A DNA stretch of 64,000 bases from Azolla caroliniana (Eukaryota; Plantae; Polypodiophyta): positions 18,414,001 through 18,478,000 of the forward strand of contig JBHGNT010000011.1 in assembly GCA_043228905.1 (NCBI GenBank), given 5' to 3'. Under the pieces are notes generated by a model. That model was not told where the DNA came from and ran no database searches. It saw only the letters and a program-made list of their open reading frames with translations. The position numbers and the translations under genes were made by a program. Below are positions 1 to 64,000 of the stretch, piece after piece (within the stretch, counting starts at the first letter, position 1; each line of letters starts with the position of its first letter).

Positions 1-3000
1 TACCGCTCGGCTGCGTTCGGGGCACTCTCTATTTAGAATTACATATTTTAATATATGTCTCGAAATTTTTCTGCACTAAGATATTGAGATCATGAAGAAA
101 AGATGAAATATAATGTTTTGTTATATTGCCTTCAAAATTGCCATATCAAACAAATATTGGGGATGTTGCTTAACAAGAAAAATGATTCTTGGTATGTTAA
201 CAATAAAAAACTTGTAACAAGTGTACAATACTCGAATTAAGTGGATTGTAGAATACCCTATTCTTAGTAGAAAATAAAGTGCAACTATATTTATAAACAC
301 TTTCCAAACTTGGGCCTGTTAGAAAAATGTCTCTTCATTCACTAGTGATAATATATGTTGAGAGATAGACATTCTATTATTTTCATCAAAAGTTAAAAAT
401 AATCAATCTATACAATCAAAGTGAGACATTTTCATGTAGCCTATTTGGATTTGACGAGTCTCACTTTATGTGTAGAAATTGTACTAAACCAAGGAGTGAT
501 GGATCATTATGATAATATAAAATCTATCATAAAGTTGTGGAGTCTTGACAAGTGGTGATAAAGACATGAGACGGTGCACGCATAGCTCACCCGTCGTGCC
601 TCAAAGGTTTCCAATTATAAGAAGGACAAAAGTAACCTCTTATAACCCCGCAATATCTCAAGAACTCACAGAACAATTCAAAAGTGCACCAAAGGGAAAC
701 TTGAGTTTACTTGTGGGAATATTTCAAAAAAACTAGGATGACATTTGGTATTTCTAGAAGTTATTGAATTGTCAAGTCTAAAATATAGGGTTTCCCAACT
801 TTGCAATTCTTGAATCATAGATTTCCTTGGAGGCTTCACCTTAGGTGGATTGGAGATTTGCAAGAAGTAGGTGTCTTGAGATAGTAGAAATAAACGATGT
901 TTATAGTAAGTTAAATTACAAGCATGAGTGGATGGTAGAGAGGGAGAATGAGGATTTATAAAATCCACCGCATGGTCATGACTCACGACATGCGATAGAT
1001 ATAGGTTCATAGTGAGCACTCCCTTTTGTTTTCCCCTCTTTCTCATCCATGGCCTAATCACATTGTCCAATTTATTCTTGTCAACTTGTTTGACTCCAGT
1101 CATTTGATCCCTCATGCCAATATCTGGGTTTTTTTTGAGCCCCACGAAAGGTGTGGACTGTTTTATGCATACATTTTATTAGGTTTTAGTTCATAGGTTT
1201 TGTTGAACTATGCACTCTAGTGATTGAAGAATCACTAGAGCTAGGTTTTATCAATTCCTGCTTCATAAACTAGGGCATTATCTAACTAGGAAACTCCTCA
1301 CTCTTACTCTCGAGACAAATATAAATAATAAAACATAATTGAAACTTAATATGTATATGTATATATATATATATTTATTTTGAAAAAAATATTCTTCATT
1401 AGTAGAATTCTCCACACATGACGAAATGATTAGGCTTAAAACATTACAATGGCTCTTGCCATGATGATCTATGAGAACCACAAATAAGGGTAGTGAAAGA
1501 CAAAAAAGGAATGATAGGAGACATCATATATGTACTGAACATAGAACGTCATCCTTCGTTCGAATGTGACCATGTCCTCCGGCTCCATAATTTAGAATAG
1601 TTGTCCTTGTTTTCCTGTCACTTATTCTCCACCTTGCAACTCCTATAATGTCACCTGAGATATGATGAATGATTTGTCGTAGAATGCGGTGGGCGCCTTG
1701 GTTAGCCCAAAACTATCCTCTCCCATGTCAACTCCAACCATGTCCTACATCTCCACGATCGCCAATAATATGCTTCTATAAAACCTCTAGAGTCCACACC
1801 ATCAACACTCAACTTTATCACAACCTCAAGAAGTATTCTTCATGTTTCCTGTTGAGAATCAAGCTCAACCTAATGCAACGTGTGAACACACCCTTTGAGA
1901 ATCTATGATCACTCAAAGGTCAAGAGTCACGCCACTACTCTCTACACATTAACTGTGTGTCATAGAATCATATATTATGACACATAACTAATGAGTGACT
2001 ATGAGTCTTCACATTCCCCAAGAGAGACTAGTTGTTGTAGTGAGTTAATGAAGAGAGAGGGTGACCTTGTATAAAGCACCCTCCTCTTACTTCATATAGT
2101 GGCGGCTGTGACTCCTTGTAATGCTATATTTTGTATTTGCTATTCTCCTTGTTAATATACACATTCTTCTTGAGTACTTTATTTTTCTTTCATCTATTCA
2201 TCTCGTGTTTTCTCTTCTCCCATCTCTTTCCACTCATACATACACATAACACACATCTCTTCCACTACACAAGAATCATATCCGATTCTTTACATTTCCA
2301 CATCAACCATCTCGGCGGTTACCACCAAAATCCTGTACCTACAACAACAAAATGAATATAATGTCCTTGTCTCCTCATGAAAATATGCTTCGGCCCCCAC
2401 CCCATCATCACTCATCCTGATCCAAAATAGACAATTTACTTCTTAATATATTTAACAATTAGTTAATCACTTAATTAACTAATGACTTAAATAGGAAATC
2501 ATTAACATCAAGTACTCTACTATTAAATAATTGTCAAGCTCACCATAGTCTTATAATAGTGTGGATCTTAAGCACTTATGATAGATTCCTAAGACTTAAT
2601 GTTGGAGATTAGGAAGAGGCTTAAGGTTACACTTAGAAGTGAATCTGATAAAGCTCAAAAACTTTTTTGTCTTCAAATTAGTCCCAAGAGAATAACCACA
2701 TATAACGTTTCACGCCACTATCCATCAAGATTATTGATGATTCACAATACTTAATTACTATCATCCAACCAATATATCTGAACATTGAATTGCAAGACAT
2801 GAATGTTAGATTCTTGAATTACATAAATAATATAATCTTTATCTCCATCTTAAAAAACAAACTAGATTTGTGGTTACTTTGTAAGGAAAGTTCCAATATT
2901 GTTAATAGTAAGAAAGAACTACTAACACATTATTTAGTAACAAATAATGCTATTTCCAAATATTAGTCAAAATTGAATTCCAATTCAAATTTATCAAGTA

Positions 3001-3773
3001 GTTGAAATTGAACCTTCCCCCACAAGAAAGATTTGATGTTTTTGCATGACTAAGATACTGAGAATGGGGGATTATAATTGATTCAGCATAGTGAGTCTGC
3101 GGTTAATGGCTTCAATGCTTATGTTGTCCTAAACCTCCCGTACACCTTTGTGATTCTTCGATGAACGGGGAAACCAACCGTACACATTGTTATGTACATT
3201 TCAGAGCCCATCTCCTTGTATGCCATCCGAACCGTTGCTTCATTGTGACTTAGCTCACAAACACATAATGATGTGAAGGGGTCTTGGGGGCCACAAGTAA
3301 CTATGCAAACTTTGCCCGAAACAAGTCCGGGAGTTGTAAGTATCACACATTGATACAACGCTCTTCTACATTTTGATCATACTCGACTATGCTTTTTCCA
3401 CACATCTTCGACTAAACCCAATCCTTGCGCGAATTTCGCTCACAATCATAATCATACAACAATGTGCACAATTCACTGGTAAAAAGTTCTCGAACATAGA
3501 ATGTGCACATAGTTCATCACGAAAGTTCTTCGTGAACATTGGAGAGTTTTGTTTTTTTTCCAAAGAAAGGAATGAACATGGAGAGTTTACTTATGACTCA
3601 CTTTCACATGAGTTATGTGAAATAGGGAGAGTAAGAGAATTAAAAGTCTATCTATCTAGACTTATGAGAAGAAGAGGGGGAGCTTAGTTCTCTTAACTTA
3701 TATATATATATATATATGTACATACTCTGTTCTGTCTCTGCCTCCATCCTCTGTTTCTGTCTCGGTGTCCCTC

Positions 3774-3813
3774 TACCCTGCTAATCGGAGCATAATACCC
3801 TGCTAATCGGAGC
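3774..3813. repeat. 18-bp direct repeat TACCCTGCTAATCGGAGC x2 upstream of SUVH
   Basis: Exact copies at 3774-3791 and 3796-3813. Confidence 0.85.
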
Positions 3814-4010
3814 TTAAGCAAGCAAGAAAGTGAAAAAGGTTATTTCTCTGTCTCTGTCTCTGTCTCTGTCTCTCGATCTTTGCTTTCTAAGTACATAGAA
3901 GGTAAGCAACAGAGACAGGGGAAAAAGGTCCACATGCCGGAGTGAAGTCGCAAATCGGACGGCCAGGCCATGGAGTAGAGGCCCTGTTGGTGAGCCCTGT
4001 CTCATAAAAA

Positions 4011-5963
4011 ATGAAGGAAGAAAAAGAAGAAGTGGAAGCTCTGTTCCCCACTTCCCAAATTCGCCTGCCCGACCCTGCCCTGTATGTTCCCCCGAATCTA
4101 CAACTAGTGCCCATGAAACTGCAGAAATCGACAGCTGTTCGAGATTATCCCGATGGATGTGTCCGCCGGAGGATAACTACTCTTGTCATCCACAAGGAGA
4201 TATGTGATGGAATTGAGGACACACCTGACACAAATGGTAAGGAATTAGATCATATCATTCAAAATGCCATTCCTGTAAGCCAATATCCCAATCAAATCGA
4301 TTTTCTCGCTCCCCTTCTTACTCCTGCTACTCCCAAATCTCCTCGCACAAGGAAAACAAAAAAGAAAGAGAACAATAAGAAGAGGTCGTCCGATTATTCG
4401 GCCTCAAAATTAGCTATTTCGCGCGTTAAGAACCCAATAAACCTGTGCACTGCACTTGTACCATACGTCCAGAATTATGATGCTCGAAGTGCAGTGATAA
4501 AAACACTCCGGATCTATGATGCGGTGAGGAGGAGCTTGTTACTCGACGAGGATTTGAAGTTTAATCGGGCCGACCTTCATGCGGGTACTACCCTCATCAA
4601 ACATGGACTCTCAATAAACAGAAACACTGCAAAGTTAGTGGGCGAATTTCCTGGGGTTGAGATTGGAGATGTATTTTTCTTCAGGATGGAGCTATGTTGT
4701 ATTGGAATGCATGGTCCTGTACAAGGTGGGATCGCTTATGGCCACCCAGAAAACTCTATTTATGATAGACCCATTGCCCTCTCTATCATCTCTTCAGGTG
4801 GCTATAGTGCCAAAGATAGCGGTGATGTGCTTATTTACACCGGTCAAGGTGGAAAACCCAGGCAAGATGGTAAGCAAACAGAAGATCAGAAGCTCGAACG
4901 AGGAAATCTAGCCATGGAATGTAGCTATAGGAACAATGTTCCAGTGAGGGTTATCCGAGGAATTAAGGACCCGAACAGTCCATCTGGGAAAACTTATACG
5001 TATGATGGGCTCTATAAGGTCGATAAAGTGTGGACGGAGAAAAACAATTTGGGGTTCAGCGAGTTCAAATTCAAGCTAAATCGATTGCCTGGCCAACCTG
5101 AACTTGGATCGGCTATGGTAAAATTGTCTAGCAAATTGAAATTTGAGCCTCATTCACGCGAAGGTTTGCGTATCCATGACATTTCAGGTGGGAAAGAGGC
5201 GTTACCTGTATGTGTTGTGAACACTGTTGATGACGAGGAGAGACCCATGCCCTTCATTTACTCTACAAGTATGCATGATGTATGTGAACCGGCCCTTAAG
5301 CTCTGGCATCTCCAAACAACCAATTCTAAGAGTATTTGTGCCTCAATGAAAAGTTGCACCTGTCTACGAAAGAATGGAAACAAGGCACCTTATTTAACCA
5401 CAGGGTTGCTTGTTAAGGAAAAGACCATCATATATGAATGTGGTAAGTCTTGTAAATGCTCTCTCAATTGTGTGAATAGGGTTACTCAAAAGCCGAGCAA
5501 ATTCCGCTTTGAGGTTTTTAAGACTGGGGACAACCGCTGGGGGTTAAGGTCTCAAGATGTGATTCCAAGTGGAAGTTTTGTATGTGAATATATCGGGGAG
5601 CTCGTGGATGATAATCATCCATTAAAAAGCCAAGATTACTATTTGGATCTTGGCAAGATTACTGACAAAGATGCCCCTAAATGGGGCGATGTGCCAGCCC
5701 ATATTATTGAGAAGAAAAATTCAATGCATGTGGATGGTGAGGAAGATGATGAAGAACCCGGGACAGCATTTACCCTTGATTCTACAGAAATTGGTAATAT
5801 GGCTCGATTCATCCACCATAGTTGTTCACCAAATTTGCTTGTACAACGTGTGATATGGGATCATCATCGAACAGAATGGCCACCTCATGTGATGCTTTTT
5901 GCTATGGATAATATTGCGCCTTTTCGGGAGCTTACTCTCAATTATGGCCATACACTATCATGA
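4011..5963 (+). CDS. SUVH: SU(VAR)3-9 homolog (SUVH family): SRA/YDG, pre-SET and SET domains, no post-SET; intronless, 650 aa
   Basis: SRA motifs GEFPGVEIGDVFFFRMEL, SIISSGGY, LIYTGQGG, DQKLERGNLA, YTYDGLYKV; pre-SET ECGKSCKCSLNCVNRVTQ; SET WGLRS, FVCEYIGE, ARFIHHSCSPN, ELTLNYG. Subfamily not resolved by eye. Confidence 0.93.
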   Translation: MKEEKEEVEALFPTSQIRLPDPALYVPPNLQLVPMKLQKSTAVRDYPDGCVRRRITTLVIHKEICDGIEDTPDTNGKELDHIIQNAIPVSQYPNQIDFLAPLLTPATPKSPRTRKTKKKENNKKRSSDYSASKLAISRVKNPINLCTALVPYVQNYDARSAVIKTLRIYDAVRRSLLLDEDLKFNRADLHAGTTLIKHGLSINRNTAKLVGEFPGVEIGDVFFFRMELCCIGMHGPVQGGIAYGHPENSIYDRPIALSIISSGGYSAKDSGDVLIYTGQGGKPRQDGKQTEDQKLERGNLAMECSYRNNVPVRVIRGIKDPNSPSGKTYTYDGLYKVDKVWTEKNNLGFSEFKFKLNRLPGQPELGSAMVKLSSKLKFEPHSREGLRIHDISGGKEALPVCVVNTVDDEERPMPFIYSTSMHDVCEPALKLWHLQTTNSKSICASMKSCTCLRKNGNKAPYLTTGLLVKEKTIIYECGKSCKCSLNCVNRVTQKPSKFRFEVFKTGDNRWGLRSQDVIPSGSFVCEYIGELVDDNHPLKSQDYYLDLGKITDKDAPKWGDVPAHIIEKKNSMHVDGEEDDEEPGTAFTLDSTEIGNMARFIHHSCSPNLLVQRVIWDHHRTEWPPHVMLFAMDNIAPFRELTLNYGHTLS

Positions 5964-7449
5964 CAAGCAGAAAGACTTGGGTAGTGAAGGAATATTAGGT
6001 AGGTAGATTAGATCAACTTCTTTTGGATTTAAACATGGATTCTTTTGGAGAGGTTCCTTGTTTAAAGATTTGTTCTTCAGAGCAACTCCTGATGCCCCTC
6101 CATGATGTAAATTATGTGACTTTTTGCACCGACTTGATGTAATTCCATTGATGTATTTTTGTTGTGGTTTCACTATTTAATTGTTTGTGGTTTAGGAAAG
6201 GATAGTTAGTCTTTTTGTTTTGTCTCTCATTGGAGCTTATTAGTAGGCTCTTCTAGTTTAGGAAGGCACATCTTTTACATGTTTTTATTTTGTCTCTCTT
6301 TCAAGTTAATGGGTATGGTATGGTTTTTGGGTTTAGAAAGATATCCTTTACATGTTTGTTTTGTCTCTTTCAAGCTATTGGGTGTGGTATGGTTTTGGAA
6401 CAGACATATTTTGACAACCTCTTGAGGGATTCAGTGTTCATGATGCTTAGATGGCCAAGTTTATATGGAAATTCTCTTGTTGAAAGTCGCAAAGTTGGGT
6501 CATTGCATGATATCATTAAACCTGCAATGTATCTGATGTATAAACGTAATTTGCATACACCCATTTCATCAGGTGTTTATATCAGATAGAAATACATGGT
6601 TGTGGAAATCCAAATAAATCCGCAAACATCTTTACTATAGCATTCAAAATCCTAGTTGCAGAAAAGAGTGAGAGAATAATAAAAGAGAAGTTAAGGGCAT
6701 GTTATCCTATATAAGCCATGGAGTAGATAGATAGCAGTTTTATGAGACCTTGAGATTTTGCATGAGAACCTTGCATCTGAAACTATATTGAAACAATATT
6801 GGGATTGCCACAGTTTTCTCCACGAAGTGTCGACTTCTACATATCCTTGAGATAGACATTTCCAGGTGATTTTTAATGGCATAACGATTTGTTACACTGT
6901 TAACAGAACTATTTATATGCAAATGATTTAAGGAGAAATCCAACAAAACAACCTTGACATTGTAATTATTGGTGGTATTGTGTACTCTACTAATTTATGC
7001 TTGTCTGATATAGGTGGTCAACCTATCAAGATTGTGACTCTCCCCTTTTCTTATGTCATATTTGTCGACCTCATTGGTTGATTCATTAGATGTTGAATGT
7101 CATGTGTAGAGTTGTACCATTATCTGTTTCCATAAGGATATACACACTAGCCTTGAGTAAATTGTATAAGCGTTAGTGCTAAGACCTTTGATTTGAAACT
7201 TAGATAGATTTAAATTCTCTCTACGTAGTCAAGAGAGATCTTTGCGGGACTCTCACCATGACCAGGTTTAAGAGTCTCCATGAAACCCTACTTATATACA
7301 TACCCAATCAGGTTCTTTAGGACACATACATTACTGATGCCTTTGTCCACATTTCTCTAACATGTTGTTGCTTATGAAACACAACATCATACTCACCAAT
7401 TATTGCCTCATATTGACCTCTTACATTATGTAGAAGCATCAATCATAAT

Positions 7450-7695
7450 GGGGGCCTTATATTGACCTCTTGACTAACCCAATCACATTCAGTTTGACTT
7501 TTTGAAATACACATTTACATCTTGCCTTCCACAATACCCAAATTACTAAAGAAGATATCGTAGACCAAACCTTGTCCTCTACCAAATGGCAGATTGTTGT
7601 AGCATAAGAGACATCCAATACCCGCCTTCCATTAGAGAGGAGAAGAAAATCAACACACTCCTTTTCATAATTTTGTATTTCTTCAACAAGCCTTT
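7450..7695 (-). mobile_element. L1-type LINE ORF2 C-terminal remnant (left part, split by the copia insertion)
   Basis: Minus strand reads ...VWSTISSLVIWVLWKARCKCVF..., the IWxxWKxRNxxxF-type motif of plant L1 ORF2. In frame with the 52424-53090 part once the copia and one TSD are removed. Left boundary approximate. Confidence 0.7.
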
Positions 7696-8619
7696 TGTTG
7701 AATATGGGTCTTTAATGGACGTATTCACATTGCCCCATTGTCCATACTAGGTTTAGGCTATTCCTGTAAATAGTGAAAACGACAGTTGCCCGAAGTTAGT
7801 TAGTATTTAAACTAACTCTTGTAACCTAGTGTTGAAGGGTTTTTTTTCATCTTGTACATTGTGCCATTGTAACTTTTTGAGAGAATAATACAAGTTACAT
7901 ACTCTTGTGCCTACTCCGTTGTCTCTTTTGCCTCGTTTCCATTGTTGATCTTGTCTTATGTTTCAATTGCCGATTGTTATCAATAAGTTTTTATACACGC
8001 TTAAGATCTTCCAAAAGAAGAGTGTTGAGATTGTCCCGCATAAGACGACTGCTTTCAACATTTGGTATCAGAGCTTGGTGTTTTCGATTCTAAATCTAGT
8101 CGCCTTCTTGTCTCCATCAACAACACTTCTTTTTTTCACTTCTGAAGATCATTTCTGGTATAATAGATTCCAAGATTTCAGTCCTACTGAAATCCCTCGC
8201 TTGGCAACTCCCTACAAGATCATTGTCAGCGAAGAGAAACACATGAAAAGTTTGCACTCCCCTATTTTAAATCACTGTTAAAGTGCATCGACCAGCTATA
8301 CTTTGTCTTCTTGTGATTGTAGCCACTCGGAGTGAGATTTCTTCATTGGATTGGCAATACTTGTGCTTCATCTGGTTAGGCGACAATCAAATAGGTCATC
8401 CGACGTTGTTCACCCACTCGTCGTAACCACTCGAAGAAAAGTCGGCCCCAGGATCCAACCCCCCTTCTATGCTTCATTCGGCCAAACGACACTCGAAAAT
8501 ATCAGTAAGATCTATTCCTCTCGTCGTTGTAGCCACATGATGCAGATTCCAACTCGATCAAGGTCGGAAATTCCCGACACTGCGCTATAATCAGAATCGG
8601 CACAGTAGGGCTCAACCTC

Positions 8620-9352
8620 TCGGGTGGCTCCACATTAGTACTACACAATGTTCGACACGTACCAGAGCTCTTAAGACCATTGATCTAAGTCAGACAATTA
8701 GATGAAGACGACATTTGTTTTGGCTTCTCATCAGCACGGTGGACACTCCATAGGGGGAACCTCCTGCTTGCTTGAGGTTTGAAAGTACATTCATTGTACC
8801 CACCATATGCCACACTCAGAGAGGGTGACTCGTTTTTGGTTGACATCCCAGTGTCATCGTTATGGCACGGACGACTTAGACACCTCAGCAAGGCCAAGAT
8901 AACACACTTATCCAGAGCCGGATATATCCCCAAACTCTCTTTCTTAGATCACCAATTCTACGAGCATTGCCAATATGGCAAACAAGTCATTGCCTCACAC
9001 CCTATGATCGCACCGAGAGAATCGAGTCTATTGGATTTAGTCCATTCGGATGTTTGTGGCCCTATGCGACATCAATCTCTAGGTGGTGCCTTCTATTTCA
9101 TCAGCTTCATTGACGACTCGACTAGAAAGGTGTGGGAATTTCTGGCCAGAACCAAAGATTGGGTCTTCTCAATCTTCCAAGAATGGCTTTCTATGGTCGA
9201 AAATTAGTTCGACCGAAAGCTTAAAAGCCTTCGAACCTACAACAGGGGAGAATTCAAGTATGAAGAATTCGTCATATTTTGCCTACAACGCGGCATCAGA
9301 TGTGAATACACGGCACCACACAGTCCAGAACAAAATGGAATTGCCGAGCGGA
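8620..9352 (+). pseudogene. Copia pol fragment 1: protease end, GAG-pre-integrase and integrase core
   Basis: TLVLHNVRHVPEL; LWHGRLRHLS; LDLVHSDVCGPM; FIDDSTRKVW; PEQNGIAERM, interrupted by element A. Confidence 0.88.
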
Positions 9353-9362
9353 TGTCATGGTA

Positions 9363-9430
9363 TGGCTCCAAAAAGATTTGAACCCATGACCTCGTGTTAC
9401 GTAGGTTGAATCCTTACCATTAAACTATAC
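9363..9430 (-). promoter_or_regulatory. tRNA-like Pol III A-box/B-box cassette in the A LTR (also about 37327-37394)
   Basis: Minus strand TAGTTTAATGGTAAG...GAGGTCATGGGTTCAAATC with tRNA-gene spacing. Confidence 0.6.
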
Positions 9431-10772
9431 ATTGTAATATATAAAAGATTATTTTCATTTATTATTTCACTATAGGAAATTCATGTATATTCCAAATTAC
9501 TTTGGAACATTCTAGAAACTTTGGGAGTACTCCTGACAATACTATAAATAGAGGAACATGGCATTATTGAGAACCAATTCGGTTCAACGCCAGTCTTAAG
9601 CCTCCTAGCTGTTCTTGTATCCTTCTTCATATAATATACTTCTTATTGTCATCACTCACTCACTCACTCACTCACTCTCTTTCTCTTCTCCTCTCGTGAC
9701 TCTTACACACTCTTTCCCTTCTTAGTACTAATCCTCATTCTTCCGCTCTATCTTTAGTACTAATTTTCCTTGCCTCTAGTACTATCCTTGACAATTTGAA
9801 CCGAATTCCTCATCTTCTTATCCCTCCTTCCCTTCATACTAATCCGTTTATCCTTCCTTCCTCCAATACTAAATGGCAACTGTTCGCGCTCAAGAATACC
9901 AATCCGTTTTCTCATAGCTCCAGTGCTTAAAAGTAAAGTTTGTAGCACTAGAACAAGAAAATCAATGTTTGTTGGGGGATCTTCAACAAATTGCTCTAGA
10001 AAAACAACAACACGGGGAGTTGACGTTACACGTTGTCGTGAAGAAAACCGCCCACAAGAGGAATCGGAGGAACAAGGCGTGGGAAACGGCTCTACACACA
10101 CCCGCGCGCCAAGAAGTACCTAAGGACGAAGTAGGTACATACGAGGATCCTAGGTGGGTAGATTCGGTTGGTATGCAGTTAATGCCAAACGGCCTCTTGA
10201 CGGGCTATAAAAGGAAGAGGAAGACTAGAAGTGGTGGTATCTCGCGCGGAGAGGACGAAGTGCTGCCGAACCGATTTCGGAGCTTCTCTCTCACTCCTGC
10301 CTTCTCTGTCTTCTGCTCCATCGCGTACCTGTGCAGGTTTCAAGGAGGCTTGCGCTGTTCCGTGGAACGCCCCGAGCGCGTCCTGCAGCACCTCCGACCT
10401 GTTTTCCCTTTCTGTGCGTCGCAACATACAGGGGTCGGCATCTGTTCGCCGCCCTGTTCGTTTTCGTTAGTATCTATTTCGTGCCCCACCGTGGGTTGTA
10501 ATACTTTAGTCTGTTATTTTCTTGCATTCATAAGTACATATCTTTCGTTGTTGCGTCCATCTGCGTCGGCGTTTATTTGTGATCTCTGTTTGTTGGGCCG
10601 TGTCCCTATGCAATCTTCGGTTCTGTGTAATCGGGTCTCTCTCTCTTACTCCTCTCTCTCCTGCTCTTCGGTCCAAGACCCCCGTGGTCCCTCCTCCTTT
10701 CTGCACGCAAGGGCGTAGCAACCGCCACATCTTGGTGAACCCGACGTGAAAGAGGCGGCAGAAGAGTAGGAA

Positions 10773-12899
10773 ATGAAGGGGGCGGATCTTGCAGAGGCCA
10801 TGGCTTCGGCCGTGGATCGGATAGTAAGCGCGCGCGAGGGCACCGGCGCCCTCGATAGAGCTATTGAGGCGGTCGTCGGAACGATCGGTCGATTCACCGG
10901 AAAAGATGCCACGAAGTACCTGGCGTCCTACGGTGCGGAAATGTTAATGCGGGACATTCCGGAAGACAGGCGTCTTGCCGGTTTTCCCCGAGTGGCGATG
11001 CCGAGCATCCACGCGGAGGTGCTCGAGGTGCGGGCGGAGAGCCGTACCTGGGAGGAGTTCGAAGGTCGGCTCCTGGAAAAATACGGACTGGACGACGCGC
11101 TCCGGCTTTCGAAGCGAAGCTTCATGGAGTGGGTGGAGTCTCCCGGGAAAGGAAGGAATGCGTCGGCACTCCTCCGGGAGTTCGAGGAGAACTTCGCGCG
11201 CCTTTCGGCGCTTGACAGGATGGTCCTGGATACAAGCCGGGTCCTGCTGTTCGTCAAATCGGTTGACGAGAGGGATCGGAGTCACGTGGGCGCCCTGCTA
11301 GAAACCGAAGACGGGCTGACAGCCGACTGGGCGGCGGTCAAGAGAGCCTGCGGCCGTTTCGACAAACGGCGAGAATGGGAGGATGACAGAGCAACCGGGT
11401 CGGGCTCAGTCGCGGCGAGGATACTCGAGCCGGCGCAGCCGGTGCGAAGGGAAGAGACTCGGGAGTGGCTGGAATCCGGTTCAGCTCCGACCGGCGTGAT
11501 CAGAGGCACGACTGGAGGAGCTGCGTTGGAGGAACTGACGAGGGCGATAAAAGACCTCCAAATCGCACAAGCCCGCAGAGAAGGCGGAGGACCTGCTCGT
11601 GACCGACGGCCGGCGGCGGGGAACAGGTGCATGTGGTGCGACGGGGTCGGCCACATCCGAAAAGACTGCGGCGATTTCGCAGAGGCGCTGAAGAACCGGG
11701 TGGTATACCTATGGGAAGGCCGGGTTCACGCCAACGACACGAGAAGGGCCCTAAACCGAAACGACGGGCGAGGCGGAATGAAGAGGTTGATGGAAGAGGC
11801 GGCGGCCCGACATGCGGAAACCGTCCACTACTCGGCGTCGGCCGGTATTCGAGTCGGGGGCAACGAGGCCCGAAGAGGAAGCAAAGCCGGATTCTGGCCG
11901 ACGGTGCTGGAAGGCCTTGCCGATACGAGGATGAAGAGGGAGGAATCGGACCGTGCGGAGAAACGGGTACGGGAGATGACCGGGTGGAGCGACCCGGTCG
12001 AGGAAAAGACGGGCTTCGTGGAAGCCGCTTGCCGGAACTACGAGGCTCTGGTAGAAGAGAAGCGGGTGGGGAAACCCGGGACGACCGGGCCCTCACAACG
12101 ATACGAGACCCGGTCCGGGCCACGACGGGATGAAGCCGGCGGGGCCGGTACGCAAGATAAACCCCAGAAGGGCGGGTACCGTCTGGGGACGGAGATAGAA
12201 AGAACCACGGACTTACGAAAGGTCCTGGAGGAACGGATCCTCGACAGCAAGGTGGAGCTGTCGCTACGGGAGGTGCTGGGAATCGCCAAGAAGGAGTTCC
12301 ACGACTCCATCGTGGACTTGGTGAAACGGAAGAGGCTGTCAACGGAGACAGAACCGGAAAGACCGGTGGAAGTACGGACGACGCACCTAGACGACATGGC
12401 GCTGGGAGACGAGTGGGCGGAAAGCCACTATTCGAGACCGCACTGGGCCCGAGCGACCACGGAAACCCCGGTGAAGATCGGCGATGTCCAGGAACCGGTG
12501 ATAGCTTTGGTAGACCACGGATCGGAGATCAATTTGATGTCCATGGACTTCTATAAGAAGGGCAAATGGCCGATCAACACCAAGCACGGGTGGAAAATAA
12601 GGGCAGCAACGCGCGCCACCGAGGAACTGCACGGGGCCTGTCCGAATGTGCGAGTCAAGATCGGCGACGTCGAGATTGACCAGCACTTCTTCGTGCAGGA
12701 GACGTCCTCGCATCCGGTCATACTGGGAGAGCCGTACATCACGGCGGCGCGAATGGAGACCAAGGTGCTGGACAATGGTTCGGCCTATGCGCGGGTCAAG
12801 AGCCAGGACGGGCGCCATTCGGTCCAGTTTTTGACGGTTAGGCCGAACCACGAGCGTAACCGCGACTCCCTCGGTTCCGATAACCGAGAGGATTTTTAG
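10773..12899 (+). CDS. C1 Gag-protease (708 aa)
   Basis: CCHC knuckle CMWCDGVGHIRKDC; aspartic protease ALVDHGSEINLM...VILGEPY at the C-terminus. Confidence 0.93.
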   Translation: MKGADLAEAMASAVDRIVSAREGTGALDRAIEAVVGTIGRFTGKDATKYLASYGAEMLMRDIPEDRRLAGFPRVAMPSIHAEVLEVRAESRTWEEFEGRLLEKYGLDDALRLSKRSFMEWVESPGKGRNASALLREFEENFARLSALDRMVLDTSRVLLFVKSVDERDRSHVGALLETEDGLTADWAAVKRACGRFDKRREWEDDRATGSGSVAARILEPAQPVRREETREWLESGSAPTGVIRGTTGGAALEELTRAIKDLQIAQARREGGGPARDRRPAAGNRCMWCDGVGHIRKDCGDFAEALKNRVVYLWEGRVHANDTRRALNRNDGRGGMKRLMEEAAARHAETVHYSASAGIRVGGNEARRGSKAGFWPTVLEGLADTRMKREESDRAEKRVREMTGWSDPVEEKTGFVEAACRNYEALVEEKRVGKPGTTGPSQRYETRSGPRRDEAGGAGTQDKPQKGGYRLGTEIERTTDLRKVLEERILDSKVELSLREVLGIAKKEFHDSIVDLVKRKRLSTETEPERPVEVRTTHLDDMALGDEWAESHYSRPHWARATTETPVKIGDVQEPVIALVDHGSEINLMSMDFYKKGKWPINTKHGWKIRAATRATEELHGACPNVRVKIGDVEIDQHFFVQETSSHPVILGEPYITAARMETKVLDNGSAYARVKSQDGRHSVQFLTVRPNHERNRDSLGSDNREDF

Positions 12900-15800
12900 A
12901 GAGGGCTGCCAAGGCGTGGGGCCGCGACAGTCCGGACACCCCGGGAAAACCCCACACCTGTACGATAAAACCGAAGAAACCTTGTACCATAGGTAGGGAA
13001 TTTTTGTTCTCCGACAGCGGAGCGTGTACGATAGCCGGCATCGGCGGCCGAGAGAAGACAAAGGCGGAGGGGAGACTTCGAGCGTGCGGAGTTCTCGGCC
13101 CTGACGAGGAAATCAACGGAGCCGTGGAGGCGGTCTCATTCGACGACACCTTGGGAATGCTGGGAAAGGTAGTCGAAGAAGGCCTTAACGAAGACCGGAC
13201 GATACCGGTGTGTTCCGAGGAGATGTACGAAGTCATCGCGGACTTCGGTCGAGGGCTCGAGTCGGTTCGGACGGCCCACGTAAGCACCAAGTACAAGACT
13301 GTGGACCGGAAGGTAAGGCCAGTCGCGGCACCCTTACCGGAGGACAGCGCGTCGAGAATCAAAGGGGTTGCATCGGACCCTAGTCTACGAGATCCGGCCT
13401 GCATAGGACACACCTTCACCGACGAGACGCTCCGAGAGCTCAAAATCGGTGGGGGCGGGTCCCTACTGCCGGCGGAGGAAGACCGGTTTCGGAGAATGCT
13501 CGGAAGGCACGGGAAAGCCTTCGCATTCTCGCCGGAGGAAATCGGGTGCGTTGACCCGACGATCGTGGAGCCGATGGTGATATTCACGGTACCGCATGTA
13601 CCATGGAATCTCAAGCCAATCCCGGTTCCGAGAGCTCACATCCCGAAGTTGATGGAGCTGCTGAGGCAGAAAGTTGATATGGGAATTCTCGAGCCGTCGA
13701 GCGCCCCATATTCGAATCGATGGTTTACCGTACCAAAGAAAAACGGTTCGTTGCGCTTCATCCAGGACCTGCAGCCGGTCAATCGAGTGACCATTCGGAA
13801 CGCAGGGATCGGACCGACCATAGACGAGTTCGCGGAGGCCTTCGCCGGAAGGTCAATTTACTCGGTCGGGGATCTATACTCAGGGTACGACCAGTTCCAG
13901 CTAGCCGTGGAGAGCAGAGACATTACGACGATGCGAACTCCCCTCGGCCTAGTTCGGATGTGTACACTGCCGCAAGGAGGGACCAACTCGGTGGCCCACA
14001 TGGTGAATGCGATGAACAAGGTTCTGAGGGACTGTATCCCGGACATCACCATGCCGTTTCTGGACGACATCCCGATCAAGGGATGCCCGGTGGAAGAAAA
14101 GGACGAGACGATCGGGCCGGACGGATGCCGACGATTCGTGGCGACGCACATCGACGACTGCGAGAAGGTGCTGCAAAGGCTAGAGGATGCGAGACTCACC
14201 TTCTCCGGGGAGAAGTCGGCCTTCGGGCAGTCAGAAATCATGGTGGTCGGACACCTGTGCGGACCATATGGCCGGAAACCGTCTCCGGCAAAGGTAGAAG
14301 CCATCTCCGCGATGAAGCTCGACTGCAGCTCGGTCACGGAAGTACGGAGATTCCTGGGGGCATGCGCGTTCTACCACATATGGATCCCGCATTACGCACA
14401 CGTCGCGGAGCCACTGTACGGGTTGCTGAAAAAGGGGCGAAGGTTCGAATGGCTAGACGAGCACGCGGAATCGGTCCGGAAGCTGAAAGAGGCCCTTGCA
14501 GCGGCACCGGCACTCCGGAAGGCGGTATACGGGAAGGATACCCCGGTATTCATAACGGTGGATACCAGTCCGACCGGGATCGGATGGGTCGTGAACCAGG
14601 AAGACGAGGACGGCAATCGGTTTCCGATCCGATTCGGCGCGAAAGTCCTCAGTGAACGGCAGCAAGGATACGCCCAGGTTAAACGCGAACTCTGGGGTAT
14701 TGTTTCGGCGGTTAAGGCCGACAAAGACTACCTGATAGGGACAGAAGTGATCATCGAGACGGATTGCCTGCCGATTCTCGGTATGGTTTCCGGATGCGCG
14801 ACTCCGGATCTGGCGATGCTCAGGTGGATAGCGTACATCAAGTCCCTGGACCCGGAAATACGACACATTTCCGGGAAAGACAACGCCATGGCCGACATGC
14901 TTTCGAGGGCGAGGTTCGACGACGAGGGCGGCATGGTTTCGGAAGACGAAGAAGTCGGCGTGGATTTCTTCGAGGCGGCATACATAACGACCGACGGGAT
15001 GAGCACTCCGGCGCTTAATGAGTTCGACGCGAGCAAGTACGACGGGGAGTGGCTGCAGATCGGCGGGTTTTTGAAGACAATGACGCCCGATGCGTCATGG
15101 ACGAAGGACGAGGCCAACCGGATCCGGAAGAAAGCATATCGATTCTTTCTCCGAGATGGGCATTTGTGGAAGCACCCGAAGAAGAGGAACGGCGTCCCGC
15201 TCCGGGTGGTGGCGATGAAGGAAGAACAGGAGGAGCTACTGGCGGCCTACCACGACAGCCCTTGGGCTGGACACCGTGGAACGTGGGCGACATTTGAGAA
15301 GCTGAAGGGGAAGTACTGGTGGCCGGGATTGTACCAGGACGTGCATCGGTTCGTGACAACTTGCGAGAGCTGCCAGATGCACTCCATAGTCCGACATCGA
15401 GACGAGCTTCACCCTACGTACCCTCCGGCCATCCATTTCAAATGGATGGTGGATCTGGTGACGATGCCGATGGGGGTAGGACAGATGCGGTATCTGGTCC
15501 TAGCGCGGGAAGACCTGACGAACCAGGTGGAAGGCCGAGCCCTTCAGAACAAGACGACCGCGGCCGTGTGTCGGTTCCTGATCGAGGACGTGATATGCCG
15601 GTACGGGTGCGTCGGGAAGATCGTGGCTGACCGAGGGGAGTTGGACGCCGAGGAAGCCGCGGAGCTGTTCGATCGGCTGGGAGTCAAACTCTCGCTCACC
15701 ACTGCGTACAACCCGGAGGCGAATGGAAAGGTGGAGCGCGGACACGGGCCGATCGTTAAAGCGCTGGTTCGGGCATGCGGAGGCCAAGTCGGTAACTGGC

Positions 15801-16387
15801 CGCGACTTCTACCTTATGCTTTGTGGGCCGACCGGACTACGCACAGTTCGGTAACCGGGTACATGCCGACAGAGCTCATGTTCGGCCAGGGGCCGATCAT
15901 GCCGATGGAACGAACAATCTCCTCATGGGCAACGGTCGACTGGAGGGACGAGATGAGCCGGGAGGAGTTGTTGGCAGCGCGTATACGACAACTCGAACGG
16001 AGACCGGAGGACGTGGAGACGGCTGCAGAAAGGATCCGAGTGGCGAGGATAAAGAACAAAGCCAGGTTCGACCGAACGCACCGACTCCGACCGAAGAAGA
16101 TCGAACAAGGTGACTGGGTGCTCGTCTACGACAGCAGCCTCGACAACCAGCACCGAGCAACGCGGAAGTTCGCACGGAGATGGTTCGGGCCGTACACGGT
16201 ACAAAGCGCCAACGACAACGGGACGTATCATCTGGCGGAACTCGACGGTACGAGAATAGCGATACCCGTGGCCGGGAAGAGGATCAAAGCTTTCAAGAAG
16301 CGGCACGACGACGAACCCGACCTGATTCTCCTGGACAGCAGCGACGACCGATCCGAGGCCGAGGAAGGGCCGGCAGGCGAAGAGTAA
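12896..16387 (+). CDS. C1 Pol (RT, RNase H, integrase), entered by predicted -1 frameshift; ORF track start 13004
   Basis: DLYSGYDQF, LPQGGTNS, PFLDDI; TVDTSPTGIGW; HDSPWAGH...CESC; AYNPEANGKVERGH; WFGPY. The -1 frame is open from 12896. Confidence 0.93.
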   Translation, partial: LERAAKAWGRDSPDTPGKPHTCTIKPKKPCTIGREFLFSDSGACTIAGIGGREKTKAEGRLRACGVLGPDEEINGAVEAVSFDDTLGMLGKVVEEGLNEDRTIPVCSEEMYEVIADFGRGLESVRTAHVSTKYKTVDRKVRPVAAPLPEDSASRIKGVASDPSLRDPACIGHTFTDETLRELKIGGGGSLLPAEEDRFRRMLGRHGKAFAFSPEEIGCVDPTIVEPMVIFTVPHVPWNLKPIPVPRAHIPKLMELLRQKVDMGILEPSSAPYSNRWFTVPKKNGSLRFIQDLQPVNRVTIRNAGIGPTIDEFAEAFAGRSIYSVGDLYSGYDQFQLAVESRDITTMRTPLGLVRMCTLPQGGTNSVAHMVNAMNKVLRDCIPDITMPFLDDIPIKGCPVEEKDETIGPDGCRRFVATHIDDCEKVLQRLEDARLTFSGEKSAFGQSEIMVVGHLCGPYGRKPSPAKVEAISAMKLDCSSVTEVRRFLGACAFYHIWIPHYAHVAEPLYGLLKKGRRFEWLDEHAESVRKLKEALAAAPALRKAVYGKDTPVFITVDTSPTGIGWVVNQEDEDGNRFPIRFGAKVLSERQQGYAQVKRELWGIVSAVKADKDYLIGTEVIIETDCLPILGMVSGCATPDLAMLRWIAYIKSLDPEIRHISGKDNAMADMLSRARFDDEGGMVSEDEEVGVDFFEAAYITTDGMSTPALNEFDASKYDGEWLQIGGFLKTMTPDASWTKDEANRIRKKAYRFFLRDGHLWKHPKKRNGVPLRVVAMKEEQEELLAAYHDSPWAGHRGTWATFEKLKGKYWWPGLYQDVHRFVTTCESCQMHSIVRHRDELHPTYPPAIHFKWMVDLVTMPMGVGQMRYLVLAREDLTNQVEGRALQNKTTAAVCRFLIEDVICRYGCVGKIVADRGELDAEEAAELFDRLGVKLSLTTAYNPEANGKVERGHGPIVKALVRACGGQVGNWPRLLPYALWADRTTHSSVTGYMPTELMFGQGPIMPMERTISSWATVDWRDEMSREELLAARIRQLERRPEDVETAAERIRVARIKNKARFDRTHRLRPKKIEQGDWVLVYDSSLDNQHRATRKFARRWFGPYTVQSANDNGTYHLAELDGTRIAIPVAGKRIKAFKKRHDDEPDLILLDSSDDRSEAEEGPAGEE

Positions 16388-17161
16388 AGGCGGGCCGGTT
16401 TTCTCCGTGCCAACTTAATTTGGCGCATGCCGGTGGATGCGCGGTTAGGTGGGGGCGGATGTCGTGAAGAAAACCGCCCACAAGAGGAATCGGAGGAACA
16501 AGGCGTGGGAAACGGCTCTACACACACCCGCACGCCAAGAAGTACCTAAGGACGAAGTAGGTACATACGAGGATCCTAGGTGGGTAGATTCGGTTGGTAT
16601 GCAGTTAATGCCAAACGGCCTCTTGACGGGCTATAAAAGGAAGAGGAAGACTAGAAGTGGTGGTATCTCGCGCGGAGAGGTCGAAGTGCTGCCAAACCGA
16701 TTTCGGAGCTTCTCTCTCACTCCTGCCTTCTCTGTCTTCTGCTCCATCGCGTACCTGTGCAGGTTTCGAGGAGGCTTGCGCTGTTCCGTGGAACGCCCCG
16801 AGCGCGTCCTGCAGCACCTCCGACCTGTTTTCCCTTTCTGTGCGTCGCAACATACAGGGGTCGGCATCTGTTCGCCGCCCTGTTCGTTTTCGTTAGTATC
16901 TATTTCGTGCCCCACCGTGGGTTGTAATACTTTAGTCTGTTATTTTCTTGCATTCATAAGTACATATCTTTCGTTGTTGCGTCCATCTGCGTCGGCGTTT
17001 ATTTGTGATCTCTGTTTGTTGGGCCGTGTCCCTATGCAATCCTCGGTTCTGTGTAATCGGGTCTCTCTCTCTTACTCCTCTCTCTCCTGCTCTTCGGTCC
17101 AAGACCCCCGTGGTCCCTCCTCCTTTCTGCACGCAAGGGCGTAGCAACCCCCACAACGTGC

Positions 17162-17761
17162 AACAACTTGAACCAACTGTTGTGTCATTGCAACAATAGG
17201 GACCAAGCATTGAAGGGACCCCCAAAGAACCCAAGATCGGTCTTCTTATGAAGTTCGATGGAATGCAATCATAGTTTAGAGGATTTCTTAATCATGTAAG
17301 TTTGGTGATTCAAATGCATCCTTCTTGATATCCCACTGATGCATCACGAGTCGGACTAGTAGGCACGCTACTTAGTGGAACAACTTTGGCATGGTTCGCC
17401 CCTTTGTTAGAAAAAAGCTCTCATTTGTTAAATAATTTTGAGGAGTTTATCAGTGAGTTTAAACAACTTGAACCAACTATTGTGTCATTGCAACAACAGG
17501 GACCAAGCACTGAAGGGACCCCCAAAGAACCCAAGATCAGTCTTCTTATGAAGTTTGATGGAATGCAATCATAGTTTAGAGGATTTCTTAATCATGTAAG
17601 TTTGGTGATTCAAATGCATCCTTCTCGATATCCCACCAATGCATCACGAGTGGGACTAGTAGGCACGCTACTTAGTGGCACAACTTTGGCATGGTTCACC
17701 CTTGTGTTAGAAAAAGGCTCTCCTTTGTTAAATAATTTTGAGGAGTTTATTAGTGAGTTTA
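17162..17761 (+). repeat. 300-bp tandem duplication inside element A gag
   Basis: AACAACTTGAACCAACT...AGTGAGTTTA repeats with period 300 and scattered substitutions. Confidence 0.9.
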
Positions 17762-18299
17762 AAGCATGTTTTGGAGATACCGATAGCATTAGGACAACAA
17801 TCAACAAAATCCGAAGATTGCGTTGTCGTGAAGATTTTCGGCAATAGTGTGAAAATCCCATAAAACGTACGAAATCGAGTATGAATCACATAGTACAATA
17901 ATTGTGAAGATAACATTTTAAATAGATTTAATATCTAAGTACAAAATGATGGAGGTTTCGAATGCACTTTATTACACGAGAAACGGACAACTAAATGTCA
18001 AGATATGAGGGTATAAAGTTTGTGAAAGGAAAAGAGAAAATTGTGAGATATCCCACATAGGTACGACATATACAACTCTCATCATATATAAGGTGGAGCA
18101 AAAGATATTATCTTTGTGTCTATGTGTGGAGCATAGAGAGTTCAAGGTAACTTGAATTAAGAATGGAGGTGGGATAACTACTCGTAAAGGGTTTTGGCCA
18201 ACCAAAACCGGACCGACGATGGAGCCGGTGATCCGACGGCAATCCGGTGATGGTATCCGGCGAACCGGCGTCCGACGACTAGATAATACAAGGAGGGCA

Positions 18300-18361
18300 A
18301 GTAAGGATTCAAACCTTGCACCTCCAAGTTAGGAGTCAATTGGCTTACCATTAAGCCATGC
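18300..18361 (-). promoter_or_regulatory. tRNA-like Pol III A-box/B-box cassette in the D LTR (also about 25609-25670)
   Basis: Minus strand TGGCTTAATGGTAAGC...GAGGTGCAAGGTTTGAATCCTT. Confidence 0.6.
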
Positions 18362-18883
18362 TATTTAGTTGAAATTATATTTCTATCATTGTACTTTTAC
18401 ATGTAAATTCTCATACATGAGAGCTAAAATGAGTGACATGGTTATCATGCACCACATGTAAAACATAAGCGCCAAATGGCAAACATGCAATGTATGCATG
18501 TCTTGTACCCTCACATGCATCATATGCATAAGAGCATCTATAAAAGAGGGAAGGGGGAGGAGAAAAAACACGGTTTTTTTTTATTATGAAATTAAGAAGA
18601 AGAAATTCGTTATCAAATTGATGGTGTAACTTGTTTCTTAAATCCAAAGATAAAAAGTTCAATCGATCTTTCTCAATCGTTTAATCTCAACTTCTCTCTT
18701 TCCCAATCTATCTTAAGTACTTTCTCACCAAAGCTTGTATCGACTCTAAATCCTTCTGGTTCAGAACCCCGGCGGTTCCGCCTCACGATCCGCGCGTAGT
18801 GACGGATCTTCACGACATAATTAAGTGGTGAACCCGACGTGAAAGAGGCGGTAGGAAGGATCAAGTCGAGATTAATACTTGGA

Positions 18884-20169
18884 GATGGCGTCCTCAAGCA
18901 ACCAAGCAGGAGAGATCGAAAGGATGATGCTAATTGTCGAGCAAATGATGAGATCTCGGGACAACGAAGCGAGCGTGGAGAAGGCTGTCGATCGTGTCGT
19001 AGAGCTCGAGGGCCAATTCGATGGAAGGAACGTTACGAAGTTCCTTGATGCATATAGAAGGGAGATGAATCAGAGGGACGTGTCCGAGGCACGTCAAATC
19101 GTAAGCTTCAAGAGAGTTGTCGCCAACAACATCCAAAGACGCGTCATCGAGCTTCAAGAAGGTAAGACAACATGGTCCGAGTTCGAGAAAACGATACTAG
19201 CGGAGTTCGTGACTGAAGACTCAACGAGGATGACTCGACATGCCTTGATGAAGTGGATAGAGAAGAAGAATAAGAAGATGAGCGTCTCGAGGGTGTACGA
19301 CGAATTCGACCATATGTTTAGTCGTCTCCCCAATACGGACCAAGTGTTGCTTGAAGAGGACAAGACTTTGTACTTCTTGAAGGCCGTGGACATAAAGGAT
19401 AGACGGGAGTTGGGGACTCTTCTCGAAGATGATACCCAAGCAAATGGGCTCGTAGTGGACTGGATCGTGGTGAAGCGGGCATGCAATAGGCTCGACAAGC
19501 GTCGCCAATGGGTTGATGACACTGACTTGACAGCATCAACTACCACGGAGAAAGCAAGACCGCCGAAAGTAGCTGAGCCGCCAAGACAAAGTAACGTGGA
19601 AGAAAAGAAGATTGATGACGACATCATTGAAGAGCTAGCGAAGAAGTTCGAGAAGGTCACGCTAGCCAACATGAATCGTCGGGGGCCTAAAGGAAAAGAA
19701 CCCTTTAGATGCGTGTGGTGCGATAGCATGGACCACATGAGAAGGGATTGTGCGAGCCTTCGAGAGGCGATTCGACAAAATATCGTATACATAGAGGACA
19801 ACATGATCTGCTCAAGCGAGACTAGAAGACCTTTTGAGCAGCAAGCTCAACCGGAGCCGGATCGGCTGAATAAGCCAGAGCCGGTAAGCGAGACGGATCG
19901 GGCGAAACGGATCGGTATGACGGTGAGCAACCGAACCGGCAAGTAGTGGAGGCCGGGTGCAATCCGTAACCGGAAGTCCAATTGGATGCCTAGTATAGGA
20001 TAGACTACTAGGTAGCTATAGTCTCGTAGTAAGTGTCAGATGATCGTGTGAGCATTGAAGTACATGGTACTTCTGTCAGTCCCAAGAGGACTTGTATAAA
20101 TAGTGCTACTTAGCACAGTGTGTATACAGTGTCTTGACATAATTTTGAAATTGTGTTCTGCTCTCTCTG

Positions 20170-20200
<31 letters not shown>

Positions 20201-21499
20201 GTGTGTTGTTCTCTGTTTTACGCTTCCGCAAACACTTACGTTTACAAGACCCCTACGGGTGAATTTCGGAAGAGGAGGAATGAAGAAATCTATGGAGGAT
20301 GCTGATGCGACTCATGTGGATGCGATGCACTATGCTGCGTCGGCCGGAATAAGAGTCGGGAAAGACAAGACTGAAGCTGCTAGAGCGGGAGCAAAGTTTT
20401 GGACTTCCGTTCTCGAATATGAGAAGAAGGAAAAAGTCACATCGAACGAGGTAGAGCTTGCGGACCGAAGCGTGCAAAGCATAACCGGGTGGTCGGATCC
20501 GGTGGACGACAACACCATACTCACAGAGGTGATGTGCGACAACCACGAGGTGTTCGTCGAAGAAAAGAGAAAGAGAATAGAAGAGCAAGGCCCATCAAAA
20601 AGACATGAAACAAGGAACGCGAAAAAGAAGGACGATGCGGAGACGAGTCGACCTTCACAAACGAAGGAACGAGAATCAAGCCGAAAAGGGGAGCCGAGCA
20701 TACGAGTTGAAGAAACGGTTCGGCCCGTGAAGGTTGGTGTCGAAGACCCCGCTTGGAGGACAAGGACTATACCTACCTATAAGCTAAGGTCGGACATAGA
20801 GAAGACGACGGACCTAAAGAAGATTCTCGAAGAACGAGTTCTTGATAGCCACGTAACTTTGTCCTTGAGGGAATTGCTTGGCATTACGAAGGAGTTCCAT
20901 GACACGATTGTGGACCTTGTAAAGAGAAAGAGACAACAATCGGACGAGGAAGAAGAGATGCCGCAAAAAGCAAAAACGAATGCCATAACGATGGCAAGAG
21001 ACGAAATCGATGAAGATATGGTGGACAGCCACTACACTCGACCTCATTGGGTACGAGCGACAACGGAGACGCCGGTGAAGATCGGGGAGAGGAAAGAGAC
21101 CGTGGTAGCCTTGATCGACCACGGCTCGGAGATCAACCTCATGTCAACCGACTTCTACAAAAAAGGAAGATGGCCAATCAATACAAACCACGGATGGAAG
21201 ATTCGCGCGGCAACAAAGTCTACGGAGGATTTGTACGGAGCTTGTCCCAATGTCAAAGTCACGATCGGGGATGTGGAGATGGATCAACACTTCTTCGTAC
21301 AAGAATCGGCGTCGTATCCTGTCATCCTAGGGAAACCTTATATCACATCATCTCGGATGGAGACCAAAGTGTTCGATAATGGAGCAGCCTTCGCACGAAT
21401 AAAGAGTCTTGACAACCAAAGATCGGTCCAATTCCTAATGGTGCGAGCCAATCATGAAAGGAATCGAGATAGTCTCGGGGCGAATCCTCGGATTTTTAG
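18884..21499 (+). pseudogene. D Gag-protease, split by a solo LTR
   Basis: CVWCDSMDHMRRDC; ALIDHGSEINLM; SSETRR|PLRVNF rejoins after removing 19832-20246 and one TSD. Confidence 0.88.
19832..20246 (+). mobile_element. Probable solo LTR (415 bp) inserted in D gag
   Basis: 5-bp TSD AGACC at 19827-19831 and 20247-20251; ends TTTACA; TATAAATA near 20095 then a (CT)n tract. Starts TT rather than TG. Confidence 0.7.
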
Positions 21500-24400
21500 A
21501 GGGGACTATTGAAGCATGGGGCACAAATAGTCCGAGCAATCACAAGACCCCACAAGAAAGAAGCTTGTGTGGATTGTGAGGAGAAGCAACATGTGTCACA
21601 CCTAGTGGCGCATGTAAACTAGTACTACCCGACAAGAAGCACAAGCGCCGGATACAAGAATTCGAGAAGATGCTGAAAGAAGAGAACATAATAGAAGAAG
21701 GAGAGTTTGTGACTCATATTATGGAAGAAGCCTCATTTAACGACACCATCGGCGAAATCGAGGACGTCGTGGACTTGAGCTATCTTCACAACCAACGCGT
21801 GATTTCGGTTAACTCCGTCAACATGTACGCTATCATCGATGAATACCGTCGTGGCATCTCGATGAAGGAAGCTGACATCAACACAAAATATAAAACGGTG
21901 GATAAGAAGATCAAGCCAGTTGCGGTTCCGCTACCGGAAGATAGCTGGCAAAAGATGAAGGAAGTCGCTAACGATCCAAGCTTAAGAGATCTGAAGAAGA
22001 TAGGTCATGTCTTCACCAAAGAGACGAAGGGGAAGCTACGAGTTGGAAAGGAGTATTTCCTTCTCCCTGAAGAGGAGCGAATGTTTCGCGATATGCTTGA
22101 GAGACATGGGAAGGCTTTCGCATTCTTCCCACGAGAAATCGGATGCGCCGACCCAAAGGTTATAGAGCTGATGGTGATCTTCACGGTGCCTCATGTGCCT
22201 TTGAATTTGAAACCGATACCGGTTCCGAGAGCACACCTTCCGAAGCTGATCGAGCTCTTAAAGGAGAAGGTGAGTATGGGAATTCTAGAACCGTCGAATG
22301 CTCCTTATTCCAATAGGTGGTTCACGGTGCTGAAGAAGAATGGATCATTGCGATTCATCCAAGATCTTCAACCCGTCAACAAGGTGACAATTCGAAATGC
22401 CGGAATCGGTCCGAGCGTGGACGAATTTGCCGAAGCGTTTGCGGGCCGGTCCATCTACTCCATTGGCGATCTCTACTCCGGATATGACCAATTCCAATTG
22501 GCGATCGATAGTCGGGACATTACAACCATGAGGACTCCGATCGGGCTTGTGCGGATGTGTACCTTACCCCAAGGCGCAACGAACTCGGTGGCTCATATGG
22601 TGAATGCCATGAATAAAGTCTTGAAGGATTGCATTCCGGACATCACGATGCCATTCTTGGATGATATTCCGATAAAAGGATGTTCGGATGAGGAGAAAGA
22701 TGAATCGAAAGATAAGGAAGGTTGTAGAAAGTTCGTTGCGGATCATATGAAAGATTGCAAGAAGGTGCTTCAAAGGCTCGAAGATGCGAATTTGACATTT
22801 TCGGGAGAAAAATCCGCATTCGGGCAACCGGAGATCTTGGTGGTAGGTCACTTGTGTGGAGCATACGGCTGGAAGCCCTCGCCATCCAAAGTGAACGCAA
22901 TCCAAGACATGAAAGAAGAATGCGAAAACCAAACGGAGGTTCGAAAGTTACTTGGAGCGTGCGCGTTTTATCATATATGGATTCCTCACTACGCTCATGT
23001 CGCCGAACCGTTATATGGACTACTAAAGAAAAGAATAAAGTTTGAATGGCGAGACGAGCACATAGAGGCGATGCGAAGATTAAAGAAACTGTTTCTTGAA
23101 GCTCCGGCACTAAGGAAGGCCGACTATGCCGAAGGGAAACCAATTTACGTGACCGTAGATACGAGCCCAACCGGAATCGGGTGGGTCATCAATCAAGAAG
23201 GTGAAGATAATGCGCGATATGCCGTCCGGTTCGGAGCAAAGGTTCTCAGCGAACGGCAACAAAGATATGCCCAAGTCAAGCGGGAACTTTGGGGTATTGT
23301 GTCGGCAGTGAAGACGGACAAAGATTACCTGATCAGGTCAGAAGTGATAATAGAGACAGATTGTCTCCCAATTCTCGGAATGGTCTCGGGATGTGCGACC
23401 CCAGATCTTGCTATGCTAAGGTGGATCGCCTACATCAAGTCTTTAAACCCAGAGATCCGTCACATTGCAGGGAAGAAGAACGCCATGGCTAACATGCTGT
23501 CAAGGGCAATATTTTCAAATGAAAGTAACATGGTTTCGGAAGATGAAGATGTCGCCCTCGACTTCTTCAAGATGGCTCGATTGTCAGCGGAAGACCAGGA
23601 CACACAAACCCTCCACGCCTTCAAAGAGAACGAGTACGAAGGAGAGTGGTTACTCATCGGTAGATTCCTAAGAACATTGACGGCAGATGCTTCGTTGACA
23701 AAGGAGGAGGCCCTACGAATCCGAAAGAAAGCTTACCGATACTTCTTGAAGGGAGGATTCCTTTGGTGACATCCAAAAAGAAGGACAAGAATACCACGTC
23801 GAGTGGTGGTAAAGAAAGAAGAGCAAGAGACGCTGATGACCGAATTCTACGAGAGTGCTTGGGCAGGTCATAGAGGAACATGGGCGACGTTCGAAAAGTT
23901 GAAGGAGAAGTACTGGTGGCCAAGCATGTATAAAGATGTACTCCATTTCATGTCCATATGCGATACTTGCCAAGTATATTCAAATATACGTCATCGTGAT
24001 GAGTTAAAGCCGACATACCCACTCACCATACACTTCAAATGGATGGTGGATCTGGTCTCGATGCCAATGGGAGTGGGACAAATGAAGTACTTAGCGCTGG
24101 CAAGGGAAGACTTGACAAATCAAGTGGAAGGACGAGCCTTGACAAATAAGACGACTTCAGTCGTTTGCAAATTTCTACTTGAAGATGTTGTTTGCCGATA
24201 TGGATGTGTAGGGAAGATAGTGGCCGACTGAGGGGAGTTGGATGCGCACGAAGCGACGGAGCTCTTCGAAAGACTAGGCGTGAAGCTCTCCCTCACGACT
24301 GCCTACAATCCGGAAGCAAATGGGAAGATCGAGCGAGGGCATGGACCTATCGTTAAAGCCATCGTACGGGCATGCAACGGTCGAGTCGGGAATTGGCCAC

Positions 24401-24984
24401 GATTATTACCCTATGCCTTGTGGGCCGATAGAACGACACATAGCTCGGTCACAGGGTATATGCCGACAGAGCTTATCTATGGACAAAAGCCGATTATGCC
24501 CATCGAAAGGACGATCGCCTCATGGGTAGCGATACCGTGGGAGAACGAGATGAGCCGAGAAGAGTTATTAGCGGCGCGGATAAGGCAACTTGAAAGAAGA
24601 CCTGAAGATTTAGAAAAAGCGCAAAAGATGATGAAGGCAGCCCGAGTAAAGAACAAAGTTCGATTCGACAACACGCATCGGCTTCGTCCCAAGAAGATTG
24701 AAGAAGGGGATTGGGTTTTGGTTTACGACAGCACCCTTGACAATCAACACAGTACAACAAGGAAGTTCGCAAGAAGATGGTTCGGGTCGTATGTGGTGAC
24801 AAGTGCCAACGATAATGCCACATACCACCTTGCGGAACTAGACGGATCAAGGTTGGCCGTACCCATTGCGGGAAAAAGAGTAAAGATTTTCAAGAAAAGA
24901 CAAGACAAGGATCCTGACCTCGGTTACCTCGACGATGAACATAATGGGGTGGATGAAAATGAAGACATGGAGGAATCTAATTGA
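21496..24984 (+). pseudogene. D Pol (RT, RNase H, integrase) with in-frame stops
   Basis: ORFs 21670-23769, 23803-24231 and 24238-24984 share one frame, are separated by TGA codons and are colinear with C Pol. Confidence 0.92.
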
Positions 24985-26126
24985 TCATCGTAGCCGAAAT
25001 CTCACTTTCTCTCTTCTTGGCACGTACCGGAGGACGTGCGGTTTGGTGGGGGTGGATGTCGTGAAGATTTTCGGCAATAGTGTGAAAATCCCATAAAACG
25101 TACGAAATCGAGTATGAATCACATAGTACAATAATTGTGAAGATAACATTTTAAATAGATTTAATATCGAAGTACAAAATGATGGAGTTTTCGAATGCAC
25201 TTTATTACACGAGAAACGGACAACTAAATGTCAAGATATGAGGGTATAAAGTTTGTGAAAGGAAAAGAGAAAATTGTGAGATATCCCACATAGGCACGAC
25301 AAATACAGCTCTCATCATATATAAGGTGGAGCAAAAGATATTATCTTTGTGTCTATGTGTGGAGCATAGAGAGTTTAAGGTAACTTGAACTAAGAGTGGA
25401 GGTGGGCTAGCTACTTGTAAAGGGTTTTGGCCAACCAAAACCGGACCGGCGATGGAGCCGGTGATCCGGCGGCATCCGACGGCAATCTGGAGACGACATC
25501 CGGCGAGGCACCAGTAACCGATGGCATCCGGCGACGGTATCCGGCGTCCGGCGACTAGATAAATAAATATATAAATATATATACATATTTACATATACAA
25601 GGAGGGCAAGTAAGGATTCAAACCTTGCACCTCCAAGTTAGGAGTCAATTGGCTTACCATTAAGCCATGCTATTTAGTTGAAATTATATTTCTATCATTG
25701 TACTTTTACATGTAAATTCTCATACATGAGAGCTAAAATGAGTGACATGGTTATCATGCACCACATGTAAAACATAAGCGCCAAATGGCAAACATGCAAT
25801 TTATGCATGTCTTGTACCCTCACATGCATCATATGCATAAGAGCATCTATAAAAGAGGGAAGGGGGAGGAGAAAAAACACGGTTTTTTTTTATTATGAAA
25901 TTAAGAAGAAGAAATTCGTTATCAAATTGATGGTGTAACTTGTTTCTTAAATCCAAAGATAAAAAGTTCAATCGATCTTTCTCAATCGTTTAATCTCAAC
26001 TTCTCTCTTTCCCAATCTATCTTAAGTACTTTCTCACCAAAGCTTGTATCGACTCTAAATCCTTCTGGTTCAGAACCCCGGCGGTTCCGCCTCACGATCC
26101 GCGCGTAGTGACGGATCTTCACGACA

Positions 26127-28064
26127 GCGTCAAGGTAATTGGCCTACCTCAGCTTATGCTACGGATTTCCATCTTCTCACCACCGATATTCCTTGGGATG
26201 ACCAAGCATTGATGGAGCAATTTCTCTATGGCCTATGTAATGACGTCAAGGATTTACTCTTGACTTTCCCCGAAGAACCAAAGTTGCTCACAGAAGCAAT
26301 CGGTCGAGCAGTATGATGCAATAATCACCTTCTCGAACGATGTTCGAAACGTCAGTTCCAAATGCCAAGGACAAGATTAGAGCCCACCTATGCCTTAGTT
26401 GTAACAAAACCTTTTCCAAGGGAGTCATATAATGCGTCTTTGGCAAATACTCCAACACCAATGGAAATCGACACCACACGTCGTCATGAACCATTATCGA
26501 AAAAGGAAAAGCAACGACGCCGAACAAATCGACTATGTCTATATTGCGGTGGACCGGGGCATATTGGAGTAAATTGTCCCCATAGGCCAAGAGGACAAGT
26601 AAATCAAGTAATCGTTAGTATTAAACCGGAGTCTATTTCATTAGGAATGTCTAATGATCCTAGTAGTCCAAGTTTATCCAATAAATTTGAAGTCCTTAAT
26701 CAACTAGGAGAAGAGTTAAACAATTGAGTCCACCCAAAATAGGAGCCATTTGGTTGGACAGCCCTGAACCTGTGCAACCCATTAGTGGTTCCATTCCCTC
26801 GAAGCAAGTTAGCAAGGTGTTCTTAGCTCAAGTAGCACTTAGTACTAAAAGTAATCCTCCAGTACATGTCTTAGCACTCTTCGATTCCGGAGCCAATTCT
26901 TGTTTCATGGATAGGAATTTTGCCCAAGTTCATCAGATATCCCTAAGAAAGCTTCCTTGGCCAGCTTCTATAGTAGCCATTGATGGTCGTCCCATTGCTT
27001 CTAAAAATATCGTAGAAGAGTCAGAGTCGGTTCGTGTTGTCATTTTGGCGTGTGAAATATCATTTAATATAATTAGTAGTCCAAAGCATCCAATTGTCTT
27101 AGGGTTACCATGGTTTGAATTACACAACCCCGAAATCGATTGGAGAACAAGAAAATCAGGTATCGTCAACCTCGAGGATCTACTCATAGAATTTCAACCA
27201 TTTCGCTACATCAATTGCGTGAGGAAGGACGCAAGGAACCAAAGTTTGTATTCACAGTATCATGGAAACCTTCCAGTATCACTAGGGAGGAGTCAACAAT
27301 TCAACTTCCGAAGAAGTATCACCATTATGCCGACGTTTTTGACAAGGTAAAAGCTAGTACTCTTCCTCAACATTGACTGTATGATTGTCCTATTAATTTA
27401 CAACTAGGAAAAGAACCACCGTGGGGACCAATCTACAACTTGTCACAAAGCGAGCTTGAAGTTCTTCGAGCCTACATAGAGGAAAATATGGCAAATGGGT
27501 TCATTCGACATTCAAAATCTCCAGCTAGTGCACCCATCTTCTTTGTGAAGAGAAAGGATGGATCACTTTGCCTAGTCCTTAATTACCGTGGCTTGAATAA
27601 GGTCACCATTAGGAATAGGTATGCACTTCCTCTGAGCTTGAGTTTTCTAGAAAGGATTAATGGTGCAAAGTTTTTCCCTAACATCGACTTACGAGGAGCA
27701 TATAACCTCGTACGGATCCGATCGGGAGATGAATGGAAGACAACTTTCCGCACCCAATATGGGCACTTTGAATATACAGTTATGTAGTTCAGCCTCACCA
27801 GTGCATCGACAGTTTTCCAACACATGGTAAATGATATATTCTGAGTTGGATAATCTACTAGTTTATTCAAAAACACAGGAGGAGCATGATTCTCATGTAT
27901 AATTAGTACTAAAACGACTATGAGAACATGGTCTTTATGCAAAATTGTAGAAATGTAGTTTTGATTGTAAACAGGTGGAATTTCTAGGCTATGTCATCTC
28001 CTTGAAAAGAATCTCTATGGATCCAGCTAAGGTCGAAACTGTGTTAGAGTGGCAGATTCCACGT
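26127..28064 (+). pseudogene. Element A gag C-terminus, protease and RT (disrupted)
   Basis: CCHC knuckle, [36 protein letters not shown]; stops and frameshifts. Confidence 0.88.
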
Positions 28065-28803
28065 TGTCGTGAAGAAAACCGCCCACAAGAGGAATCGGAG
28101 GAACAAGGCGTGGGAAACGGCTCTACACACACCCGCGCGCCAAGAAGTACCTAAGGACGAAGTAGGTACATACGAGGATCCTAGGTGGGTAGATTCGGTT
28201 GGTATGCAGTTAATGCCAAACGGCCTCTTGACGGGCTATAAAAGGAAGAGGAAGACTAGAAGTGGTGGTATCTCGCGCGGAGAGGACGAAGTGCTGCCGA
28301 ACCGATTTCGGAGCTTCTCTCTCACTCCTGCCTTCTCTGTCTTCTGCTCCATCGCGTACCTGTGCAGGTTTCGAGGAGGCTTGCGCTGTTCCGTGGAACG
28401 CCCCGAGCGCGTCCTGCAGCACCTCCGACCTGTTTTCCCTTTCTGTGCGTCGCAACATACAGGGGTCGGCATCTGTTCGCCGCCCTGTTCGTTTTCGTTA
28501 GTATCTATTTCGTGCCCCACCGTGGGTTGTAATACTTTAGTCTGTTATTTTCTTGCATTCATAAGTACATATCTTTCGTTGTTGCGTCCATCTGCGTCGG
28601 CGTTTATTTGTGATCTCTGTTTGTTGGGCCGTGTCCCTATGCAATCTTCGGTTCTGTGTAATCGGGTCTCTCTCTCTTACTCCTCTCTCTCCTGCTCTTC
28701 GGTCCAAGACCCCCGTGGTCCCTCCTCCTTTCTGCACGCAAGGGCGTAGCAACCCCCACATCTTGGTGAACCCGACGTGAAAGAGGCGGCAGAAGAGTAG
28801 GAA

Positions 28804-30930
28804 ATGAAGGGGGCGGATCTTGCAGAGGCCATGGCTTCGGCCGTGGATCGGATAGTAAGCGCGCGCGAGGGCACCGGCGCCCTCGATAGAGCTATTGAGG
28901 CGGTCGTCGGAACGATCGGTCGATTCACCGGAAAAGATGCCACGAAGTACCTGGCGTCCTACGGTGCGGAAATGTTAATGCGGGACATTCCGGAAGACAG
29001 GCGTCTTGCCGGTTTTCCCCGAGTGGCGATGCCGAGCATCCACGCGGAGGTGCTCGAGGTGCGGGCGGAGAGCCGTACCTGGGAGGAGTTCGAAGGTCGG
29101 CTCCTGGAAAAATACGGACTGGACGACGCGCTCCGGCTTTCGAAGCGAAGCTTCATGGAGTGGGTGGAGTCTCCCGGGAAAGGAAGGAATGCGTCGGCAC
29201 TCCTCCGGGAGTTCGAGGAGAACTTCGCGCGCCTTTCGGCGCTTGACAGGATGGTCCTGGATACAAGCCGGGTCCTGCTGTTCGTCAAATCGGTTGACGA
29301 GAGGGATCGGAGTCACGTGGGCGCCCTGCTAGAAACCGAAGACGGGCTGACAGCCGACTGGGCGGCGGTCAAGAGAGCCTGCGGCCGTTTTGACAAACGG
29401 CGAGAATGGGAGGATGACAGAGCAACCGGGTCGGGCTCAGTCGCGGCGAGGATACTCGAGCCGGCGCAGCCGGTGCGAAGGGAAGAGACTCGGGAGTGGC
29501 TGGAATCCGGTTCAGCTCCGACCGGCGTGATCAGAGGCACGACTGGAGGAGCTGCGTTGGAGGAACTGACGAGGGCGATAAAAGACCTCCAAATCGCACA
29601 AGCCCGCAGAGAAGGCGGAGGACCTGCTCGTGACCGACGGCCGGCGGCGGGGAACAGGTGCATGTGGTGCGACGGGGTCGGCCACATCCGAAAAGACTGC
29701 GGCGATTTCGCAGAGGCGCTGAAGAACCGGGTGGTATACCTATGGGAAGGCCGGGTTCACGCCAACGACACGAGAAGGGCCCTAAACCGAAACGACGGGC
29801 GAGGCGGAATGAAGAGGTTGATGGAAGAGGCGGCGGCCCGACATGCGGAAACCGTCCACTACTCGGCGTCGGCCGGTATTCGAGTCGGGGGCAACGAGGC
29901 CCGAAGAGGAAGCAAAGCCGGATTCTGGCCGACGGTGCTGGAAGGCCTTGCCGATACGAGGATGAAGAGGGAGGAATCGGACCGTGCGGAGAAACGGGTA
30001 CGGGAGATGACCGGGTGGAGCGACCCGGTCGAGGAAAAGACGGGCTTCGTGGAAGCCGCTTGCCGGAACTACGAGGCTCTGGTAGAAGAGAAGCGGGTGG
30101 GGAAACCCGGGACGACCGGGCCCTCACAACGATACGAGACCCGGTCCGGGCCACGACGGGACGAAGCCGGCGGGGCCGGTACGCAAGATAAACCCCAGAA
30201 GGGCGGGTACCGTCTGGGGACGGAGATAGAAAGAACCACGGACTTACGAAAGGTCCTGGAGGAACGGATCCTCGACAGCAAGGTGGAGCTGTCGCTACGG
30301 GAGGTGCTGGGAATCGCCAAGAAGGAGTTCCACGACTCCATCGTGGACTTGGTGAAACGGAAGAGGCTGTCAACGGAGACAGAACCGGAAAGACCGGTGG
30401 AAGTACGGACGACGCACCTAGACGACATGGCGCTGGGAGACGAGTGGGCGGAAAGCCACTATTCGAGACCGCACTGGGCCCGAGCGACCACGGAAACCCC
30501 GGTGAAGATCGGCGATGTCCAGGAACCGGTGATAGCTTTGGTAGACCACGGATCGGAGATCAATTTGATGTCCATGGACTTCTATAAGAAGGGCAAATGG
30601 CCGATCAACACCAAGCACGGGTGGAAAATAAGGGCAGCAACGCGCGCCACCGAGGAACTGCACGGGGCCTGTCCGAATGTGCGAGTCAAGATCGGCGACG
30701 TCGAGATTGACCAGCACTTCTTCGTGCAGGAGACGTCCTCGCATCCGGTCATACTGGGAGAGCCGTACATCACGGCGGCGCGAATGGAGACCAAGGTGCT
30801 GGACAATGGTTCGGCCTATGCGCGGGTCAAGAGCCAGGACGGGCGCCATTCGGTCCAGTTTTTGACGGTTAGGCCGAACCACGAGCGTAACCGCGACTCC
30901 CTCGGTTCCGATAACCGAGAGGATTTTTAG
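28804..30930 (+). CDS. C2 Gag-protease (708 aa)
   Basis: Translation matches the C1 ORF. Confidence 0.93.
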   Translation: MKGADLAEAMASAVDRIVSAREGTGALDRAIEAVVGTIGRFTGKDATKYLASYGAEMLMRDIPEDRRLAGFPRVAMPSIHAEVLEVRAESRTWEEFEGRLLEKYGLDDALRLSKRSFMEWVESPGKGRNASALLREFEENFARLSALDRMVLDTSRVLLFVKSVDERDRSHVGALLETEDGLTADWAAVKRACGRFDKRREWEDDRATGSGSVAARILEPAQPVRREETREWLESGSAPTGVIRGTTGGAALEELTRAIKDLQIAQARREGGGPARDRRPAAGNRCMWCDGVGHIRKDCGDFAEALKNRVVYLWEGRVHANDTRRALNRNDGRGGMKRLMEEAAARHAETVHYSASAGIRVGGNEARRGSKAGFWPTVLEGLADTRMKREESDRAEKRVREMTGWSDPVEEKTGFVEAACRNYEALVEEKRVGKPGTTGPSQRYETRSGPRRDEAGGAGTQDKPQKGGYRLGTEIERTTDLRKVLEERILDSKVELSLREVLGIAKKEFHDSIVDLVKRKRLSTETEPERPVEVRTTHLDDMALGDEWAESHYSRPHWARATTETPVKIGDVQEPVIALVDHGSEINLMSMDFYKKGKWPINTKHGWKIRAATRATEELHGACPNVRVKIGDVEIDQHFFVQETSSHPVILGEPYITAARMETKVLDNGSAYARVKSQDGRHSVQFLTVRPNHERNRDSLGSDNREDF

Positions 30931-33900
30931 AGAGGGCTGCCAAGGCGTGGGGCCGCGACAGTCCGGACACCCCGGGAAAACCCCACACCTGTACGATAAA
31001 ACCGAAGAAACCTTGTACCATAGGTAGGGAATTTTTGTTCTCCGACAGCGGAGCGTGTACGATAGCCGGCATCGGCGGCCGAGAGAAGACAAAGGCGGAG
31101 GGGAGACTTCGAGCGTGCGGAGTTCTCGGCCCTGACGAGGAAATCAACGGAGCCGTGGAGGCGGTCTCATTCGACGACACCTTGGGAATGCTGGGAAAGG
31201 TAGTCGAAGAAGGCCTTAACGAAGACCGGACGATACCGGTGTGTTCCGAGGAGATGTACGAAGTCATCGCGGACTTCGGTCGAGGGCTCGAGTCGGTTCG
31301 GACGGCCCACGTAAGCACCAAGTACAAGACTGTGGACCGGAAGGTAAGGCCAGTCGCGGCACCCTTACCGGAGGACAGCGCGTCGAGAATCAAAGGGGTT
31401 GCATCGGACCCTAGTCTACGAGATCCGGCCTGCATAGGACACACCTTCACCGACGAGACGCTCCGAGAGCTCAAAATCGGTGGGGGCGGGTCCCTACTGC
31501 CGGCGGAGGAAGACCGGTTTCGGAGAATGCTCGGAAGGCACGGGAAAGCCTTCGCATTCTCGCCGGAGGAAATCGGGTGCGTTGACCCGACGATCGTGGA
31601 GCCGATGGTGATATTCACGGTACCGCATGTACCATGGAATCTCAAGCCAATCCCGGTTCCGAGAGCTCACATCCCGAAGTTGATGGAGCTGCTGAGGCAG
31701 AAAGTTGATATGGGAATTCTCGAGCCGTCGAGCGCCCCATATTCGAATCGATGGTTTACCGTACCAAAGAAAAACGGTTCGTTGCGCTTCATCCAGGACC
31801 TGCAGCCGGTCAATCGAGTGACCATTCGGAACGCAGGGATCGGACCGACCATAGACGAGTTCGCGGAGGCCTTCGCCGGAAGGTCAATTTACTCGGTCGG
31901 GGATCTATACTCAGGGTACGACCAGTTCCAGCTAGCCGTGGAGAGCAGAGACATTACGACGATGCGAACTCCCCTCGGCCTAGTTCGGATGTGTACACTG
32001 CCGCAAGGAGGGACCAACTCGGTGGCCCACATGGTGAATGCGATGAACAAGGTTCTGAGGGACTGTATCCCGGACATCACCATGCCGTTTCTGGACGACA
32101 TCCCGATCAAGGGATGCCCGGTGGAAGAAAAGGACGAGACGATCGGGCCGGACGGATGCCGACGATTCGTGGCGACGCACATCGACGACTGCGAGAAGGT
32201 GCTGCAAAGGCTAGAGGATGCGAGACTCACCTTCTCCGGGGAGAAGTCGGCCTTCGGGCAGTCAGAAATCATGGTGGTCGGACACCTGTGCGGACCATAT
32301 GGCCGGAAACCGTCTCCGGCAAAGGTAGAAGCCATCTCCGCGATGAAGCTCGACTGCAGCTCGGTCACGGAAGTACGGAGATTCCTGGGGGCATGCGCGT
32401 TCTACCACATATGGATCCCGCATTACGCACACGTCGCGGAGCCACTGTACGGGTTGCTGAAAAAGGGGCGAAGGTTCGAATGGCTAGACGAGCACGCGGA
32501 ATCGGTCCGGAAGCTGAAAGAGGCCCTTGCAGCGGCACCGGCACTCCGGAAGGCGGTATACGGGAAGGATACCCCGGTATTCATAACGGTGGATACCAGT
32601 CCGACCGGGATCGGATGGGTCGTGAACCAGGAAGACGAGGACGGCAATCGGTTTCCGATCCGATTCGGCGCGAAAGTCCTCAGTGAACGGCAGCAAGGAT
32701 ACGCCCAGGTTAAACGCGAACTCTGGGGTATTGTTTCGGCGGTTAAGGCCGACAAAGACTACCTGATAGGGACAGAAGTGATCATCGAGACGGATTGCCT
32801 GCCGATTCTCGGTATGGTTTCCGGATGCGCGACTCCGGATCTGGCGATGCTCAGGTGGATAGCGTACATCAAGTCCCTGGACCCGGAAATACGACACATT
32901 TCCGGGAAAGACAACGCCATGGCCGACATGCTTTCGAGGGCGAGGTTCGACGACGAGGGCGGCATGGTTTCGGAAGACGAAGAAGTCGGCGTGGATTTCT
33001 TCGAGGCGGCATACATAACGACCGACGGGATGAGCACTCCGGCGCTTAATGAGTTCGACGCGAGCAAGTACGACGGGGAGTGGCTGCAGATCGGCGGGTT
33101 TTTGAAGACAATGACGCCCGATGCGTCATGGACGAAGGACGAGGCCAACCGGATCCGGAAGAAAGCATATCGATTCTTTCTCCGAGATGGGCATTTGTGG
33201 AAGCACCCGAAGAAGAGGAACGGCGTCCCGCTCCGGGTGGTGGCGATGAAGGAAGAACAGGAGGAGCTACTGGCGGCCTACCACGACAGCCCTTGGGCTG
33301 GACACCGTGGAACGTGGGCGACATTTGAGAAGCTGAAGGGGAAGTACTGGTGGCCGGGATTGTACCAGGACGTGCATCGGTTCGTGACAACTTGCGAGAG
33401 CTGCCAGATGCACTCCATAGTCCGACATCGAGACGAGCTTCACCCTACGTACCCTCCGGCCATCCATTTCAAATGGATGGTGGATCTGGTGACGATGCCG
33501 ATGGGGGTAGGACAGATGCGGTATCTGGTCCTAGCGCGGGAAGACCTGACGAACCAGGTGGAAGGCCGAGCCCTTCAGAACAAGACGACCGCGGCCGTGT
33601 GTCGGTTCCTGATCGAGGACGTGATATGCCGGTACGGGTGCGTCGGGAAGATCGTGGCTGACCGAGGGGAGTTGGACGCCGAGGAAGCCGCGGAGCTGTT
33701 CGATCGGCTGGGAGTCAAACTCTCGCTCACCACTGCGTACAACCCGGAGGCGAATGGAAAGGTGGAGCGCGGACACGGGCCGATCGTTAAAGCGCTGGTT
33801 CGGGCATGCGGAGGCCAAGTCGGTAACTGGCCGCGACTTCTACCTTATGCTTTGTGGGCCGACCGGACTACGCACAGTTCGGTAACCGGGTACATGCCGA

Positions 33901-34418
33901 CAGAGCTCATGTTCGGCCAGGGGCCGATCATGCCGATGGAACGAACAATCTCCTCATGGGCAACGGTCGACTGGAGGGACGAGATGAGCCGGGAGGAGTT
34001 GTTGGCAGCGCGTATACGACAACTCGAACGGAGACCGGAGGACGTGGAGACGGCTGCAGAAAGGATCCGAGTGGCGAGGATAAAGAACAAAGCCAGGTTC
34101 GACCGAACGCACCGACTCCGACCGAAGAAGATCGAACAAGGTGACTGGGTGCTCGTCTACGACAGCAGCCTCGACAACCAGCACCGAGCAACGCGGAAGT
34201 TCGCACGGAGATGGTTCGGGCCGTACACGGTACAAAGCGCCAACGACAACGGGACGTATCATCTGGCGGAACTCGACGGTACGAGAATAGCGATACCCGT
34301 GGCTGGGAAGAGGATCAAAGCTTTCAAGAAGCGGCACGACGACGAACCCGACCTGATTCTCCTGGACAGCAGCGACGACCGATCCGAGGCCGAGGAAGGG
34401 CCGGCAGGCGAAGAGTAA
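30927..34418 (+). CDS. C2 Pol (RT, RNase H, integrase), predicted -1 frameshift; ORF track start 31035
   Basis: Translation matches C1 Pol. Confidence 0.93.
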   Translation, partial: LERAAKAWGRDSPDTPGKPHTCTIKPKKPCTIGREFLFSDSGACTIAGIGGREKTKAEGRLRACGVLGPDEEINGAVEAVSFDDTLGMLGKVVEEGLNEDRTIPVCSEEMYEVIADFGRGLESVRTAHVSTKYKTVDRKVRPVAAPLPEDSASRIKGVASDPSLRDPACIGHTFTDETLRELKIGGGGSLLPAEEDRFRRMLGRHGKAFAFSPEEIGCVDPTIVEPMVIFTVPHVPWNLKPIPVPRAHIPKLMELLRQKVDMGILEPSSAPYSNRWFTVPKKNGSLRFIQDLQPVNRVTIRNAGIGPTIDEFAEAFAGRSIYSVGDLYSGYDQFQLAVESRDITTMRTPLGLVRMCTLPQGGTNSVAHMVNAMNKVLRDCIPDITMPFLDDIPIKGCPVEEKDETIGPDGCRRFVATHIDDCEKVLQRLEDARLTFSGEKSAFGQSEIMVVGHLCGPYGRKPSPAKVEAISAMKLDCSSVTEVRRFLGACAFYHIWIPHYAHVAEPLYGLLKKGRRFEWLDEHAESVRKLKEALAAAPALRKAVYGKDTPVFITVDTSPTGIGWVVNQEDEDGNRFPIRFGAKVLSERQQGYAQVKRELWGIVSAVKADKDYLIGTEVIIETDCLPILGMVSGCATPDLAMLRWIAYIKSLDPEIRHISGKDNAMADMLSRARFDDEGGMVSEDEEVGVDFFEAAYITTDGMSTPALNEFDASKYDGEWLQIGGFLKTMTPDASWTKDEANRIRKKAYRFFLRDGHLWKHPKKRNGVPLRVVAMKEEQEELLAAYHDSPWAGHRGTWATFEKLKGKYWWPGLYQDVHRFVTTCESCQMHSIVRHRDELHPTYPPAIHFKWMVDLVTMPMGVGQMRYLVLAREDLTNQVEGRALQNKTTAAVCRFLIEDVICRYGCVGKIVADRGELDAEEAAELFDRLGVKLSLTTAYNPEANGKVERGHGPIVKALVRACGGQVGNWPRLLPYALWADRTTHSSVTGYMPTELMFGQGPIMPMERTISSWATVDWRDEMSREELLAARIRQLERRPEDVETAAERIRVARIKNKARFDRTHRLRPKKIEQGDWVLVYDSSLDNQHRATRKFARRWFGPYTVQSANDNGTYHLAELDGTRIAIPVAGKRIKAFKKRHDDEPDLILLDSSDDRSEAEEGPAGEE

Positions 34419-35186
34419 AGGCGGGCCGGTTTTCTCCGTGCCAACTTAATTTGGCGCATGCCGGTGGATGCGCGGTTAGGTGGGGGCGGATGTCGTGAAG
34501 AAAACCGCCCACAAGAGGAATCGGAGGAACAAGGCGTGGGAAACGGCTCTACACACACCCGCGCGCCAAGAAGTACCTAAGGACGAAGTAGGTACATACG
34601 AGGATCCTAGGTGGGTAGATTCGGTTGGTATGCAGTTAATGCCAAACGGCCTCTTGACGGGCTATAAAAGGAAGAGAAAGACTAGAAGTGGTGGTATCTC
34701 GCGCGGAGAGGACGAAGTGCTGCCGAACCGATTTCGGAGCTTCTCTCTCACTCCTGCCTTCTCTGTCTTCTGCTCCATCGCGTACCTGTGCAGGTTTCGA
34801 GGAGGCTTGCGCTGTTCCGTGGAACGCCCCGAGCGCGTCCTGCAGCACCTCCGACCTGTTTTCCCTTTCTGTGCGTCGCAACATACAGGGGTCGGCATCT
34901 GTTCGCCGCCCTGTTCGTTTTCGTTAGTATCTATTTCGTGCCCCACCGTGGGTTGTAATACTTTAGTCTGTTATTTTCTTGCATTCATAAGTACATATCT
35001 TTCGTTGTTGCGTCCATCTGCGTCGGCGTTTATTTGTGATCTCTGTTTGTTGGGCCGTGTCCCTATGCAATCTTCGGTTCTGTGTAATCGGGTCTCTCTC
35101 TCTTACTCCTCTCTCTCCTGCTCTTCGGTCCAAGACCCCCGTGGTCCCTCCTCCTTTCTGCACGCAAGGGCGTAGCAACCCCCACA

Positions 35187-37275
35187 ACGTTCATTGTGAG
35201 ATGTGTAATGCTTTTTAGGTTTCACAAATTTCTATCGCAAGTTTATAAAGGACTATTCACATCTTATTTTGCCTCTCACATAGCTTACAAAGAAGGGGCA
35301 ATCGTTTGTTTGGTCTAAGGAAGCGGACACGTCTTTTGTGGATCTCAAGAAAGCATTTACATCAGCCCCTATTCTAACTTGACATGTTGATCCGCAAAAA
35401 CCATTTATCATTGAGGCAGACACGTCGGATTTCGCGCTCGGTAGTATTTTGTCACAGCAAGGCGATGATGAGAAGCTACATCTCATAGTTTTCCACTCAC
35501 GCAAATTTGACACCGCCGAAATCAACTACGAGATATATGATAAGGAGCTATTAGCAATAGTGGACTCTTGTGCAGAATGGAGGCATTTCTTAGAAAGATC
35601 TCCTCATCAAGCCATTGTATTTAGTGATCACAAGAATCTTGCCTACTTCCAGAATGCTCGTGTATTAAATAGAAGACAAGCTCGGTGGCCCCAGTTCCTC
35701 ACTCGTTTCGCCTTCAAGATTACATACCGTTCGGGCAAGTAATCATAGGTCCGACACGACTACAAGCAACATTGGTTTTTAACACTCCATTAGATTCCTG
35801 CCTTAATTGATACCATACACGAAGATTTGAAGACAAATGTTTGCGCTCAAGCTATTCTAGATCAAATTGATTCCTCTCATGCATCCTGTTCACGGTCACA
35901 ACAACAAGGTACGGATTATCAACAATTAGCATTTCATGATGGATTACTCTTCTTTAAGAAACTTTTGTATGTTCGCAATGGTTCATGTCGTCTTCGAGTA
36001 GTTCAAAATTGTCATGACACATACATAGTTGGACATTTTGGTAGTACTGAAACGTTGGATTTAGTACAACGATCATTTTGATGGTCGCATATGCGAAGAT
36101 TTGTCAAAGACTATTTGTGGACATGTGATACATGTTGTAGAGTGAAGATGCCCAGACATCATCCATATGGTTTATTGGAGCCATTGCCCATTCCCAGCAA
36201 GCCGTGGCAATCTATTTCTCTAGTTTTTATCACAAATCTTCTGGATTCGAAGGGCTTCAACGTGATATTTATAGTGGTCGATCGGTACACTAAGATGGCA
36301 CATTTCTTGCCCTGTACTAAAGAAATCACTAGTGAAGATACTTCAGGAATTGTTATGTGAAGTATTTCGGAATCATGGTCTTTCTGATAGTATCATTAGT
36401 GATCATGGACAACAATTCGTCTCTAAATTTTGGAAGCATCTCTTCAAAATGCTCAAGGTCACATGCAACCTCTCCTCCGGATATCATCCCCAAACAGATG
36501 GTCAAGTAGAATGTACAAATCAAACGTTGGAACAATATCTTCGGTGTTTTTTAAGCTATCAACAATATGATTGGGCAAATATTCTACATTTTGTTGAGTT
36601 TGCTTATAGTAATTCTATCCACTCCTCCACTAGGGTTACTGTAACACTATTCTATGCTTATACAAGCCATCATCCTCATTGGTGTGTATTAGAAACTCCT
36701 GAGTTACCCACAAATCCTCGTGTAGAGAATCATTTGGAGCGGCTACGCAAGATTTAGGCAGAACTATCTACCCACCTATATCAAGGCCAACAAACATAGA
36801 AGCATTATGCGGATCGTCACCGGATTCCATCCTATTTTGATATTGGAGATTGAGTATGGGTATTACAACGGCACGTAAAAACTACTCGACCATGTGACAA
36901 ATTGGATTATCGACGGTTAGGGCCTTTTCGTATTAACAGAAAAATTAATGATGTCACTTTTTGCCTTGATCTACCTCCGCAACTACGGATACATCCAGTA
37001 TTTCATAGTTCTCTTCCAAAACCCTATCAAGACAACACTATTCCCAATCGTATTACACCACCTCCACCCCTGATTGAACTTGAAAATGGACCTGAGTACA
37101 AGGTTGCTGTCATCCTCGATTCCAAGATTGTTCGCAACAAGCTCTACTATTTGGTCGATTGGCTAGTCTATAGTCCAAGCGAGCGTACTTGGGAACCAAT
37201 AGAGAATGTGGCCAATGCTTGAGCTCTTCTTAAAGACTTCCAACATCAATATCTAGTTAAACCAGGTTCTCAATG
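35187..37275 (+). pseudogene. Element A RNase H, integrase and chromodomain (disrupted)
   Basis: IEADTSDFALG, NYEIYDKELLAIV, YHPQTDGQVE, RLGPFRI, EYKVAVILDSK...YYLVDW...TWEP. Confidence 0.88.
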
Positions 37276-37771
37276 AACGACGACTCGTAACACTCATCGT
37301 TTAAAGAGGGGGATAATGTCATGATATGGCTCCAAAAGGATTTGAACCCATAACATCGTGTTACATAGGTTGAACCCTTACCATTAAACTATGCATTGTA
37401 ATACAAAAAATATTATTTTCATTTATTATTTCACTATAGGAAATTCATGTGTAATCCAAATTACTCTGGAACATTCTAGAAACTTTAGGAGTACTCCTGA
37501 CATTACTATAAATAGAGGCACATGGCATTATTGAGAACCAATTCCATTCAACGCCAGTCTTAAACCTCCTAGTTGTTCTTGTATCCTTCTTCATATAATA
37601 TACTTCTTGTTGTCATCACTCTCTCTCTCTCTCTCCATTCTCTGTCTCCCCCCTTTCTCTTCTCCTCTCGTGACTCTCACACACTCTTAAATTCCCTTCT
37701 TAGTACTAATCCTCATTCTTCCCCTCTATCTTTAGTACTAATTCTCCTTGCCTCTAGTACTATCCCTGATA

Positions 37772-38352
37772 GTGGATGAATCCGACAATTCAGGAATGGA
37801 TAATATCCATGCTCCAACACTCCGGACTGTCCTCAAATAGGCCTCTAGGACTTTGAATACCTCAGGAGTTATGGAACGACAGTAAGCTGAATTACGACAA
37901 GCTGAGGATTTTCGAATGCGAGGCATATGCCCTCATACTGAAAGATGATCACCGAAAACTTCAACCGAGGTCCATGAAATGCATTTTCCTTGGTTATGGA
38001 CCAGATGGCAAGATCAGATACAAACTCTAGGACCCCGAGCACAAACAGATCATCCGAAGTTCGAACGTAGTGTTCAAAGAGTCAGATATGCATCAGACAG
38101 TTGAATGGCCTATTGAAGTCCGAAGGGTAACCTTTCTGAAGTGTCGGCACTTTGTGGCGGCCCAACCCATAACACGAGGTCAGCTTCACGGGTAGCCAAA
38201 TCCTCTAGCACCGTCTCAGCACAGCTGAATGATTCGGCTTTGGACCATCCGACTCAGACACCCGATGCGACTAGTACAGTCCTACCTCGAATATCCCAGA
38301 GACTGTCGTAGCCTCCGGAGAGGTATTCTCCTGGAGTCTTCTTCACAGACGT
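37772..38352 (+). pseudogene. Copia pol fragment 2: integrase end and linker
   Basis: Resumes after the TSD as MN(P)TIQE; AYALILKDDHRKLQPRSMKCIFLGYG motif. Confidence 0.8.
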
Positions 38353-38958
38353 TGTCGTGAAGAATTTCGGCCAGAGGCGGAAACCGGGAACATTGGCTAC
38401 ATCGGCGGGGTGCAGTGGATGAACGCACCCATGTACATTTAGTGTGAATATCGAGGGCGCCTTTATGGCGCCGAAGAGTAGTCAAGTTGGGGCAGACGAT
38501 CCCATGTAAGGCGGGATTTGTCCCACATTGTAACGCATCCCTTTCCTTGTTCTATAAAAGGAAGGGAACGCCCTTTGTGAAAGCGTTGCCCATTTTGCAT
38601 TAGAGGGTATACCGTTAGGTTTAGAGTTAGTTTCTTCTTCTTCTCCCCCCTTCGTGTTCGCTTAGGGTTTGCTGCAGCTCATCTCCTGTGCAAGATCCCG
38701 CTCGGTGCGACGGGCCCGAGAGCTCCCCGACGGCGGCTTGACAGCAGATGACTGTTGTGAGCTATCTTGGTCCGGCTCGAAGCCGGGAATGTATTCTTCT
38801 TTTATATATATATATATACGTTTGCGTCTATCTGTGTATATTCGCGTCCATGTTGGTGTCGGGTGTTTCCCCTTTTCCTGCGTTTCCTGTACATAAGGGC
38901 GTGAGTAGGGTCGGCATGTGTGTGTGTGTGTGCGTGTGTGTGCGTGAGTCGGTGTTAA

Positions 38959-38999
<41 letters not shown>

Positions 39000-41900
39000 T
39001 CGGTTGCTTCTGGGATGCCCCGGAAACGGTGAAGCATGACTTCCTACGCTCCGTCACTCCCTGGTCCAAGACCCCCGTGGTCCCGCCTTTCTCCACGCAC
39101 GCGCATAACAACGCAACATATTTGGTGAACCCGACGTGAAAGGCGGCAAGGGAGGATGGAGTCGGAAGACGACGACCTTGCAGAGATGGTGGCCGAAGTG
39201 GTGTTGGAGTCGGCACGAGTGGTGATGAGGCGAGAAGCAGCGCATCAAGCGGTTGAGCGAGTGGTCGAAAGAGTCGGCCATTTCAACGGGGACAAAGTCC
39301 CATCTTACTTGGAAGCCTACAACGCGGAAATGGAGGAGCGTGGCGTAGACGAGGCGTTGAGGCTGGAGTTCTTCTGCCGGGTCGTAGCTGTCCGGATGCA
39401 TGCGGAAGTAAAGGAGCTCCGTGAGGCTCATAGTTCGTGGGAGGCCTTCGAAGAGGCGCTCCTGAAGGCATAGGGAGGACGACGGAAGAGCCGGGGACGG
39501 CACGACTTCGACCAGTGGGTAGCATCGGCAAAGACCCACCGGGGCGCGACGAAGGCATTCCGAGAGTTCGAGCGACAGCTTGCTCAGCTCTCAGAGCGGG
39601 AACAAGGTTTGGTGGGGGCGGACAAGGTCCTATTGTTCGTCAGGTCGATCGACCGAGCGGACGGGAGGCCATCGGGATTGAGCTCGAAGACGATGACGGA
39701 GCGAATGGGCTTACGGAGGACTGGTTGAAGGTCGGAAGGGTGTGCAAACGGCTAGACAAAGAGCGAGCCGAGAAGGCTAAGAGGAAGGGACGCGACGGCG
39801 TGCCATCACAGCGGGAAGAGGCCGAACGACAAAGGGAGTTGGCAAGGATCGGCGTTGGGGCTAGGATTGCGGAGGCGTACGCAGCTCTCGAGGCGATGCT
39901 CGAGGAAGAGGAAAGATCAAGGCCGCAAGTCGAGACTGAGAAGACGGACTTGCCCCACGCAACGGCGGAAGATCGGTACCACGGTACCACGGGAGAGGGT
40001 GCGGAACGAAACGCCCTCTCGACTTGCGGAGATAAAACGGCCAAGGAAGAGGCCGAGATACTGATCGCGGAACCGGAACGTTGGGACCAGCGGTTTCGGG
40101 CGTGTCAGCCCGAGATCCCGGTCATTGGGGAAGCAAGCCTAGATGGGGCTTGCGCGATCGGTAAGAAGACGACCGCCGACCATGAAGAGTCTGTGGCTAC
40201 GGACAAGGGCGTAAAACGGACGGGCGATTCTTTGTGTCTTCCCACACTTGCTCCCGAGACGATGGCAGTTGGGCTCGAGTGCCCACGTGAGTCCCAAGCG
40301 GAGGACGGCGGCGAAAGGCCAAGAATCACCGGCGAGACGATACGAGGAAGGAGCGGACGAAAGCCCACGGACTCGATTCCAGAGAACTCGGCATTCGGGC
40401 CCGTATGGCCATGTAAGACCGAGGAGATGGATGGCGGTACCGAGGAGTCTTGGCACGATGCCAGCGAAGTCGGATGGGAAACGGCCTGCGAGGAGGCCGA
40501 GGACGGAAGCGGCACGAGGAGATCGGCATTCCGATACGGGTGGAGCATAATCCGGTCGTGGATCGTTCGATCGGGGCCGGATTCGGCATGAAAGTGCCGA
40601 AACGGAAGAGGGTGCGGGACGAGCCGCCCTCTTTTACATGGGGAGAAAGACCGACCAGGAGAAGGTCGAGATTTGGAAAGAGAATGAAAGCAGGTCCTAT
40701 GGGGATTCCTTACACCGAATCGGCTGCAGGCCCGAGTGCCGGCGTGAGTCCGACAAGAGAGATCGGTGACGACAGGAGAACGGGACTCGGCAATCCGGAG
40801 AAAAACGAACGAACCCGAGCGAGAACCGGGCGGAGCGGACTCCCGGATGACCATTCCGGGAGGGAGGAAGAGAGCAGGCCTACGAAGAGGCCGAGGACAC
40901 GGTACGACGGTACCACGGGAGAGGGTGCGGAGTAAACCGCCCTCTCGGCATGCGGAAAGGGACGACCCGGGACAGGGTCGGGGAGACAAATCGGAGGCCT
41001 ACGGAGGATCCTTCACACCGGTTCTAGAGACTTCGGCAGTCGGCAACGCGGTCGACGTAAGACCAAGATACTGACGGTGGCGGCGAGGTGACGAAGGCAA
41101 GGGCTACGGATGGGCGGTCTACGGAGGATCCTTCACACCGGTTCTACAGAATTCAGCAGTCGGCAACGCGGTTGACGTAAGACCAAGATACTGACGGTGG
41201 CGGCAAGGTGACGAATGCAATGGGCGTAAGGAAGTCCGGTCCTACGGGATCCCCCCACTGGTTCCGGAGACCCCGACTGTTTTGCCAACGTGGCAACGTA
41301 AGACCGAGGGAGAAGGAAGGTGGCGGCGGGAAACGGGACCCGGCTATGCGGAAGACACGAGGAGAGTCCGGGAGTGACTCAAAACAAAGGCTCCCAAATT
41401 ACGGCAAGCATAGAAACGGAGTCTGGTCCTATGGGACCCTCACACCGATCCGGCGACTCCGGCAGTTCGGCCAACGTGGCAACATGAGACCGAGAGAGAA
41501 GGTTGGTGGCGGCAGGGAACGGGACCCGACGACACGAGGTTTCGGAAGGAGCCGGTAGGGACAAACACGGGGAGGTGTGTCAGGCCGGAAGGGCACGCCT
41601 GGAACAGAACAAGAGTCTCGCAAATGGCCATCGCGGGCCGGATCGAAGCGTGACTACGAGACGGTGTTCGGCGCGGGCGGGGCCGAACGAAGGAAGCGGA
41701 AGACGGCACAAGGGAGGTGCCGGGAACGAGGTGACAAGTGCCTAGTGGACTACACCGAGTCGGGGTCAGGGGATGGCAAGAGAGACCGGAGGAGGATCCT
41801 CCACACTCGCTTCGTAGATCTCGGTAGCTCCGTCGAAGTAGCGAAGACTGACACGGCAAGCCGGGGTGACAAGCTGGTGGGGGCGAGGGGACGACGGCAA

Positions 41901-43378
41901 ACGGAAGACTCAGGACCTGTTGCAGTAGCACGAAGACGGGAAGGGCCATGCAGGCTACTACGAGGTGTTCCTCGGATGCAAAGGACACCAGTATGCGGGG
42001 AGCGACGATGCACGATCTGGCCGGAAAAGGGGCCGACAAGGCGTGCAATGAACCGAAGTGCGACACAGGCAGTACCAAACAACGGACGAGGGTATGTGGC
42101 ACACGGAGGTGCCAGAGCGGAAAGTCGAGCGCGGAGATAGGTTGCACGGTTCAGAGGTATCCTCCACACCGTTCCGGAGACCATGGCGGTTTGAGCCGAC
42201 GCGGCGATGTAAGACCATGGAGAAGGAAGGTGGCGGCGAGAGGACGAGGGCAACGCGAAACGACATGGGAAGGCAATCAGGACGACGCGATTGATCAACG
42301 GAGGCCAAGCGGGCCATTACGGGCATGCCTCGAGCGGAGGACATCGGGCCTACGGCGGGAAGCGAGGCGTTCATACGGCCGAACAAGGGCCAACGGAAGT
42401 ACGCGTACTATGGAGATCGCGGCAGAGGACCCATTGACGGGTCGAACGAGCCTACGGGGAGGCGAGCGCGAAGGAAGACTCGAAGCCGACGGATCAAACC
42501 GGCAGCGAGCCGAGATGCGGATCACGGGAGACCGGTTTCTCACCGGCCGAAATCTCTCACCCTTCAACCGGACTTGGCACATACCGGTGGATGTGCGGTT
42601 AGGTGGGGGCGGATGTCGTGAAGAATTTCGGCCAGAGGCGGAAACCGGGAACATTGGCTACATCGGCGGGGTGCAGTGGATGAACGCACCCATGTACATT
42701 TAGTGTGAATATCAAGGGCGCCTTTATGGCGCCGAAGAGTAGTCAAGTCGGGGCAGATGATCCCATGTAAGGCGGGATTTGTCCCAAATTGTAACGCATC
42801 CCTTTCCTTGTTCTATAAAAGGAAGGGAACGCCCTTTGTGAAAGCATTGCCCATTTTGCATTAGAGGGTATACCGTTAGGTTTAGAGTTAGTTTCCTCTT
42901 CTTCTCCCCCCTTCGTGTTCGCTTAGGGTTTGCTGCAACTCATCTCCTGTGCAAGACCCCGCTCAGCGCGACGGGACCGAGAGCTCCCCGACGGTGGCTT
43001 GACAGCAGACGACTGTTGTGAGCTATCTTGGTCCGGCTCGAAGCCGGGAATGTATTCTTCTTTTATATATATATATATACGTTTGCGTCTATCTGTGTAT
43101 ATTCGCGTCCATGTTGGTGTCGGGTGTTTCCCCTTTTCCTGCGTTTCCTGTACATAAGGGCGTGAGTAGGGTCGACATGTGTGTGTGTGTGCGTGTGTGT
43201 GCGTGAGTCAGTGTTAAGCGCGCGCTCTCTCTCTCTCTCTCTCTCCCTTCGGTTGCTTCCGGTGTGCTTCTGGGATGCCCCGGAAACGGTAAAGCACGAC
43301 TTCATACGCTCCGTCACTCCCTGGTCCAAGACCCCCGTGGTCCCGACTTTCTCCACGCACGCGCGTAACAACGCGACA
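38353..43378 (+). mobile_element. Element E: non-autonomous LTR element of the C/D group
   Basis: LTRs 38353-39118 and 42614-43378 starting TGTCGTGAAGA; tRNA-Trp PBS 39123-39140; TSD ACGT at 38349-38352 and 43379-43382; broken Gag N-terminus from 39156; no recognisable PR or RT. Confidence 0.92.
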
Positions 43379-43978
43379 ACGTCGGTGAACCGATGTCATA
43401 CGAAGAAGCATCAACATCAGTCGATTCAACCACATGGCATCTGGTGATGGAGTCAAAGATGAACTCCATTCGGCGAAACAAGACTTGGGACTTGGTCGAC
43501 TTATTGAAAAATCAACGTGCTCTTCCGTGTAAGTGGGTCTATAGAATCAAGGAGACGTTTGATTCGGCCAAGCCAAAATTCAAGGCCAGACTAGTAACAA
43601 AGGGTTTTCGACAATAATATGGTGTCGATTTCGACGAAATCTTTTCACCAGTGGTGAAAATGACCTAGAGGAGTTGATTCAGCTAGATGTAAAAACGACG
43701 TTCCTCCATGGTGACCTAGAGGAGGAAATCTATATGGAGCAGCCTAAAGGTTTTGTGGTATCTGGTCAGGAACATCTAGTCTACCGCCTCAAGAAGAGTC
43801 TAATAACGGCCTGAAGCAGGCACCGAGGCAATGGTACAAGAAGTTCGACGACTTCATCCAATCAATTAACTTCTCAAAGAGCGATGAGGACCATTGTCTC
43901 ATCACCAAAACAACTCAAGATGGGTCACCCATCTTCCTAATCAATTACATGGAAGACATGCTACTCTTAGGCTGGCAC
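43379..43978 (+). pseudogene. Copia pol fragment 3: reverse transcriptase N-terminal part
   Basis: NKTWDLVDL, ALPCKWVYRIK, FKARLVTKGF, QLDVKTTFLHGDLEEEIYMEQP, GLKQAPRQWY. Confidence 0.9.
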
Positions 43979-44003
43979 TGTCATGAAGAACACATGACCA
44001 TTA

Positions 44004-44071
44004 TGGCGTCACCCAGACTTGAACCTCGAACCTTGTAATTCATACTTGAAAACCTCAACCATTAAGATAGC
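44004..44071 (-). promoter_or_regulatory. tRNA-like Pol III A-box/B-box cassette in the B LTR (also about 49355-49422)
   Basis: Minus strand TATCTTAATGGTTGAG...AAGGTTCGAGGTTCAAGTC; the 3' LTR copy reads GGTTCAAGTCC. Confidence 0.55.
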
Positions 44072-44139
44072 TTATTGTTATATAAAACAATAAAAGCTAC
44101 TTCTTGTATTACATTGATTATTGTAAAAACTCTAGATTA

Positions 44140-44236
44140 TTCTAGAATGTTCTAGAATGTCCTAGAGCATTCTAGGTCTAGAACATTCTAGAACATTCTA
44201 GAAATCTCTAAGCTATTCTATAGGAACCTATAAATA
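44140..44236 (+). promoter_or_regulatory. Heat-shock element array plus TATA box in the B 5' LTR (repeated in the 3' LTR at about 49491-49587)
   Basis: TTCtaGAAtgTTCtaGAA 44140-44157; GAAcaTTCtaGAAcaTTCtaGAA 44181-44203; TATAAATA 44229-44236. Confidence 0.75.
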
Positions 44237-44434
44237 AGTGCATACATGTATTCTCAAATCAATTCGAATCAACACCAGTCTTTAGCTCTCATTACATATC
44301 TTGTATCCATTCTCTTTCTTTCTCTATCTTATACATCCATTCTTCTCTTAGTATTTGGTTCCTTTCTTCTCGTGTTCTCTAATATCCTTCTTCCATCACT
44401 CTATCTTTTATCCTTGGTTTTGACAGTTTGATTC

Positions 44435-44500
<66 letters not shown>

Positions 44501-44525
44501 CCTCCTTTGTAACCATCCTGAAACC

Positions 44526-45689
44526 ATGGCTGCCATTAACTCAGAAGAATATCTCACCCTTGTTGCAGAAATGGAGAACCTTAAATCCAAGTTCACATCT
44601 CTTGAAGTAGAGAATCAACGTCTACTAGGGGATCTACAAAAGGTTACTATAGAGAAGCAACAACAACAAGAGGAGTTCACGCGACGAGTGCAACAGTTAG
44701 AATCGACAATCGTCGTGTTACAACAACATAGGGTTGAAGGTCAGGGACTTATCAAGGAGCCCGAAATTAGCCTCCCCGCTAAATTTGATTGATCGAGGGC
44801 GCATTTCCGAGGTTTTTTGAATCAAGTACGGTTGGTGATTCAAATGCATCCCGCACGTTATCCAACAGATGCATCGCGAGTCGGGCTAGTGGGCACTTTA
44901 TTGACTGGCATAGCGTTGTCGTGGTTTGCTCCATTGCTAGAGACCAATTCTCCTCTACTGAATAATTTCGAGGAATTTATCAAGGAATTTAAGGCTTGTT
45001 TCGGAGATACTGATGGGGCGAGAACAGCTATCAACAAGATTCGTACACTTCGTCAAGGTGATCAACCAGCTTCAACATATGCTGCCAATTTCCGTCTCAT
45101 TGCAAGCAATATTCCTTGGGATGAACAAGCCCTAATGGAGCAATTCCATTCAGGCCTTCGTAGTGATGTCAAAGACTTACTTCTTACCTTCCCCGAGGAT
45201 CCAAGGTCACTTACAGAAGCTATTAGTCGAGCAATACGGTGTGATAATCGCCTTTTTGAGCGTCGATGTGAGCGACAACAACAAATAACAAGATCTAGAT
45301 TCACACCAACTTATGCATCAGTAACGGCGCAATCATCCCCAAGGCAAATGTATAGCCCTGCTCCAACTCCAAGGCAAACACGTAGTCCAGTCCCAATGGA
45401 TAGTCCTACACCCATGGAGATGGATATGACTCAACGACGAGGACCGTTGTCAGACGAAGAGAAGCAACGTCGTCGAGCAAACCATCTGTGCTTATATTGT
45501 GGAGGTCCAGGACATATAGCCATTCATTGCTCCCGTAGGCCGAGACGTAAGGTAAATCAAATTCACTATGACAATAAAAATGAGTCCAACATTTTAGAAG
45601 TAGTTAGTGAATCTAATATTATGAATAATCCACCCTTGTCCAATAAATTTGAAGTCCTAAGCCAATTAGAAGAGGAGTCAAACGAATAA
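44526..45689 (+). pseudogene. B gag (one internal stop near 44790)
   Basis: ORFs 44526-44792 and 44817-45689 are in frame; PTPMEMD motif and CLYCGGPGHIAIHC. Confidence 0.88.
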
Positions 45690-48600
45690 GTCCAACCAAA
45701 ATAGGCGCCATTTGGTTGGACAACCCTAGATATGTACAACCTAGTGTGGGTTCCATTTCTTCCAAGCATGTTAGTAGAGTCTTCTCAGCCCTAGTACAAG
45801 TTAGGACACCCAATTGTCAACTTCAAGTCCAAGCCCTCTTAGATACTAGAGCCAATTCTTGTTTCATGGATAGAGATTTTGCCCAAAAACACCAAATATC
45901 CTTGCATACACTTCCTTGTCCAGTTTCCGTAGTAGTGATTGATGGACGCCCCATAGCTTCCGGGAAGATATTTGAAGAGTCTGAGCCAATACACATACTC
46001 TTGGGTGATTTAGGATGTGTAGTTTCCTTTAACATAATCCGTAGTCCTGAGCATCCAATTGTCCTCGGTTTGCCATGGTTCGAGCTACATAACCCTAGAA
46101 TCGATTGGAGGAAGCGAGAAATTAGGTGCCCTTTAGCAGAAAATATCATTGTCAAGGATCGAACTTGGGATTATCCTCCCAAAGTATATAGTTCTACCGA
46201 TGCACCATATCCTTCTCATCAAATTTCAGCCATCACATTGCAATAATTGCACCAAGTGGGAGGCAAGGAGGACCTTTTCTTATTTGCAGTATCAGTGACA
46301 CCTTCTAGTGTCACTCAAGGGAATTCAGACATCCAAATTCCCAAAAAATATCAAGACTATGCTGATGTTTTCGACAAAGTCAAAGCTAGTGTTCTTCCAA
46401 AGCATCGGCCGTACGATTGTCCTATTGATCTCCAACCAGGAAAAGAGCCTCCGTGGGGTCCGATTTACAATTTATCACCCATTGAGCTTGAGGTTCTTCG
46501 AGAATACATCGAGGAAAATCTTGCACATGGGTTTATTCGACATTCAAAGTCTCCAGCTGGTGCTCCTATCTTTTTTGTGAAGAAAAAGGACGGTTCCCTT
46601 CGTTTGGTCGTGGACTATCGAGGCTTAAATAAAATCACCATAAGGAATAGGTATGCTTTACCTTTAATCTCCAATCTCTTAGAACGCATTGGTGGGGCAA
46701 AGCATTTTACCAAAATTGATCTAAGGGGTGCATATAATCTTGTTCGAATTCGGCCGGGAGATGAGTGGAAAACAGCATTTCGTATTCGGTATGGTCATTT
46801 CAATTATACATTCATGCCTTTCGGGCTCACAAATGCACCTGCCGTATTCCAACATATGGCAAATGACATCTTCCGGGATTTCTTGGATATTTTTCTAATC
46901 ATCTACCTAGATGATCTATTGATTTACTCTAAAACATAGGGGGAGCATGATATACATGTGTGGCAAGTACTTGAACGCCTAAGGAAGTATGGTCTTTACG
47001 CCAAACTTGAGAAATGCAGTTTTGATTGCAAACAAGTCGAATTTTTGGGATACACTATTTCATCCCAGGGTGTTTTCATGGACCCGGCAAAAGTCCAAAC
47101 AATATTGGAATGGAAACCCCCATGCTCAGTTCGGGATGTCCAGTGTTTCCTGGGATTTGCGAACTTCTATCGCAAATTCATACATAATTATTCAAGCATT
47201 GTGTTGCCCCTTACTCAACTCACCAAGAAAAATCAAGCATTTTTTTGGAGTATCGAAGCGGACAAGGCTTTTACGCAGCTGAAAGAGGCATTCACATCAG
47301 CACCCATCCTAGCACATATTGATCCTGAAAAGCCATTTACTATTGAGGCAGATGCATCAGACTTTGCATTGGGGAGTATCCTATCGCAACCAGGCAAGGA
47401 CGGGCAGATACATCCAGTCGCGTTTCACTCGAGAAAATTTACTATTTCGGAGATAAACTATGAGGTGCATGACAAGGAGTTACTAGTTGTGGTCGACTCA
47501 TTCGAGCAATGGCGTCATTTTCTAGAAGGATCACCTCATCATATTATCATTTATAGTGATCACAAAAATCGCACATATTTTCAAACAGCTCGAGTATTAA
47601 ATAGACGACAAGCTCGGTGGGCCCAATTTCTAACGCGTTTCGATTTCAAGATCATTTTTCGCCCCGGAAAACAACAAGGGAAAGCAGATGCTCTATCTCG
47701 GCGTTCGTATCTAGCACTTCGACCTGGAGATCCGACCTTTGACAATCAAAAGCAAACTCTCCTCGGGCCATCAAAGCTACAGGTAACAACAATTTATGCC
47801 ACACCACTTGATTCTACCCTTCTTGACACTATTCGGCAACAACTTCATTCGGATGATTTTGCTAAGGATGTCTTAGCCCACTGTGGTTCAAGTCGTCCAT
47901 CTTGCTCCACATTGCTAGGGTCATCTCAACATTATCAAGACTTCAAGTGGCAAGATGATTTACTCTTCTACAAGAATCTCCTTTACGTCCCCGATGGATC
48001 ACCCCGACTTCAAGTGTTGGAACATTGTCATGATGCCCCCATGGCTGGACATTTTGGTATTTCCAAGACCATTGAGCTGGTGAAACGTTCGTTTTGGTGG
48101 CCTCACTTGCAAAAATTTGTCGAAGATTATGTTCGCACTTGTGACACCTGTTGTCGCGCCAAAATACCCCAGCATCACCCTTATGGCTTACTTCAACCAT
48201 TACCCCCTCCCAACAAGCCATGGCAGTCTATTTCTATGGATTTCATTACGGATCTGCCACCTTCCAAAGGCTTTGATACTATTTTAACAGTAGTGGATCG
48301 GTTCACCAAGATGGCACATTTTGTACCATGTGTACAGACCATCAATAGTGAAGAAACTGCAGATCTCATTATGCGTGAAGTGTTTCGCCATCATGGTCTC
48401 CCGAATGATATTATTAGCGATCGAGGTCCTCAATTTATCTCACACTTTTGGAAGCACCTATGGGTAGGCCTCAAAATCTCTTGCAAACTCTCTTCGGCTT
48501 ATCATCCACAAACTGACGGACAAACAGAGCGCACAAATCAAACGCTCGAGCAATATCTTCGATGTTTCATTAGTTATCAACAAGATGATTGGAGTAAAAT

Positions 48601-49348
48601 TTTACATCTTGCCGAGTTTGCATACAACAACACAGTCCACTCTTCTACCAAAGTTACACCTTTCTTTGCCTACACCGGCAACCACCCTCGATGGTGTATA
48701 CTGGATCTTCCCGAGGTGTCACGAAACCCTAGTGCGGCGCATCACCTCCACCAACTACAACAAATCCAGTTCGAGTTATCGTCACATCTTCAGAAAGCGC
48801 AAGCACACCATAAGACCAATGTCGATTGACATCGTCTTAATTCTCCGTTTAAGGTTGGTGACCGTGTATGGTTGCTTCGTCGTCACATCAAGACTACTCG
48901 ACCGTGTGCTAAGCTTGACTATCAACGCTTAGGTCCTTTTGTCATCACGGCGTAGATTAATGATGCAACATTTCGTCTTAACCTTCCTGCACATATGCGG
49001 CTTCACCCTGTCTTTCATAGCTCTCTTTTGGAACCTTGCCACACCTCTTTAATTCCTAATCGTGTCGTGCCACCACCGCCTTCTATACAACTAGTGGACG
49101 GCCCCGAATATGAGGTAGCTGCTATTCTCGATTCTAAGATTGTGCGCAATCAGCTTTATTATCTAGTTGATTGGCTTGGTTATCCTCCGAGTGATCGCAC
49201 TTGGGAACCCATCGATAACGTTTGTAATGTTGAAGCTTTGGTCAACGACTTCCATCGTCACTATCCAAACAAGCCCAGCCCAACAATGTTAACGCCAACT
49301 TCCACTCGGCGTTCTCGAAGGAGGGATAGTGTCATGAAGAACACATGA
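45683..49348 (+). pseudogene. B pol (PR, RT, RH, IN, chromodomain), single frame with several stops
   Basis: [56 protein letters not shown]...YLVDWLGY...TWEP. Confidence 0.9.
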
Positions 49349-49776
49349 CCATTATGGCGTCACCCGGACTTGAACCTCGAACCTTGTAATTCATACTTGA
49401 AAACCTCAACCATTAAGATAGCTTACTGTTATATGAAACAATAAAAGCTACTTCTTGTATTACATTGATTATTGTAAAAACTCTAGATTATTCTAGAATG
49501 TTCTAGAATGTCCTAGAGCATTCTAGGTCTAGAACATTCTAGAACATTCTAGAAATCTCTAAGTTATTCTATAGGAACCTATAAATAAGCGCATACATGT
49601 ATTCTCAAATCAATTCGAATCAACACTAGTCTTTAGCTCTCATTACATATCTTGTATCCATTCTCTTTCTTTATCTATCTTATACATCCATTCTTCTCTT
49701 AGTATTTGGTTCCTTTCTTCTCGTGTTCTCTAATATCCTTCTTCCATCACTCTATCTTTTATCCTTGGTTCTGACA

Positions 49777-50700
49777 GGCACCTCGAAGAGCTCGCTGAAC
49801 TTGTTCGGCAACTGCAGTTGAAGTTGGACATGAAGGACCTCGGTCCAGCAAGACACATTCTAGGGATGAAGATAAGTCGGATTTGCACTAGACGATAGTT
49901 GTTCCTATCTCAAGCCGACTATATTGGACGTGCTTAGAATGCTTAAACATGCAATTGGCCAAATCTGCTTCAACCCCGCTCCCAATTAGCCTTCGGGTGT
50001 CTTAGTGAGACTGCCCGACATCCGGTCCGGAGGGGGAAATTGTGAAGTTGGTACCATATGCATCGGTAGTCGGCTCCTTGATGTACGCGATGGTCGCAAC
50101 ACGGCTTGACATTGCTCATGTTGTAGGAGTCTCGCATTGGAATGCAATAAAGCATGTGTTCAGATATGTGGTGGGCACAAAACACTACGACATCCTATTC
50201 GGCCACAACGACACCTCAAGCATAGTCGGTTACAGCGACCTCAGACTTTGCCGGTTGTGTGGACAATCGAAAGTCAACAATCAGATATTGCTTTAAATTC
50301 GGCAATGGAGCAATCTCACGGAAATCGAAACTTTAGGGGTGCACTGCTACATCAACGACCGAGGCCAAATATGTGGTCGTGTCTAACGTGGCAAAAGAGA
50401 CTTTATGGCTCGATCAGCTGGTGCACACGTTTCGACAAGTCGACTCTGACTCGGCTCTAGTTGTCTAAAGTGACAGTCATGGTGTTGTCGCTCTGTCAAA
50501 ATAGTTGGTTTAGCACAACGTCTCGAAGCATATAGACATGAGATATCACTTTGTTCAGAAATGCCTCATTTCAAGGAAAATCGGCCTCGAGAAGGTACCT
50601 ACAATCGACAATGTCGCAGATGGGATGACTAAGTGTCTTTCGGCGGATCAATTCTAATACCTTCGGCACCAGATGGGCGTAATGAAGAATCTGTCTGATT
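49777..50700 (+). pseudogene. Copia pol fragment 4: RT end and RNase H
   Basis: MKDLGPARHILGMKI, PYASVVGSLMYAMVATRLDI, SKHIDMRYHFV, NVADGMTK. Confidence 0.88.
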
Positions 50701-50748
50701 AAGTCAGCAATAACATCGACAGTTCGAGGTTCGAGGTTCTACTGTTGG

Positions 50749-51935
50749 TGTCGTGAAGATTTTTGGTAACGGTGTGAAAATTGCGAGGAACATACAAAAT
50801 CGAGTGTGGTTCTTCACACAAGACATGAAACAATAATAGTGAAGATACTATTTTAGACTAGTTTAATATCTTGGTACAAAAAGATGGAGGTCTTCAAGAG
50901 CTTTCGAATACACTTTACCATATAAGAAACAGACAACTAAGTGGCAAGTTATGTGGAAATGAGAAAAAACAAAACTACGAGATAAGTATATAAGCAGGGC
51001 CAAATTTTATTACTTTGTGTCTATGAGTGGATCATAGAATGTTCAAGGTGACTTGAGCTAAACTAATTGGATGAATGGAAGTGGCCTAACTACTTTAAAG
51101 GCTTTGGCCGACCGGACGGCGACCAGACGAAGCCGGCGATGACCAAGATCGGATCGGGATCGGATTGAACCGGTCCGGACAGACAAATCGGTCGATTGAT
51201 CGCGGTGCATGGTGTTTTGAAGATTTTCGGTGTAAATACAAGACCAAAAGCCTAGTAGTATTTTGTGTTTTAAAAGGGATATGAGCAAGGCTTGAACCTT
51301 GCACCTCCAAGATAGGAAGCAATATACTTACCTCAAAGCCAACCGTACGGCGACCGGCGATCGAGACCGGGACCGGATGGTGACGGACAGGATCGGATCG
51401 GGATCGGATTGAACTGGTCCGGACAAACAGATCGGTCGGTTGATCGCGGTGCATGGTGTTTTGAAGATTTTCGGTGTAAATACAAGACCAAAAGCCTAGT
51501 AGTATTTTGTGTTTTAAAAGGGATATGAGCAAGGCTTGAACCTTGCACCTCCAAGATAGGAAGTAATATACTTACCACTAAGCCAAGTCATTTCCTTACG
51601 AGCTATATTTTTATCATTATACTTTTACATGTAAATTCTCATACGTAAGAGTTAGATGATGACATGGCAAGCATGCATTGCATGCATTTCATGCATTATG
51701 TGCATGTTTTGCACCCTCACATGCACCATATGCATGGGGGCATCTATAAAAGAGTGGAGGAATCAAGCAAATGAAACTAATGAAAAATTTGGGAAAAATA
51801 AGAAACTTGTAATCCTATTGTTGATGTATCTTCTCTCTTAAATCTAAAAGTTAAAAGTTCAATCTTTATCTCAATATCTCTCTTTCGTCATATCAATCTC
51901 TCTCAATCTATCTTAAATACTTTCTCGCTAAAGTT
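50749..51935 (+). mobile_element. 3'-truncated LTR related to the D LTR, with an internal 244-bp tandem duplication
   Basis: Starts TGTCGTGAAGATTTT and is colinear with the D LTR until about TTTCTCGCTAAAG; duplicated unit about 51092-51335 and 51336-51579. Confidence 0.8.
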
Positions 51936-52423
51936 AATGCAAACAGAGTTTGCCAACTCAAACAAAAACTGATTTGTTCAACAACCTTGTATAAATCTGT
52001 ATTTCTTGTTTACTTCTTTTATTACAGATTTTTGTGGTATACACCCATTACGGGGGAGTGTCAAATATGGGTCTCTAATGGATGTATTCACATTGCCCCA
52101 TTGTCCACACTAGGTTTAGGCTATTCCTGTAAATAGTGGAAAGGGCAGTTGCCCTAAGTTAGTTAGTATTTAAACTAACTCTTGTAACCTAGTGTTAAAG
52201 GGGTCTTTTCATCCTGTACATTATGTCATTGTAACTTTCTGAGAGAATAATACAAGTTACATACTCTTGTGCCTACTCTTTGTCTTTTTTGTCTCGTTTC
52301 CATTCTTGATCTTGTCTTATGTTTTAGTTGCCGAATGTTTATCAATCTGTTTTTTGTACACGCTTAAGATCTTCCAAAAGAAGAGTGTTGAGATTGTTCT
52401 GCATCATACGGATGGTTTCAACA

Positions 52424-53090
52424 CCTTCCCCATCTCAAAAAATCCCGTATGTACATATGTTTACCATAAATGAGATATAAAAGTCTCAACACTCTTTTCC
52501 AAACTACTCTAACAATAGGACATATTCATTAGACATGGTGAACCGATTCAATAGGATATAATATACCAACAACCATTTAAACAATACAACTTTTTTAGGA
52601 ATTTGCATGGCCCACAACCATTTCAAGTAAGCACCCAACCAAGAGTCTCATACATTACCAAATCTCCAAAATTTATAAGTTGCTAGCACAACAACCAAAT
52701 TCCTCCTTAGCAATTCTCTACCCATTTTTATAGAGTACTGGAAAAAAGGGATTTGCTTACCTAGTATTGCTTCCCTACGCCAATATGATTTGCTATTTCC
52801 ACTCACTTGGATCCCATAGAAGGTGATCAATGGGTTTATTCTCATAAACCCACACTTCAGATAAACTAATTATATCATTTGGATATGGATTCAACATCCA
52901 CTTTTTACTGTTATTCCACAATATACGAATAGGCAGCATACTGCCTTGAGTTACAATGTCGTGTTCCATAAAGATAGAATGAAGGCTTCCGGAAGGCAAA
53001 ACAAGACGAATTTGAGAAGGTTGAAAGGGAGACATCGTAAACATTGTCCATCTCTACATACATAATGTTCCCTCCCCAAATTGTTCTACA
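52424..53090 (-). mobile_element. L1-type LINE ORF2 remnant, zf-RVT region (right part)
   Basis: Minus strand LWAMQIPKKVVLFKWLL then IESVHH..ICP....VW, with stops and frameshifts. Right boundary approximate. Confidence 0.7.
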
Positions 53091-56000
53091 AACATGGTTT
53101 GTGTTAAGAGATGAGAGTCTTTTAGTTGAGCAAACAATTAGATGAAGTAGAGTTATAAAGAAACCAAAAATTTGGATTCATATAAATTAACTCTTCTAAA
53201 AACATTATTGAAATGGTGTAGGGTATGCCTTTGAGCAAATACATACAAACTCTTGTGTGAAAATCTACATGACTCTTCTATCTATCTTTGAAACCTAATG
53301 AATAAGAAGATGTTGACTATTTGTATCCCAACTCTTGTCCCTACCTCACACTACTTGCTCTCCAACTAGTTTCACCTCATGTACCCATAGATTGCAATCA
53401 ATCTCCCGTGGACGTTAAAAAGACATCAATCTATCTATCTCCATCATTTCTAATCGACCAATGGTTTATGCTAGGGTTCCAAGTGTAACATGCAGATATA
53501 TTACCCATAATGAATGCTTTTTTTTATTGAACATGTGAAAAATGACCCAAAGTAGTTTTTATGATGTTTTGACTACTTTGTCTAAGTTTTATTTGTCTAG
53601 GATTTTTTGTTCTCCATTTACGCATGATTCATAGATATGTAGATGGGAAATTTTGAAGAAATGATGTATGACAGAAGCATGGAATATTGCCTTACGGTTC
53701 ATTGTCACTTTGGTCGAGGTCCAATGTCATTATGGTCATATTATGGCATTGGATGGTGCAAATAGTATGCAAATGCATGTTTTATGCTCTCTATAGAAAA
53801 GATGACATAATAAGATTGTTTTTTAATCCAATAGTGGAATTGGGTAAAGATAGGTTGCACTAGGTTTGATACACTTGATGACATCTTCATATCAACAAAA
53901 GCCTAGATGAAATTTGCACGTGTTGGTAGGTTGGAACTTAAAAAGCACATCTTAACAAACTTAAATCATTCTAGTAAATGTGTGCTAGACTTCCACATTT
54001 GCTTATCCGTGATCAATGACATGTGTTCCAATCTGGTTCTTGAGAAATCGATTCTTTGGAAGAAATGAGATGTCAGCACCAAACTTGGAACATGTGTCCA
54101 CAACAAGCAAGAAAGAAAAAGAACAAAATGTCCATGACTGAGAGATCTACTCAACGGAAGGAGGGGAGGCAAAACAAAAGGCAAGAAAAAAAACAACAAA
54201 AGAGGACCTAGAAGATTGGAGAGGGAGAAAATAAACAAAGAGTAAGAGCGAGATAGCAGAGGGATGGTCAGCACAACTGAGCTTCTCAATAGAAGATCAT
54301 TGCTTGTAATCAAGACATACACCATATCGTCCATACGACATCGTCTTTATTTCACCTCATTGTTCCTTGAATTGTATGTGTACTATGTTAAATGAGAGGT
54401 GTTGATTGAACTGTGAGAACGCACATTAAAGGATTGTGACACTGAGGTTCCTCATTGGTACTCATGCCTCTTCTGGCGCAAAGTACACAACAAAACAAGC
54501 ACTTTGGCAATTAGAGTGAGATATATATTAACGTTGGCGTTTAAAGATCAATAAAAAAAATTAATTGCATGGCATCTTGTAAAAAAACGACTATTTAGAA
54601 GACGAACTAAAACGGTTTGTGTTTTACTAGTTTTATATCTCCATGCATCACTTTTCACACGAGGCTTCCTAAAACACTAGATTGGAATGCTTATATTAAA
54701 TTATATCACGAATATTACCACATGGTTTTTTTCCCAAGCGTAAGGACTTTTCCTCGTTCAGTTGGAACATCTACACCTATATAATCCATTGTAAGTAGTT
54801 GTTTGATGATATGTTAGGATCGTGAATTAAAAATCTAGCAAAGTGGATGAGTGTTCGATGATACGTTAAGATCATGCATTCAAATGCTAGCAAAGTGGAT
54901 GAGTAATATAATATAATTCCAAAAAGTGAGCTATTAATGTGACCACGATCTCGATTTAATGAAAAATGGTGATGTCTTCATGTTTTCTTTAATTCATGGT
55001 CCTTGCTTTCCTCAATGCAAATTGTAGTTTAATAGCGATCTTAGAGTTTCTCCCCCCTTCAATGCGAAGGGTCATTTACTCTTATCTACTCTTTGGTTTT
55101 TTCAAAGTGAACACAGACGCTTGATGGTGATCATGTATCTTATGCAAAGAGTGAGTTGTCATTATTTACTACCAAGAGAGAGAAAGAGAGAATACGTAAG
55201 AGTGCAAGATGTAACCAGACATAACATCTTGTGTTTAAGGTGATTGAAAATGAACTAGTAACTAAACTCTCGAAAACCTTTCTTCTATACAATTATGACA
55301 TTGAGTAGAGAATGGAGGTTGAGTGCCTTTCTTAAACTTAAATGGCCAATTCAACAAGAAATGTGTCCTTAATTAGGTGGATAAGACTCAAATGCTTGTG
55401 TATACCTACATTTGTGCATTTGTGCATGTGTGTGACAACAATGTCAATCATACATTTTGTTTATGTTGAGAGAGGAATATATATGCTATGGATATTTTCT
55501 TAGGTATGAATGGAAAAACAAATCTTGTATGTATATTGGTGGGAATCAATTCATAAACACATGGGAACCTTGTCCATGACCATTTTTAATCAAATTTGAA
55601 GTTACAAAACTTCAACAATTGAGTTTGACGAGTAGTACCTTCATATCGCTACAAGAAAACTCATCAAGGAATTTGGAAAGTATGTGATGCATTGTAAGTA
55701 GGATAATTAAATTAGAGAAAAAAGGTAATGGTTGTGGGGTCTTACACATCTAACTTTAGATATACTTTATCTTAAAACCCTTGGAAACCTTCCCTAAATT
55801 ATAATGTAAGGAGTTTCACGGGATCTTAAGCATCTACATTGAGGCTCACTTGTCTCATAATACCTTTGGAAGAACCTTTTTAAATTATCATTGAAAAGAG
55901 AAATAGGACCTGACTTCTCCCAGGACTATAAAGTCATTTTGTCCATTGGATATGATGATGTTATTTAATGTTGTACGTTGTGGGCCAAAGGTTATAAATG

Positions 56001-57951
56001 GGAACCCATGAGAAATTAGATGATATAAATGAGAGCCCATGGAACATCTTAAGGAGCCAAATTTTACCTACAAAAGTTGCTAGAAATCCAAACTTTGGTT
56101 TGGTTATTAGACCAATGAAGGAAAGAGACGCACATGGAGAAAGAGGGAAGAGAAGAGAGGGTATGTATGCTAAGGGAGAGACAAAGAGATATTCGATAAT
56201 TTGATTTCCTCTTACATGTCACTGGATAAAATTTCCATGGAACAAGGGGGCTAATGACATTAGAATAGCATGACCCACGACACTAATGAGATAGGATAAG
56301 TTGTCTTCTTATTACAAAGGCTTCTATATTTTATTTAGCATTCTACAAGAAGTTTTTTTTTTTCCAAAAAAATACTGCTTCGCATTAGTTAGCAAACAAA
56401 ATTACATCATAGAACTCTCAAAATTCCTGTCAACAACCCTCACTCTGGCCTTCCCACCAAAGCGGACATAGTCCCCACCTCATTTTAAAAGTTTTAAATT
56501 GTTTCCTTAATGAATTTCCGATTCACTTGTAATCTTAATGAATTAGATGGAAATTCATTACTCTTGCAACTTGGGAGTTGAGGAGATTTGTCGGCAAATT
56601 CTCGTGTTGATATTCATGTGAATCGTTCACTTTAAATGTTAAAAACTTATTGTTACCCCACTTTACACAGAGAAGCATAACCACTTTGCAACACATTACT
56701 ATTTGTTGACACCACTCAAAAGGAAGACCACCCGGTGAGAACAATGGAACCCACATTGCACTGATGTTAACTATGTCAAATTTGAAGCCCCCAATTATCC
56801 TGTCCAAATTCTCAACTATCTTAAATAGTCAAAGGTACAAGATAGTGAAGCAATACTAAGAATGCTCTACAAAGAAGACAATGTTGTGTAACGTGCATCT
56901 ACGAATGAGCACAAGGTTACAAGTCTCTTTAGAGCCTATTGAAGTATATTATTGAGTTGAAATGTCTTTGTATGGAGTTGTACTATGGTGATCATTGATA
57001 AGCATCTTTTACATGTATTTTGCTCCATCATAAGATTCTACACTGATATTATGGGCAAGGTTGGCATGAGAGAATGTTATATTGCTAAACTTTCCCCCCA
57101 CTTTGTAGTTGAAAATAAATAATTACAAAAAAAAATTAATATTAATCAACATTGAAAGATGTTGGCAATGTATGACAAATCATCCCCAAGTGACATCACA
57201 TGACCATACGATTGTATCGGACATCTTATTCGAAAATTGACATAAACTAAGTTCCATAAGTTAATGGGCGCATTCACACAAGCATTGTAGAGCTTTTAGG
57301 CATATACTAGTTGGTAACAGCCAAATCCATTATTTCAACTCAAAGTAAGGGAAATTATGGTACAATTTCCACAAACCTATAAAAGCTAAAGCAACTCGTT
57401 GAAGGTATGAAATTATGATTGATTTACTAGAGTGAAGGCAATCGACCTTAAATTGTTGTCAATTACAATGGGATATTCAAGTGGTCCACTACTCCTAGTC
57501 AACAATAATCTATATTTCTTTGAGGTCTTGAGAGCCTTAAACAAAATGATCTTTAGACAAAAATCATTTATGACTATTCGTGAGACCTATTATTACCATC
57601 TAAATCAAATCATCTACTAAAGCTAGTATTCCCACCATCCACAATTTAATGAAGCTGAAAGCCGACCAATGCAAAAAACAAAAGTAATAAATTATCCTAC
57701 TCTATCATGTTGGTAGGGTTGGCAAGGAGAACCTATACTACAATCCTACAAGAGATTTTTCAAGAAGCCAAATGAGAACAGCTTCGAGCCGATGGCTGCA
57801 CGATCAACCGTAATGCTCATAGATTAGGATGTATTGACGGTGGATATGTTGATTTTGTTACACTTCAAAGTTTTATGACCATGAAGTAACTTGATAGTCC
57901 CGTGTATCCGGATGAAGTTTTACTTTCAAACCGTGAAGCAAAGAGGGAGAC

Positions 57952-58039
57952 GTGTGTGTGTGTGTGTGGGGGGGGGGCAATCTCCAAAGAGTTGTAAATG
58001 TAGTCCTTATGCCCATAGTTGTATTAGTGTATATATATA

Positions 58040-58107
<68 letters not shown>

Positions 58108-58862
58108 TACCTCCAAAAAAAACATGGTACATATGAAGGAAGAGAACACTACACTATACATGGAAATGTCACATTCATATCTAATGGGAACAACCTCTAG
58201 GGGGAGGGGGGGGGCTCACGTGACCATGACAAATGAGGGTCCAAAGAGAAAGAGAGAGGAGGAGGAGGAGAAGAAGAAGGGTATTTGTAGCAATTATGAT
58301 AAAATAATTATGTGAAGAAAAACAAAAGAGGCGGGTGGCAGGGGGAGGTCATTAAGAGAGAGAGCAGGACTAGTCATTAAACTCCCTTTTTAATTATTAA
58401 CTGGTCAGAAGAAGAAGTAGAAGAAGAAGAAGAGAGAGACAGACAGGCAGAGGGACAGAAGGAAAGCAACATAAATACACACACATATATATGTACTGTA
58501 TACATATATGAACACACACACAATACAATACAATACAATACAATACAATACATACATATACGTACATACACATACATACATAATACGTATATGTGTGTGT
58601 TATGCATATACATATATACGTATATATGTATGTATGTATGTATTTGGATCAAATAAGTTCCCCTGTTCTTAATGGTGGCTGGTAAGAGAAATTTTCAAAG
58701 AGAAAAAAACAGGGTAAAGGAAAGGGGTGTGATAATATCATGTGTTGACAGAAGCCCAATCAAGTGCTGCCACGTGCCAAGGGGCCCCCCTCACCATCAC
58801 CATTAAATAACACAAAGAGGGAGGAAGAAGGCCTGTCATCAGACTTAACTCTCACCTTAATT

Positions 58863-58910
<48 letters not shown>
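57952..58910. repeat. Microsatellite cluster: (GT)n, (TA)n(GA)n, (CAATA)n, (CT)n
   Basis: Visible at about 57952-57967, 58030-58105, 58521-58550 and 58864-58910. Confidence 0.9.
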
Positions 58911-58914
<4 letters not shown>

Positions 58915-60172
58915 TTTCCACAGAAACCCTTCCCTTGTCTTCTTCTTTACTCCCATCATCTACCTATCCTATCCTATCTACATCTACACACTATTTTCCC
59001 CTCCTTTCCTTCTAACTTCATAACCCACATAAATACTTATAAGTTATATATCTATATATACATTATATGTAAGTGTGTCTAATGTAGATATAGACTTAAT
59101 CAAGAATTGGGCAATCATTACTAACCCACATAATAAAAACACCCAACGACACCTTAACTCCCCAATAGACTGATATAATGTAATTGTGGTGGTTGTATCT
59201 ACAAACAAACAACAAAGGACTCTCGCCAGCAAATGATCAACAGAAAACAAAAAGACTTCTTTGACTCCTATCATCACATAGAAAAGTATACATTTCTAGC
59301 GCATATTCCCGTCGTAGGGCTTAATTGTGACATGCGTATGAGTTGATTTCTATAGTTCGGGTTCACATTCAGACACAAGACAAAAAAAAGGAGTCCTATA
59401 ATCCGACTGGTTCTTGCAAATGCAAAACAATATCCACATTCACATACATTTTAGAAAGACATCCACAGTCAAATCAAAAACGTGATCATCAGGTTTCAAA
59501 ACAAGCCAGAGGCATATATACAAAAATAAGCAACATCTAGTGTTTTATGTAGCCAAAAACACATTTACGTGAACCACAATTTTCTTCTGCCAGGAAATAC
59601 AAGGCAAGTTACAACTCTTGATTGGGAGGGGAGCATGCTTTGTGAAGGGAGATAGGTGGGGGGGTATAGAGATGCCTGCGTATACATACATGAATTTGCG
59701 ATTGCACGATTCGTAATGCCAAATTTCATTGCAAAACTGGAATTTAATTTTAATGTCTCTCGAATTCTCAAGATAGCAGCTAGGTACCGAAGCAACTATC
59801 CGCCCGTCCATTGGCTCTATCTGCTTTGCTCTCGTCCACTCTCCATTACACGAGAATGCAAATGCGTCCCTCCTGTCCCAGGATGCCAACAAGGAGCCAC
59901 AGCCACAGCTCTTCCAGTAGTATATTCACAGGGTTAAGGATTCTTTCAGGTTTTTTTAGATGAGATAGATTGTGTTACTTCTAAGAGCCACATGCTCCGC
60001 AAGTAAATAAGTAGAATTCCGCAGCCAAAAGCCACTCAAAAAAGGAGAGGAACATGAAGATGACCTGAATAAACCTCCTGACAGACAGCAAACGCAGGAG
60101 AGATAATAAAAAAAACAATGATGTTCATACAGAAGAAACATCAATGGCATTGACGACGATGGGTGGCCACGA

Positions 60173-62813
60173 TTACAATCTCAGCTTATTGAACACTTGC
60201 CGTGTTACGGCCTCGCTGTCCATCATCAAGTTTGAAGAAGATGAGTCGCTACCACCATGATGATTTATAGGTAAAGCAGGCGGATCATTCCGTCGAGGGG
60301 GTGGGGCTGAACAAACGGGCACCATGTGGCGGACACGAACAGCAGGAGCCATGTTAGACGATGGCCGTAAACCCAATGAGCTGGCTATGGCAGCCGCAGC
60401 TGAAGATGTATTTGAAGGCATGTGCGAGCCCCACCATTGGGCCGATTTAGACCACAACGATGAGAAATGTGAGCTTGAACTACCCATGGGAGTAGCTGAA
60501 CAAGAAGAAGCTGCTGCCGCTGCCGCTGCCACAGCTGAATACACAGTCTTCTTATCAAGCCCATGGGGAGTTCTCTCTTTCTCTCCATTGCTGTTTACTT
60601 CACCTTGGTACCAACGGTCGGTACTATAGCTCCCATGGTTTTCTTTCAGCCTTATCAGACCATCTGTATAACTGCCATGGCTTTCATTACGCCTAATTCG
60701 CATCTCCTCCTCCAAACCTCCCATCTTCCTCTCCTCATTTTGCACATTCCATGGCCTTCCTCGGTTTGCCTCTTCGACCGAATTGTGCTTCGTATTGTCA
60801 CCCCTTAGCCATCCTTCCTTATAACCAAGTCTCTTCTGCTCTTCTAACCTCTGCAAGAGTGCCTCTCCTCTCAACCAGCCTTCGCTGTATCCACGGGTCC
60901 GATCCACTGAGAGGGCTGCTTGCTCTCTATCCAAGGATCCATTCATGCCATAGCCATTCGCCAACATATCGTTATGCACATTCCATTCCTCACTACGATC
61001 CTCCTCATCGAGCTGCGGCAAATAGCCTCTGTATTCAAACCGTTCACTCTGCGACTGCATACGGTTTCTAAGCTGATGATGGTGATGATGATGCTGTGGC
61101 TGAAGATGAACAGGCTGCTGATGAGGTGTACGCACATTGCAGGAGGACATTTGGTCACACCCTGACCAATCCTCTTCTTCCTCTCTGCTGAGCTGCAGCT
61201 CTTCAAGCAGCAATGGCCGGTTGAGATCGAAGCGCTCACTAAGAGATTGATAAGGCAGACCACGAATGCGGTGCGGGTGGGCCATCATCATCCGGCCAAC
61301 CGCTGGAGTGCCTGCAGGCAATACTTCCACTGATGGGGATTCCAGGCCAGACAGAGAATGGCGTCTCTGATGCCGTCCATTGCTCTGTCTGGACATGGAT
61401 CCACCATAGAAACTTGGGCTTGGTTGGGCATTATAGAACGCCCGGCCAGTACCCCGATGCCCACTGAAATGATGGTTACTCCCTTCTTCAGGCCCCGGAT
61501 TGTTAAACAGGAATCTCTGACCTAAGTCGAAGCTTCCATCAAAGCTTGCTTCACACCCACTATTCACCTGTGTGCTGAACTGGGATACCCTAGGGCTTGG
61601 GTTAGGATTAGAGTTCCGGTCGAGAGTAGATGCAACTTCTGACGAAGCATATACGAATTGACCATCTCTGCTAGATCTTTGCCTGCACTCTCTAACTTTG
61701 ACAGCTCTCGCTTTGGTAATCCCTGACGAACGAGGCGTTGGAACAATCAGAGATGCTTCCTCCACTCCAGCTGCACAGCTCTCCAAGACTCGAGGCAGAG
61801 ACGAGGATGCAGGAGGAACTGCAAAACCCAACAAGCAAGAAATACAGAAACAATGGCGTCAATTCATCACTAATCAACAGATTACCGTGATAATGAAGCA
61901 AAATGATGAATTAGATAGCAGGAAACAATGCTACAATATCTGATTTAATCAGGTTTCATTGCACGCGGATAACAATCTAAATTAACACTTTCTCAGAAGC
62001 TAGCAGAAAGGATAAGAATTGTTCATGAAAATCATCAGTAATACGATAGATGCATGGAAGATATCTTCATATTCTTCAACAATACTCCACAAACTTCCAT
62101 GTTCCCTACTGTGGGAAGTAACGAGTAGATTCTCTCTAGTATTAATGCTGAGTCTAAGGAAGGACGAGGTTCGAAAGTGCCAGATAAAGTATCTACTTAC
62201 GTTGCCGCAGGGAAGACCAAGCTGCCATAGCCGCATTCTTCTCTGCTTGCTTCTTTGTCTTAGCAGGGTCTCCCATGAACCTTCTCCCTCCAACCTCCAC
62301 CATGCACTTGAAGAGAGGGAGATGCTTTGGTCCGGACCTAATCGTCGTATACACAGGCAGAGATACCCCAGCTCTCTGCGCCGTTTCCTGCAACAAATTC
62401 TTACAGACTCCCGTTTCGTCCTGCGGGAACATGGAGTGAAGCAGCACACACAGAATTAAGAACGAGTGAGGGAACTTTGCAGGGGAAGAAAAGATAACAT
62501 TTTTGTATACGCTGATGAGAAATTAGGGTATTGGCAATGGCGATGGTGATGATCTCGAAGTCCTTACCAGTATTCGAGCAGCCAGGGACTGTACAGGGCC
62601 TCGCGTTGAGAGTTTTGAGAGGGCGATCTCTGCAGCAGAATGCTCTGCTTGCCTGAGTGTCGTATGATACCCGGGGCTTTCAAACACCTCTCCATTAAAG
62701 CTTACAGTAGCTTTGAACCTTGGCGCATGGTCAGGACCTTCTCTGATGCAAGTGTAGGAAGGCAAATTGAAGCAGCTCCTCTGCGCAAGCTCTTGTAGCT
62801 GATTCTTGAACAT
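60173..62813 (-). CDS. DRB2: Double-stranded RNA-binding protein, DRB2/3/5 clade; exons 62813-62568, 62420-62201, 61818-60173; about 703 aa
   Basis: dsRBM1 MFKNQLQELAQRSCFNLPSYTCIREGPDHAPRFKA; dsRBM2 DETGVCKNLLQETAQ...AKTKKQAEKNAAMAAW; C-terminal APAVRVRHMVPVCSAPP; GT-AG introns with compatible phases (0, then 1). Confidence 0.9.
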
Positions 62814-64000
62814 CTTTTTTTTGTTTTAGGGGTCGATATTGTATGGATCAATAGAGATGGCGTCCCGCTCTGAATTGCTTAGATGCGTTGAGGCGGGCAA
62901 CCAGGGAAATCAGACGGAATTGCAGAAGCGGAATCGGAGCTTCGACATAGTTGAAGATGGGAGGGAAAGTTTGAGGTAAAGAAGGGAAGCTGGGCAGTAT
63001 TATCTGGCGCCTCGAGTCAGAAGGTGGAAGGAAGGAGAGAGGAGGAGCTCCGGAGGAAGTGGCGATGGTGGTCGCGAGCTGCTCAGAGGGAGCTCTGATG
63101 GTGGCGATGGTGGAGCTCGCGAGCAATGGCCATCAGGAAGAGGGAGGGGGGGGGGGGGGGGGAGGCTATGGTGGCGGAAGGTTTTTTTGTTTCTGTGTAA
63201 GAAGGAGGGAGAAGGAGGAAGAGGAAGAGGAAGAGAAGGAAAGAGGTTCCTGCGATGTGGGCGATGTCGCCGCGAGCTCCTACAAGTAGCAGAAGAAAGT
63301 AGTAGCAGGAAGAAGAAGCAGAAGAAGAAGAAGAAGAAGAGAGAGAGAGAGAGAGATGCAGGCGCAGAGAAATGAAGAAAAAAGAGCACGAGACGCAAAG
63401 ACTGTGTGCGTGTGTGTGTGTGTGTCTAGAGAGAGGATGTGAATCTAGAGAGGGGATGTACGCGCACGTGAGATACACACATAGACTGAGAGTGAGATAT
63501 CAATCATCATCATCCATCCATCATCCACCATGACCTCATTCCAAACTTCTAGAGAGTAGATGCTGAGTTTTTCTTTTTTAGAGAGAGAGTCCATGTGCAT
63601 GGTACATTTGGTATGTATGTATGTATGATAGATAGATAGATAGCGCTCTCAACTCCATCACTCCTCCATACAACAAAAGAAGACTTAATTTTATCAGTTC
63701 TTTTTTTTTAATCCTTTAAGAATGAGAGAGAGCCCTTGCTTAGCACACCCTAATAATAATCAGATCGCTCCTCATTCATTCTTAGATGGCTTAGTACTAC
63801 TTACTCCCCCCCCCCCCCCCCCCACCCTAACCCACTTTAAGTGTTTTTTATTATATATATAATACACACACAAATTACTCCCGGCTCAACATTTCCCCAT
63901 TGGTCTATCCAGTAGAGAGAGGATGTGTGTGGCCACCACGCATGTAGAGAGTGGATGTATGTCCGCCCTCGCACTCCCACATCATGGATGGCATGTGGAG

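What the first reader, a model, noticed from the sequence alone, without database searches (positions are those of the whole stretch)
10030..43382. tRNA-Trp-primed gypsy group inserts at CpG-centred RCGT sites
Seen: all four complete insertions of this group have a 4-bp TSD with a central CG: C1 ACGT, D GCGT, C2 ACGT, E ACGT. They come from three families with largely different LTRs and sit in four unrelated flanks, inside older AT-rich TEs where CpG is scarce. The copia, chromoviruses and solo LTR here have unrelated 5-bp TSDs. Known: most plant LTR elements make 5-bp TSDs with weak sequence bias, while sequence-specific 4-bp TSDs are known from insect errantiviruses such as ZAM and Tirant (CGCG-type). 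Inference: a sequence-specific, possibly methyl-CpG-favouring integrase steers these chromodomain-less elements into existing TEs. Caveat: n=4 and the motif was defined after the fact.
Basis: partly seen in the sequence, partly recalled or inferred. Interest (0 to 1): 0.82.

Follow-up and report, generated by a model that had tools for sequence, protein, structure and literature searches.

The report
Phygy retrotransposons inserting at CG sites
These plant jumping genes almost always land on a four-letter site with CG in the middle, a habit already published for the moss 'Phygy' group they likely belong to; here it appears in what is likely a fern, with a sharper motif that likely reflects the element's own integrase reading the DNA letters rather than the methyl mark alone.

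Summary
Observation real, largely known. All four insertions have the stated 4-bp TSDs. The CG rule holds out of sample: 45 of 49 LTR start junctions from public contigs have a central CG, against 3.7% background and 6 of 55 control hits. Three of the four exceptions are CG transitions. The motif is VCGB (44 of 49, ACGT commonest), not RCGT (20 of 49). Neumann et al. 2019 already list the Physcomitrella Phygy clade as 4-bp TSD 100%, NCGN, tRNA-Trp 81%, no extra domain, and Phygy-in-Tcn1 nesting is published. The elements lack a chromodomain and aRH, and P. patens proteins match their Gag-protease at 68-69%, so they are likely Phygy; the reference tree could not be run. New here: a likely fern host, an intact Gag-PR / -1 RT-RH-IN layout, avoidance of TCG and CGA, and 0 TA-centred sites. 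That last result argues against a methyl-only readout and fits a foamy-virus-type VYRB intasome narrowed to CG. A methyl-CpG boost remains untested. Three of the four 'unrelated flanks' lie in one chromovirus copy.

The parts
10034..17155 (+). Element C1, intact Phygy-like Ty3/gypsy; 696-bp LTRs (10034-10729, 16460-17155), TSD ACGT/ACGT
   Evidence: LTRs differ at 6 of 696 positions
10733..10750 (+). PBS of C1, 3 nt after the LTR (tRNA-Trp type; that identity is recalled); same motif in D, C2 and E after spacers of 3-8 nt
   Evidence: weak Rfam RSV_PBS match 10687-10761, E 1.1, below gathering score
10770..12899 (+). C1 ORF1: Gag with DUF4100, protease at the C-terminus
   Evidence: Pfam PF13352; residues 552-701 align at 69% to the protease region of P. 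patens P0362
12884..16387 (+). C1 ORF2 in the -1 frame: RT, RNase H, H2C2 finger, DDE integrase, SH3-like tail; no chromodomain, no aRH
   Evidence: model matches PFV and Ty3 intasomes
17824..26126 (+). Element D, second Phygy-like family; LTRs 994 and 1070 bp with a 12-bp terminal inverted repeat; TSD GCGT/GCGT; pol carries two in-frame stops
   Evidence: pol 69% identical to C1 over 722 aa
28065..35186 (+). Element C2, same family as C1 (10 differences in 7122 bp) at a different site; TSD ACGT/ACGT
38353..43378 (+). Element E, non-autonomous relative (only an N-terminal Gag fragment); TSD ACGT/ACGT
50749..51933 (+). Old D-like LTR remnant in the copia 3' region; left 4-mer TTGG; right end and TSD not found
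9353..37771 (+). Host chromovirus X (Tcn1-like: chromodomain, no Met PBS); 5-bp TSD GCGGA/GTGGA; contains C1, D and C2
7696..52423 (+). Outer copia element (Met PBS, 5-bp TSD CCTTT/CCTTC); contains X, E, F and the 50749 remnant
43979..49776 (+). Chromovirus F, 5-bp TSD GGCAC/GGCAC, with chromodomain (control)

Best explanation
These are chromodomain-less Ty3/gypsy retrotransposons, likely of the Phygy clade and likely in a fern, that insert at 4-bp VCGB sites, likely because their own integrase reads the target sequence directly. Inferred mechanism: a PFV/Ty3-type intasome cuts with a 4-bp stagger, which needs a sharp kink at a central pyrimidine-purine step and disfavours T at the first and A at the last position (the VYRB rule of 4-bp retroviruses). 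This lineage narrows YR to CG, probably through base contacts. Candidate contacts are the conserved 18-residue C-terminal beta1-beta2 loop ([NH]QH...[RK]KF, at the place of PFV Arg329) and an acidic residue three after the second catalytic Asp (at or next to PFV Ala188). Methylation is probably tolerated but not required. The few CA/TG junctions are likely CpGs deaminated before or after insertion. Nesting in older elements likely follows from TE abundance and selection.
For: TSDs. Out of sample: 45 of 49 left junctions NCGN (background 3.7%, binomial p 1e-59) against 6 of 55 non-LTR pattern hits (Fisher p 6e-18); stable across thresholds (36 of 39 at the strictest). Right ends: 7 of 8 NCGN. 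SRA contig loose ends at the LTR start give majority flanks ending ACGT (10 contigs, run X4) and ACGG (5 contigs, run X16, another study). Outer bases: T first 0 of 45 and A last 1 of 45, although TCGA is the commonest background NCGN (p about 2e-8 and 4e-8); this matches PFV VYRB and the T0/A+3 avoidance of 4-bp retroviruses (PMC4422553 passages). Centres observed CG 45, CA 2, TG 1, TA 0, against availability 214, 460, 424 and 438. Phygy features. P. patens homologues: 20 of 120 listed; 10 of 10 tested hit C Gag and none hit chromovirus F. Integrase: acidic residue in 109 of 109 close relatives; loop 18 aa in 83 of 83 parsed; [NH]QH 70 of 83.
Against: No labelled Phygy reference could be aligned, so clade membership is indirect. 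C (7122 bp) is below the published Phygy size range (7656-9968). The 49 junctions are one-sided; of three contigs showing both ends only L075 has matching TSDs (L073 and L078 do not). 41 of 49 come from two assemblies of an unnamed host, likely the same or a close species, and the scan stopped after 9 of 64 parts. The residue assignments rest on alignment only; a one-residue gap makes the Ala188 equivalent ambiguous, and acidic residues at that site abolished RSV strand transfer (PMC4005685). Nothing here measures methylation.
Confidence: 0.68

Rival explanations
1. The integrase reads CG and strongly prefers it methylated, so insertions are steered into silenced TE DNA.
For: All four window copies sit in older TEs, and 20 of the junction flanks hit TE proteins of the window by tblastx. 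Three exceptions are CpG transitions, so these sites were probably methylated at some time. A PNAS 1992 paper on CpG methylation and retroviral integration in vitro exists (reference listing only; text not held).
Against: TA carries 5-methyl groups at the same two places as methylated CG, yet it is used 0 times against twice the availability, so methyl alone is not the signal. Flank CpG o/e spans 0.12-1.92 (46 flanks) with no sign of selection for old, depleted DNA. Methylation after insertion explains the transitions equally well.
Confidence: 0.22
2. A host factor (methyl-CpG or H3K9me reader) tethers the intasome to heterochromatin, and CG appears because such regions are favoured.
For: Tethering is common for Ty1, Ty3, Ty5 and chromoviruses (PMC5408687 passage). 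Phygy is reported enriched at liverwort centromeres (PMC12885004 passage).
Against: A tether sets the region, not the exact centre of a 4-bp cut. The motif is base-exact and symmetric (first vs complement of last position p 0.18), and positions -5 to -14 show no comparable signal.
Confidence: 0.06
3. The pattern is a small-sample or ascertainment artefact.
For: Only n=4 in the window, two of them from one family, and the motif was defined after the fact.
Against: The search pattern held no flank bases and LTR membership was called on downstream sequence only; 45 of 49 against 6 of 55 controls; the same rule is published for 186 moss elements.
Confidence: 0.01

Closest known systems
Phygy clade, non-chromovirus Ty3/gypsy of Physcomitrium patens (Neumann et al. 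2019, PMC6317226)
   Same: 4-bp TSD with NCGN, Trp-type PBS, no chromodomain, aRH or extra ORF, compact internal region, nesting in Tcn1-like chromoviruses (PMC6911290), homologous Gag-protease
   Different: Host likely a fern (Phygy was described as specific to P. patens); intact copies show Gag-PR and RT-RH-IN in overlapping frames (listed ND in the paper); motif refined to VCGB; C family shorter than the published range
TatI clade (OTA superclade)
   Same: 4-bp TSD 100% and tRNA-Trp 75%
   Different: TatI carries an aRH domain in 100% of elements, not found here; no NCGN preference listed
Prototype foamy virus intasome (4-bp TSD, VYRB consensus; PMC4422553, PMC4005685)
   Same: 4-bp stagger, central YR step, T/A avoided at the outer TSD positions; best structural match of the integrase model
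   Different: PFV preference is weak and accepts any YR; here the centre is CG in 45 of 49; about 21% sequence identity; a retrovirus
Drosophila errantiviruses, ZAM subgroup (TATA, CGCG, ATAT targets; PMC5408687)
   Same: Strong palindromic 4-bp target specificity in a gypsy element
   Different: The CGCG site has a central GC step, here it is CG; no env ORF here; no sign of close relationship
Fungal DUF4100-Gag gypsy elements (Phenoliferia, Zalerion proteins)
   Same: DUF4100 Gag; 38-39% identity over RT-RH; the plant clade falls among them in a FastTree tree
   Different: Their target sites are unknown to me; they mostly lack the 18-residue loop motif and the acidic residue

Membership tests
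Phygy | Clusters with REXdb Phygy in an RT-RH-INT tree (the paper's primary criterion) | not testable with these tools
   The reference FASTA supplement is not among the 5 files held. Indirect: P. patens proteins match C Gag-PR at 68-69% in the protease and do not hit chromovirus F
Phygy | 4-bp TSD | tested here: met
   4 of 4 in the window; solo LTR L075
Phygy | NCGN target motif | tested here: met
   4 of 4 and 45 of 49
Phygy | tRNA-Trp PBS | tested here: inconclusive
   PBS present in all four; Trp identity is recalled; only a sub-threshold RSV_PBS match; no tRNA found in 31 of 31 pattern loci
Phygy | No chromodomain | tested here: met
   Pfam Chromo absent from the C and D tails, present in X and F
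Phygy | No aRH or extra ORF; coding region fills the interior | tested here: met
Phygy | Size 7656-9968 bp (descriptive; the paper calls size insignificant for classification) | tested here: inconclusive
   D 8303 is in range; C 7122 and non-autonomous E 5026 are below
TatI | aRH domain | tested here: not met
   Single RNase H followed by a short linker and the H2C2 finger
Tcn1 and other chromoviruses | Chromodomain; 5-bp TSD | tested here: not met
   RT-RH only about 25-31% identical to chromovirus F
Selgy | tRNA-Ala PBS, about 5 kb | tested here: inconclusive
   Autonomous copies are 7.1-8.3 kb; PBS read as Trp from recall; no Selgy reference aligned
Errantivirus (ZAM, Tirant) | env ORF; CGCG target | tested here: not met
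   No ORF between integrase and PPT; CGCG in 0 of 49 junctions

The most novel reading that the evidence does not exclude
Phygy is a fungal-derived gypsy lineage whose integrase evolved a methyl-CpG-reading loop on entering land plants, and has kept it from mosses to ferns. It would then reach silenced DNA without a chromodomain or host tether: an integrase that reads an epigenetic mark directly.
Probability: 0.15. Interest if true: 0.75.

Novelty: new member of a known kind. Interest (0 to 1): 0.3.

Why it matters
Phygy is the one plant LTR lineage reported with real target-sequence specificity. In the library searched, the NCGN motif appears in one relevant paper and no mechanism was found. 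This window adds a likely fern host, two intact recent copies, a sharper motif and named candidate residues, which makes the mechanism testable in vitro. If methylation did raise integration, it would be a direct route into silenced DNA. As it stands the headline observation is published.

Tried and rejected
No genome is held for the window, so a genome-wide logo was not possible. Viral-contig scans found no relatives. The genome-contig scan gave 4 short coding-only loci without LTRs. The first read-laying run was cut and did not show LTR-edge loose ends; the second showed them for 2 of 4 runs, with 86 rows hidden. The tRNA behind the PBS was not found. A single-sequence fold failed (pLDDT 37). 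Flank CpG o/e did not separate the methylation hypotheses. The global LTR identities between families are gap-inflated and were not used. RCGT as the motif was rejected (20 of 49). TatI, Tcn1 and errantivirus membership were rejected. The Cryptococcus paper PMC12810828 gave no methyl-targeting precedent (passages). Searches for DUF4100 (0 papers), Phygy with fern (3 papers; the two checked by passage show no fern Phygy) and fern methylomes gave nothing useful. Cluster look-ups named only 6 of 20 distant relatives by organism, so a fungal donor is not shown. Earlier findings of this scan held nothing on this motif.

Full report
Structure. The region is one nest. A copia element (7696-52423) holds chromovirus X (9353-37771), element E (38353-43378), chromovirus F (43979-49776) and a D-like LTR remnant at 50749. 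X in turn holds C1 (near its gag start), D (in gag) and C2 (in RNase H). The four TSDs are as stated: ACGT, GCGT, ACGT, ACGT, identical on both sides. The controls have 5-bp TSDs: CCTTT/CCTTC, GGCAC/GGCAC and GCGGA/GTGGA. The 'four unrelated flanks' are four different sites in two host elements. These hosts are only mildly CpG-poor (NCGN 2.6% and 4.3%, o/e 0.67 and 0.84) and richer than the DNA outside the nest (o/e about 0.5). I could not confirm a solo LTR with a 5-bp TSD. The remnant at 50749 belongs to the group under study, has left 4-mer TTGG and has no matching right end.

Test out of sample. No genome was held. I scanned metagenome contigs for the LTR start with a pattern that held no flank bases; the scan stopped at 121 loci, 9 of 64 parts. 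LTR membership was called by single linkage on downstream sequence only: 66 members (17 preceded by the PPT and set aside as 3' LTRs, 49 left junctions) and 55 non-members. The 49 junction 4-mers were ACGT 15, ACGG 9, ACGC 7, GCGT 5, CCGT 4, GCGC 2, CCGG, GCGG and ACGA 1 each (45 NCGN), then ACAT, CCAT, GTGT (CG transitions) and TTTT (L059, at the score threshold and from an unrelated record). Background NCGN in the same flanks is 3.7%. Non-members show 6 of 55, two of them likely true LTRs with too little downstream sequence to pass. No two flanks were alike, so the sites are distinct. The result is stable to threshold (45 of 49 down to 36 of 39), but 41 of the 49 come from two assemblies, likely of the same or a close host. 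Right ends picked by end motif were NCGN in 7 of 8. Of three contigs with both ends, only L075 had matching TSDs, so most junction 4-mers are inferred TSDs. SRA contigs clipped at the LTR start gave majority flanks ending ACGT (10 contigs, X4) and ACGG (5 contigs, X16). The rows for the other two runs were hidden, and X4 may be the window's own sample.

Motif. RCGT fits 20 of 49 and VCGB 44 of 49. T at the first position was seen 0 of 45 times and A at the last 1 of 45, although TCGA is the commonest NCGN in the background (63 of 488). First and last positions are compatible with symmetry. Among V..B contexts the centres available are CG 214, CA 460, TG 424, TA 438; the centres used are 45, 2, 1 and 0.

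Identity. C carries Gag (DUF4100) with the protease in ORF1, and RT, RNase H and integrase in an overlapping -1 frame. It has no chromodomain (present in X and F) and no aRH. Neumann et al. 2019 (PMC6317226; passages and supplementary file 3 read) state that only Phygy elements prefer a sequence, NCGN, and list 186 elements with 4-bp TSD 100%, tRNA-Trp 81% and no extra domain. PMC6911290 (passages, section 6) reports Phygy inserted in Tcn1 as the commonest repeated nest in P. patens, and CG-rich centres for 4-bp TSDs. TatI shares the 4-bp TSD and Trp primer but has aRH. P. patens proteins make up 20 of the 120 listed Gag-PR homologues; the 10 I compared all match C and none match F. Riccia pol is 65% identical and an Adiantum fragment 55%. 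The reference sequences were not among the supplements held, so the defining tree is untested. The Trp identity of the PBS is recalled, with only a sub-threshold Rfam RSV_PBS match. The neighbouring SUVH gene has its best named hits in ferns, so the host is likely a fern. Searches for Phygy with fern gave 3 papers, and the two checked by passage show no fern Phygy. That is weak evidence of novelty, since lineage tables in supplements were not read.

Mechanism. Shown: the target motif, the domain content, and an integrase model (pLDDT 83, 54 sequences) whose best matches are the PFV and Ty3 intasomes. From the literature (PMC4422553, PMC4005685; passages): PFV cuts 4 bp apart with a sharp bend at a central YR step, has consensus VYRB, and contacts target bases through Ala188 and through Arg329 in the C-terminal beta1-beta2 loop; 4-bp retroviruses avoid T first and A last. 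VCGB is that rule with YR narrowed to CG. Inferred: the narrowing comes from base contacts. The matching loop is 18 residues in 83 of 83 parsed close relatives (95 examined), with [NH]QH in 70 and [RK]KF in 78, against 1 and 0 of 31 parsed distant ones (65 examined). The residue three after the second Asp is acidic in 109 of 109 close relatives and aligns to PFV Ala188 beside a one-residue gap. These are candidates only. On methylation: thymine carries a methyl at the same position as 5-methylcytosine (established chemistry), so a methyl-plus-kink readout should accept TA, and none was seen. CG must therefore be read as bases. Whether methylation adds affinity cannot be told from sequence, and flank CpG content was uninformative. 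The only precedent I found was seen as a reference title (text not held).

Wider relations. Beyond the plant clade, RT-RH identity drops to about 35-45%. Named members of that tier are fungal: Phenoliferia twice and Zalerion. The Gag's nearest other Atlas clusters are mostly Basidiomycota. In a FastTree tree of 96 of 157 eligible sequences, rooted on chromovirus F, the plant clade (support 0.99-1.00) nests among them. Few tips are labelled, no Athila/Tat reference was included and no one-clade test was run, so a fungal origin is a lead. Neumann et al. call this relationship unclear.

Verdict. A real and strong pattern, already published for Phygy; these are new members, likely in a fern. The refined motif, the intact organisation and the candidate residues are modest additions that make the untested mechanism approachable. 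Other papers seen: PMC5408687, PMC3276498, PMC7466625, PMC12885004, PMC12810828, PMC8282616 and PMC13469084 (passages only); PMC13477047 (listing only). Interest 0.30.

Noticed in passing
window 10034-17155 vs 28065-35186: C1's two LTRs differ at 6 sites, yet C1 and C2 differ at only 3 sites in 5.7 kb of interior. C1's LTRs were probably unequal at insertion or converted later, so LTR dating would overestimate its age.
   Followed up: partly
window 17162-17763: A 300-bp tandem duplication (95% identical) in the gag of chromovirus X starts just after C1's right junction.
   Followed up: no
window 12861-12910: The protease sits at the end of ORF1 and RT-RH-IN starts in the -1 frame with a 16-nt overlap; Neumann lists this organisation as ND for Phygy.
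   Followed up: partly
window 10770-16387: Nearest named non-plant relatives are fungal (Phenoliferia, Zalerion; Basidiomycota DUF4100 Gag clusters), and the plant clade nests among them in a FastTree tree. A possible fungal origin; labelled Athila/Tat references were missing.
   Followed up: partly
window 10034-17155, 38353-43378: C and E are 58% GC with CpG o/e 1.1-1.2, in a window that is about 38-40% GC with o/e 0.5 outside the nest. At least 5 of 49 junction flanks (L026, L056, L063, L112, L113) are themselves Phygy-like.
   Followed up: partly
window 50749-51933: A D-like LTR remnant in the copia 3' region, with an internal 200-bp duplication (51144-51342 / 51388-51586) and no right end.
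   Followed up: partly
window 4008-5963: Open SUVH-type SRA/pre-SET/SET reading frame 1.7 kb from the 45-kb nest; best named hits are ferns at about 50%.
   Followed up: partly
L122-L125: Phygy-like pol (46-58% identity) on short contigs of bacterial assemblies, likely plant contamination.
   Followed up: no
window 9991-17156 (runs X1 and X11): Contigs join across C1, showing copies of the host element without this insertion.
   Followed up: no
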